From: Eledone cirrhosa
Lineage: Eukaryota
Reading direction: 5' to 3'
Length of the DNA stretch: 64,000 bases
NCBI GenBank assembly: GCA_964016885.1
Contig: CAXHJY010001324.1
Coordinates: 1 to 64,000, forward strand
Below, piece after piece: positions 1-64,000 of the stretch (positions within the stretch are counted from its first letter, which is position 1; every line of letters starts with the position of its first letter). The notes under the pieces were generated by a model. The model was not told where the DNA came from and ran no database searches. It was given only the letters and a program-made list of their open reading frames with translations. The translations under genes were made by a program, and so were the position numbers.

Positions 1-211
1 GCAGTTGGCTATTCGTATAACCTTCACTAATAATACGATGTTCAGTCAATTGCTTCAAGATGTAATCACAGTAAATTGTTATTATCATCATCATTAACAA
101 CAACAATTAATCTAAGCCATTTTTAAACAATTTGTCTATGAAAATAGCCAAAAGCAACAACTCCATACGAAATTACAAAAATAACAAATTGAGAACAACG
201 TGGTAATAGAA

Positions 212-270
<59 letters not shown>

Positions 271-936
271 TACACAGAGAGAGAGGGAGGAAGGAAATAT
301 TTCAATTTAAAAAGTTGTCTTGGTTTTCCTTTTATAATTATTTATACATTCATATATATAAATATATATCTGCCTACTCATATATAGGATATATATATAT
401 ATATATATATATATACACTCCAACACAAACAGACAGGCAAGGATATTGAGCTTGAGAGATTAATTTCATCAGCTGGAAGGTGTATTTAAATTAACTTACA
501 TCTTTCTTTCGAGTATCATCAGATTGCGTAAGTAATATGAAGAGAAATACAAGAAACTTATTGAATGTTAATCAACCATCAGCTGATCTATAATTGATCT
601 CTGAATTTCTTATTTCTCAATCTGTTCCTGTTTAGTTTTTTGTTGTTTATTTTCATTTAGCTTGCTGGATGATATTTTTGGCTTCTTCTTGTTTGATAGA
701 TAGCCATCAGCAAGTAACAGATTCCTTTTCTCACTTATATCTACACAAGAAAATGTCTAACATCTTGACCCATCACCACTCTTGACTTCTCGCTACCCTC
801 CATCTCTCTCTCTCTATATATATATATATATGTGTGTGTATGTATACATACATATATAAATATGTATGAATATATATATATTCACACCCACACACTCATA
901 TATATATATATATATATATATACGTGTGTATATATA

Positions 937-1043
937 TAGGAAAAGAGTCAAGACCCCGACAGCTGAGCTCCGGCCATTTCGACAGCTATCTCTATTACCC
1001 ACTCTACTGGTCCACCTGGTTCCTTACCACACTTCCTTCATTA
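937..1043 (+). mobile_element. Family P6 copy with one arm missing
   Basis: ggaaaagagtcaagaccccgac...tttcgacagctat joined directly to ctattacccactctact and the tail. Confidence 0.65.
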
Positions 1044-1867
1044 TATATATATGTTTGTATATATATATGCACACACATACATATACATGTATAAATATAT
1101 ATATATACACATATATACATAAATGTACATACACATACAAACATATTTATGACCTTTTTGTTTGTCATAGTTTCTTTTTCTTCCTAGCTCCTAAATCTTT
1201 CAGTGATTTTCATCTCTCCCTCTCCCTTACTCCCTCTCCCTCTCCCCCCTCTCTCTGTCTCCCTTTCTCCCTCATATTCACTATACATTTTCTAACTCAC
1301 CTCTATCTTCTCTTTTACTATCTACAATTTTTTTTTTCCTTTCTGATTTGCTAATCTTTTTTTCCTTCCACCATTCTAAGATTTCTCTCTTTACTTTCAT
1401 CATCACTTCCCCACCTCACTTCTCTCCATCTTTATTATGTTACATATATTTCCAAATCATCTCTATTATCTCAGACCTCTATACACTTGCTGAGGAGACA
1501 TAGCTCTACTCAAAACATAATTGTCACAAAAGAAATAATCATACTTCCTGCTTATATTAATATATGATGTGTACATATTATGTATGTGTGGGGGTTTATG
1601 TATGATATATATGTGTGTACAAGTGTGAGAAGGTACATTAGCAAACTGATGAAAATGAGTAGAAACGGATACTGCATTCAAGAAAGCCAAGATATTGGCA
1701 TGATGAACTTAGTGAAAATACTTAACTATATATATATATATATATATATCATTATTTGCTTGAGTGGGATTTCCTATTATGAAAGAATGAGCCTGCTATA
1801 TGTTAGCATAGAGCTAATTTATATATTCTCATACATGTTATAAGTAATACACTGACAAAACAAAAAA

Positions 1868-1985
1868 AACTGCCAGGTTTGTAGATATTATTGGTATTCA
1901 GAACTGATGATTGGCAATGTTATGTGGAAGCCCTAATAATGGAGAATTCATGCTTCTGCCAATAATATCTATGAAACTGGCAGTT
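1868..1985. repeat. Short diverged inverted repeat (P10)
   Basis: aactgccaggtttgtagatattattggta / tgccaataatatctatgaaactggcagtt. Confidence 0.5.
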
Positions 1986-2016
1986 GTTATTAAATGTATT
2001 ACTGAAACTGTGTGTG

Positions 2017-2047
<31 letters not shown>

Positions 2048-2145
2048 ATATATACATTTTATTAAGGCTAAATACATTTAAGTCTTAATAAAATGAATAT
2101 TAAAAGCTACTTTGGCCTTGAGTACTCCTTTCTCTTAGCCGTCAA

Positions 2146-2247
<102 letters not shown>

Positions 2248-2263
2248 GCACACACACGCGCGC

Positions 2264-2422
2264 ACACCAGAGTACTCGATACTTAGGGTAGTAGAGTGGG
2301 TAATAGGAAAAGAGTCAGGACCCCAATGGCTGAGCTAGATCTGAACATAGTTTGGAACTGCATTCGGATCTAGCTGTTGAAATGGCTAGAGCTCAGCTGT
2401 CGGTGTCCTGACTATTTTCCTA
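2264..2422 (-). mobile_element. Family P6 copy, diverged
   Basis: gtagagtgggtaataggaaaagagtcaggac ... gaaatggctagagctcagctgtcggtgtcctgactattttcc. Confidence 0.65.
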
Positions 2423-4568
2423 TATATATATATATACTTAAATGGATGCACATACTATGTTGAAAGAATTAAAGCCAGTTCTCCTCTTTTATGTGTTGGG
2501 GAGTGTAACATTTTCGCCTTTTCAGTCTGAATGAAGCTTTGTAAATAAATCAAGGTCACTGGACTTTCTCACAGAATCAAATAAAAACAATGCTAAATTA
2601 AAAAAAACTGTTGATTATCAATAAAAGTATTACATCCTATTACCCCATCAGGATTGTTTACAGATCATGACCCATATATTTCATCTTTAACCAGCCACTC
2701 TATTAATGGTAAACACAGGGAAAAAAATATTTCTCCATGAGTAGAAACATAATGGAATTGCTCTGCCCAGTTTCATTTCTATTTGGAAATTTATCAGTGA
2801 GCAACAGCAGCTATATTCTGTGTACGGGGATACTGCTAGCTATTTACATAAAAAATAAACATTACTGAGTTGAAATGACCAATATAATTCGTTTAGCTGT
2901 ATATTTTTAGATTATGTGGTTCATTGGTTCATTTATGACCAACACAGCATATACTCGATAATCTGACATTTTTAATGTAAGAAAACCTCAGCCATGTGCC
3001 TGAAATAGAAACCTTTGTTTATTCAAAATAATATATTGTATACAAAAACGTACACAATTTCACTTACCATGCACTGATGAGATATTCACAGGCTGGTGGG
3101 TGGTTTATTGTGTTGCTAGTAAGAAAATGGGTCTCTCTTTATTTTTTATATATATATATAAACAAAATATAAATTATATTTCACATATCTATTTAAAATA
3201 TATTTCCATATTTTATAATCTTTGTTTTTACAAATAATTTCAATTTTCATATGCCATATAAGTGTACTAAAATGTTATAATTATAAATTTCATTTCAAAA
3301 TAATTATTAGACATTAGACAAAATAATTATTAGATATTTTTAAAGAAAAAAATACCATTATGGACATTTTTACAGTAAAAGTAACATCTGCTTTATCTTA
3401 AAGTTTATTTTGCATTTCAATTTATTTCCATTTAACATATTTTAAATATGTTTATTTCTATTTATCCAATACACCATTATTAGATTTTCTATCTGATATT
3501 TAAAAAAATATATTGTAATATTTCTTTATTTAATGTCCACATACTTCATATTGTTACATTAACAAAGTATCTGTTTTTGTTTAGCTCTGCAATGTAATAT
3601 ATTTTTGCTTATAATTCTGTAATTCCTTCTAGTTTTTCTTTCAATTTGTCAATCTTCCATTTTTAATTAAATTCAAACAAACACACACACATGCATTAAA
3701 AAAATTCCATAATTATTTATTGTACTTTTGTTTTGAAGGAGCTCAAAGTAGCTTCTTGATAAACAAAAGTTATAATTTCGTTTATTGTCATCTGTATTAG
3801 GTTGTATTTTTTCTTCATAATTTCATTATTCCATTTATTTTTGCAATCTATCGATTATCGTTTAGAGCTAATTGTAGAATATTCCAATTATTCTTTATCG
3901 TGCAAGAAATGCCAACTTTTTAACAACATTTCTTATAATGCAATTGCTGAATTAATGTAGCTTCTTCATCAAGTGTGAAAATTAAAAGAAATAGAAATGA
4001 CAAAGAATAATGTTTGTCCACTCTAAACCATTTGTTGCATACAGGAAAAGAAATAATCACGTGTTTTGTCCAATGTTGATAAAAATGTGTTCTCACACTG
4101 TTGGCTACAAACAAAGATCACACAAAAACATTTTTGAAACTTTCAATATAGTGTTTGCTTTTGTTTCATTATTAAGTATGTGTAATGGCCATCTGTGGCA
4201 TCTGATGAGCTGGAAGTTAATAATTAATCACTCCATGTTGCATCATGTTGCCTTTGTATATAAGCAGTGAACACTTTTCACTGAATATAAAACATATCTT
4301 ATAGAACAGTAATTAAAGAATATACATAAAATCTGTTTCTAATTTTCGAATTTAGGCACAAGGTCAGCAAATTGGTGGGAGTGAGAGAAAGTATATTAAA
4401 TTGACATCAGTATTTGTCAGCTACTTATTTTATTCATCTTGGAAGGATTAAAGGCAAAGTTGACATAATCCAGATTTGAATTCATGACACCTAATGCTGT
4501 AACTAAATATTATATGGCATTTTGTCTGAAGCTCAACTGATTCTGCCATTTCACTACTTTACAGAATA

Positions 4569-5063
4569 CTAGCAGAAAAACCACCCTACGGGTGGTTTTC
4601 AGCTAGCATGTGTAGTGTGTATATTGATATTATACACAAATATTTATGCATGTAAATATGATACATCAAATAAAATTGTAATTGAAAATATACACAGAAA
4701 TTGAACAAAGCCTATGTTACACTGTCTTCTGTAATCAGTAATCCATGATATATTAAAAAAAAAGACGACATTATATATAAACTGCATTAGGAGAAAATTA
4801 GCGACGGAAATATATGCGATTAGAAGTGTTATAATATAACGGTCGCTAACCGGAAGTGTTGACATTTGATAATTTTAAAGAAGTGAATTTTAAAGATTAA
4901 GCTATAAAATATATTTAATCAACAACCACGAAATTTAGCACATAAATTATGTAATATTCATTCATTAATTATTCAAAGTAATGCAACTTATTTTACAAAT
5001 GGGGTAAACAAATATATTCTGGACGCAATCCCGCAGACCTTCCTTTATTATAGTTAAGAGAGA
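4569..5063 (-). mobile_element. Non-autonomous Helitron (about 495 bp)
   Basis: Minus strand begins TC (tctctcttaactataataaag) and ends CTAG; subterminal hairpin aaaaccaccc/gggtggtttt at 4577-4599; inserted between A and T. Confidence 0.75.
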
Positions 5064-5886
5064 TAATAATGGTTTCTAATTTAGATACAAGGACAGCAAA
5101 TTTGGGTAGGAGACAAAGATAGGAAGTCAATTAAATTGACCCATACTTAACAGGTACATTATTTCATCGACTTCGGAAAGATGAAATGCAAAGTTGACCT
5201 TGGCAGGATCTGAACTCAAAACGTAAAGAGCGGTAACAAATACAACGAGCCATTTGGAGACTGAGAAATAATCAGTTAGTTTGTAATACTGTGATAAAAT
5301 TCAAGTACATCAATAGCACTAATAGTAATTTTGATAGAGAAAAGAAATAGAAAAGGTAGTTTTGTTTTTGTTTCCAAATGAATCCTCTGGTTTTGTTTTG
5401 ATTTTTTCCATGTATGTTTACAGGATAGAACTGAGGAAAATAGGACTGGCAAAAAGAAAAACAGAATGTTAATTGTTCTTTAAAATATTCTTTGATAAAA
5501 AAAAAAATGGACATTTCTTTAATGTTTAAAAATCGATTTTTGTATTGTTGTCAAATGTTTTTCTTCGATAATAAAGATAATAATAATAACAATAATAATG
5601 ATAATAAATATCTAGTTTTACAATCACAATAATTGTGAAAGTTGTATGAGTATTTTAGTGATGTCTGTTGTGTTTTTGGGAAAAAAACAATTCATTAAAA
5701 GACAAAAATTGAAATTTGTTAAAGAAGAGATATCTAACATTTCATGAAAACAACACACACATATTGTTACGAAATTCTCAGAAATTATTTCTCTTAGTTT
5801 GCTTTTTATCTTCAAAACAAACATTTTACTTGTACTACCTAAAGTTCTCTGTAAATTTCTACATATACATATTCATTCGCACACAC

Positions 5887-5924
<38 letters not shown>

Positions 5925-5927
5925 ATG

Positions 5928-6108
5928 AATTCATTTATTATGGCTAAATAGTGAGTCTTCTTAATCAAGAGTTTCACGTACTTGCTCGCAGGGTCATCAG
6001 GCAAGCAGGAGAAATTCCAGAATAACAAGACTCACAAATTACCCGTAATAAATGAATATTTAAACTCTATTTTGGTATTGAGTACTCTCTTCTCTTTCCC
6101 ATCAAGTA
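5928..6108. mobile_element. Old fold-back element family P7 with decayed hammerhead
   Basis: Diverged arms attcatttattatggctaaatagtgagtctt / aagactcacaaattacccgtaataaatgaat; minus-strand CTGATGA...GAAA; related tails at about 2056-2147 and 37135-37230. Confidence 0.5.
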
Positions 6109-7430
6109 CATACGGACACACACACACAAATATATATATATAAATATATATATATACACATGTGTGTGTATGTGTATTTTTTTAATTATTGCTTTAGCTT
6201 TCATTTGGTGTCAGTGTATAATGGTAATACTATATCTTAGAATAAGGATTGTTCTAACAAAGTGCCTCTCAGCATCTTTGACTTAAGCCATTCTGTGACT
6301 TACGTCATTCTATCAAGTGATTCCTAGACATTGACATTTGAAACTTGATCTCATTTCAACTGAAAATGTCTTCTTAGATGACATTAACTACTTTCAAATG
6401 GTTCATTTACATTCATCTCGGATCTTCTCGTGTCTCTCATTGATACGTCAAATTACAATGACGGACATTAATGATATATATTCATGAAAGATAAATTTGA
6501 ATGAGATCTCCCACCAAGTACAGAGTTCTTCCAAAGCAACTTAGAAGTATAGTATATAACAGAATCTATAAGCTCTTGGATGTAATGTCTTGCAGGGTTA
6601 ACTCTGACTTTGAGTGAGTGATGAATTATTGTTTCCCTTCTGTTTTTCCATGCTTGCTCGGGTTAGATTCTGCTCAGAGAACAACAATATTTCATTAGCA
6701 TTGATCGATTAAGACCACAATACTACCACCTGGTTGGTAATCCAGCCCAACAGAGAGCTAACTTATAGCTGCTGCTGGTACTTATTTTTATCTGAGTGAA
6801 CAGGAGCAACATGAAGTAGAGTAACTAATTCGATAGAATACATGCCAGGATGATTTAAATACGTAGTTCTTTGCTTAATTTTGAAATCAATATTCTATTC
6901 AATAAATCAACCATGTTTCACTCACTGTTAGGCTAAGTTCATTCCCTTTCACATCTAATATTCGGTTTCAGGTTCTTGATTTCACATTTCTATACTAATT
7001 TCAGTCCTTCTTGGTTACTTCCAGACGTTGGTTCATATACTTGGTTGTAGAGTATTAGCCTGTGTGACACAGAGTTGTCTTCCCTGATGTTAAGTGTTGC
7101 ACTTTTAACCTGGTTCTCAATACAACTGATCAAACAGGAATGAACCTTAAAGATATTGTGATATATTGTAGGAGTCATTTGAAGTGTTTGGTGGTACAGA
7201 TTGGCATCGTTTAAGTCAATACCCATTAAATGACTAATATGGAAAGATAAGTACAGTTAAGCTCAGCAGAAAGTGAATTTGATACATGAAAAGCCAGAAT
7301 GAATCTCACAAGGAATAAATGTTCAATGTTCTATCATATTTTTAGTAGTCAGTTGGACAAAAACCTTATACTGTGGCATTTCGTCCTTGTGACAAATGTC
7401 CAAGTATTCTGAATGTATAATATATATTAA

Positions 7431-7570
7431 GGTGGTGAATTGGAAGTCATTAGAACGTCAGATAGAAAGCTTCATGGTATTCATTCTGGCTCTTTGTTCA
7501 CTGAGTTAAATCCCGCCAAGGTCAACTTTGCCTTTCATCCTTTTGAGGTTGATAAAAAAAGTACCAGTCT
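7431..7570 (+). mobile_element. Older S1-related SINE (other worn copies at about 4345-4550, 5070-5250, 8880-9090, 36535-36720)
   Basis: ctgagttaaatcccgccaaggtcaactttgcctttcatcc. Confidence 0.65.
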
Positions 7571-9120
7571 AGTACAGGGATTGATTCTTCCTCTCTCTGG
7601 AAGAAATCTCTGCACTCAGGCCTGGAGCAGGGTGGGCTCTGCCAGTCTTAAAGTGTCCAAGAAATGCTTTGTCTCTACAGCACCCCTACAACTCCATCAG
7701 GAGTTACAGGACTATACCATACCACATCATAATATATACTATTAGCAATTACTACATTATTTTAGGCCACTAATATTTTATGTTTACATAAATTTCATGT
7801 GTACACATTAATTTTGTTTGTGTGCTGGCTGCATAATGTGTTTTCTCATACACATGTTCACAGCTTGGAGGGAACTGTCATCCACTACATTTAAATCAAT
7901 ATTTAACACATTAATGCATTCTAAATCTTATTTCATTAACTCTCATAAAAAGATTTTATCTAATGTTCATGATTTTGCTGCTTTGCAACTTGCATGAAAT
8001 TAATTTAAGTTCTTTACTTAGGATTTCCTCCTACTTCCCACATATTCAAAGGTCCATTCCAACTCTAAAATCTGAGCTACAAACGTAAATAAAATGTTTG
8101 ATCTACTGTGTATTTTTTTAAGGCATTGAATGTAGAGCATGACTTCTAAGCTGGTATTAATTTTCATCTCTGATCTATTTATCTAGCTACCTCTCTACTG
8201 AATAGTAATTTTATGAAACAGAATTAATTCTATTTTACACAGATAATCATTCATCAAAAGTCTCATTAATATTAGAGAAAATATCAATGGTGGCTCATTA
8301 AGAAAATTTCTCTGCAATCATCATCAGCTATAGAAACACAACTACTAAATATATGCTAAGAGAAGGTTAAGCAAACATGATAGAATTAAAACTGGGGTTG
8401 AGAGAGGATTTAAATATGGGGTAAGCAAAAACAAAATAGATACCCGAATTTTAGAATGAGAGTAAGATAATTGCTTGTACCTTTATTCATCATTATCATA
8501 GGGCTAAATTCATTGCACAAAAAATGTAGTCGGATAAACAGTATTTTACTGGAGGTGTTAAAAAATGTTAAAATCTCTCCCAAGCAGGGGACCCATCACG
8601 TTCGTGTTTATCCCACCTTCAGAAGCATTAAGCGATTGAGAGTACGACACTTTACACTGAACATGATGGCTTTCCATCGCAAGGTTAACTTCCTAGTTAA
8701 TGCTGCTGCTCATTCTCTGCTGAGTGAATTGGAGCAACATGAAATGAAGCGTTTTGATCAAGAACACAACACACCACCCATTTCAGGAATCTAACTTATG
8801 ATAGTATGGTTGTATGCCTAAAAACCTAACCACTAGGCTACATGCCTTCAATTGAGGTAGCAGCTGCTCATGTATTAGAGTAGTGGATTATCAGAATCGT
8901 TAGGACTTAGGACAGACATCTGATGTTATTTAGTTTCAGCGTTTCCTATTCGTAGTTCAATTGCCCCTGAGTTCAAATTTACCTTTTACCCTTCAGGGTT
9001 TAATAAATTAAAGAACAAGTTATTACTAGTGTTGGCTAAATCAACTTCTTCCCCCACACACAATTTGTTGGCCTTGTTCTTAGATTTAGACACAAGGTCA
9101 GTATTATTAAACTGGTGGAT

Positions 9121-9192
9121 TCACAGAAAGATCATCAAACTGTACTAGCAGTTAGCTCACAGAAAGATCATCAAACTGTACTAGCAGTTAGC
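9121..9192. repeat. Perfect 36-bp tandem duplication
   Basis: tcacagaaagatcatcaaactgtactagcagttagc x2. Confidence 0.9.
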
Positions 9193-9482
9193 TATGTCTC
9201 CTAATATTCTGAGTTCAAATCATGCTTAAGGTCAATAAAATACCGAAAGTAGAATCTTAACCCTACAAGTTTTTGTTTTTTGTTTTACTAACATAGAACC
9301 TTGGTTGTTTATTAGCATTCAGGATTTTACATTTTTCATTTTATATTTATTGTTTACATTTCACAGTGAGGCTTTCAGTTTAAAACTTACATTAAAATAT
9401 TCAATATGCATGTTCACATGCATGTATGTATATCTATGTATGCACATACAAGCATGCATAAATATATATATATATATATATA

Positions 9483-9786
9483 TGCCTTGCAATCGAAAGG
9501 TTGTGAGTTCAATTCTCAGACCAGGTGATGTGTTGTTTCCTTGAGCAAGACATGTTATTTCACATTGCTCCAGTTTACTCAGCTGTAGAAATGAAATGAT
9601 AGGGACTGGGGTCCCTATCATTCCACTGCAAAGTGGTCGTGTAGGCGCCACAGAAAAAAAAAGCAGCCAGCACTCACTGTAAATGAGGTTGGTGTTAGGA
9701 AGGGCATCCAGCTGTAGAAATCAAGCCAGAATCGGTTCCCGTCCCACCTTGCAAGCAGGGAAAAGTGGACGTAAAATGAAATGATG

Positions 9787-9825
<39 letters not shown>

Positions 9826-9870
9826 TACCCATGCTAGCATGGAAGATAGACGTTAAACGTTGATGATGGT
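9483..9870 (+). mobile_element. SINE fragments: S2-like head plus a segment with ggttggtgttaggaagggcatccagctgtagaaa and an RTE-type tail
   Basis: Related minus copy at about 11690-11825; tail shared with the RTE end at 13095-13147. Confidence 0.6.
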
Positions 9871-9889
9871 ATATATATATATATATATA

Positions 9890-10108
9890 GGAGTCGATCG
9901 ACTTTCGTCAAATCGGACCGAGGGAACAATGTTTCCGTCGGTCTTTCCAATTGCTAATACTATCTATCGGTCGCAACTCCAGGTAGAAGGAGCAACGTGA
10001 AATAAAGTGTCTTGCCCAAGGACATAACGCATCACCTGGTCCAGGAATCGAACTCACAACCTTATGATTGCGAATCCAATTCTCTAACCACTCAGCCACA
10101 CGCCTTCA
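9890..10108 (-). mobile_element. tRNA-derived SINE family S2 (CORE/V-like central segment)
   Basis: Minus-strand A-box tggctgagtgg, B-box gagttcgattcc, then gtccttgggcaagacactttatttcac; second copy at 58139-58357. Confidence 0.8.
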
Positions 10109-12122
10109 CCATATATATATATATATATATGATGTATATGAACACTAGCAGCAGAATGTCGTTAGTTAATCTAAATAAGATAATCACTGAGATTGCAGGA
10201 GAGTGTGTCTGTTCTTGACTACATGTACTCTTAAAACCATTAGCAAAAGCATAGTACAGGCTAATACTAAGTCTTATTCTATTGCCAGTTACAACTACAT
10301 TCACAATGTGAAGTGGAATTGACTTCTATATTTAACGGGCCAAGCAGCACTGCGTTATAGTTATTAAATATGATGTTTGATATAAAAATTATATATACTT
10401 GCATGTTAAGTAAGAAGTATTAATAAACTTAGGCATGACCAGGTATTGCCGCTGATCTGCAATAAATCTTCAATAGCAAATGGCAACATACTAATTTCCC
10501 TACAGGAGATAAAGCCAAGAAGAACTTGAAACGTTAATGAATTTTAGGTTGCTAAATGGAATATTGAGAATTCTTAAAGAAATTTGTAAAATCTTTAATT
10601 AAAACAACTGCGCAATCTTATTTTGTTTGATATGTCATGGATACAGACAGGAAATTAAAATCAGGCAGTTATTGTTGTTGTTAATCCATGTCAGCCCTTC
10701 TTGAGCAGACCTATGATCAAAGGCGTTCCAGTCATAACTGTATTTGTTCTTCTTCAGACATAGTGTATTTATCCAATGTGTGTTCCTTTTTGTTTTATAT
10801 GTTAGGGTGTGATTTCATGAAGTTTGCTTTGGTATTTCCAGGTTGTTGCATTGCCTCGTAAATTATGTTGTGAATGAATATGGTTAATAGAATGTTGAAC
10901 ATTAATGGTTGGAATTAAATTAAGCATTTCGAGTTGACATTTCATTCAGCAGAGGAAATTGGCGAAAATGAAGAATCGTAATTCTAAAGGGGACTATTCA
11001 CGATTTGAATAAAATACTCTGTTGGCTTTGCATTATTGCATTATAAATGCCCTTATTTCTTTGTCTTAAGTCATTGAACTATAAATAATCTATTTAGAAG
11101 AATTGGGAAATTTATGATGATTGGTACCCTTTATGTAATTCTTGGGCAAAGTCAGCATGACATAGTATGTGACATGACTGAACATCTTGAATTAAAGGCA
11201 CAATCCATCTAACAGGTAGCCACATAGTTTCTCTCTACCAGGTTTCACTTTCAAGGTTTGGGTGGACCCAAATATATGGTAATATACAAGTGCCTATACT
11301 GATTCAAAGTGAACTGCTTAATCACTTGCATCCAGCATGGGATTTACAGATAATTATAGATGCAGTAGTTGTAATATCACAGATAAACATCTTATTGTTA
11401 TACTGTCCTTATATATTCAGTGTGTGTTAAGTCTTCTAAATTCTTGATATCATCCATCAAACAATTATTTTCTTTCCTTTCTCTCTCCCTCGCTCCCATT
11501 TTGCTTTCTATTAAGTTTCAGTGATCCATTTTTCTCGAAACAAGAGACTCTGCCATGTTGCCCCCATGGAGTGTTTTGTACTCTTAGTATCACTGACAAC
11601 CATAATATGTATTATTATTTTATACCCACTCTCTATGTTGGCATTGGTTGGACAAGACATAGTTTGAGACCGGATGTTCTGGCCTGCTTTCCATGTTGGC
11701 ATAGGTGGGAGGAGAACCACAGTTTGAGACTTGATAGTTTGAATAACCTGCCTTGTTCATATGATTCATATTTTGGTACTGTTTCTACAGCTGGATACCC
11801 TTCTTAATGCTAACCACTTTGCAGGTTGTATTAGGAATATTTTGACTTGGCACCAACTTTAGTTAGTAATATAGTGAAAAGATAATCATTGTGTTGTCAT
11901 CTATAATTTTTCTATATAGTTTTGTTTGTGTTGTGTAATATGATATGATATGATGAAATGGGATTTGGCTTTTTGAAAAGAATTCTGTGGTTAATATTTA
12001 GAAAAACCAGCCTGAAGGCATGTGGAAGCCAAAGAGTCATGCAGGAAACAGAGACAGAATATCATTCCCGAGATTTGTCCAACAATGAATGGATCGTCAA
12101 TAAAAACAAACAAAAACAATGA

Positions 12123-12176
12123 AAACCTCATCTCATTTAGAAACCTCATCTCATTTAGAAACCTCATCTCATTTAG
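12123..12176. repeat. 18-bp tandem repeat x3
   Basis: aaacctcatctcatttag x3. Confidence 0.9.
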
Positions 12177-12372
12177 AATATCAAAGATTTTGACCTCGCA
12201 TTTAAAATTTCACTATCAGTGGAGAAGCTGCAGCCTCTTGAAAGATAGTTGGATTTTTGCATTAAAATTAAATTTCTGTTAACACAGTGTTATCATCTCT
12301 CTCTCTCTCTCTCTCTCATAATAATATATAAGGGAACAAAAAATCAGTGTTACATCATATATATATTTAGAT

Positions 12373-12464
12373 ACATATTACATATGTTTCAGTGCCGATC
12401 AGCTTGAGGAACGATTGATTAATGATTGATCCTGACTCTGGAATCAGAAGCTCCTCAGATATGT
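12373..12464 (-). ncRNA. Partly decayed type-I hammerhead ribozyme
   Basis: Minus strand acatat-CTGAGGA-...-GAAA-catatg-TA-atatgt; palindromic stem III; base of stem II mismatched. Confidence 0.62.
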
Positions 12465-12954
12465 GTTTACATGTAGACTTGTGCCCTAGAGTGGTTAGAT
12501 AGTTATCCTGGGTCATTAATTTAGGCTGCCATACACTCTGCTAAAGGAATGTGTCATCGTCGTATTCATCCTGTTAAATTGTATTTGGTCAAATCTCAGT
12601 TGGGAGGTGATCTAGAATACAGCAGCTATACCTGCCATTTCTTGGTCAAGAAGGCATTATTAATACTCTGCTCCCTATGAGCATTGTGTGCTCATCTTGG
12701 CATGCTGCCTATGGACACAATTAATTTGCACCTCTAATACCTATATATATATATATAATATGTATCTGTCAGCTGTTAGAAGTTTAGTTTGTTCTCTTCT
12801 TTCTTACTTAAATATTTATGATTAACATTTCATAATATACATATGTACAATATTCTAGAAATTTGAAATTTTCTTCAAAGAACCTTATTAGTTAATACAT
12901 AATTTAATGTGATGTTCAAATATATATGAAGCTATAGTCGAAATATATAATCTC

Positions 12955-13147
12955 AGTGGAATGAAGACACAGTAAAGGAAGACCACAAAGAACATAGGTG
13001 GAGGTGGTGAGAGCTGACCTCAGATTGCTGAAGCTTAACAGATGAGATGACAATGGACTATGACAAATAGAGAGTTGCTGTGCTGAAGAGGACCCGGCCC
13101 ACCCTTGCAAGCAGGAAAAAGCAAATGTAAAAGGCTGCTGATGATAA
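12955..13147 (+). pseudogene. Decayed RTE-like LINE 3' end
   Basis: KGRPQRT*VEVVRADLRLLKL followed by tail cccacccttgcaagcaggaaaaag...tgatga. Confidence 0.55.
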
Positions 13148-15369
13148 TATATATATAACTACCACCCAACAAACCAGTTGGAACAAAAAAACGGATGTTC
13201 AATTGTAAAATACATAATTGGTGATGTTATGTATAAAACTAGCAAATCCATAAATGTATGCGAACAAAAGTATATGATGAAAGCAAAAAAAATAACTTAG
13301 GATAGAGTGAAAAGCTATTTGCCATTCATATTTTTGTGAGTAAATTGCTCGGGTCCTGGCATAATGAAGATCTTGTATGTTTTTTGGATCAAAATCTTTT
13401 CCAATAAATCTTTAATTTATAGATTATCTCTATATGTTGTTTTTCTATATATACATATATATATATATATCTATACTCATAATAGTTTTGTATATATTTG
13501 CATGCCATATAAAGCAAGAAATATGAATAAATATCAAATATGACAACAGCTAGTAATTCGATGCAGGAGCATGAAAGGGAACTTCCGAAATACCATGGGA
13601 ACTTTCTTATAAATATGTTAATGTGGGCGCAAGTTATTTAACATTCATAAGTTGCTATGATTAGACCATAACAAGGTTGTTTAGGAAGAACAAAAACCAA
13701 ATTTCGTTTCATTTCATTTGGTTTGTTTCTCACTTTCACTCACGCACACTCTTTTACAAATTTATTATTTAAAATAACCAAGTGAGATGTCAGAATTAAG
13801 TTAGAATATTTATTATATATTTCTGAATTTTTTCCTCTATCATTTTTTCTTAAGTGTGTTTTATTTTAACCTGAAGCTAAATGGTTCCATGAATTTTGAT
13901 ATTGTGCATGAACAGTTTTAGAAGCAGGGGTGTTATTTACAGATGGATGCTCTTCTTAACGCTATCTAATCAACTGTGAATTGGAGGAGATAATAGTTGG
14001 TTTCTATTGTGGCTTATGAAAAAAACGTCATATAGGAGAATACTCTAAGTTGCCTAAAGATATAATATAATGAGCATAACACCATGGCTTAGGCCTGTGT
14101 ATATATGTATACCAATGATTGGATAGTTTGTATTTTAACAATACATATATATCGCACACACATATATATCAAAACACACACATATACATACATGTATTTA
14201 TATATGTATGAACCTTGCATTTCATGATAAGCCAAGGGCCCATATCATTAATACACCCTATTAGCCTGGTATATGCATTGTGGGTGTGTGTGTATGTGGG
14301 TTTCTTTTCATATCAGTGCATTTTGAAAAGTTTATGACAAGAAGGGTATCCAGCCAGAAAGAACCAGCCAAACAAAGGGCCTAAAGGTTTCTTCAGCTGT
14401 GTCAAATACATGTCAACTTATATAAGGCATTCTGTAAGGGTCAGTAAAATATTTAAGTGAGATGCTGGCCCTAGCCTATGACAACCTATCCCACCCTTGC
14501 TAACAAGGAAAATATGTTAATTATTGACACACGGCTGATCATTGTATATCTGTTTACTCAGACAACTGCCAGTTTCTTCAGTCTAAACAATCTTAAACCA
14601 TAATTTTTAAGTGTGCTTTCGCTCTCCTCGATATGGATTTAGACCACATTTGTTTTCTATATATATATTGACATGTCAGGCATTAAATCTATCTTACAAA
14701 TATATTGACCCTGTGTAAAAGTAATGGTTGTCAAGTATGCCATTTTTAATTCCATTTTATTTTTATCTACTCCTCGGTTTAAATTCTTTTCTGATAAAAA
14801 AAAATTAAATTTCTTGTTGCTTTAGCTTAAATATTTTTTTTTTCTGTTCAATATTTCAATTTCTTGGGATAATTTTGCTGTTCTATTAATTATAGATGTT
14901 CTATCTTTCTTATCATCAGTGTAAATCTACATGGTCTACTGGTCGAATGTGAGTTCAATTCCTAGACTAGATGACAGGCTCTGTCCTTGAGTAAAGAATA
15001 TCAATTTCATGTACTCTATCAGAGAGGAGGTGAGCATCCATACAAATGGTGTAGGTTCCAAATAAACAACTCCATAAAAATGCTATTATTAAGTAAGCTA
15101 TGGCCAAACCTATGTAGGTGAATTCATTCAAAATCACAGCTGCAAAACTCTATGCTTTTACGACTATGAAAATGAATATATTAAAGAATTCTATAAAGAA
15201 ATTCATAGTTTCATTTACAAGACTACTCACAAATTTATGCTGATTATCTAAAATGACTTGAATCCCAAAGTGGGGTTGGGGTGTACAAGATAATTAAGAG
15301 GAGTCCATCATCCCTTCATAAAATGACACTTGAAATAAAAGGGGACAGCAGTGATTGAATGCTCCATTG

Positions 15370-16340
15370 TAATCAAGATCAGGTAACAAGACATGTACTA
15401 GGCCTACGTCCATTAGAAACTGTTGTGAAGAAAATCTTTGCGACAGACCTTTATGGGTTATTTTGCTTCTTACAGATTTTGTTTCCAACCTTCATTCCTT
15501 TTTCAAAATGATGAATCAATATTTCATAATCTTGTTAAACTGCTGAAACTGTTTGCACTGAGCTAGATGCTCACCCAATGCCCACAACTCAACCTCTTTT
15601 GAAAACGTGATAGTTAAAAGGCATATCTAGACATTTGATTTTGATTTAGAGGTAATCTGTTGTAAGCTGTCTACATTTTATCCCTAAATAATTGAAGATA
15701 ATTAACTCCATGAATTTATCTTACCAAATCATGGACTGCAGTTTCTACTCTCTGATGAAGACAGTGCCAAGTTATCACCTCAGACTAATGTGTTCCATGA
15801 GAATTGTTGCAACACTAGGTTTGAGATCAAGCATAATACTCGAACCATCACTAGAAAATGCTACATGATTCTACTTCAAATTAGCAAACCTATAATTTAC
15901 GAGACAGTTCAATAGATGCCTATCATTAATTGCAGCTTTCTGATCTGGCATTTTAATGAGGCCTAAAAACATAAAACTAGGTAACACTTTATTTATCACA
16001 TCCACATTTCAAATAAACCACCATGAAGGTCTTATTGCTCAATGTTGCTGCTTGATTCATCAATGAGAATAGTTAGTTTGCCATTTATATGCTTGATATA
16101 CTGGTAAATTTTCATTTTCAAGTTAATGGCGATGTGATTAATTATCTCTCAGACATTAATGCAGGAATGTAGTTCAATTTCTGTCTTAATATCATTATCC
16201 ATTTGAAGTTCCAGTAAGCCAAAGTGATCAGAGTACAATCTGTCATTCCCAGTTAAATAATATGCAGAAGGAAAGATTAAACAATTTATTTGTCTTTAGA
16301 TGTGAAGTATTAATGGTGTCCCATAATTTTCCAAGAGCAT
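15370..16340 (-). pseudogene. Decayed hAT transposase (KIAA1586/ZNF862-like)
   Basis: Hand translation across stops and frameshifts: KLTILIDES, MVVYLK, FMFLGLI, VAFSSDGSSIML, VITWHCLHQR, FLMDVGL. Confidence 0.75.
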
Positions 16341-16664
16341 CTTTACTTGCTCTTATATTCTACCACTTGAGCTACAGTGTGAGCTTTTGATAGTTTATGA
16401 TCAACAATTTATTTTCCATTCTGAGAGACCTCAAGCATGTAATTTAATCAGTTCCATAATAAGACTCTTCATACATCTAACATTCATTTGACAGACTTGA
16501 ACCGCTTCACATTGCAACTGTTTGGTCATACTTTTCACCCACATTTATCATCCTTCGCGTCTATCTAGGGATTCGGTTTCCTTCGTTTTCTTACATATAT
16601 ATTTGTAGACCTAACACTTGTGTGTGTGTGTAAATATTGTCATCATTATTTTACATGTGTGTAA

Positions 16665-16930
16665 AATAAAGTACCAGTAATACACTGGCTAATTGCTGGC
16701 CTGGTGCCTAAAGTAGAAACAATTATTTTACATGTGTGTGTGTAAAATAATGGTTTCTACTTTAGGCACGAGGCCAGCAATTTGGTGTTGGGAGAAGAAG
16801 GAAGTCGATTAAATCGACCCCAGTGCATTACTAATAAAATAAAGTACCAGTAATGCACTGGAGTCGATTTAATCGACTTACCCTCCCCGAAATTGCTGGC
16901 CTTGTGTCTAAAGTAGAAACCATTATTTTA
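16665..16930. mobile_element. Three S1 3'-tail fragments in alternating orientation
   Basis: + / - / + tails (aattgctggcct..gtgcctaaagtagaaac) joined by ttattttacatgtgtgt..taaaataa-type spacers. Confidence 0.7.
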
Positions 16931-17054
16931 CACACACGTCTGTGTGTATATGTATGTAGGTATATATATATATATGTATATGTATGTATATATATATATA
17001 TGTATGTATGTATATATATATGTATGTATGTATATATATATATATATATATATG

Positions 17055-17301
17055 TAATAAACAACATAAGGCAATTATTCCATTTACCAGTGGTTTCTTA
17101 AAAGCAAAAAATTTTGCTTTCAATTCTCAGAATGAAAAAAATCCTGGTCATTCTGAGGATTGAAAGCAAAATCTTTTGCTTTTAAGAAACCACTGGTAAA
17201 TGGAATAATTGCCTTATGTTGTTTATTAGATAACTATTAAGCTCTGTTACCTACATAGAGCACTCTTTTTTCCTGGACTTTTCCGACGGAATTACTTCAT
17301 T
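17055..17301 (+). mobile_element. Fold-back Penelope-like end (P1)
   Basis: Inverted arms 17055-17135 and 17148-17228, unique 3' tail, hammerhead present, TA flanks. Confidence 0.7.
17148..17203 (+). ncRNA. Type-I hammerhead ribozyme
   Basis: tcatt-CTGAGGA-ttgaaagcaaaa(tc)ttttgcttttaa-GAAA-ccactgg-TA-aatgg; GUA cleavage triplet; the inverted copy at about 17080-17135 has core CTGAGAA. Confidence 0.8.
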
Positions 17302-17319
17302 TATATATACATATATATA

Positions 17320-17498
17320 TAATTGTTTCTACTTTAGGCACAAGGCCAGCAATTATCCAGTGCATTACTGGTACTTTATTTTATCGACCCCGTAAGGATG
17401 AAAGGCAAAGTCAACCTCGGCGGGATTTGAACTCAGATCGTAAAGGGACGTAACTATGCTGGAAAGCATGGCGTCCGACCCTCTACCGATACTGCCAA
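17320..17498 (-). mobile_element. SINE S1
   Basis: Near-identical to the reverse complement of 41972-42155. Confidence 0.85.
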
Positions 17499-17524
17499 GA
17501 GAGAGAGACGTACGCACACATAAT

Positions 17525-17566
<42 letters not shown>

Positions 17567-17570
<4 letters not shown>

Positions 17571-18214
17571 CTTTAAGTCGTTTGGAAGCCTCGACAATGC
17601 AAATGGGTAAATCTCCGGGTAACAAGATACGGTGGTGGAGAGAGAGAGAGATGTAAGTGGGTGAACGTTGATATGCGTGGCGTGTATAAGACGTGTAGAG
17701 GAATGAAGGATAAAAATAACAACACGAGAGAGAGTTACCTTGGGAGAGATTTAATTGTCCCTATATATTTCGGATTCACATCCATCAACTGGGTTTTTTT
17801 TCCGGGGTGGGGGAAAGGTTATCTGTCAGAAAGGTGCGAAACGCGTCCTCCGCTTTTCAAAACAACGAACAGCGGAGGACGCGTTTCGCACCTTTCCGAC
17901 AGACAACTTTTCCCCCACCCCGGAAAAAAACCCCAGTTGATGGATGTGAATCCGAAATATATAGGGACAATTAAATCTCTCCCAAGGTAACTCTCTCTCG
18001 TGTTGTTATTTTTATTTTTATCCTTTATGCTCTATCCTTCATTCCTCTACACGTCTTATACACGCCAAGCATCTCAACGTACACCCACTTACATCTCTCT
18101 CTCCACCACCGGATCTTGTTACCCGGAGATTTACCCATTTGCATTGTCGAGGCTTCCAAACGACTTAAAGAAATTTACCTTATCATTCCACAATGCTTCA
18201 AGCAAACTTCAATA

Positions 18215-18219
<5 letters not shown>
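17567..18219 (+). mobile_element. Fold-back element (P2) with about 290-bp arms
   Basis: Arms 17567-17858 and 17867-18174, short unique tail, (TA)n on both sides, hammerhead-like motifs. Confidence 0.65.
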
Positions 18220-18284
<65 letters not shown>

Positions 18285-18549
18285 GCGTACTCACACATAA
18301 TATATATATATATATATAAATATATTTCGTTTCTGAATTTGTTTAGCAAGATTCTTTATCTGAAATCGTGTGTTGAAACCGATATTGTTATACTTTGGGA
18401 GGGTCATGTTGCCAATAAGAAACACACGCACCAGTTGCTTTCACTTCAATTTATTATATATTTATAAATTTACAAATTTACAAATCTACAAACTTATAAA
18501 TTTCTGGTTGGTTGGTTGGTTCCACAACCAGATAGTTGTTTATATATAT

Positions 18550-18594
18550 AGTCATAGTCCTTTCGTCACACACTCTGTGACCTCTTCAGTGACT
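18550..18594 (-). ncRNA. Minimal type-I hammerhead ribozyme (inverted copy)
   Basis: Exact reverse complement of 18971-19015. Confidence 0.85.
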
Positions 18595-18970
18595 GGGGAT
18601 TCCTTTCTTCGTTTCTGTGCCTTTCCTTTCTTCTATCCTACGACATTTTGTTTCTGTGTGTGTGTTGTGTGCTCAGTTTGCGCATGTGCCACATCCGGGT
18701 GTCTGTTTGTGTTCATTTTTCTATTTTTCTATTTATATATATTTTTTTATTTTTTTATTTTTTTTTTTATTTTTTTTTATTATTTTTTTTTTTATAAATT
18801 AAAAAAAAAAATATATATATATATAAATAGAAAAATAGAAAAATGAACACAAACACACACAGATACCCGGATGTGGCACATGCGCAAACTGAGCACACAA
18901 CACACACACAGAAACAAAATGGCGTAGGATAGAAGAAAGGAAAGGCACAGAAACGAAGAAAGGAATCCCC

Positions 18971-19015
18971 AGTCACTGAAGAGGTCACAGAGTGTGTGAC
19001 GAAAGGACTATGACT
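18971..19015 (+). ncRNA. Minimal type-I hammerhead ribozyme
   Basis: agtca-CTGAAGA-g-gtcaca(gagtg)tgtgac-GAAA-ggac-TA-tgact: stem I 5 bp, stem II 6 bp, minimal stem III. Confidence 0.85.
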
Positions 19016-19332
19016 ATATATATAAACAACTATCTGGTTGTGGAACCAACCAACCAACCAGAAAATTATAAGTTTGTAGATTTGTAAATTTATAAATATA
19101 TAATAAATTGAAGTGAAAGCAACTGGTGCGTGTGTTTCTTATTGGCAACATGACCCTCCCAAAGTATAACAATATATAAATATATATATATGTATATATA
19201 TATGTATATAAATATATATATATATGTATATAAATATATATATATATGTATATAAATATATATATATATGTATATAAATATATATATATATGTATATAAA
19301 TATATATATATATGTATATAAATGTATATATG

Positions 19333-20673
19333 TAACTTTGAATAACTTTGAAATGTTTTGGCCAGTATTGGCCCAGGCCATGTCTAATTTAATAGCACCA
19401 CCTGGCGAAGTCTTTCAATTCAGGATTTGGGCACCATGGCCCATTCGAGAAGAGAATTACTGTTTGCGGAGACATATCCGGGTGTGGGTGGTTTGTCCGG
19501 GATTACTTGGGGGAATTTGTCCAAAGACTTCTTGAATTTTGTGTGGTCAGTTTCTGTTTTGACGTGTCCTGGTGTGATGTTGAAGAGAGCAGGGCCAATT
19601 GAGGTGAAATAATTGTGCCGTATTGTTGTTATGAGTTGCGATTTAGATTTTTGTATGGGACGGATAGCACGGGGCCCAAGCCTTGGGTGTATCTTGAAGG
19701 TGATGCCAACATCATTTGGGCAGTGATGATGGAACATTTTCCACATCATGCAGATAATATAACGCTCACGGCGACGTTGAAGTGAGTAAAGTTTCAGCTT
19801 TTCTATTCGACCCCAGTAGTCAAGGTCTGACATGCCATCTATCTTTTTCGTGATTGCCCTTTGAGGAGCTTCAAGTTTCATGATACTTTGTTTCGTGTGG
19901 CGAGACCACAGTGGACAACAGTATTCAAGGTGTGGTCGGGCAAAAGTAGAGAAGAGAAGGATAATGGTGTGGGAATCTCTCGACTGGAAGGTTCTGAGGA
20001 TCCAGGAACACATTCTGCGGGCCATGTCAACTTTGCTGCTTATATGCGTGGCCCAGCTTATGTTGCTGTCCACGGTTACTCCCAAGTCTCTGATGTTGTT
20101 AGATGCCACGAGAGTTTCCCCGGGTTGGGTTCTGTTTGACAGGAAGCTCTTGATCCACTGCAGCAGCTTTCCAGTGACACCAATATTGGACAGTTTTCTC
20201 AGTAGAATGTTATGATCAACCCTGTCAAAGGCCTTGCTGAAATCAAGGTAGATAACATCAGTGTTGGAACCCTCTCCCAAGGCTCTCAAAATGTCATCAA
20301 AGTGATGCAGTAGCTGCGTCAGGCAATCTCTTCCATTACGGAATCCATGCTGGTTGGAGTTCAGCATATTGTTACTCTCAAGGAAGTGGGTCATTCGCGA
20401 TCTCACCACTCTCTCAAATACCTTAATGATATGAGAGGTGAGTGAGATTGGACGGTAATTCACGGCAAGGGATTTGTTTCCCTTTTTTGAAAACTGGGAC
20501 AACAGACTGGGATAGAAGGTTTTCTGGCACATATCCAGCATCCAGTGAGTTCCGCCACAGATTGGCAAGAGGAGATGCAAGTTGGTGTTGACACGCCTTC
20601 AAGACACAAGCAGGGAACCTATCGGGACCTACTGCTGAATTATGCTTGATTGCCTTTATTGCCGCTAAGACAT
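19333..20673 (-). pseudogene. Same LINE, copy A, internally deleted and frameshifted RT
   Basis: Junction NRTQ/PGETL lacks 324 bp (copy C 26011-26334) including PQG and FADD; one extra T in the run at about 20483-20488. Confidence 0.92.
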
Positions 20674-21101
20674 AGATACATGTATATAGATATATGTATA
20701 TATATATAGATATATGTATATATATATAGATATATGTATATAGATATATGTATATAGATATATGTATATAGATATATGTATATAGATATATGTATATAGA
20801 TATATGTATATAGATATATGTATATAGATATATGTATATAGATATATGTATATAGATATATGTATATAGATATATCTATATAGATATATCTATATAGATA
20901 TATCTATATAGATATATCTATATAGATATATGTATATAGATATATGTATATAGATATATGTATATATGTATATGTATATAGATATATGTATATATGTATA
21001 TAGATATATGTATATAGATATATGTATATATGTATATATATATAGATATATGTATATAGATATATGTATATGTATATAGATATATGTATATAGATATATG
21101 T
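20674..21101. repeat. 14-bp TATATAGATATATG satellite
   Basis: Tandem units visible directly; the same unit occurs at 27087-27525. Confidence 0.9.
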
Positions 21102-22639
21102 ATAATTCAGCAGTAGGTCCCGATAGGTTCCCTGCTTGTGTCTTGAAGGCGTGTCAACACCAACTTGCTTCTCCTCTTGCCAATCTGTGGCGGAACTCAC
21201 TGGATGCTGGATATGTGCCAGAAAACCTTCTATCCCAGTCTGTTGTCCCAGTTTTCAAAAAGGGAAACAAATCCCTTGCCGTGAATTACCGTCCAATCTC
21301 ACTCACCTCTCATATCATTAAGGTATTTGAGCGAGTGGTGAGATCGCGAATGACCCACTTCCTTGAGAGTAACAATATGCTGAACTCCAACCAGCATGGA
21401 TTCCGTAATGGAAGGGATTGCCTGACGCAACTACTGCATCACTTTGATGACATTTTGAGAGCCTTGGGAGAGGGTTCCAACACTGATGTTATCTACCTTG
21501 ATTTCATCAAGGCCTTTGACACGGTTGATCATAACATTCTACTGAGAAAGCTGTCCAATATTGGTGTCACTGGAAAGCTGCTGCAGTGGATCAAGAGCTT
21601 CCTGTCAAACAGAACCCAACATGTTGTAGTTGAGGGAGTCAAATCAAGCCCAGCCAAAGTCAGCAGTGGAGTCCCACAAGGCACTGTGTTGGGCCCACTT
21701 CTCTTCATCATCTATATTAATGACATCACTGACATCATCAAACACAGCAACATTAAAATTTTCGCTGATGATTCCAAGCTCCAAAAGGTCATCAATGGCG
21801 TGGATGACCGGATAAGCCTTCAGTCAGACCTACTGGCTGTTACCCAATGGGCAGAAAAGAACAACATGTTACTGAATGAAGACAAATTCGAACTGATCCA
21901 CTTTGGAAAAGAGGATGCTCTGAAACTCCCGTACTCCGGGGAAACTCTCGTGGCATCTAACAACATCAGAGACTTGGGAGTAACCGTGGACAGCAACATA
22001 AGCTGGACCACGCATATAAGCAGCAAAGTTGACATGGCCCGCAGAATGTGTTCCTGGATCCTCAGAACCTTCCAGTCGAGAGATTCCCGCACCATTATCC
22101 TTCTCTTCTCTACTTTCGCCCGACCACACCTTGAATACTGTTGTCCACTGTGGTCTCCCCACACGAAACAAAGTATCATGAAACTTGTAGCTCCTCAAAG
22201 GGCAATCACGAAAAAGATAGATGGCATGTCAGACCTTGACTACTGGGGTCGATTGGAAAACCTGAAACTTTACTCACTCCAACGTCGCCGTGAGCGTTAT
22301 ATTATCTGCATGATGTGGAAAATGTTCCATCATCACTGCCCAAATGATGTTGGCATCGCCTTCAAGATACACCCAAGGCTTGGGCCCCGTGCTATCCGCC
22401 CCATTCAAAAATCTAAATCGCAACTCATAACAACAATACGGCACAATTATTTCACCTCAATCGGCCCTGCTCTCTTCAACATCACACCAGGACACGTCAA
22501 AACAGAAACTGACCACACAAAATTCAAGAAGTCTTTGGACAAATTCCTCCAAGTAATCCCGGACAAACCACCCACACCCGGATATGTCTCCGCAAACAGT
22601 AATTCTCTTCTCGAATGGGCCATGGTGCCCAAATCCTGA
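21098..22639 (+). CDS. LINE reverse transcriptase fragment, 513 aa (ATG comes from the flanking microsatellite)
   Basis: PQG and FADD motifs present; 9-bp in-frame deletion (LPS) relative to copy C; [11 protein letters not shown] variant. Confidence 0.85.
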
Positions 22640-22726
22640 ATTGAAAGACTTCGCCAGGTGGTGCTATTAAGTTAGACATGGCCTGGGCCAATACTGGCCA
22701 AAACATTTCAAAGTTATTCAAAGTTA
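21102..22726 (+). mobile_element. Same LINE, 5'-truncated copy B
   Basis: Matches copy C; same 3' tail tcaaagttattcaaagtta; 5' end abuts the TATATAGATATATG tract. Confidence 0.93.
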
Positions 22727-22866
22727 TATATAGATATATGTATATATATGTATATGTAGATATATGTATATATATGTATATGTATATATATGTATATGTA
22801 GATATATGTATATATATGTATATGTATATATGTAGATATATGTATATATATGTATACATATGTAGA

Positions 22867-22902
<36 letters not shown>

Positions 22903-22939
22903 GAAGGATTTAAATGGATACAGTTTAGTTAAAAGGAAT

Positions 22940-23060
22940 TTATTGACACGTGTTTCAATAACAGTTACAAAACCTGAAAACAGCTGCTATCTACAAAGTA
23001 TTCGTTATGCAGACATTCAATATTTCAATGTTATTATCAACTGTCATTTCATCAGAATAA
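22940..23060 (-). ncRNA. Type-I hammerhead ribozyme (inverted copy of 23555-23675)
   Basis: Core and stems identical; the few substitutions lie inside the stem-II insertion. Confidence 0.82.
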
Positions 23061-23554
23061 TTTTACTGTCTATACGTGTGTATATAAAGATAAGTTGAGT
23101 ATGAAAATGTATACACATGAATGCGTATGTATGTACATGTATATATGTATATATATATATATGTGCATGTGTATATGTATGTAAGTATGAGCATGTAAGT
23201 ATGTGTATGTGAGTATATGTATTTTGTAGAGGTGTGCATATATGTTTGTGTGTGAATGCTTGGGCGAAAGGATACGTACACTTGAAAGAAAAATTTAAGT
23301 TTGAATGTTAATTAAGTGCAAACACAAAACCAACCATGCATATCTATACTATCTCTAATCCTTCTATAGATTTAGAAAAATAACCAATAATATACTCTAT
23401 TAAAAATGTCAAAACAACAGATGGGAATCTAATTACTCACTGCCACCAAAAATTCTCACTGCTATCAAAAATCCACTCCCTCAACTATTATTCTAACAAC
23501 TTCACCCCTCCCTCCTAATATTCTCTATAAAAACCAAACAGGTCCTCAGTAAAA

Positions 23555-23675
23555 TTATTCTGATGAAATGACAGTTGATAATAACATTGAAATATTGAAT
23601 GTCTGCATAACTAATACTTTGTATATAGCAGCTGTTTTCAGGTTATGTAACTGTTATTGAAACACGTGTCAATAA
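23555..23675 (+). ncRNA. Type-I hammerhead ribozyme with long stem-II insertion
   Basis: ttatt-CTGATGA-aatgacagtt...aactgttatt-GAAA-cacgtg-TC-aataa; palindromic stem III; predicted cleavage after C23670. Confidence 0.82.
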
Positions 23676-23826
23676 ATTCCTTTTAACTCAACTGTATCCA
23701 TTTAAATCCTTCTATTTTTCTCCGGATTACTTTTGGAACTACAACAGGAACCGTCGAGCAAACTCTACGTGAGCTGTCCATCTACTGTGTATAATATTTA
23801 TATTACAACACTACGGAAAATACTAT

Positions 23827-23864
23827 ATGCATATGTATATGTATATATGTATATGTATATAAAT

Positions 23865-23901
<37 letters not shown>

Positions 23902-24000
23902 AATATATATATATATAAATATATATATATATAAATATATATATATATAAATATATATATATATAAATATATATATATATAAATATATATATATATAAAT

Positions 24001-24058
<58 letters not shown>

Positions 24059-24066
24059 GTATATAA

Positions 24067-24145
<79 letters not shown>

Positions 24146-25161
24146 AATATATATATGTATATATGTATATATATATATGTATATAAATATATATATATGT
24201 ATATATGTATATAAATATATATATATGTATATATGTATATAAATATATATATATGTATATATGTATATAAATATATATATATGTATATATGTATATAAAT
24301 ATATATATATGTATATATGTATATAAATATATATATATGTATATATGTATATAAATATGTATATATGTACATAAATGTATATATGTATATATGTACATAA
24401 ATATATATATATATATATGTATATATGTATATAAATATGTATATATGTATATAAATATATATGTATATAAATATGTATATATGTATATATGTATATATGT
24501 ATATATGTATATAAATATATATGTATATATGTATATAAATATATATGTATATAAATATATATGTATATATGTATATAAATATATATGTATATATGTATAT
24601 AAATATATATGTATATATGTATATAAATATATATGTATATATGTATATAAATATATATGTATATATGTATATAAATATATATGTATATATGTATATATGT
24701 ATATATGTATATAAATATATATGTATATATGTATATAAATATATATGTATATATGTATATAAATATATATGTATATATGTATATAAATATATATGTATAT
24801 ATGTATATAAATATATATGTATATATGTATATAAATATATATGTATATATGTATATAAATATATATGTATATATGTATATAAATATGTATGTATATATGT
24901 ATATAAATATGTATGTATATATAAATATGTATGTATATATGTATATAAATATATATGTATATAGATATATATATATATGTATATATGTATATAGATATAT
25001 ATATATATGTATATAGATATATGTATATGTATATAGATATATGTATATATGTATATATATGTATATGTGTATATGTATATGTGTATATGTATATAGATAT
25101 ATGTATATAGATATATGTATATGTATATAGATATATGTATATATGTATATATATGTATATG

Positions 25162-25192
<31 letters not shown>

Positions 25193-25219
25193 ATGTATAT
25201 GTATATATGTATATGTATA
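23827..25219. repeat. 1.4-kb complex TA-derived satellite
   Basis: (TA)n with periodic AAA and TG; 24-bp unit tatataaatatatatgtatatatg in the middle. Confidence 0.95.
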
Positions 25220-27049
25220 TAACTTTGAATAACTTTGAAATGTTTTGGCCAGTATTGGCCCAGGCCATGTCTAACTTAATAGCACCACCTGGCGAAGTCT
25301 TTCAATTCAGGATTTGGGCACCATGGCCCATTCGAGAAGAGAATTACTGTTTGCGGAGACATATCCGGGTGTGGGTGGTTTGTCCGGGATTACTTGGAGG
25401 AATTTGTCCAAAGACTTCTTGAATTTTGTGTGGTCAGTTTCTGTTTTGACGTGTCCTGGTGTGATGTTGAAGAGAGCAGGGCCGATTGAGGTGAAATAAT
25501 TGTGCCGTATTGTTGTTATGAGTTGCGATTTAGATTTTTGAATGGGACGGATAGCACGGGGCCCAAGCCTTGGGTGTATCTTGAAGGCGATGCCAACATC
25601 ATTTGGGCAGTGATGATGGAACATTTTCCACATCATGCAGATAATATAACGCTCACGGCGACGTTGGAGTGAGTAAAGTTTCAGGTTTTCCAATCGACCC
25701 CAGTAGTCAAGGTCTGACATGCCATCTATCTTTTTCGTGATTGCCCTTTGAGGAGCTTCAAGTTTCATGATACTTTGTTTCGTGTGGGGAGACCACAGTG
25801 GACAACAGTATTCAAGGTGTGGTCGGGCGAAAGTAGAGAAGAGAAGGATAATGGTGCGGGAATCTCTCGACTGGAAGGTTCTGAGGATCCAGGAACACAT
25901 TCTGCGGGCCATGTCAACTTTGCTGCTTATATGCGTGGTCCAGCTTATGTTGCTGTCCACGGTTACTCCCAAGTCTCTGATGTTGTTAGATGCCACGAGA
26001 GTTTCCCCGGAGGGAAGGGAGTACGGGAGTTTCAGAGCATCCTCTTTTCCAAAGTGGATCAGTTCGAATTTGTCTTCGTTCAGTAACATGTTGTTCTTTT
26101 CTGCCCATTGGGTAACAGCCAGTAGGTCTGACTGAAGGCTTATCCGGTCATCCACGCCATTGATGACCTTTTGGAGCTTGGAATCATCAGCGAAAATTTT
26201 AATGTTGCTGTGTTTGATGATGTCAGTGATGTCATTAATATAGATGATGAAGAGAAGTGGGCCCAACACAGTGCCTTGTGGGACTCCACTACTGACTTTG
26301 GCTGGGCTTGATTTGACTCCATCAACTACAACATGTTGGGTTCTGTTTGACAGGAAGCTCTTGATCCACTGCAGCAGCTTTCCAGTGACACCAATATTGG
26401 ACAGCTTTCTCAGTAGAATGTTATGATCAACCCTGTCAAAGGCCTTGCTGAAATCAAGGTAGATAACATCAGTGTTGGAACCTTCTCCCAAGGCTCTCAA
26501 AATGTCATCAAAGTGATGCAGTAGTTGCGTCAGGCAATCCCTTCCATTACGGAATCCATGCTGGCTGGAGTTCAGGATATTGTTACTCTCAAGGAAGTGG
26601 GTCATTCGCGATCTCACCACTCGCTCAAATACCTTAATGATATGAGAGGTGAGTGAGATTGGACGGTAATTCACGGCAAGGGATTTGTTTCCCTTTTTGA
26701 AAACTGGGACAACAGACTGGGATAGAAGGTTTTCTGGCACATATCCAGCATCCAGTGAGTTCCGCCACAGATTGGCAAGAGGAGAAGCAAGTTGGTGTTG
26801 ACACGCCTTCAAGACACAAGCAGGGAACCTATCGGGACCTACTGCTGAATTATGCTTGATTTCCTTTATTGCCGCCAAGACATCAGGGGCGCCAAACGTT
26901 ATGTCCGATAAGGTGTAATGGGGAGTAACATCGCCGATACAGCCCAGATCGGCCATATCAGGATTGCTGAAAACAGAGCAGTATTGTTTCTGCAGTATCT
27001 CACCCATGGTTTTAGCATTGTCTTGAAGAGTGCCATTTTCATCAATTAG
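25220..27049 (-). mobile_element. Non-LTR retrotransposon (CR1/Jockey-group LINE), 5'-truncated copy C
   Basis: RT ORF plus 3' UTR ending in (TTCAAAGTTA)x2; near-identical to copies A and B; flanked by TA-type microsatellites; no endonuclease domain. Confidence 0.93.
25307..27007 (-). CDS. LINE reverse transcriptase, 566 aa, uninterrupted but N-terminally truncated ORF2
   Basis: Motifs [56 protein letters not shown]; frame stays open upstream to about 27049. Confidence 0.92.
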   Translation of the reverse strand: MGEILQKQYCSVFSNPDMADLGCIGDVTPHYTLSDITFGAPDVLAAIKEIKHNSAVGPDRFPACVLKACQHQLASPLANLWRNSLDAGYVPENLLSQSVVPVFKKGNKSLAVNYRPISLTSHIIKVFERVVRSRMTHFLESNNILNSSQHGFRNGRDCLTQLLHHFDDILRALGEGSNTDVIYLDFSKAFDRVDHNILLRKLSNIGVTGKLLQWIKSFLSNRTQHVVVDGVKSSPAKVSSGVPQGTVLGPLLFIIYINDITDIIKHSNIKIFADDSKLQKVINGVDDRISLQSDLLAVTQWAEKNNMLLNEDKFELIHFGKEDALKLPYSLPSGETLVASNNIRDLGVTVDSNISWTTHISSKVDMARRMCSWILRTFQSRDSRTIILLFSTFARPHLEYCCPLWSPHTKQSIMKLEAPQRAITKKIDGMSDLDYWGRLENLKLYSLQRRRERYIICMMWKMFHHHCPNDVGIAFKIHPRLGPRAIRPIQKSKSQLITTIRHNYFTSIGPALFNITPGHVKTETDHTKFKKSLDKFLQVIPDKPPTPGYVSANSNSLLEWAMVPKS

Positions 27050-27481
27050 ATATGTATATGTATATTATATACATATACAATTAGAATGTATATAGATATA
27101 TGTATATAGATATATGTATATAGATATATGTATATAGATATATGTATATAGATATATGTATATAGATATATGTATATAGATATATGTATATAGATATATG
27201 TATATAGATATATGTATATAGATATATGTATATAGATATATGTATATAGATATATGTATATAGATATATGTATATAGATATATGTATGTATATAGATATA
27301 TGTATGTATATAGATATATGTATGTATATAGATATATATATGTATATCGATATATATATGTATATAGATATATATATATGTATATAGATATATATATATA
27401 TATGTATATAGATATATATATATATATGTATATAGATATATATATATATATGTATATAGATATATATATATATGTATATAG

Positions 27482-27512
<31 letters not shown>

Positions 27513-27525
27513 TATATGTATATAG
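27050..27525. repeat. 14-bp TATATAGATATATG satellite decaying to (TA)n
   Basis: Tandem units visible directly. Confidence 0.9.
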
Positions 27526-27780
27526 ATTACACTAATCTAAATATAGCAGGGTGAACGCTGTGGGATTTTAAGTATTTACATGCATATACAATGTTACTGT
27601 TAGGGACCAATGTCAGAACATTTTACTAATAGTTTCAGATAGTCGACAATAATAGAAGTAAAGTCAATACAATTATAATTATGTCCTAAATGTGCTTATA
27701 ATTTCAGACTAATTATTCCTATGTTGTTCTCCAAACCACAGGGATAAACAGTGAAAGTTGTTCGGTTACAATTATAAAAA

Positions 27781-27834
27781 TACCGTTTTCCCTATAGTCA
27801 TATATATATATATATGACTATAGGGAAAACGGTA
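27781..27834. repeat. Palindrome centred on a TA run (P8)
   Basis: taccgttttccctatagtca-(TA)n-tgactatagggaaaacggta; the adjacent 27850-27903 segment recurs inverted at about 58868-58920. Confidence 0.7.
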
Positions 27835-27948
27835 ATTTTATTTATGGTCTTTAAAGCGATGAAACACCAATGATGGTTGGAAGATCACTGATGAAGGACT
27901 AACTTTATTCATATGTAACCCATTAGCAACCCAGCAGCACGTTTTTCT

Positions 27949-27981
<33 letters not shown>

Positions 27982-28022
27982 GCACATGCACGATGCTCTA
28001 GCGTATCACCAGCTAACATTAA

Positions 28023-28432
28023 GGGCGGTGGATTGGCAGTATCAGTAGAGGGTCGGACGCCATGCTTTGCAGCATAGAGTTACGGCCCTTGCCATTCTGA
28101 GTTCAAATCCCGCCGAGGTTAACTTTGCCTTTCATCCTTACGGGATCGATAAAATAAAGTACCAGTAATGTACTGGGTCATTGCTGGCCTTGTGCCAAAA
28201 GTAGAAACAATTATATTTGTATACCCAAGGGCGGTGAATTGGCAGATTCTGTAGAGCGTCGGACGACATGGCTTGCTGCATACTTAAGAGACTTTACGTT
28301 CTGAGTTCAATTCTCGCCGAGGTTAGCGTTGCCTTTCATCCTCACGAGGTCGATAAAATTAAATACCAGTAACGCACTGGGGTCGAATTTCCCATCCACC
28401 AAAATTGTTGGCCTTGTGCCTAAATGAAAAAC
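28023..28432 (+). mobile_element. Two tandem S1 SINEs (28023-28213 and 28229-28432)
   Basis: Two heads (ggcggtggattggcag / ggcggtgaattggcag), each with B-box and tail. Confidence 0.85.
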
Positions 28433-28507
28433 CAGTATTATTATTATTATTACAATCATTACAGATGAATAATATACTCCCACTGAATAATATATATACA
28501 TACATAT

Positions 28508-28711
28508 ATAGGAAAAGAGTCAGAATCCCGACGGCAGAGCTCAAGCCGTTTCGACAGCTATTTCTGGACTGTCCAGAAATAGCTGTCGAAACGGCTTGAG
28601 CTCTGCCGTCGGGGTTCTGACTCCTTTTCTATTACCCACTCTACTAGCCAAAGTATCGAGCACTCTGTTGCGTTATGGTCCACCTGGTTCCTTACCACAC
28701 TTCCTTCGTTA
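28508..28711 (+). mobile_element. Palindromic element family P6, best-preserved copy
   Basis: Near-perfect palindrome centred on T28570, unique tail ending ccttcgtta; contains the 3' half of a hammerhead (GAAAcggc...gccgTC). Confidence 0.72.
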
Positions 28712-28727
28712 CACACACACACACCCA

Positions 28728-28833
28728 TCCACACCACACCACACCACACCACACCACACCACACCACACCACACCACACCACACCACACCACACCACACC
28801 ACACCACACCACACCACACCACACCACACCACA
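28728..28833. repeat. (CACAC)n pentanucleotide repeat
   Basis: Visible directly. Confidence 0.95.
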
Positions 28834-30889
28834 CCTACATACACCTACATACACTCTATGAAAATAAGGTTGAAATATTTCTTTAGATTTTCTTAGCTCC
28901 TTACTTTGTTTTAAACTATATGCCTAAGGCTATTCAGGATCATAAACAGCACCCGACTTACAGCTTGTAAAATTAAATGTGTGTAAGTTCCAAAGTCTAG
29001 ACGACTGTTTACATGATATTCTGCTTAAGGTCACACTTTTTTGTTTCTATATTTATTTCCTTATATTTATCCAGAATATATTGAATTCATGTGATTTTAT
29101 ATATTTTAAGCATTAATAAACTCAGGTAAGATTGGGTACTGCTGCTAGTAATCAATATTGGATTGTACTGAATCATCTCATTCAATCTTTTGATTACATT
29201 GATTTCTCTATTGCTGGCTAATCTCTGTATTTCAACGTTTACAGATTTTCGCCAAATTTAGAAATCATTGACTTTGATTTAATTCTCAGAGATGAAAGTT
29301 ATAAAACAAAGAAGACGTACCTCAACATATGTTTCTTGATTAAATTCTCCCATAAATATATCTATCTACAAGAGTATATGACCTTAGAATGAACTCGTAC
29401 GAACTATTAAAAGCACAAATAATCATAACGTAAATGGAAGGAATAATTTTGTGAAGCCATTTATCTTTAATATTTCAAACATAAATTTTGGAGAATATCC
29501 ACTTCGTTACTACTTATATATTCATAGACCTTTGCAGCTGCTTTCCTTTGGTGGAGATGTCTCAATTTCTGGTTTAAGTGGGTGTATTTTGAATTTTACA
29601 TCATTACTGTGGTCGCTAGGCTCACCATTAAGCAGGCGTATGATACAAACCTTTCCAGCCATGAACATTCCACCGTTTTCTCAGACTTACTGTATATATA
29701 TGATTGCGTTATCATACGTTTTTTGTTTATGTTGATGATACTACGCCGTGATCTCACGTAGATTTGACTACTATTTCGAGCAAATTAATTGACGACGACC
29801 AGCACACCCTTGTTGGCTTGTTCAGTTTTAGTTGCAGATATTTCTCTCTTGAGCAATTAAGATATCCCGTCCCCTCCGTTCCCGAACTGTCGGTATCGCT
29901 GGCTGTTTTCAGGGGCAACTCCTTTAACATTTTGTGAAAGGCTGTAGTGTTCTCTCCCTCTCCAATACCATTCTCCTATTTTTCTCTCACGTGTGTGCAT
30001 GTGTTTGAATGTGTATTTTCAATTTCATGTCATCATGTTTGTTCAGCGCCAGGATTACATTATCATTAAATCGTTCTATCTTTGGTAGTAATTTGAGGGA
30101 GATTCGTTTACCATACCCTCTTTCCCCTCATATATATATGCATGTAATTTATATGTACATATAAATATATATGGACACACACACACATATATAAGTATGT
30201 AAATATAATATCCATGTTTATGTTCAGTTTGTTTATATTCTGTGACTTCGACAAAAAAGAGCTCGTTAAGATGAGTACCAGACTAAAGACAAAAAAAAAA
30301 CAACTAGTATCGAAACGATCGACTAAATCTTTTCGACTTTGTGCCCCAGCACAGCTGGAATCAAGATTTGAAACCAGTAAAAGAATATACATATGCACGT
30401 ACTGACAGAGAGACATACAGGCAGACATACAGAAGTTTGATCTGATGATTCTTAACTGAATTGGTTTCAACAGCTCCCAGTTGAGATAATATCAAGCGTT
30501 GTTAGCCGACAGACAGAGTCAGAAAGCAGAAACTGAAGGAAATTGCCCAACAGCAATGATTGCACTATCAATGCTATTTAATACAATTCGAATTGTAAAA
30601 ATAATAACGAAACACCTCGTAAACTTCTAAGAACTTGGCAACAGTGAATAGTAGTAATATATCATATTTAACTAGTTAGTCCATTAATCCTTTTAAAGTG
30701 ATGTTAGGTATAGAGTAACACAGTTATTCGGTTAAAGCGATAGCTATAATTGAGATTGCTAAACTGTTAGTAGAAGATATATTCCATACACTTACATTCT
30801 GTTTCTCTAGCTATCAGATTTATTCAATTAATCTGATCAATAAATTCACTCTCTTATTGCAGCCAACCAAATACTTACACCAAGGCAAT

Positions 30890-31240
30890 TTATTTTACTG
30901 GTTTCGGCCATTAGACTGCGACCATGCTGGGGCACTGCCTTTAAGGGATTTAGTCAATCATATCAAACCAAGTACATATTTTTTTAATCAAGTATGGTAC
31001 TTTTTGTCGAACCACAACGTTACCGGACATAATTCAAGACACACCCACGCACGCACGCACGCACGCACGCACGCGCGACGGTCTTTCTTACAGGTTCTAC
31101 CTACCAATTTTTACTCGCAACATTTTGGTCAAGTCAAGTCTATAGTGGAAGGTACTTTTCCCAAGGCACCACGTAGTGGAACTGGCCCTGAAATCACGTA
31201 GTTGCGAGGCGAACTCCTTATACATACAACCGTGCCTGTG
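30890..31240 (-). mobile_element. Diverged tRNA-derived SINE (third family)
   Basis: Minus-strand tRNA-like head followed by gccttgggaaaagtacc; 3' part resembles the plus fragment at about 30230-30385. Confidence 0.5.
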
Positions 31241-32404
31241 CTTGTATATACTTATCGAACTGGGTTATCTTCAGATAGTAAAATCACCAATGCTCGACGT
31301 AGTTGCTCCACCTGTTACACATACGCGAAGAGCACCGATTTTCCGGTATCTGATGATCAGGTGCCTCTTCTTATTTGGATATAATTATGAGTGGACGCTT
31401 AAAGTTTGAGTGACTCCTCAGACTAGATAACTCATATTAGTAGGAAACTGTACGGTGTTACATTTAATTATACATATGTGTGTCAGCATAAGAACTAAAA
31501 CAGTTTGCGGATACTCCCTTCCTTCACTCACTAAACAGTAAAAAAAAATATTGATCTAATTATTTCATTTAAAAGAATTATCATTTTACTGTTTAGTGAA
31601 AGCTATCAGATCAGGCGCTATCTTTATCACGTAACTGTTCTGTTTTTTACAGCAGAAGTCAGGAATATATTAAGATGACCGATTCTAACAACATTTCCTA
31701 ACCTTTAGTTGGCTAGGCTTGCCATATTGTGTATCAGATAATCCTACATCTACTGATCTGAATCGCTAATTCAATATAATTTAAATGTCTGTACATTATT
31801 ACGATTGTATTTTATATGTTTAAGCAGTCAGACAAAGATACAACTGTTCACCTTTAGCTCACAATAGATATTGAAATTTCATGGCATTGTTGTCAAAGAG
31901 AATATTCTTTTCTTCTTCGTAACATTAAAAAACAATCCAAAATTTTAAAACTCCAATATCAACTAATGACACATCAGATTGCACTTTTTATTTATATTTT
32001 CTCAATAAATGTAATACACTTTAAAATGCCAACCATTGATCGTTACTCTATACAGTCATTGTTCATTTATTTCATTTATAAACCGTTCCAATGATAGGAT
32101 ATTTTGAGACAGAACATTATATTGTTGTTACGAGATCAGTTTCGGTTGTGTTGATATGTCAAATGTGAAATAATCTATTTGGGGATTTTCAATATACTTC
32201 CCAGAGACTACAAAATAATTTTTGTTTTATTGGCGACCCATGCAAGCAAGTTAGTATTGATCCAAAATATAGGCATTTCAATTAAACTGTATTAGTAATA
32301 AACCTTGGCAAATCATGAATGCCATTAATCATGCGTGTGTTTGAAACATTGTATTAGTGTTAGAAATTAATATATAACAAGTTAAAATCAGCCATTATAC
32401 CATG

Positions 32405-32434
<30 letters not shown>

Positions 32435-32436
<2 letters not shown>

Positions 32437-32760
32437 CAGGTTGAGTCATAAGTAACCGAGCAGTTCAACATTATATTCCAAATGATATTTACTAAAGTCC
32501 TGGTCATGTAGTACGACATTATAAATACATCAAATAAATGTTGTTAAAAAAATATAACTAAAGTAAGATGGCCCCGTTCCTCAACACATTTTGAAGCGAA
32601 TGTTCAAAAAGTTTATACTCAATAAAAATAAGGATCATTTTGTTTAAATACCTCTACCTAGCATTTTAAAAGTGATTCCCCATGCCTTTTAATGAAATCT
32701 GACCATGGGTACAGGAAACACGAATGTCCTTAAAATCTCTTCTATCAAAAGAAAGATGGA
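32435..32760 (-). mobile_element. Possible Tc1/mariner terminal fossil
   Basis: TA-CAGGTTGAGTCATAAG TIR-like start; minus strand ...RFKMC..GHL-like C-terminal remnant. Confidence 0.35.
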
Positions 32761-33527
32761 TATGTTTACTCACCCACACTCCTTCTTTCGTATATTTGCA
32801 CATCTATTCATATGCACACACACACAAATGAGACAACCGCACTTAAACACACATACATTATCTGAAGGCGAAAATTTTTGAATTATTATTCTTAGTATCG
32901 AAATAGTCAAATATGTATTACTTTTCATATATATATATATATTGGGTACTTCGTGAACTGAAATGTAAAATCTCTCTCTCTCTCTCCATATATATATATA
33001 TACTCTCATCCTCTTACCCTTACAACACACACAGTCTATATTTTACTTACGCACGATGTTCTTTAAAATTGTCCATTCATATAAGATACCATTTGAATAA
33101 ATTATATTTCTATTGTGTTTTACAAATTATGTATTCCGTCTATACGGAAATTATCATAGGTTTTAATGTATCACAAAACTTCCATATTAGCTTGCACACA
33201 TTACTGGCATTAAATTTATCTTAATCCAACCTCAGGTCTTCTATTAACTGTTGTTAGGTTTTGTTGAGGTATATAGCTTTTCTCTGAAAATATAAATATT
33301 AAGAAAACATTTTAAGAATCACCAAAGGTCAAAGCTGATTCTAATAGGAATACCATTTATTTAATACTGCAAGAACACAAACATGTAGACACACATTGAA
33401 AATAAAATGGAATGGTTTGGTTAGCACGCACTGATATTTTTATCTCTCCCTGGAGTATAAAATAAAAGCATTAGCTATTTTCCTTTAACAGTGCATGTAT
33501 TTGTATATAAGCAAAAATCTTTACATT

Positions 33528-33564
<37 letters not shown>

Positions 33565-34049
33565 GGTATATTAGCTTCAACGTATGTGTGTGTGTATGTA
33601 AATATATGTATATATGTCTTTCAATTCTCTCTCACCACTCACAATTTTTCATCAGCCCTAAAACTGCATTAACTACAGTCACCTCTTTTGCTTTTGTGTG
33701 TTTTACACACATGATATTTGAGACGTGAAAATATCACCCGTTCGCCATATGACAGTTAAATAGGTGAATGAATGATGCATTTTTAAGGGTCTGATAGCAA
33801 CATATCAAGTCTTAAAACTATTTCGATGTGTTTGTATTTTTGCCTATATATATTGTCACGTTGTTTCTTTTCTACAATCGACATGAAGTTCAGTGTAATG
33901 ATTCAATATGCTTGAATGCACACACGCACATCCACTTGATAAATACGTGGTATGTCGGATATGTATGTATGTGTATGCATTTACTTTACGATAAAGATAT
34001 CAAATGCAAGAATTACAGGAGCTAGTGAAGTAATACGAAGGAATGTAGG

Positions 34050-34412
34050 TGTAAAAGTCCAACTCACTATCTTCAGTTCGGTATTCGTGCCTGTGGTCAT
34101 GAGTCCTGGGTAATGACCGAAAGAATACGATCGTAAATACAAGCGGCCGAAACGGGGTTCCCCCGAAGGCTCCTTTCTGTAACGTTACTCGATAGAGTGC
34201 GTAGCTCAGAGAGCCGCTACTTTTCCAAATACAGAGATCACAGCTCCGATACTACGGGCATGTGGTTAGAAAAAATTCGTTGGACCGATGTTACGGCCAA
34301 ACCAGCTGACAGGAGACTCAAGGGTAGACTCGCAGATAGATGGGTGGATAACATGCATAAGCTCGGCTGGTTTCACTTGGGCATCCAGCCAGATCAATTG
34401 GAGACGGTTGCC
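34050..34412 (+). pseudogene. Decayed RTE-clade LINE fragment
   Basis: GHESWVMTERIRS*IQAAETGF, VTLLDRVRSSE, SQLRYYGHVVR read across frames. Confidence 0.7.
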
Positions 34413-34909
34413 GTTTTTTTATTGATGTATAAGGGGTGGCTGAATTAACATGTTACCCTCTTTAACGTATATGTGGTAGACTTAATTCTGGATGTTAGAC
34501 GTAAATTCCTACCCCGGTTTAAGAGCATCTCTCGGTATCTCTGAGGCCCTGAAAAGCGTGATGGTTGCTGTTCTTCCTTCCCTTACAATGCAGTAAAAAA
34601 TAGAGAAATAAAGATGCTGATAAATCATTGAATATTATAAATCATTACTGACAGATCATTGAATGGTATCGTGTTGAAGTAATATTAAGAATATAATGTG
34701 TTGCCTTTTACTTCAGTCCGATTTCCAGTAAATTCTTTAATATATTTCTTCTGACGAGGTAAACGTGTCAATTAGATAAAGTTTTCAAAAATGCTAAGAT
34801 ATTGTGAAACATTTGATTATTTGTCTCTTCAATCACGGTACCGATTACTGGTTATATAATAAGTTTCTTAGGAAATCTATTGTTCTCTCTCTCTCTGCTT
34901 CTCAATGCC

Positions 34910-34952
<43 letters not shown>

Positions 34953-37717
34953 TGGAAAATTACGTTTTGCTCAGTGATTCAAAACGCTCCACCGGAATAT
35001 GAGAATTACATAGTTCAATCCCCTGTAGTGACTGCCGACTCATTTGGGAGTTCTGGGACATAATTTATATTAACGAATGAATTTCTTTGAATTTTAGCAG
35101 TTTGTTTTAAGTTTATGGTTGTATCGTTACAGATGTGGACATTTGCAGCGATTCTTTTAGTTTTGAAGCTGGAGGCATTTCTAAATTAGTTCGCTAACTG
35201 CTCATTTCTTTTTTTTTTGTTTGCGGTATCGTCAACTGACGCTTGGCTTTGAAATTCTACACATAAAGCGATCCTGTTAAATTATTGTAAACTTTCGCAG
35301 GTCGAAAAGCCACGTATGTGCTGTTACATGCTTAAGACGTCCTACGCTCTATTTTTGCCTCCGTTTTCATTCTGCCGTAGAGATGGATCCCTATCTTATC
35401 AGCTAGGTTAGCTGTACCAAGTAAGAGATGTTAGTTGATATGCAACAGTAGCCGACAACATGAAGGCTATATAATCAAATTCATTTTTTCAGCTGTCTTC
35501 TACAAACATTACTATCACAAGGAAAATTATGTCTATTAAATTTCCGTACTTTTCCTACAAGGAATTGACCAAGCTATGGGCAAGCCCTACTCTACAACAT
35601 TTGCAATCTAATAACTAAAAAACCTATAATGTATTTACGCTAAATTGTAGCTATCGACAGACAATATTTGATATATATTATTCTAAGGAATGGAGTGCAT
35701 CTTCTTAATTTTATCAGTTTTCTTTTTTTTCGGAAATTTCTTGAAACGTAAGATGTAGGATAAGAAATAATGTTTTTACCGAGTGTTAGAATATATTGCG
35801 TACTTACTGTAAACATACAAATACAAAAGAGGTAATGTATTTTCCTTGGAATAAATATATTTTGAAAAAACTAAATCTAATGACAGAGAGAAAGAGAGGT
35901 GGGAGGAATGAAAATTGGGAGAAAGTGTGTATGTGAATGAGAGAGTGAGTAGGATATCTTTTGTAGATAGTTTTCAAACAACCATGGCGTGTGAACTAAA
36001 TCGATTATGATGTAATGTGTAAAGAATTCAATGCGGCGTCCACTCATAGAATAACACAAACAATTGATCAAGGAATGGTACTGTGTTTGTTGTCAAGATA
36101 TTTCTTTGGAGTTTTCTGAGATGTCCATGGTAGTTGATGCCCGTGGGAGGAGAGTTCAAATGTCGTATGGGGGAGTGATGTTGGACCTCCTTCGGTTACG
36201 ATGACGAGTGTTTTAATTGAATTGATCAACGGGACAGTCTGCTCTTCAAAATAAACGTGAAAGTGGCTGAGTATTCCACAGACATGCGTACACTGTGATC
36301 CCAGGGAGATTCAGCCTGCCACAAATTGTGACAAGGTTGTCCATTTGAATTACTGTTATAACACAATTTTGTCAGATAATTAGATTGGAGCAGCGTGAAA
36401 TAATGTCTTCTTCAATAACACAATGCGCCTTCTTGTCGGGAATCGAATTTATTATATGATGATCGTTGGCTCTCTGTCCTAAACACCAAGCCACGCGCCT
36501 TCACAGTGACTGCTGTACAGCCGCCACAGAATGGTGTCTAAATTAGGCTCAAGCTGAACATATTTTTGCGAAGCACTACTTGATTAGTGCTTTAACTTAC
36601 CTATCGCGCAATAGTGAAAGGCAAGGTTGATCAAGGCATCTTTTAAACTCAGAAAGTAAAGAGCTTGAATAAATACCGCTGAGCATTTTGTTCGATATTC
36701 TACCGATACTAATCTATTCGGTGATTTTACTGTGAATTTTAAATACGTGATGTGCATGGATACATGTCATCTATTCAAGATCCAACTAATAAACAACTGC
36801 AGAGATGACTATCCTTCTATAAACAGGAGTCAAATTCTTACAAAGACAAGGTACAAATCCAGCCACAGAGTTAACATTCAGCTCTTGATGGTACTAACTT
36901 GATTCAGCCGAGGGAACTGGAACAACGTGATTTAAGTGCCTTACACTAAGACACGATGATGATTTTCCAAGGAAACAGAAACTATAGGTATTTTGTTAAC
37001 CCCGATTATTCAGCTGTTCGTTCTAAGAAACAAGCTTAGGTCTTTATGATCACGAGCCTCGAACATACAAACTAGATTCACCTTCACCATGGCGATAAAA
37101 AAAAAGTATTTGTTAGTCCGTACTTAACCCACAAGTGAATCTCCTGAGTAACAAGACTCATTACTTAGTCATTGAAGAATATTATTAAACGTTACTTCGG
37201 TATTGCGTACTCATTCTCACAGCCATCTACATCACATGAAAGAGCCAGCTAGTTAGATGGCAGGCTAAACAGAGAAGGCTAATTTCTGTTATGAATGAAA
37301 TAATTCTATATTTAGAATATGTGCATGTTGCATTTAGTCTCCTATTTGTGTTCCATGAATTCGAAATTAAATGTTATAACGTTTTTGAGAGACTATCGTG
37401 TTCGTGTGACAGACTGACAAAAAGGCCTTATGGTTATTACAATAAATATTGAATTATATTAATACTGTTAGAATTTAAAAAAATCTCAAAAACTTTAAAG
37501 TACTACTATAACGGTGAATTAAGTAATTTAACTGAACTAATGAAGCTATACACAACATTAACTATATAGTTCATTAGTAAACTACTCGTAAAAAAGTATT
37601 TAGTTCTTTTTCAAATCATGTTCAGTACTTATGTTTGTAGAAACAGTGGAGCTAACTTCCAATGTAATTAATGTCTTTCACATTACAAATAGAACATATT
37701 TGCAGAACGATAATAAT

Positions 37718-38080
37718 AATTGTTTCTACTTTTGGCACAAGGCCAGCAATTTGAAGGGAACGGGCTAAGTCGATTAAATCGACCAAAGTGTGTTACTGGT
37801 ATGTCTTTATCGACCCCCGTAACGATGAAAGGCAAAGCTAACCACGGCGGGATTTGATATGAAGAATAAAAATAAAGCAATATTATTAATCCATGGCGGT
37901 GAATTGGCAGTATCGGTAGAGGGTCGGATACCATGCTTTGACGCATAGAGTTACGGCCCTTGCCATTCTGAGTTCAAATCCAGCCGAGGTTAACTTTACC
38001 TTTCATCCTTACGGGGTCGATAAAATAAAGTACCAGTAATGCACTAGGTAATTGCTGGCCTTGTGCCAAAAGTAGAAACA
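37718..38080. mobile_element. S1 SINE pair: partial minus copy 37718-37857 and full plus copy 37895-38080
   Basis: Homology to S1; TSD attattaatcc around the plus copy. Confidence 0.82.
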
Positions 38081-40499
38081 ATTATTAATCCTTGTCAGTG
38101 TTAATATAAACAATATGGATAAAGTGTGTATGTCGGAGAAGGTATGTGGACGTATGTTTGACTGATAGAGAATCTAAATATAATCATAAAATTACTAAAT
38201 TGCCAGACATTTCTATTAATGAAAAACATTTTCACACAGAAAGCATAATCAAGACACATGCGTATGCATACACACAGACACGCGCGCGCACACACACACA
38301 CTGAGATAGACAGACAGGCATAATGCATCCATATACGCACATATATAAATGTTTACATACATTTATATGTATTTGTGTGTATGTACATATATGTATAAAC
38401 ATACATGTATGTATTCATATAAACATGCATAAACATACATAGGTCTCTCTCTGTACGTATCTATGTGTGTATAAATTTAAATTAGAAATGATAGAAAAAA
38501 TGTTAAACTGCTGATTTTACATGCTATAGAAAGAGCAAATACATTTAAGAATAGTCGTGTTCTTGAAATTGCCGCAAATATAAACACTTTGGTACATTAA
38601 AATATATTGATCTCTGACTGTTTAATGTAAATGACTTATTTTTAAGTTTCATACTCTATACATTCAGTTTTTAAATTCCTATTTGTTTAATGTATGTAAA
38701 ATATTGTATAGCGAAACTTTAAGACTTATATAGCCGCCATTAATATCTATTCAGCTTCTATTAAAATATCAATTTCATTGAAAAGAAGAAAAAAATATAA
38801 TTCAAAAAGAGACAAGAATTTAAGATATGTTTGAATGTAGAGTAACAGATAAATAACTGAAACTATCGAAGTTTCATACAATCCCATACAAGAGCTTAAA
38901 TCACAAGAATATCATAACAATATACTTGAAAAATATTCTTTAAAAAAAAAAAGAAATAAAAGCAACTGCTGCTCCAGCATACTTATGTTAAGATAGTTTT
39001 GAAGAACTTCAGATATACAAAAAAAAAAAAATATTCGGTTCTCTTTCATTTATGTACTTGTAATTTAAAAAAAGATATATATATTGTCCAAGAATTCACT
39101 TTAAATATTTTCAAGTAAAGAAAAGAAACTATAAAAATATAACCTTAAAATGTCTGATGTAACTTTGTATATTTTTATATATTCATTTTGTATTACTTAA
39201 AGATATTTTAAGAGCTGTCTGGAAGCTCTTGATCTTTTGGTTCTTAAGTGCTAAAATTGTGCTATGATCATGTTTATGGAATATAGTTTTTTGCGTATGG
39301 TTGTAAAAGTTGTAAGAGACATGTAGCAGTTAATTGTGAAGAAAAAGTAGATAAATTGAAGCAGAAATATTTCAAGTAAAAGAATGAAATAACTTCTGAT
39401 TGAGATTAAAAAATGAAGCAAAATATATTAGTTTCACTCTTTCTATACCCCCAGAAACATATCAGGCACAAGTGTTTTTGCTTTTATTTTATCCATCTAG
39501 CATTTTATCAATTTTATAAAAAAAGAGAACGTATATGTTATTTTTATAAAGTAAAGGAACATTTAACGAAATATCAATTTGATTTCATTGAAACATCAAC
39601 ATTTATACATTTTATATAAACAGAAAAAATTATGTATATCTATAAAGTTAAACTATATTCATAAGTTATTTGTCACTTAATTATGCATTTTATAAAAATA
39701 ACTTTGGAACTGAGAGTAGTAGTATTAACATATTTCATAATAATATATTCATATTTCAACTAATTCAATGTTTAGCACGGTTTTTAAATGTGAGAAAGAG
39801 GAAACGTGAATGTGAAAGAATGCATTTTGAAATAGGTTTTGTCTGTAAAATTGAAATAAATGGGAGGACGTATTCTTTCAGACAAGCTAGGAACCCGTTG
39901 GAAAAAAAGATATACACATCACACGAGATAAGAACGGATATATTTTTAAGTGGAGGCATCAAGAAGAAATTACTTATGGTTAGTTTGATAAACTTGAGAG
40001 AGAATTAGCTAAACAAAAATTACATTAGTGTTATTCAGTGTCATATTAGATTTGCTAACAGTTTTTCAAAATTGAGATCACTTTAGTTATGTTGCTCTTT
40101 AAACAGTGACGTTCTTAGGATTGCGTTCCTTCCAGTTAGATTTCACGAATAAGATTGCCCATAAATAGTTTGAATAGGTAATGTTATTTGTAAGAGTGAA
40201 ATGAAGATATTTAACTTGAAGAATCTAACGTCTCCGCTGAAAGCGGTAAATAGTGTGTCTTTCGCATATAGCACAACGCATAAGTACATAAGTTGAAAGT
40301 ACTACATATCATTTTTAAATATTTCTGTAGAGACCCACACGGAAGTGTCAATCTCGGCTGCAGTGAATGTATTCTGAAGGCACTGTCTGCTGATGTTGTT
40401 TATTTTCTATTATCAAATGCATGTTTCTTTAGTAGCAAGCTCTTGCTTCTCTCTACCTCTTAAACACACACCTAGTTCCAGCCTCTAGCAAAAACAACC

Positions 40500-40780
40500 A
40501 CTAGCAACAGCCACTTCATCTTTGGCGTTACTGTTCAATGACTTTATGTCTCTCTTGTAGATATCTTTGAAATAAATGATGTCACTCATGAGCTGCCCTG
40601 CCAGAAGGCAGCGAATCGGAGAGTGTAGGACTTTCAGCATCCTTCCATGTGATCGGAAGTGTATTTGACTGATAGATTTTGTATGCGGAGCATTTTTGTA
40701 GAGACCTTCCTTGCTGGTTGTAATGATGGAATAGTAAAGGAGGTTGTGGCAGACAGCCATGAAAATGCAATAGATAAAGG
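40500..40780 (-). pseudogene. Possible very old RTE-like LINE fragment
   Basis: YFKDIYKRDIK resembles the RTE C-terminal RFKD..KRD.K motif. Confidence 0.3.
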
Positions 40781-41083
40781 ACATTTAAACAATATATAAA
40801 ATATAAAAATATATTTTATTAAATTTTCCTAGGTGACATAAAGATATTTACCAATAGTGTATGCAAATTTGTTTAAACATTTGTTGTGAAGAGTATAGGT
40901 AAAATATTCAAATAAATGTACTTTATAAATCAAATAAATCTATCTCCACAGTGTGTTCACTATTATTGTTGACAGAGACATTGTAGGACATCGTATATTA
41001 AATTAATTTCATATTTGGTTTCTAGTTATGAATTTAATATATATTTATTGGAATAAGAAAGTGTGTTTGTTTGTATGTATGTA

Positions 41084-41124
<41 letters not shown>

Positions 41125-41971
41125 GTATATAATAAAGTAGCAGTTTATCCTATGATGGCATACAATTTAATAAAAGATAAAACACTATCTGATATAAAAG
41201 TTTCCAAAAGAGGAGAATTTTAGATATTATTAGGTTTTAAATGGCGGTCCTGATTAAAAATAAAACTATATATCTCTCTCTCTCTTTGTATATACACTCA
41301 AACACTAAATCAAATCCAGTTCACTTGTGTTTGCCTTACTTATAAATATAACGGAAAGTCAATAGCTTAAGTAGACAAAAGGTAGAGTATATTTACTGTT
41401 ACAAGAAACTGATGAAAATAAAAAAAAATAGAAATATGATAAACAGTGATTAGATTTACATTTTCAAATGTTGTAGTTTTTCCTCTTTGTTTCAGGTAAT
41501 AAACATATTTTGTCTAACTTTAACTTGGTGTAGAGAAAGGCAAACACATATTCATGGAAAGATTGTACATTACATTTGTCATACTGGTATGGTTTACTTT
41601 CCTTCTTTCTTCTTCTCCCTTAAAAGTAGCTATTTTGTTTGTATTATTGAAATTATTGAAAAAAAATGCTTATTTATTCATTTTTAATATTCTTTGAATG
41701 TGGAATATATCCCCCTGAAGTCAGTTTAGCAAATGGCAAGTGACAGTCGATATTAAACATGTCCCCTAGATACGATAATGCATGCATATTTATATCATTT
41801 GCCTATAGGGCAAATTATAGTCTATTCTTTGTTTAAACGGTATTACATATATCAAACTATTATTTTTCGAAACGACAAAACGTTAGTTTAAGCAGCTATT
41901 TAGGCCGTTGAACGAGAATATTATTGTTCTTTTTATTGCACTATCATGCAAGTACATTATTTAATTTTAGA

Positions 41972-42155
41972 GGCGGTGGATTGGCAGTATCGGTAGAGGG
42001 TCGGACGCCATGCTTTCCAGCATAGTTACGTCCCTTTATGATCTGAGTTCAAATCCCGCCGAGGTTGACTTTGCCTTTCATCCTTACAGGGTCGATAAAA
42101 TAAAGTACCAGTAATGCACTGGGTAATTGCTGGCCTTGTGCCTAAAGTAGAAACA
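41972..42155 (+). mobile_element. tRNA-derived SINE (family S1, Nin/Deu-like central domain), full length with TSD
   Basis: B-box gagttcaaatcc; gactttgcctttcatcctt..gggtcgataaaataaagtacc domain; 16-bp TSD attatttaattttaga at 41956-41971 and 42156-42171. Confidence 0.88.
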
Positions 42156-43028
42156 ATTATTTAATTTTAGAATTTGTAGTTAAACATGAATGATATATAG
42201 TTAAAATAAATTGAAAATATACAATCTTTTTATGCTACCTTACATAAATATCGATGGTAAACAGACGTATATGAAAGATATTTAACTTCATTCAAACCCA
42301 CGAATTTGTCGAAATAGTATTTAACAACTGATGCTTACAATGCAATATATACACGTATACTACAATGGAGTGTGTCTGACAGAACTCGTGTGCATTAAAT
42401 CAATATTCATAATATGATTCTGAGCTCAGTACTAAAAGCTACTGAAATATTTGTTGAATATTGAACAGATAACTACGCCGCACCTCCATGGTGTATATTA
42501 TCAGTTTGGTAAACTGGTAATTCGAAATTGAATTATTTTCATTACGGATATAATGCAAAATTAGTTACCCAGATTATTATATTAGTACAGAATAAATATA
42601 ATATATATGCACGTATAGGCACATAGTTATGCATGTACACTGAATCCTCAATCTAGGAAGTACTTTATAAAGACAACACCAGTAATTAAATGTAATATAA
42701 CTCCATATTATAACTGAGAATCTATTTATTTTCATCTATAATTAATTCAATAATTATGGTGGACGAAACTTTACCACTAATAAATCTGTGTCTCTTAAAC
42801 GTCCATGTCTTGTTTTGATTTTTGTTAAAATTCCATGTGTGGAAACATAATTATAGAGTTGGAATACTTCTGTTGTCACATCAAAGCAATAAAAAAAAAA
42901 AAGCTAAAGTATAGGTTTCAGTAACAAACTGATTTCCTGTGTTAGAAAACGAAGAGGAGTTCCACCCGCAGAAGAAAATAAACATAGAAAGAATGTTTTA
43001 GTCTTCGTAGTATCGCGCGCTCTCTCTC

Positions 43029-43084
<56 letters not shown>

Positions 43085-43308
43085 TGCGTATTTTCCCCAA
43101 ATGGTTTACTGAGCACAAATGCATTTTCTGCAAAAAAAATGTATTCCTTTTCTTCCACTTCTCATTCTCTATCTTTTTATTTCTTCTTTAGTTCTTCATC
43201 AGAAGATATAGTGAGAAATCAGAGTTCGAAACGAAACGTTGACTCTTTTACTACGATATTAAGCATTAAACTAATATATATCTTTATTGTACTGTATTGT
43301 TTGCTAGG

Positions 43309-43314
<6 letters not shown>

Positions 43315-43386
<72 letters not shown>

Positions 43387-43563
43387 CTCTCTCTCACTCT
43401 CTCATTCTCTCTCATTCTCTCTCTCACTCTCACTCTCTCACTCTCACTCTCTCACACTCTCTCTCTCTCACTCTCTCTCTCACTCTCTCTCTCTCCCCCT
43501 CTCCCTCTCTCACTCTCTCTCTCTCACTCTCTCTCTCTCACTCTCTCCCTCTCCCACTGTCTC
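43315..43563. repeat. (CT)n / CTCA polypyrimidine tract
   Basis: Visible directly. Confidence 0.95.
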
Positions 43564-44414
43564 TAGATCTACTTGTTTCGCTCTCTAATTTCACTATGCA
43601 TCTACCTATCTCTTTTACATCATCTATACAGTTAACCATTAAAAACCAAGCAATCAACCAAACGTCTATCGTTTTATGCCTTCTAATTCATGCCCTTTAA
43701 TTTCTCTTTAAATGTTTATAACATAAGCAGATTCATAAAATACATTATAACCATTACTGTCGAATAAATAAAGGTACAACTGGTGAATTATATTATTTCA
43801 ATATCTCAACATACTGTTATCTCAACTCCTTACATTGGTATAAAGCACATAAAACTACAGCAACTACCACAGCACCCACATCAAGATTACACATCTGCAC
43901 AGGTACATATATCTTAAGAGAAAATATTATTATTGATCTTCACACTTTGGGTCAAAGGTGGATACTTTTATTCAGTTACCTATTCTTATTGATAGTTTCA
44001 ACCAATGATTAAGTTATTTACAGAACTGAGTATACAGCAAGACAGACTATCGTGGTATTCGTTATCTCATATTGGAAATAAGAGATAACGAATTCGTTTT
44101 AGATTTTTGTTGTTGTTCAAATAAACATTTCTTTTAATAAACAACGACTGTGTGTGTGTGTGTGTGTGTGGTTCGTCTGATAGGCATTTTCTCTGTGTGT
44201 GTTTCCTATACAATCTTCAAATACATGAAAGACCATCAACAGTGAAGAAGCATCGAAGTGGAGAAATAATCAATAGATTGAAGTTATCTACAAAAAAATG
44301 TTTTTCAAAGACTCGCCCATCACTAACACAACACAACGATGGCTAGGTAGATAAATAATCTATTTATCTATATACGTGCGTCTGTGTGTGTGTGTGTGTG
44401 TATATATTGTGTGT

Positions 44415-45535
44415 ATATATGTATATAGACGTGTGTATGTATATATGTATATAGACGTGTGTATGTATATATGTATATAGACGTGTGTATGTATATATGT
44501 ATATAGACGTGTGTATGTATATATGTATATAGACGTGTGTATGTATATATGTATATAGACGTGTGTATGTATATATGTATATAGACGTGTGTGTATGTAT
44601 ATATGTATATAGACGTGTGTGTATGTATATATGTATATAGACGTGTGTGTATGTATATATGTATATAGACGTGTGTGTGTGTATATATGTATATAGACGC
44701 GTGTGTGTGTATATATGTATATAGACGCGTGTGTGTGTATATATGTATATAGACGTGTGTGTGTGTATATATGTATATAGACGTGTGTGTGTGTATATAT
44801 GTATATAGACGTGTGTGTATGTATATATGTATATAGACGTGTGTGTATGTATATATGTATATAGACGTGTGTGTATGTATATATGTATATAGACGTGTGT
44901 GTATGTATATATGTATATAGACGTGTGTGTATGTATATATGTATATAGACGTGTGTGTATGTATATATGTATATAGACGTGTGTGTATGTATATATGTAT
45001 ATAGACGTGTGTGTATGTATATATGTATATAGACGTGTGTGTATGTATATATGTATATAGACGTGTGTGTATGTATATATGTATATAGACGTGTGTGTAT
45101 GTATATATGTATATAGACGTGTGTGTATGTATATATGTATATAGACGTGTGTGTATGTATATATGTATATAGACGTGTGTGTATGTATATATGTATATAG
45201 ACGTGTGTGTATGTATATATGTATATAGACGTGTGTGTATGTATATATGTATATAGACGTGTGTGTATGTATATATGTATATAGACGTGTGTGTATGTAT
45301 ATATGTATATAGACGTGTGTGTATGTATATATGTATATAGACGCGTGTGTATGTATATATGTATATAGACGCGTGTGTGTGTATATATGTATATAGACGC
45401 GTGTGTGTGTATATATGTATATAGACGCGTGTGTGTGTATATATGTATATAGACGCGTGTGTGTGTATATATGTATATAGACGTGTGTGTGTGTATATAT
45501 GTATATAGACGTGTGTGTGTGTATACATGTATATA
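44415..45535. repeat. Minisatellite, 26-28 bp unit, about 40 copies
   Basis: gtgtgt(gt)atgtatatatgtatatagac with block-wise variants. Confidence 0.95.
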
Positions 45536-46008
45536 GATATGTATGCGTACATATATACGTATGAGTATATATATATATATATATATATATATGGTTTTTA
45601 AACATCTGGAATGCGGTTGTTGACTTTTCTGTTACTAAAAATGCGAGCGTTCCCATTTCATTACGACTCTGTTAATACAAGAAAGGATGCTAAGTGGCCA
45701 TTGCGTTTCTCGAGACTCCAAGACTGGTGAGAAGGGAGTTATTCTCAATTGGGAGACATCGATGAGTACTTCTGTAGAGCCCCACACGCGGTTGGTGATG
45801 GTGTTAAACGGAACAACACCTTACATTTACTACCCAATATGGCAGTATGTGGATTCGATCTCGGAACGCTGATTGCTAATACTGATTGCCACATTGTCAT
45901 ATACTCTAACGCTTCCGATAATTCATTAAAGGCAAAATATATACACCGATAGGAGTGGAGTGTACAAATGTGTATATATATATATATATATACACATATA
46001 TATATACG

Positions 46009-46196
46009 TAGGTCCCGGGTTGAGTCGGGGATAACCACAGTAAGTAAGGTACTCAATACATGGCAGAGTAAATTTTTTTTATTTTATAGAAGGAGCTTCT
46101 ACAGGACTAGTACTGTTTCATTCAGCTTCCTGAAGATTTCATCTGAATGAAACAGTACTAGTCCTGTAGAAGCTCCTTCTATAAAATAAATAAAAA
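46009..46196. mobile_element. Fold-back Penelope-like end (P5)
   Basis: Arms 46078-46125 and 46143-46190; hammerhead spans the axis; TA flanks. Confidence 0.65.
46124..46174 (+). ncRNA. Type-I hammerhead ribozyme
   Basis: agcttc-CTGAAGA-tttcatctgaat-GAAA-cag(tactagtc)ctg-TA-gaagct; stem I 6 bp, stem III 4 bp, weak stem II with T-T closing mismatch. Confidence 0.72.
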
Positions 46197-46352
46197 AATA
46201 TATATATTTATATATATATATATATATACATGTGCGTGTGTCTGCACGCATGTGTAATATTTTCAGCTATTTATATAAAGTTATATATATTGCATAACAT
46301 CGACAATATGCTTCACATTTTCTCCATTTTATCCAAATGGACATCTCACACG

Positions 46353-46398
<46 letters not shown>

Positions 46399-47126
46399 TA
46401 CCCACTCCACAAACTAATTTTACACTCACATATTAATATGCATATATGCATGATTTTGCGTCTGAATTTTACGTGATAAAAATAAAAATGAACGTAAATG
46501 AAAATATACACGTATATAACTAATATGATGCTAACAGAGGTTACATAATGAAATGTGTCATTTTTCATCTTTCACTCCTCAGAAAGTTGCCATACTTTCT
46601 TTTTTTTTTTACTTCGCTCTCTTGATGCTTTTATATGTTTTAATTTTCGTATTTTCTGCTTTGTAATTTTTGACATGGTGTCATCGAATATTTTGACTAC
46701 AAAATATCCAGTTTATTTTGTTTTTGTCATTTTGTCAGACAACAACACGTATTTCTCGGATATATATGTGAACACAAGACTCTCTCTCTCCCTCTCACTC
46801 TCTCTCCCTCCCTCTCTCTCTCTCCACACATAGAGGCTAGGATGCTGTAAATTATAGACGAAAATAATACATTTATATACGATATACGCGATATATTACT
46901 GAAAGTACGTAACAGATCTGTTTGCAGGAATTGAGACAGGCAATCTATTGTTACTCTCTCCCAGTATGGAGAGATAGAGATTGATATTTACATAAATCTA
47001 GAATATTCATAAATTATAAGAAAACTTTTATATTAATGAATATTCTAAAACTGATATATATTTAGTAAGAAGCATAAGGAATCATGGAATAATAAAAAAA
47101 AACAGCAATAATAATAAGGGAATAAT

Positions 47127-47539
47127 TGTTTCTACTTTTGGCACAAGGCCATCAATTACCCAGTACATTGCTGGTACTTTATTTTATCGACCCCGTAAGG
47201 ATGAAAGGCAAAGTTAACCTCGGCGGGATTTTATCGACACTGTAAGGATGAAAGGCAAAGTTAACCTCGGCGGGATTTTATCGACCCCGTAAGGATGAAA
47301 GGCAAAGTTAACCTCGGCGGGATTTTATCGACCCCGTAAGGATGAAAGGCAAAGTTAACCTCGGCGGGATTTTATCGACCCCGTAAGGATGAAAGCCAAA
47401 GTTAACCTCGGCGGGATTTTATCGACCCCGTAAGGATGAAAGGCAAAGTTAACCTCGGCGGGATTTGAACTCAGACCGCAGTAACTATGCTGGAAAGCAT
47501 GGCGTCCGACCCTCTACCGATACTGCCAATCCACCGCCC
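47127..47539 (-). mobile_element. S1 SINE with internal 6 x 47-bp tandem amplification
   Basis: Unit attttatcgaccccgtaaggatgaaaggcaaagttaacctcggcggg at 47181-47462; imperfect TSD taataataagg.aataat. Confidence 0.88.
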
Positions 47540-47787
47540 TAATAATAAGGTAATAATGTTTTGTTTTGACTAAAGAAGAGAATGTTATTAAAACTATCCT
47601 AGAGTTCAATGATTTTTGTTATTGATCGGTACAGTATTCGATTTTATTTTATGATTTTTTTTTCATCTTCAAATGTATATTAGAACAAATTCACCTTTTA
47701 GATATTGAAATAGATAAGTGTACATTTGTGTTGGAATATTAAGCTCCGAATCTTTTCTTTTGTTATATATCCAGTGCATCACTTTAT

Positions 47788-47898
<111 letters not shown>

Positions 47899-48857
47899 CA
47901 TGTGTGGTTTTACATAAATCGTCGTTATATTTGTTTGTTCAGTTCTGCTAAAATAGGTTAATACACTTGTTTGCAATTATTTATCTAATAGTGTAAAGAG
48001 AGTGATGATTCCCCGCTCTTAAGATGTTGCCTAGAGGGGTCTCTGTCGTATTTCTACTCTTTGCTTTCAATAAAGAATCCAACATAATTTGAACATTTTG
48101 ACTTCTTTTTGTTTAGAGAGAAATCAGTCAATATATTTAACAGATTGTGGGGAAAATACTTAGTTGGCAATTCTTACCTACGGCTCTTCTTTCCTCTCTC
48201 TAAACTTTATATTGCAGCAAAGTTAAATACTTAACTCTTCCACAGAACGCATTATTATTATATCTGACAATAAGTAGCAATAAGTCTTGGTTCAGTGTTG
48301 CAAGTTGCCGGTGCTAATAAAAAGTTATTAGCCCTACACACGAAATGAGACAACATTTCTTAACCCTTTATTGGTGCAGTGCTGAAAGATTAGTAAATAC
48401 AATTAACTTTCATGGAAATCATCTACAAGGTTATATATATATATAGGTCTGTAATGGCCATGTACATTGCTCCTTCCTTCAGCTCTACCAATGAATAAAG
48501 AAAAGCAGGGCTGTACAACACACTAATCATTGTTCATTGATGTTTCTTAAGATGTTATTTAAGATGAAATAGGAAGAGCTATATTCATAATAGGGCACCG
48601 ATGTAAGAAATCTAGTCGATCACATCGACCCGAGCGTGGAAGCATTCTATTAAGTGAAACGAGTAAAAGAATAACAAGCGTAAAACAAAGGCGAAGAGAA
48701 GCAGTGAAAGATCGAATTAAAAGATACTGGGAAAGATTCAAAGACGGCGTAAGATGATTTCAAATTCGAAATCAATTTAGATAAAAAAAAATATGAGAAA
48801 AGCAGCGTCTTAGCATGAATGAAGGAGAGTGGCAGTGTTTGTTATCAGCAGCAATTG

Positions 48858-49228
48858 TTGCCTCATAAAAATTACTTTAACGTCTTCGCACTATAGTTGT
48901 GCGTTTCGAAAATATATCCTTACTGCAAGGATTATGCAACAGAACAACCACAGTGATTACTAACCTGCACGATCGACACCTTCAAAGAAGCATAGTTGAT
49001 CAATAATGCATGATCAGGATCAAAGGTTTTAATTCAGCGGATGGAACTATACCGAAGAAATGCCAATTTACTTTTGGTTTTTAGACAGAGAACAGTCTGC
49101 TATAATTTTAGCATTTTCAATAAAAATAAGCGTCCCGAAAGATAAAAAATATCCAGAAAGTTGCACGATTTTTCAATGAACCAATAATATTCTCTCAGGG
49201 GTAATTGTATGTAATGTTTTCTAGAGTA
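48858..49228 (+). pseudogene. PIF1-family helicase C-terminal fossil (probably Helitron RepHel)
   Basis: GLCNRT (cf. GLCNGTR), IILAFSIKI (cf. LAFAMTI), FSQG*LYVMFSRV (cf. FSHGQLYVAFSRV). Confidence 0.65.
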
Positions 49229-52200
49229 CTTTTCTTGACGTAAAGATTACATTATACAGAAACAACTGCCACGATAGAAGCGGTGAAAATGTTTAACAAT
49301 GAATATAGTTTTCAGTGTTGTTCTCCATGGACTGCTGCTTATATAATATCGATGTGGACTTTACATCACATATATAATCAAACAGTTTACAAAGATAGTT
49401 TCAAAAGAAATGATGTATTTAATTGTACTGTAGAAACTTGCCACACTTATAGTCCTCTAAATAACCATAGAATATCCATATCCATGGATACTACTAATCA
49501 ATATTATAGTCGAGTTGAGGGTGGAGGATTGTCAGTATCAGTAGAGCGTCGGACAACATTCTTCGCAGCGTCCGCGCGCGCGCACACATATGGAAGTAGG
49601 GTATCAATAGTGTGGATTGTGCATGAGAGAAAGAGGGGAGTAGTGGACGCGGTGGGGCTGTAGTAATTATATGTGGGGGGCAGAAGTGCGGGTGAGTGGA
49701 GTGTAACGTGTATGTGAAGGGATAGCTGTTTTTTAGGTGGGTGGGGGGAGTGAGTTGACAGCAGATAGGGAGCGGATTGAGTCGAATTTATGCTTCTAAG
49801 TTGTATTTTATCGATGATAAACAGCCCTGACGCGAAATATTAGCTGCTCAGAACATCTCTTCATCCACCAGCCTCTTTAGATTTATCTTTATTCCGACTC
49901 TCCCTAGTTTACACATTCTAGTGAATCTCTTTATTATCAAACAATCAGGCGTCCTGTGTGAAAATCCTCCCCTCTTTTCCATATGAACAACGAAAATATA
50001 TCATTTGAAGAAATAGACACATGCTAATGGAAATACAAGATTCAAAATCTATGGGTAAAATACTTGATGTTACAACAATTATTTTGTGACGACAGTTTGC
50101 CTGTTGATTAAATGAAACAACCGCAATTAATCGGGACATCTTTAATCAATGTTAGAAGTAACTAAATTGTTTTAAGTCATAAGGGAAATCTTAATATTCC
50201 ATAAACTAGAAGATACCCTCTTGGCTGATATATTGTTCTATTTTATGATTAGTTAAGAGACAAATTGAAAGACAATAAACACGAAATGATAGTAAATTCT
50301 AAGAAGAAATTTTAGCACATATTTAGAACACCAAATCTCAATGGTAAATACTGAATAGAAACTACTATATGCGTGAGTGTGTGTCCATAAGTGAATCAGT
50401 TGTCGCTTTAATGGATACTTGATTCTCTTCTTACCATTACTCATTCAACTTGGGTATATCAATCGGATTCCACTTAACGTTATTCATACCAGAAAGATAA
50501 ATTAAACAAATCAATGTTACATTGCTTGGTCACAGAAACACTGTGTAGTAAGATTTTTATCAAGTATCAAACGCCTGTGTGTTCTCATAATGCTTAGCTT
50601 TAATCATTCTGTCTCAATTTAGAAATATGCAATTCAATCATGTTATTTTGAACGTTATTTTGTTGGATGTCATATTAAACCTGAGAGATGCTGTTTCGTT
50701 GCTGGATAATTGACCATCCTCTTCTAATATAATCATTTATCTAGGATGAAATAGAAAAAAAACAAACATTTCCTGAAAAATGGATCAGACGTAATTTTCC
50801 TTGAGGCTATGTGCGGTACCTTTGTGACATGACTTAAAAGAGGAAAATTTAAATTAATTAAAGTAGGAGTGTATATATATATATATATATATATATGATG
50901 GATTCTCACGTCGTATATCGACGTGTGTGTATATATATATATGTGAGTGATTAAATTGATGTAAGTGAAATGACACGTTAAACGACATTACTTAAGGTAT
51001 AACAAAATAGATATACACATTCCAGCAATCGTACACTGCCAAATAACTAATCTTTAATGGCAGGTAATTTGTGATAGAAGGAAAAAATATTTTGTAGACA
51101 TTTTTCAGCTTATGCTAAGCAAAATAATTGTTTCATAGACTATGTATGAAATATGAAGCTTACATTCTGTAGAGAACACTATGGTATTAGCAGTTATTGT
51201 TGATGCTAGGCTTCATTACTGTCACAACTTATACGATAGTTTAATTATTTGAGAGTTTAGGTTTAGCCTGACAGGTAACCAGACGTTTAATCCCAGGGAA
51301 CTCCTGGAGATGTTTTTCTTAACTTTACCTTTTATTTTTCCTGGATGTGATAAATAAAATACATATCAGTATGACAGGGGTGAATTGATGGAATCCTTAG
51401 CGTGTCCAATGAAATGCCACCTGGAATTTGTTACGTTATTTGTGTTTTGGACTCAAATCCCTGCTGGAGCCTACTAGAGGGGTAGACTTAAACCGTAGCT
51501 TTAGAAAAAGGTTTCCCCCTTTTCCAACCAGTCCTGGTCGACCGGAAAAATATATCATGGTACTGTGTCTCCTCCTGACTAAGTAAGAAACAACACAAGA
51601 TCGATAATATAGAAAACAATACATTCCTTTATTAAGCAAACCTTTAAATCCTTTATTAGGCAAACCTTTAAACAAATCATTTAATACTAGTGTGAAGAAT
51701 AAATCGCATAAATATGTCTTTAAAATATAAAGATATTTCCATTTATGTAACGGACGATATGATGATGGTGATGATGTAATACATTTTGGTCCATAACTTA
51801 AAGACTACAGAAATGTGGAAGTGAGGAAGAGGTGATATGAAGAGACAGGTCATCAAAATATTTTAACCAAACAGATAAATATAAGAATAAAAACCTGAAT
51901 GTAGGATGGAAATCACTGTCCTGCCTGGGGAACATGGGAATTATAAAAGATGTAAAAATGTTCGTAATTGGAAAACTGCGTTTGTATATGTCAGTATATC
52001 ATAACATTAGGGGCGAGTGTTAAAATAATGGTCGGTGGTGGTGACGTTGCTGGTTGTTGATGATGATGATGCTGGTTTTTTAACATATTTTGAAGTAGAA
52101 TTTTATCGTACAATAAATTCTAATCTTATCGATATTAAAAATATATACAGAGGTATATCATATTACCGAGGAAGAGGCAGTAATAATGTGAGAGATAGTG

Positions 52201-52326
52201 AATGTGTGTGTGATAGTCATTGTGCGTATGTTTCAGAAATATAGAGACGGATGGTGAGTCCTTGTTAGAAAGAGACTGGGTGTGTACACGTATGTGTGAT
52301 TCTCAGACCATGAAAGAGGAGAAATA

Positions 52327-52511
52327 ACTGTTTCTACTTTAAGCACAAGGCCAGCAATTACCCAGTGCATTACTGGTACTTTATTTTATCGACCCCGTAA
52401 GGATGAAAGGCAAAGTTGACCTCGGCGGGATTTGAACTCAGATCGTAAAGGGACGTAACTATGCTGGAAAGCATGGCATCCGACCCTCTACTGATACTGC
52501 CAATCCACCGC
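52327..52511 (-). mobile_element. SINE S1
   Basis: Homology to S1; flanking tgaaagag(ga)gaaataac-like duplication. Confidence 0.85.
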
Positions 52512-52809
52512 TGAAAGAGAAATAACAGTATATCTGTGTGTGTGTCAGAGAGATAGATAGATGGATAGATAAAGTTTTTAGGAATTTGGGAGAAATTAAT
52601 AGAATCTTTGGGGGTGCGGGGAATGGAGGGTAAACATCTAATTGAGTTTAAAAAACATAACAATCTTAACAATCATTAAAACGTGAAGACACACAAGCCA
52701 CACAGAAATACATTTAGTCACGCGCACACACACACACGTATGTGTATATATATATATACATATTTCTATATATAATATATGCGTGTGTGTGTATGCGCGG
52801 GTGTATGTG

Positions 52810-52845
<36 letters not shown>

Positions 52846-53198
52846 TAGTTATTTAGATGTAGGTTTTCATTATGTAGGAAGTGATTATAAAGATTTGCGA
52901 CAACGCCGCAGTACATATTTAGCTTTCAATGTTGGAAACTGCTAGTGGATAAGAAATAATAATAATAATAATGTAATTTCTCATTAGATACCAAAGAAAT
53001 GCAAAAGATAATGTTGCAAAACACCCTTCAAATTAATGAGGATCTAAATCACAGTCTTATAGTTTCTTGTAATATTTTATACTATTTCTATCCAATAAAC
53101 TATTTGGGATTTCACCCAGAATCCAATTTGTACAAGACTCATCGAATTTGTATATACATATATAAACACGTATATATATATATATATCTATATATATA

Positions 53199-53242
<44 letters not shown>

Positions 53243-53354
53243 AATGTATGCGTATATATATGTATGAAGTCATATGTATAAATGTATGTAGGCATATCTA
53301 TGTAGACATATGTATAAATGCATACAGGCATATGTATGTATATATGCATACGTG

Positions 53355-53387
<33 letters not shown>

Positions 53388-54074
53388 TGCATGCATCTTT
53401 GAAAGAAATGTTCGACTGTTCAGTTTCCTAGAAATAGTCGAAGAATCTTATGAACCAGATTTTTGGCAACATATTTGAAAATTTCAGACACGTATATATA
53501 TATATATATACGTGCTTATTTTGTTTTTTCTTTCCAATAATAGAGATGTGATTTCTCATATTGTCTTTAGGTTTCAAATGTTGGTGTTCATTTCCTTGGA
53601 GAGGTAACTATTCATTCTTAGTCGATCTATTAATTACGGAAATAATTGGAGTAAATACAATTGGATAGATGTGAATTAAGAGCCATCTTAATTATTATAA
53701 AATGTTCCATCGGCAAGATACTCTATCCCAGAGAGTGCAACTGGGAAACCCACCGAATAAGCTGACAGAATGAAATTATCAGCGAATAGTTATTTGGTTA
53801 GGTGTAAAGCAGAATACATTCATCGATCCTGTAGGCTTAGAAATTTGGATGATAGATATATTGGATTAAGGCTGATTTTATTTCCAGTACTTATGTCATC
53901 GAACCCTTGACATATTTGGTGTATATATGGATGGGGGTCCGGGTGAGAGATGATTGAAAATTTAATGATAGAGAGTTTTAACTAAAATTGCTTGGCTTGT
54001 ACCAGTTCTCTTAAATACAGTTGCGCAAAATTTAATCCAACACATTAGCAATTCTGACAACCGGATGGCCTCCA

Positions 54075-54237
54075 TAGAGGAAAAATACTGTTATAGCTAA
54101 TACCATTTTAACGAATTTTTCTGTATAACGACATTTTTTTCAAACCCCGGCAACACGCTCGATGGGTTAGGTCGATCTCGTTATAACGAATTTTTCATTA
54201 CAAAATATTTCTTTTTATACAACGGAATTTCACTGTA
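54075..54237. mobile_element. Possible pogo/Tigger-like MITE
   Basis: Right end reads TA-CAGTGAAATTCCGTTGTA on the minus strand; internal cgttataacga repeats; left TIR decayed. Confidence 0.45.
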
Positions 54238-54528
54238 TTAACAATGCTGACAATGGTTACCTGTAATTTGATCCGCCACATTACCAATCCTGGCAATACT
54301 GTAATATTTACTCCCGTACGTTACCAATTTTGCACATTAATCGCCTTCTATAAACTGATACAGCGCATTTCAAATTCTACCTCACCCCCATCTGAGGTTT
54401 TCATTTATGTTGAATAAATAAGTATTTATCTGTTTATTTTCCACTTTGTCATCATAAGATTTCCTTCATTATTTTTTCTTCGTCCTCTCAGTTCTCTCAC
54501 TGTGAGTATATGTGTGTATAACTGTATG

Positions 54529-54586
<58 letters not shown>

Positions 54587-54589
<3 letters not shown>

Positions 54590-54783
54590 CGAAGGAGGTG
54601 TAGTAAGGAACCAGATGGGCCATAACGCACCAGAGTACTCAATACTCAATAGTAGTAGAGTGGGTAATAGGAAAATGTATGACCCCGACGGCAGAGCTCA
54701 AGCCATTTCGACAGGTATTTCTGGACCTAGAAATAGCCGTCGAAACGGCTTGAGCTCTGCCGTCAGGATAATACATTTTGCTA
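54587..54783 (-). mobile_element. Family P6 copy
   Basis: Reverse-complement homologue of 28508-28711 with the axis in the same hairpin; TA flanks. Confidence 0.7.
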
Positions 54784-56483
54784 TATATATATATATATAT
54801 CAATTACAAATATATTGAAATGTAATCCCAGGAATATTTCATTTTCCTGATATCCCGATTTCTTGTAGGAAACCTTCAGAAGGTACAACGACAGATACAC
54901 ACACACTTTGTTTTTGTTTTCTTGATTAACTATAATATATATATATATATGAGAGAGACAGAGAGAGAGAGTGATTATATGTATAAACACACGTACATCA
55001 TATATATTGATAGTTATATTCAATAGATACAGTAGTAAGAAATGGCGGAATATATTATACTCATTTATTAGGTTAAATAGATAATATAAACATCCATCGA
55101 AATTCGTTAATTAATTTCCCACTCGTTCGTATTATACACGTCATCTTCGAATCCCTTGGTCAATTTTTAATTAATACTATCAGAATTATCACCAGGCAGC
55201 ATTGATCTGGTTATTGCATAAATGGAGAATAAGTTGTAATGAGTATATACTGTAAGTTATGTTAAGTTGTGCTGTTTAAACAAGGAGAGAATGGTAGTGG
55301 CCAATGCACTTTTCAGAATGTCCGTGACGAGGAAGGGGACATCCCTACATCGGAGGCCTGACTGTAATGCTTACAATACAGTGGTCTCCACTAAAGACAC
55401 CGAACCCTCAGTAGGTGGGGTTTAAACAACTAATAGATTGACATATTAGATCTATCACACAACTACACCAAGATATATGTTCTAATCAAACCGCAAAGAG
55501 CCGAAACAAATACTACACAATCTTTCGCTTGACGTTCTATTTGTTTCGCCCATCTACCGTGTTCAGGATTATTTGTACGTAGATAATAATTATAAATAAT
55601 TATAGTTATGATGGTGTTGTTACTGATAATGATACTGATGATGATGTTAATAACAGTAGCAGTAGTGGTGATGATGATAATAAAGCTAGTCACGATGAAG
55701 ATGCTGATGATGATATTAACGTTCTTATGTGTTAAACTGGAGAGAATTGTGACTGAAATAGGAGGAGATGGGAGATAATAATTGTCGGAAGCGGAGTGAT
55801 CACTTTGACAGCAATTAGTGCTTCTCGTACTTTCCTGTAACGAATGTGATAACGTCAGCGGTCTTTATCACGGTCGATAAACCTAAACGTCTTCTTCATT
55901 ATAATCAAGCCGAATCCATCCGAAGTGACAGTTTCCGCTTGGTAACGTGGTAAGAAATGATGCTCTTTTTCACCGGGTCTCAGGTGGTGCGCGCGCGCAC
56001 ACACACTATCTCTCTCTACCTCTCCCTCTTTCTCTTTTTGTCTTCCCCTTGTTGATTACCGAGAGAAAATGGGAGATGTAGATATCAGATATCAGGAATA
56101 GGTACCGCTGAAGAAAATTTGAAATGCAATGACCTCCAAATAGCTTCTGCATCATGCATATTTTCAATTGGCATACATAACAACAGCTTGAGGCAACAAG
56201 TATATTCTTGCCATAATTTACTCTACCTTGCATATATTATATATATATATATATATATATTGACGGTAAGATAAGAAAAATGTTTATGAACATCGTAATA
56301 TTTTTATTACAGGATGTGGCATGGGCCATTCAATCAAGAAGTCATCATTCCTTCTGAATAAATTATTTAATCAAACAGACAGGATTTTAATGAATACACA
56401 CTGAGCTAACATATGAAAGTGATAATACGGTCTATCATGGAAAATTCACTCTAGAATTATCCCTTAATTCCGAGTAAATATAT

Positions 56484-56898
56484 CTATCTAGGGCGGGTAA
56501 AATTCCCGAGATCCATGGACAAGCTCTCTCTAGAGGTCTCTGTCCCTCATTATCGCTGCCATGTCCAGCGTCTCCAACAGACCAGTGTCTGTCCTTAGGG
56601 TATCAACATACGTTAACCTTGGTCTTCCTCTTCCAGTGTGTCCATGTAGGGGCTCCCACGGGGGCACTGAGTGCAATGTCAACTCTGGATGTCGGTGAGC
56701 ACGTCCGGCTAACCTCAATCTCTTCTGTGTCACTTTTGAGCTGACTCTTGGGAGGCTCCCATACAGCTCTGAGTTTTTCATTCTCAGTGTATACTGATTA
56801 ATGTTCAGAGCCATCCTCAGCATTCTCGTGTAGCACCCATCCACCATCTGAGTGAGTTTCTTGGTCAGTGTCCAAGTCTGAGACCCTTCAGGTCTTCA
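56484..56898 (-). mobile_element. RTE-clade LINE 3' fragment with 13-bp target-site duplication
   Basis: ORF 56530-56847 has RLRLAG..RH and WEPLHGHTGRGRPRLTY; TSD cgagtaaatatat at 56471-56483 and 56899-56911. Confidence 0.8.
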
Positions 56899-57258
56899 CG
56901 AGTAAATATATTATAGTAATAATTGTAATGAATAGAACTGTGTAACACCAAAGAAGTTTGAACTAAGGGAAGCATCTTAGTTAGTGTGCCATGACCGATT
57001 TACTCTAGTCTATTGAGTACAACCGCGAAACTAACTGAATAAGCTGAGGCGAGAACCAAACTGAGTTAGGTGACAAGGAGTGAAGCAGAAAGCAATAACA
57101 TCATTTATCCACTCATCCATGTAACTAAACATCTAGCCGTCCATACATATATACACACATATATACATGCATGCGTACAAATATGCGTATTTCTTGGAGT
57201 GAAGTATACAAAATCACGTGTGAACTTTGCATATATACTCATATATATATATAATATA

Positions 57259-57433
57259 ATAGTTTCTACTTTTGGCACAAGGCCAGCAATTATCCCAGTG
57301 TATTACTGGTGCTTTATTTTATCGACTCCGTAAGGATGAAAGGTAAAGTTAACCGGTGGGATTTGAACTCAGACCATAAAGGCCCGTAACTCTGTGATGC
57401 AAAGCATGGCATCTGACCCTCTACCGATACTGA
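57259..57433 (-). mobile_element. SINE S1
   Basis: Homology to S1. Confidence 0.8.
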
Positions 57434-58138
57434 TAATACACAGACACACATATATATATAAAGTAATCATCACACACATACATATTAGTGTACTAAAGTA
57501 CTAAAGAAACCTGTATATCAATAACATGGATGCAAGTGTATACACAGAAATGCCTGCATCTATATACCTACACAGATCGTTGAAACTGGCTTACATGAAA
57601 CAAGACAAGCCTCGTTTTGAGTGACCGACATGAAATATGCGAAGTAAAATTAATCTCAAATGAAAGCTACATGCTGCATATTGTATATACAGATGTACAT
57701 ATACTCATCCGTACATATGTACTCACACATATACACGTACATGTATATGCACAAAAAAAATTACATATGTATATTTATACGTACATGGATACATATATAC
57801 ATGCATACACATACAATCATGCATACATACATTCATGTACTAAATCATTGCAGGGGGAAACCTTGTTGGTGGCATAGATTGATAGATCGCAGAGAGGAAT
57901 CGCATTCATACATACAAAAATACCCACACACATTCATACGTATGCAAAAATACAACCATATATGTGCACACATTAACGCACACTCAAATTCCTGGAACTC
58001 TTTCTACACAAAATAAAAACGCCTTGCCCCTTTATTAGTCAAGGGCTTGAACTTTGCGAGGAAGTATTTAATCATCTTGCTAGAACAATGCGTACACAAA
58101 TATACATACATACATACATACATGCATGCACCTATTTT

Positions 58139-58356
58139 GGGGATCGATCGACTTTCGTTAAAATCGGACCAAGGAAACAATGTTTTCGTCGGTCTTTCCA
58201 GTTGCTAATACTATTCATCGGTCGCAACTCCAGGTAGAAGGAGCAACGTGAAATAAAGTGTCTTGCTCAAGAACATAACGCATCACCCGGTCCAGGAATC
58301 GAACTCACAGCCTCAAGATTGTGAATCCAATTCTCTAACCACTCAGCCAGCCATGC

Positions 58357-58357
<1 letters not shown>
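58139..58357 (-). mobile_element. SINE S2
   Basis: Highly similar to 9890-10108. Confidence 0.8.
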
Positions 58358-58404
<47 letters not shown>

Positions 58405-58827
58405 GTACATATACATAGACTGGAAGAGAGATAGATTGATAAATATACAGACATATAGATAATCACATATGCACACATATTTATACAAAAAGAGTTGTAT
58501 GTAGATACGAGAATAATAGATGGATCGATCAATAGATAAATAGTCTCAAAGTTACATACGACCTGGTCAATAGGTAATGTCTATCATTCTTTCAATTTAT
58601 CAAGTTTCTACTTCTTTCCTTATCTCTCAATGTTACACGTTTGTCACTCACTCCCACTATTCCTCCACCCTTCTTACCTTCTCCTCCACATCTTCGTATA
58701 TTTATAAGTCTGACTGTGTAATCACCTGACATCTTTAGATATCTTTATAAACATACACACACATGTGTATACATAAATATATATATGTACATGGTTGTGT
58801 ATACATTTGTATTTATATATATTAAAG

Positions 58828-58864
<37 letters not shown>

Positions 58865-58916
58865 AAATTAGTCCTTCAGCAGTGACCTTCCAACTTTCAT
58901 TGGTATTTCATCGCTT

Positions 58917-58954
<38 letters not shown>

Positions 58955-59173
58955 GTGTGTGTGTATATGTTGGAACAAGAACAAACATTACCCACATATC
59001 AATAGTGGTTCTGCACTTTAAGTTATTGCCATTGAACATATGCTAAACTACGTTTTGTTGTAGACAAAATGTTTGTATTTGTGCTCACATACACAAACAC
59101 ACACAACGGAATATTATATAGATCCTTCTATCCACATTTTACCCAGAAGGCATGCGTATGTATTTGCACTTCT

Positions 59174-59204
<31 letters not shown>

Positions 59205-59749
59205 GAAAGGGAGATCGAGAGATCCAGAGCGCAGGCGTAAAAAGCAGTTGCATACCACCACCCCTAATAAAAAAAGAAGGTAATAAAAAGAAATTAGTAG
59301 ATTAAAATTTTGATGATCAGTCTCACAAAGCTTTTTAACTGTCATCTTCTGAAGCTATATTTCTTACAAACTTCCATACACTCACCTAGTAAAATCAATG
59401 AAGTCTAATTCAGGGAAAAAAATCTATTTTCATTAGATGGAAAGCATTTGCAGCATTTGTTGACATTATAATCAGAGAAATTCTCTAGATTTTTTTCTCT
59501 TAATGCTGTGATAATATACAGCTGTGTTAATCTTCTATTCTAGAAACCTCTATAGCTATTGATTTTATAATCGTTTGTCTGTTCACACGATTCTATATCG
59601 ATCCATATACCACCAAACATCAACACATCAACAACACACAGATGTTCGGACTGTTGTTCTGAGACTTACTTGTTTCCAACTAGTATAATGCATTTGTGTC
59701 CATTTACTGTTTGTATATATATATGTATATACATACAGAGACATGCGTG

Positions 59750-59814
<65 letters not shown>

Positions 59815-59919
59815 TATATATTATATATATATATATAAAATATATATATATTATATATATATATATATATATAAAATATATATATATTATATATATATAT
59901 ATAAAATATATATATATTA

Positions 59920-59951
<32 letters not shown>

Positions 59952-61591
59952 CATACATACAGTGATGTGCATGTGTTAGTAAATGCATCAAAATGTTTGT
60001 TTGTTTGTGTGAATGCATAATATATGCATATGGTATGCATTATATGCATATATATATATATATAAATATATGCATGCATGCACGTATGTTTGGAATTGGA
60101 GTATGTATTTATGTAAGTAATGTAATTTTATATACGTATATATATATACTTAATATAAATGCATACACCAATTCTAAACATAAGTGCACATAGCTGTTGA
60201 AGTACACATGTGACGATTCCTCTTTTCTTTTATTTTCTACCTGGTTTATATAATAAAAATTCTTTAAACGAAAGTTTTATTTGTTAAAATGCGTGCAGAC
60301 ATCCAACGCCTTTACTGAATAAATACTAATCTTTGAATACTCTCTGATCTACAAAATATACGCGTCCAAGCACACTCTCGCATACATGTACTTACGCACG
60401 CAGGCACGTAAGCACGCACGCATACACACGCACGCACGCATACACACCCACACTGAAATAATTTAATAGTCAAGAATGTAACAATATTTGTCCAATGAAT
60501 ACAATCTGCTGTACCATTAACGCAATACATATATTTCAAATTTCCAAAGGAAAAGAGGAAGTTTGTGTGCGTGTTCTTTCGTAGTGAATAACGTCTTCCA
60601 CGCAGTCCCCGTAACTGAATTGCAATCTTGGGTCTGATGGCATTTACGGAGGAGCACCTGTAGCTAGAATATTTCCAAGTGGTATGGATATATTAAGGGA
60701 GGATCTGAAAAGTTACTAAGTTATTTTCAGATGTTCTGAGCGTAAATCCTGAAGAACTCTGCATTCATTGAGGAGAGATTTCTACAGAAAGACTATAAAC
60801 ATGTTATACATAATCTTGTTTCTCTGTCCTCTGAGGGCGAAATCATTACCACAGAGAACATGCAACCATAACTGCTGCTGCAGCAGCTATTCTAAATCTT
60901 GGCGGTTCGTTCTCAGGCGCGATGCCTTCATTCAACAAATTTGAATAAGGTCATTCAGAGACCAAGGACACCGAATGTCTCGATGGTGACCGGCAATTTG
61001 TGAATGCCAGGTATTTAATTATCTTCCACTCTTCTGAGTTGCAGCCAGTGGTGCCTAGTTGCGTGACAGGAACTATGAGTGCCTTAGGAGAAAGCGCCCA
61101 AAAAAATGTGGCCTAAAAGATGAACTCTCGAACGGGAAATGGGTTATCCCGTCTGGTCGTTTTCGGTCACCACGTTCGAGGTCAACAGGCTTTAGTTGCG
61201 ACGAGAAAACAACCTCGTAGAGGATCCGCTTAATATCGTCAATATGTTAAATTATATTCTTGATAAACGAAAGCGCTTTGGCCTAAAAGGGGTTATTGCA
61301 TTAACCGACAGTTGGCCTTTGTTTCAGTATTCGTCTAATGCATATGGATGGCTTGCTTATGAACATATATGACCATCTGAGGTAATTATTTCTAAGACGT
61401 ATCGCGGTACAAACAATTATAAGTATATCTATATCGTGGGACGTCAGTTCAATAAATTTTTGGCCTCAATTAAAAATAGTGATATGGTGGTAGTAAGCTG
61501 TAGTATGTGTGTGGATTTTATGCAGGCACACACATACATATATATTTATATATATGTATATAAATATATACAAATAAATGTATATATATTT

Positions 61592-61897
61592 ATACAAATG
61601 AATATATGATAGGGATAAACACTGATACAAGTATACATGTGTTTGCATTGCAAATGACCAATATAGGTTTGTTTTTATTGATTTATTATTTTAAACCGAG
61701 ACTGGCAAACCGTATTATTTTAATTAGTATTTTTCAATCTGGCTAACTTGGTCATTTGCAATGCGAACACATGTATACTTGTATCAGTGTTTATCCCTAT
61801 CATATATTCATTTGTATTACACGGCTCAGAAATATCCTTTTCTTTGAGCTATTTAATTGTAAAAGACTATTTGAGTTTATAACTCTATATATAATAT
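61592..61897 (+). repeat. Inverted repeat (about 68-bp arms) with unique tail (P9)
   Basis: tacaaatgaatatatgatagggataaacactgatacaag...tgaccaa mirrored at about 61748-61815. Confidence 0.65.
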
Positions 61898-62430
61898 ATA
61901 TTTATATATGTACTTATATTTTCAGTTACTCAGAGCCAAGCACATCAGTATAATCAATTGTAACTCAATATATCTGTGAGGTACAGAATAACTTTTCATT
62001 TTGATCCGATTTCCCATTGAATGTCTCTCTCAAAGATGTGCTTGTGTCTTTGAGTATCTGAAAATATATATAAAATGGAGCCAGCCAATCACAGAAATTT
62101 GATAATATGCACCATGCACACAACGTCAATAATAATTTCAGGGTTTCACTATGATACCATATAACGTTCCTGGTAAAAGTGTATTTGGTCGAAAACTATA
62201 ATCCTGAAATACCTTATTTCTTTACGTATTTATAAGGAAGGGGGCGGTGCAATGCTTTTTCTCTCTTCCAGGTCTATGAATATATATGTTATGATAATAG
62301 TAGCAGCTTTTTTTTTCTTCTGAGCTGATATCTTTATCATTTCTATTTCCAACCATTGCAAAGGAAAAGAAAAAGAAATATATACTACTATTTCTTGTTT
62401 TAACCTTTTACTAACGTATTTAGATCCAGT

Positions 62431-62498
<68 letters not shown>

Positions 62499-62770
62499 AT
62501 AATAATAATAAATTTGAAGACTAAAATCCAAAGAGGGCTCGATCAGGATAAATATATATCAAATATATAAGAACCGTAGAGAAGATTTATTTCAGCGAAA
62601 CAAAAGAATACAATTATACTTGTAATATATGCATTTACATATTTATGTTTGTATGTATATATATATATATATATATATAATATGCAAAAGGTAAACAGAA
62701 ACAACAAAGCAAACAGCACAGTATAAGGAAGAAATATATTCGTTTAACGTTTGATTGTGTAGCAAAATAG

Positions 62771-62806
62771 TCTTTACGTTTCGCACACTAGTCCTTTATC
62801 AGAAGA
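62771..62806 (-). ncRNA. Decayed minimal hammerhead ribozyme
   Basis: Minus strand tctt-CTGATAA-a-ggac(tagt)gtgc-GAAA-cg-TA-aaga; G8>A in the core and one stem-II mismatch; lies in a unique segment between TA tracts. Confidence 0.55.
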
Positions 62807-62911
62807 TAGAATTAGAAATAAAAGATGAAATAGAAGAGGAAGGAACGGGGAATAAAAAATGCTTTTAAAGAAAAGATACGGGTGTATTCAGTCAGACAAT
62901 TTGGTGATATA

Positions 62912-62954
<43 letters not shown>

Positions 62955-64000
62955 ATGTGATGTAGTTTCTCCAACCCCGAAAAAATAATCTAAGTTGAGT
63001 TCAGCATTTATTTTATGGAATAGAATAAGGACAACGAATCCAAGGGAGAGATATATTTGGTATATTCTATATAATCCATGGTAGTGAGTGGCGGCTTGCT
63101 ATGATTTACAACTCTCAACAAGCTCCAAAACAGGAAAATTATTTCTTAAACGTTAAATGAAGAAGCGAAGATATTCTTTGACTGGGGGGGAGATAAATGG
63201 CAGTTGCACAGCTTCATTGCAAGATAAAAGAATTGGATAATCTTAGAAATGCAAATGTGTATTTCAGGGGTTGTAAAAGGTGTCAACAGCACACTAGTTA
63301 TAGGCAAAAATAATGAAGCAGCAATAACAAGATGATGAATAATAACTATTGGTAGTAGTTGTTGTTGTACAGAATGAAAACGGAGAAGATGAAGAAAAAG
63401 ATTGAAAAGAACGATGATGATGATGATGTTGACCAAAGAAGGAAACAAAGAAGGAAAAATGAGGATTGACGAAAGAAGAAGAAAGACGAGGGAAATGGTA
63501 TTAAATGAAACACATACAGTGATAACAGCACTCGTAAGATACAGAAATGGCCTTCGTTCCAGTGTATGGCAAAAGTAAAGAGAAATAAACAAACGATAGA
63601 GCGTAATTAACATAAATCTTACAGCTAGCTTTGAAGTAGATAAATGTAGACAGAGAACATCGATATATATATAGTATAAGTGATCCGGCAAAAAATAGAG
63701 TTGGTTATTATAATAATAATAATAATATATTTGTGATATCCTTCACAATAACGTGTGAGATATCCAGGAAAAAATAAAAGGAGGAAAGGAATGACAGAAC
63801 GAGAAATGAGGTATCCTTGAAGTAAATGAATTCCGTGGAATCGGATTTGGTGTGCACCATCCTGAAAATTAAATAGTGCCGTTAAGATCAAATATTAACA
63901 AGGAAAAATCGCTTTCTTTGCAATCCCATTATTGATAGAAACAAGCAAGCGAAGATAGTGTTAAAAGGGCTTAAAATTTGGTCAAGCTAAAACTTCAGAT

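Follow-up and report, generated by a model that had tools for sequence, protein, structure and literature searches.

The window (the whole 64,000-nt stretch of Eledone cirrhosa DNA) contains four fold-back inserts, P1, P3, P4 and P5, all built to the plan that a first-pass annotation of the sequence had described: TA tract, inverted arm, direct arm, one-sided tail, TA tract. The sense strand is the plus strand for P1 and P4 and the minus strand for P3 and P5, and the direct and inverted arms differ at some positions. The features, assigned to Penelope-like elements (PLEs) and their pseudo-LTRs (pLTRs), are as follows:

17055..17149, minus strand: P1 inverted, tail-less arm (palindrome 17051-17232)
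17148..17300, plus strand: P1 direct arm and tail, the 3′ end (pLTR) of a putative Hydra-type PLE; the tail is approximately the last 63 nt
17148..17203, plus strand: P1 candidate type-I hammerhead, predicted cleavage after 17198
18325..18746, minus strand: P3 direct arm and tail, the 3′ end of a canonical C-terminal-EN PLE, putatively of Neptune/Nematis type
18325-18384, minus strand: P3 tail, 60 nt; the hammerhead core of the P3 direct arm starts at 18589
18819..19175, plus strand: P3 inverted, tail-less arm
18971-19015, plus strand: P3 candidate hammerhead within the inverted arm, predicted cleavage after 19010
22900..23068, minus strand: P4 inverted, tail-less arm, with an apparently eroded hammerhead-like core at 23055; outer end at −108
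23067..23823, plus strand: P4 direct arm and tail, the 3′ UTR and pLTR of a putative Hydra-type PLE
23560-23566 and 23589-23592, plus strand: P4 direct-arm core boxes, without a credible stem I
23716-23823, plus strand: P4 tail, 108 nt
46007..46125, minus strand: P5 direct arm and ~66-nt tail, the 3′ end of a putative Hydra-type PLE; the arm is cut inside stem II
46123..46196, plus strand: P5 inverted, tail-less arm, ending at the 5′ stop point of the P5 family
46124..46174, plus strand: P5 candidate type-I hammerhead, predicted cleavage after 46168

In the window copy of P1 (L001), the inverted arm has its inner end at −18 from the core and its outer end at −68 from the 3′ end. The inserts had been called unrelated, which holds for DNA (no similarity among the four by blastn at E 0.01) but not for protein, where the reverse transcriptases (RTs) of the P1, P4 and P5 parents are 40–49% identical to each other.

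Hammerheads were sought with a type-I descriptor comprising the core boxes, a stem I of at least 4 bp, a stem II of at least 3 bp, a hairpin or palindromic stem III, and UH. It matched the window four times, always inside fold-backs (P1 at 17153, plus; P3 at 18976, plus, and 18589, minus; P5 at 46130, plus), while 100 dinucleotide shuffles of the window gave a mean of 0.01 and a maximum of 1 match. A descriptor that forbade an unpaired base beside stem II missed P3 and P5 and matched P4 weakly. The motifs of P1, P3 and P5 are credible type-I hammerheads as judged from their sequences. P1 pairs 5 bp in stem I (7 in longer copies), 11 bp in stem II and 4 bp in stem III, the last with a 1-nt loop; P3 combines a 5-bp stem I, an extra nucleotide after the core, a 6-bp stem II and a minimal stem III; and P5 has a 6-bp stem I, a 3-bp stem II flanked by U-U, and a 4-bp stem III with a palindromic loop. 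The claim that each element carries such a ribozyme stops at P4, which fails the descriptor: it retains the two core boxes and a short stem II, but the best direct-arm stem I has 2 bp, the inverted arm offers only 5 bp including 2 G-U with a 29-nt stem III region, and core position 4 is C in 15 of 34 full cores (30 tail-selected loci). The P4 motif therefore appears eroded. The P1 family has a second hammerhead copy upstream, with G at position 17, which sets it apart from the Hydra clade. The model search proposed in the first-pass annotation gave mixed results: our own descriptor found P1, P3 and P5, but the Rfam hammerhead models matched none of the four isolated motifs at E ≤ 10. Among the 150 listed of 332 whole-window Rfam matches there was no hammerhead, and those listed were hairpin or repeat noise; the isolated motifs folded no better than their shuffles (z −1.46 to +1.11). 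Copies are nearly identical within families, and one compensatory stem I change separates P5 from a sister family.

These motifs resemble the minimal hammerheads that metazoan PLEs carry (Cervera and de la Pena 2014, PMC4209133) in the short stem I, the extra nucleotide after the core and the palindromic stem III; the G10.1-C11.1 pair of the latter occurs only in P3 (P1 has U-A, P5 U-U, P4 A-U). The same study described opposite-strand motif pairs 100–700 bp apart, read as truncated PLEs, and the P3 (387 bp) and P4 (505 bp) pairs are comparable. Compared with the Hydra-clade hammerhead patterns (File S2, PMC8557442), P1 is alike in stem III and P5 in the U-U and stem III, whereas the hammerhead listed for Hydra-1_Obim differs from all four, and P4 departs from a clade in which canonical hammerheads are called universal.

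Across the genome, a first look yielded 837 (P1), 1132 (P3), 1521 (P4) and 391 (P5) candidate copies, and in the 40 candidates scored per family the main matches had 95–100% identity. Exact tail matches numbered 1,579 for P5 and 15,214 for P3 (reversed controls, 0). P1, P3, P4 and P5 are young multi-copy families. The 3′ end of the element is fixed and followed by TA, and the inverted arm has a second fixed end one tail-length upstream. This outer end lay at −63/−64 in 19 of 21 P1 copies (a sample not free of bias) and was fixed in 16/17 P3 and 7/8 P4 copies of a first set; in tail-selected sets it fell within 1 nt in 16/16 position-ordered P3 copies with an inverted arm (at −60) and in 12/12 P4 copies. 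The arm-to-arm junctions, in contrast, vary among otherwise near-identical copies, and copy sizes form a continuum from ~190-bp palindromes to several-kb fold-backs that include the ORF. MITEs, or assembly fold-back artefacts at TA tracts, could also leave inverted repeats in a TA-rich context, and the contig that holds the window is small and unplaced. The chance of either is negligible in our judgement, since the same structure recurs, with fixed ends particular to each family, on many chromosome-scale contigs, the arms are not identical and long copies bear ORFs. We rejected a MITE assignment in particular, which calls for symmetric terminal inverted repeats around a constant interior; here the tail is one-sided and the centre variable.

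The inserts had been described as lacking any attached RT or GIY-YIG ORF, which is correct within the window but not genome-wide. The proposed search for copies extending into such an ORF succeeded for all four families, whose long copies carry RT (YRDD or YVDD) and C-terminal GIY-YIG-type motifs. In tandem long copies, the unique tail either directly precedes the ORF start or coincides with it. A full pLTR-ORF-pLTR unit is present for P3 in L126 and for P5 in L134, the latter continuous with L136 over 2974 bp at 91%. P4 has a tandem full unit in L128, with the tail-to-ORF junction in L127 and L128. For P1, the ORF and 3′ end lie within one locus in 6/30 cases; L188 is a giant fold-back, and in L190 the tail runs into the ORF start. 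No intact full-length ORF was seen, and no active master copy was identified because the ORFs of L126, L128, L134 and L190 each contain a stop or frameshift. Pfam RVT_1 was matched weakly by P3 (E 2e-4, below cut-off) and was absent from the other 4 PLE pieces scanned, with no PLE-specific domain found; most P4 ORF homologues with named domains carry PF26215.

P1, P4 and P5 carry Hydra-clade motifs and would, on motifs and not a tree, be Hydra-type PLEs. They share with that clade, which includes Hydra-1_Obim and Penelope-13_HM (Craig et al. 2021, PMC8557442), RWK or RWR (RWK in P1 and P4, RWR in P5), DKT in place of DKG, a CxCx5C linker, CxxC and CxH around the conserved E and N of the EN, and (TA)n targets (84/90 P5 3′ ends are followed by TA, and the P1 and P4 copies listed have TA-rich flanks). 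P4 is placed here on protein motifs only, because its hammerhead is not canonical. The clade is also defined by an EN that lacks the CCHH motif; inspection of the EN by eye found no C after the first strand in P1 and one in P4 and P5. Hydra-clade elements are generally <3 kb, as a tendency only (PMC8557442), whereas the P1, P4 and P5 units reach ~3.5–4.3 kb (3480 bp for P4 in L128, 4251 bp for P5 in L134), the excess being long, microsatellite-rich 3′ UTR. Penelope-13_HM is itself listed with an inverted 5′-truncated copy (PMC8557442). P3 appears to be of Neptune/Nematis type: it shares the YVDD RT, a CX4CxxC linker (within CX2-5CxxC), the C-terminal GIY-YIG and an ORF that begins within the pLTR/tail region. 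Compared by eye, its short linker spacer is similar to the Nematis rows of Fig. S2, and its long RT insertion between motifs 3 and 4 is missing from the Neptune and Nematis rows of Fig. S1. None of 24 homologues supplied a clade name for P3.

The inserts thus belong to a known kind of element, because longer protein-coding copies sit elsewhere in the same genome. The first-pass annotation was right to link them to the pLTR hammerheads and inverted 5′ pLTRs of PLEs, and of its two readings the extreme truncations are borne out by long copies that run into RT and GIY-YIG ORFs. The other reading, independent non-coding ribozyme families or retrozymes, is not supported, given the same copies and the tails that adjoin the ORF start. 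Non-LTR retrozymes (bioRxiv 10.64898/2026.07.22.740005) share the type-I hammerhead, the PLE pLTR origin and non-coding short copies, but they are arranged as head-to-tail tandems in which every unit has a hammerhead, and they have no ORF-bearing form. Those studied here are dispersed, head-to-head ends of ORF-bearing elements, and we rejected the assignment. As elements they are ordinary: the PLE fold-back architecture, hammerheads and (TA)n targeting are published (PMC8557442, PMC4209133, PMC3846280), and the clade has already been reported from Octopus. The suggestion that they might be uncatalogued in cephalopods is weak as a claim of novelty, given Hydra-1_Obim of Octopus bimaculoides, with its (TA)n preference and hammerhead in the supplement (PMC8557442), and a count of 31 Penelope-like families with recent activity in O. 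vulgaris (PMC13282606).

We consider it highly probable that each fold-back arose when the terminal repeat of an ORF-encoding PLE, with its hammerhead, inserted into (TA)n in 5′-truncated form, likely made anew each time by joining two short cDNAs head to head. Canonical EN+ PLE insertions consist of a pLTR, an adjacent inverted 5′-truncated copy and a tail (PMC8557442 Fig. 2 legend, PMC3846280), and here too the inverted arm is shorter by the tail, the joint is head to head and partial tandems occur. Differences are the longer tails (60–108 nt against 30–40 nt), the many copies that are the pLTR end alone, and target-site duplications (TSDs) that are unreadable in (TA)n. Biochemical work (PMC11167929) has PLE RT initiating internally on the RNA, at two closely spaced sites that delimit the tail; insertion cuts and extends both target strands with no need for hammerhead cleavage. 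We infer that the GIY-YIG domain would nick both (TA)n strands, that each nicked 3′ end would prime at one of the two RT start sites, and that the cDNAs would stop early and then be joined, often via 1–6 nt of microhomology. The ribozyme would then ride along with the pLTR and would not cause the fold.

The same elements could instead form the inverted arm by self-priming, the nascent cDNA or antisense template folding back in place of a second target-primed event. Such a route has been proposed for palindromic PLE junctions (PMC3846280), and many joints do lie at short palindromes or hold hairpin-derived fillers. It seems unlikely here: the inverted arm often extends further 5′ than the direct arm (P1 and P5 in the window; L013, L024, L029 and L118) and therefore cannot be obtained by copying the direct arm, and the outer end of the inverted arm falls at a constant internal position next to TA, in agreement with the second RT start site (PMC11167929). 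We see only a very slight chance that the short palindromes are self-propagating non-autonomous units, retrozyme- or SINE-like, copied by the PLE enzyme in trans. Very short fold-backs are the commonest P5 form, non-autonomous PLE derivatives and PLE-derived retrozymes are already published, and a few junctions recur exactly (e.g. inverted −2/direct −6 in L224, L227, L252, L303 and L336). That recurring joint, however, is a 1-nt microhomology at a hot spot, near-identical copies mostly differ in their junctions, and lengths grade into ORF-bearing copies; the short copies also lack an upstream TATA box and are dispersed head to head, not in head-to-tail arrays.

Of the families sampled without bias (P3, P4 and P5), only P5 shows a clear, sharp 5′ stop. 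In 90 position-ordered P5 copies (56 with an inverted arm), 43/90 direct and 40/56 inverted arms end at −8 to +2 of the core, an 11-nt interval at the 5′ edge of stem I. P3 arm ends are dispersed (3/46 within −5 to 0), and in P4 only 4/30 direct and 4/12 inverted arms end at −14 to +7. A TATA box starts 35 nt before the P5 core, with the stop point ~29 nt below; TATA and initiator-like motifs have similarly been noted in the Pen2a_Av pLTR (PMC8557442, PMC3846280). At position −7, where the template has C, G is found in 15 of the 25 arms that the opposite arm does not account for. The pattern suggests run-off on uncleaved, capped RNA, and the stop point is likely where the element RNA begins. 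Most P5 cDNAs would then terminate by run-off at the 5′ end of a transcript left uncleaved and beginning at the first base of stem I, and would therefore yield palindromes of near fixed size, while longer copies would derive from read-through transcripts of tandem units.

If instead the hammerhead cleaved the template in vivo, it could set the 5′ end or the fold axis. Cleavage and circularisation have been proposed (PMC4209133), and the P1, P3 and P5 motifs are intact, with the compensatory stem I change noted above. We nevertheless assign this role a low probability: only 2/90 direct and 0/56 inverted P5 arms (2/146) end within 2 nt of the cleavage site and most pass through it, P4 amplified recently despite its eroded motif, and catalytic mutants still insert in vitro (PMC11167929). 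The P5 stop point bears on the role of PLE hammerheads and argues for uncleaved RNA as the template. A fuller account, to which we give about even credence, is that P5 transcription, under the upstream TATA box, begins with the first base of stem I and that RT, from two internal sites 65–140 nt downstream, runs off the capped 5′ end of the transcript. The minimal palindromes would then be a programmed by-product whose joints map the transcription start and the reverse-transcribed cap, the ribozyme would leave the template uncut, and P4, having spread recently with an eroded motif, would be evidence that elements of the Hydra clade can do without it. The eroded P4 motif and the second P1 motif with G17 offer natural variants in which to test the need for cleavage, and the four young families are of value as material whose fixed ends mark two RT start sites in vivo.

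Two other candidates for start or stop signals were discarded. An apparent P3 transcription-start hot spot just after the hammerhead was gone in the unbiased, tail-selected sample. The CAG ahead of stem I was also weighed as a 3′ splice site; in P5, the sequence preceding the stop varies among copies, a pattern at odds with a common first exon. Fillers at joints are frequently copies of element sequence, and a cap may therefore not be the source of the extra P5 G. A 4-nt palindrome at −6 to −3 could favour joints at that position via microhomology.

The four fold-back inserts P1 (17055), P3 (18325), P4 (22900) and P5 (46009) are real, young and ordinary ends of Penelope-like elements (PLEs). 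As the first-pass annotation described, each consists of a TA tract, an inverted arm, a direct arm, a one-sided tail and a second TA tract, and blastn at E 0.01 detected no mutual DNA similarity among them. Every one is the terminal part of a multi-copy family; DNA searches against the species' own genome returned 837 (P1), 1132 (P3), 1521 (P4) and 391 (P5) first-look candidates, and the main matches among the 40 scored per family were 95–100% identical. Exact tail patterns matched 1,579 times for P5 and 15,214 times for P3, with 0 matches for reversed controls. The claim that no reverse transcriptase (RT) or GIY-YIG endonuclease (EN) ORF is attached holds for the inserts themselves but not for their families, as long copies of all four reach an ORF upstream. 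The P4 tail is continuous with the ORF start in L127 and in L128, a tandem whose unit measures 3.5 kb. For P5, the unit in L134 is 4.3 kb long and aligns without a break to L136 across 2974 bp (91%). In P1, the tail passes into the ORF start in L190, L188 carries the same fold-back at ~8 kb and takes in most of the ORF, and the P1 end lay downstream within the locus in 14/30 loci selected by the family 3' UTR, six of these 14 also having an EN-coding frame. An uninterrupted ORF was present in none of the full-length copies reached in the four families. Opposite-strand hammerhead pairs 100–700 bp apart have already been interpreted as truncated PLEs in PMC4209133.

The ORFs of P1, P4 and P5 carry the motifs RWK (RWR in P5), DKT, CxCx5C, CxxC and CxH, the set given for the Hydra clade in PMC8557442, and would by these motifs be of Hydra-clade type. 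Their RTs share 40–49% identity with one another, and blastp against P3 gave no match at E 0.001. File S1 of PMC8557442 lists Hydra-1_Obim from Octopus bimaculoides with a (TA)n preference. P3, judged by sequence, belongs to the canonical elements with a C-terminal EN and is of Neptune/Nematis type; it may fall in either of these clades. The ORF of L126, a P3-family long copy with C-terminal EN, has an insertion of ~60–70 aa that separates RT motifs 3 and 4, at the position of the IFD in Naiad, Chlamys and telomerase RTs.

Arm anatomy was compared in the 30 best-scoring loci per family, the window's copy included in each set. Inverted arms were present in 21 (P1), 17 (P3), 8 (P4) and 24 (P5) loci. 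Their outer end lay 63–64 nt before the 3' end in P1 (19/21), 60 nt in P3 (16/17) and 108 nt in P4 (7/8), and in P5 66–78 nt, inside an A/T run; tail-selected sets agreed (P3 16/16; P4 12/12, within 1 nt). Such fixed ends fit the two internal RT start sites described in PMC11167929, in which the tail is the interval between them; head-to-head joining of two primed cDNAs would yield the fold-back. A simple fold-back could also produce an inverted arm, but this arm often reaches further 5' than the direct arm in the same loci, which favours two head-to-head primed cDNAs.

A hammerhead had been assigned to each insert. The type-I descriptor matched four times in the 64-kb window, all within P1, P3 (both arms) and P5 (mean 0.01 matches in 100 shuffles), whereas the P4 direct arm shows the two core boxes and a short stem II, with a best stem I of 2 bp. 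Rfam hammerhead models matched 0/4 isolated motifs, whose folds were no better than those of shuffles; the ribozyme evidence is therefore the descriptor and likeness to published PLE motifs. P1 and P5 show patterns as in File S2 of PMC8557442.

Three modest additions bear on the role of PLE hammerheads: an eroded P4 motif, a doubled P1 motif and a P5 stop point. In the P4 inverted arm and most P4-family copies, stem I reaches at most 5 bp, two of them G-U, and the stem III region is atypical at 29 nt; C occupies core position 4 in 15 of 34 full cores from 30 tail-selected loci (two further matches, truncation joints, excluded). By eye, a P4 sister family (L187:1750-2400) resembles P4 in the first core box and at the start of stem II but lacks the second box, which suggests that the motif is eroding throughout this lineage.

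The P1-family 3' UTR (L137–L166; L190) holds a second hammerhead copy ~0.3 kb past the ORF stop and 0.9–1.5 kb upstream of the P1 motif, with G at position 17 in 28/30 loci. Under the rule that UH precedes the cleavage site, G at this position would block cleavage.

For P5, 90 3' ends were sampled (the first 93 in contig order among the 1,579 pattern matches, minus three repeats from two tandem arrays); 84 were followed by TA and 56 had an inverted arm. Counted from the first core base, direct arms (n = 90) ended upstream of −40 in 21, at −40 to −9 in 3, at −8 to +2 in 43, at +3 to +36 in 10, at the cleavage site in 2 and past it in 11; the corresponding numbers for inverted arms (n = 56) were 3, 2, 40, 11, 0 and 0. 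The modal positions were −5 and −6; the latter is where stem I begins, 29 nt after the TATA box start. Among 75 arms spanning −5 to +5, 22 read through, 28 abutted the opposite arm and 25 did neither; these 25 had G at −7 in 15 (template C; ~6 expected at one in four, by hand estimate) and T at −6 in 10 (template A). We read this stop point as a putative run-off site, where an uncleaved transcript would have its capped 5' end. Alternatively, the joints could be drawn to a 4-nt palindrome at −6 to −3; run-off is weakened by fillers at the joints that are often copies of element sequence, and by the lack of such a hot spot in P3 and just a weak one in P4 (P1 lay outside unbiased sampling). Our literature search, with most subscription journals out of reach, found no paper that places a transcription-start stop point on the edge of a hammerhead. 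P5 ends also recur at ~1.06-kb spacing in L300 and L319, with long AT tracts between; each was counted once.

A pyrimidine-CAG lies 3–12 nt before the core, just upstream of stem I, in all four families, and may serve as initiator or as splice acceptor; in Drosophila virilis Penelope an intron ends at helix I (PMC4209133). A TATA box lies 34–35 nt before the core in P4 and P5. The flanks of the retrieved loci (~0.7 Mb) hold >10 more hammerhead families that satisfy the descriptor; these sit within the same TA tracts, and several show compensatory changes in their stems.

The window also contains other repeats:
17564-18230, P2, another fold-back, the fifth to share this plan
19172-27064, a non-PLE LINE (RVT_1 E 1e-31), with several copies in inverted arrangement
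16662-16937, 28508-28632, 54667-54784, 61592-61817 and 5929-6057, other palindromes

P2 gave 2687 first-look candidates and no hammerhead by the type-I descriptor; its long copies L178, L179 and L181 extend into an ORF with RT (YVDD) and C-terminal GIY-YIG. Elsewhere in the genome, a 424-nt tandem array (L124:1-6586; G000:C2, near 311.63 Mb; 9.7 + 5.8 copies, 100% identity) has a type-I hammerhead in each unit. By its repeat structure it is a true non-LTR retrozyme-like array, and as a retrozyme candidate it surpasses everything in the window. The LINE, which we take from its motifs to be CR1/L2-like, terminates in TA tracts, where P3 and P4 abut it. The five other palindromes contained no hammerhead by the descriptor; some derive from a dispersed repeat of ~190 bp that occurs many times in the window.

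Follow-up and report, generated by a model that had tools for sequence, protein, structure and literature searches.

Minimal hammerhead ribozymes of Penelope-like elements (PLEs) were defined in PMC4209133 with an architecture that matches the motif described here. Their metazoan consensus has a helix I of 4-5 bp, an unpaired base before helix II and the pair G10.1-C11.1. That study, published in 2014, also reports pairs of minimal hammerheads on opposite strands, about 100-700 bp apart, in S. mansoni, and a truncated Cotesia element with a second, opposite-strand motif at its 5' end; cleavage of monomers was not found there, and dimer cleavage was low. An inverted 5'-truncated copy, a one-ended tail of 30-40 bp and a bias towards microsatellites are given as general PLE traits in PMC8557442, which describes Penelope-13_HM as having the same hammerhead on each strand owing to an inverted 5'-truncated copy. 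According to PMC3846280, head-to-head is the commonest orientation, a palindrome lies at the junction, and self-priming was proposed as its origin; the pseudo-LTR (pLTR) in that report holds 12 codons of the ORF start, or 22 when the tail is included. For the anole PLE, PMC11167929 reports that the protein acts on both strands of AT-rich DNA, which it cuts and extends, that reverse transcription starts at two internal sites which delimit the tail, and that insertion in vitro did not depend on the hammerhead, which cleaved only in the presence of the protein. The origin of the inverted pLTRs and the role of the hammerhead are stated as open questions in PMC8557442 and PMC11167929. For Octopus vulgaris, 31 recently active Penelope-like families are described in PMC13282606, whose available text does not mention ribozymes. 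Retrozymes are built as tandem direct units (PMC7229834; bioRxiv 10.64898/2026.07.22.740005).

Here we describe a palindrome with a hammerhead on each strand in a 64-kb window, the whole stretch of Eledone cirrhosa DNA that was analysed. The palindrome is most likely a severely 5'-truncated PLE, consisting of a pLTR and its inverted copy, in a TA repeat.

Arms, tail and hammerheads

The palindrome, placed at 18325-19175 by the earlier note, is real, with arms of ~380 bp at 18382-18761 (left) and 18796-19175 (right), whereas the first 57 nt of that interval (18325-18381) belong to an extension of the left arm only. Pairwise alignment bore out the near-identity of the arms, with 366 of 372 aligned bases matching and 6 substitutions and 4 gaps in total. 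The A/T-rich centre accounts for 3 of the substitutions and two 1-nt gaps. Outside it, the arms differ by 3 substitutions over ~317 sites (0.9%, Poisson 95% interval 0.2-2.8%), by a 6-nt CA-repeat indel and by an 8-nt tandem-unit indel. The young insertion that had been deduced from this identity is plausible, but the dating is soft because adjacent inverted arms may be homogenised.

The arms are arranged head-to-head, their sense strands running outward from the centre. We interpret the long left arm (minus strand) as a 5'-truncated pLTR with outward-pointing sense, and the short right arm (plus strand) as its inverted 5'-truncated copy, which abuts a TA-type microsatellite directly. The A/T-rich inversion junction (18762-18811, no strand assigned) includes a T11-A-TAAAT-T-A11 hairpin at ~18783-18811, and its exact register is ambiguous owing to low complexity. 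The left flank (18273-18324) is composed of (GA)n, a short unique stretch and then the (TA)n target microsatellite; on the right (19176-19331), the TA-type microsatellite runs into the 3' end of an unrelated minus-strand LINE. Both outer ends of the palindrome thus lie at (TA)n or TA-type microsatellites, and no target-site duplication is readable in this flanking sequence. The 57-nt tail (minus strand), which we take as the 3' end of the element, has no counterpart on the right arm and no second copy anywhere in the 64-kb window, and the window contains no second copy of the element. We considered that the LINE at 19172 had cut the right arm and moved the missing 57 nt elsewhere, and rejected this explanation: as the window holds no second copy of the tail, the adjacent LINE did not displace it.

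The presence of identical hammerheads on both strands, as proposed in the earlier note, was confirmed letter for letter. The 45-nt motif AGUCA-CUGAAGA-G-GUCACA(GAGUG)UGUGAC-GAAA-GGAC-UA-UGACU occurs at 18550-18594 on the minus strand (copy 1) and at 18971-19015 on the plus strand (copy 2), the two being spaced by 376 bp. Its 5' part comprises a 5-bp helix I, the CUGAAGA box, an unpaired G and a 6-bp helix II closed by G10.1-C11.1; the 3' part contains GAAA, a helix III of A-U and G-C with a 2-nt GA loop, and the CUA site. Following standard hammerhead numbering, cleavage is predicted after CUA, between 18555 and 18554 in copy 1 and between 19010 and 19011 in copy 2. The motif therefore has the features of the minimal type I PLE hammerhead, i.e. 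the CUGANGA, GAAA and UH core, helices I and II, G10.1-C11.1 and an unpaired base between positions 9 and 10.1, and it lies inside the pLTR in sense orientation, the sense direction being set by the tail and a putative ATG.

To place these matches against chance, the whole window was scanned with a hammerhead descriptor that allowed G-U pairs. It returned 3 matches, namely the two arm copies and a further motif at 17148-17203, and in each of them stems I and II reached at least 5 bp. A mean of 0.08 matches was obtained for 100 block-wise dinucleotide shuffles, and stems of that length arose in 1 of the 100. Rfam models identified no hammerhead at the gathering score or at E up to 10 (window, 16000-20000 and the 111-nt motif region), and what the scans did return were generic miRNA hairpin models that fell short of their thresholds. 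The 45-mer is no more stable than its shuffled versions (z = -1.37, with equally good folds in 17 of 200 shuffles). As there is no Rfam match and the folding energy is unremarkable, we base the identification on the catalytic boxes and the stems. In bacterial and archaeal genomes the exact pattern of the motif does not occur, as expected.

A possible, weak ORF start of the element is found on the minus strand (18324-18407), where the ATG at 18407 is followed by 28 open codons to the end. About 9 codons of this putative ORF lie in the pLTR, the number rising to 28 with the tail; on the right arm, just the first 26 nt of it remain (19150-19175). An equivalent frame through the tail arises in 5.5% of 5000 shuffles, which is not significant alone. 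No homolog was found in Pfam, in longer proteins or, with a limit of E up to 0.001, in a set of 1.84 billion representatives, although a blank carries little weight for a query of ~40 aa; the best ESM Atlas score was 0.79, a level also reached by shuffled proteins, and none of its peptide words were found in the available supplement of PMC8557442. A neighbouring frame at 18093-18221, also a query of ~40 aa, gave no homolog. In Pfam searches with the 148 longest of the 255 non-low-complexity frames of the window, no PLE reverse transcriptase (RT) or GIY-YIG domain was detected, and only three LINE RT frames passed the cut-off. An intact RT-EN ORF between the pLTRs is absent at the locus, which is therefore not classed as an autonomous element.

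Predicted folding of single-arm and read-through RNA

In the minimum-energy fold of the monomer, the partner of the 5' strand of helix I is the region of helix III, at -12.0 kcal/mol compared to -10.7 kcal/mol for the hammerhead, i.e. the alternative pairing is favoured by 1.3 kcal/mol. The probability of stem I ranges from 0.02 to 0.49 in predicted folds, depending on the flanks. These predictions, from folding models without tertiary contacts, magnesium or protein, do not support a stable hammerhead monomer, and almost no activity is predicted for the ribozyme in this form. The G15.2-C16.2 pair is present, and loop 3 is GA, which is not a Watson-Crick palindrome. A dimer helix III with tandem G-A pairs was calculated at -1.7 kcal/mol, compared to -1.7 kcal/mol for the commonest 4-bp minimal form and -8.3 kcal/mol for the CG-loop form. 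A stable double-hammerhead fold is likewise unsupported, the whole fold amounting to -23.3 kcal/mol vs. -31.2 kcal/mol for the two-strand minimum. The short stem III, which the earlier note had compared to dimer-type PLE hammerheads, is indeed of the type described in PMC4209133, but the two ribozymes of the locus cannot dimerize in cis because they are on opposite strands. For activity, the ribozyme would need either the element protein or a second sense copy in trans, with which it would form a dimer through a helix III containing tandem G-A pairs.

The predicted outcome depends on where transcription starts. For a transcript of the full palindrome, the stem I probability is 0.00. Plus-strand starts up to 18590 also give 0.00, and starts from 18600 on give 0.03-0.47, as in the single arm; the minus-strand start series mirrors this behaviour. 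In read-through transcription the antisense copy is synthesised before the sense copy, and the ribozyme of such a transcript is predicted to be fully buried. Such RNA would form a hairpin of ~370 bp that buries the ribozyme and could serve as a generic substrate for editing or siRNA production. Transcripts that started within an arm and ran outward, as a pLTR promoter would drive them, are predicted to carry no antisense copy. Fold-back sequestration is thus predicted for starts outside the antisense copy and not for plus-strand starts at or beyond 18600.

The complete sequestration predicted for read-through RNA raises the question of whether the palindrome is kept as a functional RNA switch, either to shut off the ribozyme by fold-back or to provide dsRNA or siRNA that silences the family. 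A precedent exists in transgenic D. melanogaster, where siRNAs corresponding to the inverted regions arose from inverted copies of Penelope (PMC3681739), although according to the same report these siRNAs did not silence Penelope efficiently. Because the monomer is already predicted to be off, there would be little to switch. The same geometry is found in many neighbouring palindromes, some of which have no intact ribozyme, and in the palindrome at 17051 the hammerhead of one arm (17078-17137, minus strand) has a core G8-to-A change. We consider a selected switch very unlikely.

Neighbouring palindromes and alternative origins

The window is AT-rich and laden with microsatellites, and contains three LINE pieces and a dispersed repeat of ~190 bp that resembles a SINE. 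The LINE pieces (19172-27064) are ~95-98% identical to one another, encode RT and have relatives with an AP-type endonuclease; they alternate in orientation, with microsatellites between them, and the first has an internal inversion at ~20123/20124. Together they form kilobase-scale inverted repeats, a potential source of dsRNA far larger than the palindrome. The protein of the neighbouring LINE has its highest identity, 61%, to Argonauta hians among the 120 matches listed, which, as a single named row, suggests an octopod host. Copies of the SINE-like repeat are located at 17303-17498, 28020-28217, 28228-28381, 37883-38092, 41954-42163, 47121-47559, 52317-52511 and 57241-57441. Within the repeat, a 47-bp unit is expanded in tandem at 47181-47466, and nested inverted fragments lie at 16662-16948.

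From the self-BLAST of the window, 13 local inverted repeats were picked by hand, leaving out LINE-derived pairs. In 9 of the 13, one arm ends at (TA)n and the other continues for 39-147 nt before the next microsatellite, and 4 do not fit this pattern; against the window background, this corresponds to a binomial tail of 3e-5, a rough value because insertions cluster. The palindrome at 17051-17232, 1.1 kb away, is also head-to-head, with 85-bp arms (82 of 85 positions matching), hammerheads on both arms and a tail of ~69 nt on the right arm (whole region 17051-17300). Its plus-strand hammerhead (17148-17203, the third descriptor match) is intact and recalls motifs of the Hydra clade, its helix II having 12 bp and its helix III 4 bp; this helix III is like that listed for the octopus element Hydra-1_oBim in PMC8557442.

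A third palindrome (17564-18219) has arms of ~300 bp, matching at 281 of 291 positions, and a 42-nt tail with an open frame running through it, for which no homolog was found. Both arms contain a hammerhead-like layout with a 3-bp helix I, a helix II with a GUGA loop, GAAA and a self-complementary helix III. In the first core box, CAGUUGA takes the place of CUGANGA, and by sequence these layouts may be dead or a core variant. The element is bracketed by a direct repeat of ~50 nt (17498-17548 and 18273-18325, 88.7% identity by self-BLAST), possibly a long target-site duplication. Between two LINE tails lies an inverted repeat of 169 bp (22900-23068 and 23547-23715, 165 positions matching, 478-bp spacer), both arms of which have a CUGAUGA box and a degenerate hammerhead-like layout. 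In two short palindromes, at 46073-46195 and 61592-61817, one arm stops at (TA)n and the extensions measure ~66-68 nt; two others, at 27774-27841 and 5929-6057, fall outside this pattern.

A family of four short asymmetric palindromes, at 914, 2265, 28508 and 54667 (spans 914-1050, 2262-2445, 28495-28720 and 54580-54800), allows the ends of independent copies to be compared. The short-arm end is common to all four and lies at (TA)n, the long-arm end is common to three of the four, and the centres differ. Two copies have tails of ~78 nt, and the family yielded no complete hammerhead. In the three copies for which both arms could be aligned, inspection by eye revealed copy-specific variants common to both arms. 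Fixed ends combined with variable centres point to an insertion mechanism rather than to assembly error or random duplication.

These private variants, together with the hairpin-capable A/T junction of the palindrome at 18325-19175, would also fit a different history, in which a solo PLE end was inserted first and the host duplicated it afterwards, through a fold-back or replication-repair event that had nothing to do with retrotransposition. The short arm of the four-copy family, however, stops at the same base beside (TA)n each time, and a random event would not do so repeatedly, which makes a host duplication highly improbable. We see even less room for a fold-back or MITE-like DNA transposon with long terminal inverted repeats at a TA site: long, near-perfect inverted arms, TA flanks and the absence of coding capacity are what such an element would display, but one end extends 57 nt beyond the other, hardly any sequence separates the two arms at the centre, and the presence of a complete hammerhead points to an RNA stage. 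An assembly or library artefact (fold-back chimera) is barely credible, since 3 substitutions and two multi-base indels, all outside homopolymers, set the arms apart and the same architecture, with different centres, recurs in independent copies of the neighbouring family, even though the region is repeat-dense and inverted PLE structures are known to trouble assemblies (PMC8557442).

A probable truncated Penelope-like end and its known relatives

Taken together, the data make it highly likely that the locus is an abortive insertion of an endonuclease-type PLE, or of a non-autonomous element borrowing its machinery. We are similarly confident that it works like the 3' end of an endonuclease-type PLE and probably derives from one, a parentage that is read from anatomy, as no PLE reverse transcriptase was detected among the frames searched in the window. 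Based on the published mechanism, the element protein, supplied in trans, would nick the AT-rich or (TA)n target. Reverse transcription would then be primed inside the pLTR-ORF junction of the element RNA, as demonstrated for the anole element (PMC11167929), presumably at the outer of the two start sites, proceed for ~440 nt through the hammerhead and stall in the A-rich tract just beyond. A second, inverted copy would be made from the same template, primed either by fold-back of the cDNA onto itself (snap-back) or by the opposite nicked strand, and its ending 57 nt short would leave the tail one-sided. In the neighbouring family, the private variants shared by the arms speak for one template, or else for homogenisation at a later time. 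The hammerhead would be duplicated simply because the pLTR normally contains it.

The inverted arrangement is thus no special device but something already known to result from PLE insertion, and as no RT or endonuclease gene is attached, the copy is probably a passive, inert relic. By short words, no sequence match was obtained with the octopus Naiad and Hydra entries in the available supplement of PMC8557442. The arm family may be uncatalogued, since a search of the literature for octopus and hammerhead ribozymes listed only the Hydra/Naiad paper as relevant.

A more far-reaching interpretation, which we regard as unlikely, starts from ends fixed at the two reverse transcription start sites and variable centres. 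Head-to-head palindromes with tails would then be a main product of PLE insertion in this genome, abundant enough to record the inversion step, and the helix III with tandem G-A pairs would be a new dimer interface through which divergent transcripts of the arms activate one another in trans, with read-through silencing both. Opposite-strand hammerhead pairs are already in print, and a single locus, as a predicted by-product, matters little. Many young palindromic ends in a genome would permit a copy-by-copy test of snap-back against two-strand priming, and if such palindromes do record the inversion step, with both arms from one template, they would constitute a natural record of an unexplained inversion. 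The GA-loop helix III is a small candidate variant of the ribozyme.

Compared with animal non-LTR retrozymes, the locus is similar in being non-coding, a few hundred bases long and PLE-related, with a type I hammerhead. Unlike them, it carries its ribozymes on opposite strands and has no tandem unit, whereas retrozymes are arranged head-to-tail and release circles between two ribozymes of the same strand; a non-LTR retrozyme identity was rejected because head-to-tail tandem units with same-strand hammerheads are absent. The motif itself resembles the metazoan minimal hammerheads of PMC4209133 in its CUGANGA and GAAA boxes, 5-bp helix I and G10.1-C11.1 pair, and, like these, including the Schistosoma mansoni pairs, it has an unpaired base before helix II, a vestigial helix III and an opposite-strand partner at a distance within 100-700 bp. 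It differs in loop 3, as no GA loop of this kind, i.e. other than a Watson-Crick palindrome, is found among the 56 rows of fig. S3 in that source. The unpaired base is G here, compared to H in the consensus, with G also present in the Nasonia and Hydra-1_oBim rows, and the Marsupenaeus PLE row shares the G-[2 nt]-C-U-A layout with the present motif.

Among the closest known systems are the inverted pLTR pairs of endonuclease-containing (EN+) PLEs (Penelope/Poseidon, Neptune and Hydra, e.g. Pen2a_Av and Penelope-13_HM). The locus differs from these in having no ORF body and in the length of its tail, which is 57 nt instead of the usual 30-40. In common with them, it combines a head-to-head inverted 5'-truncated copy with a one-sided tail, a (TA)n target, the same ribozyme on both strands and a sense-strand hammerhead ~160-225 nt from the 3' ends.
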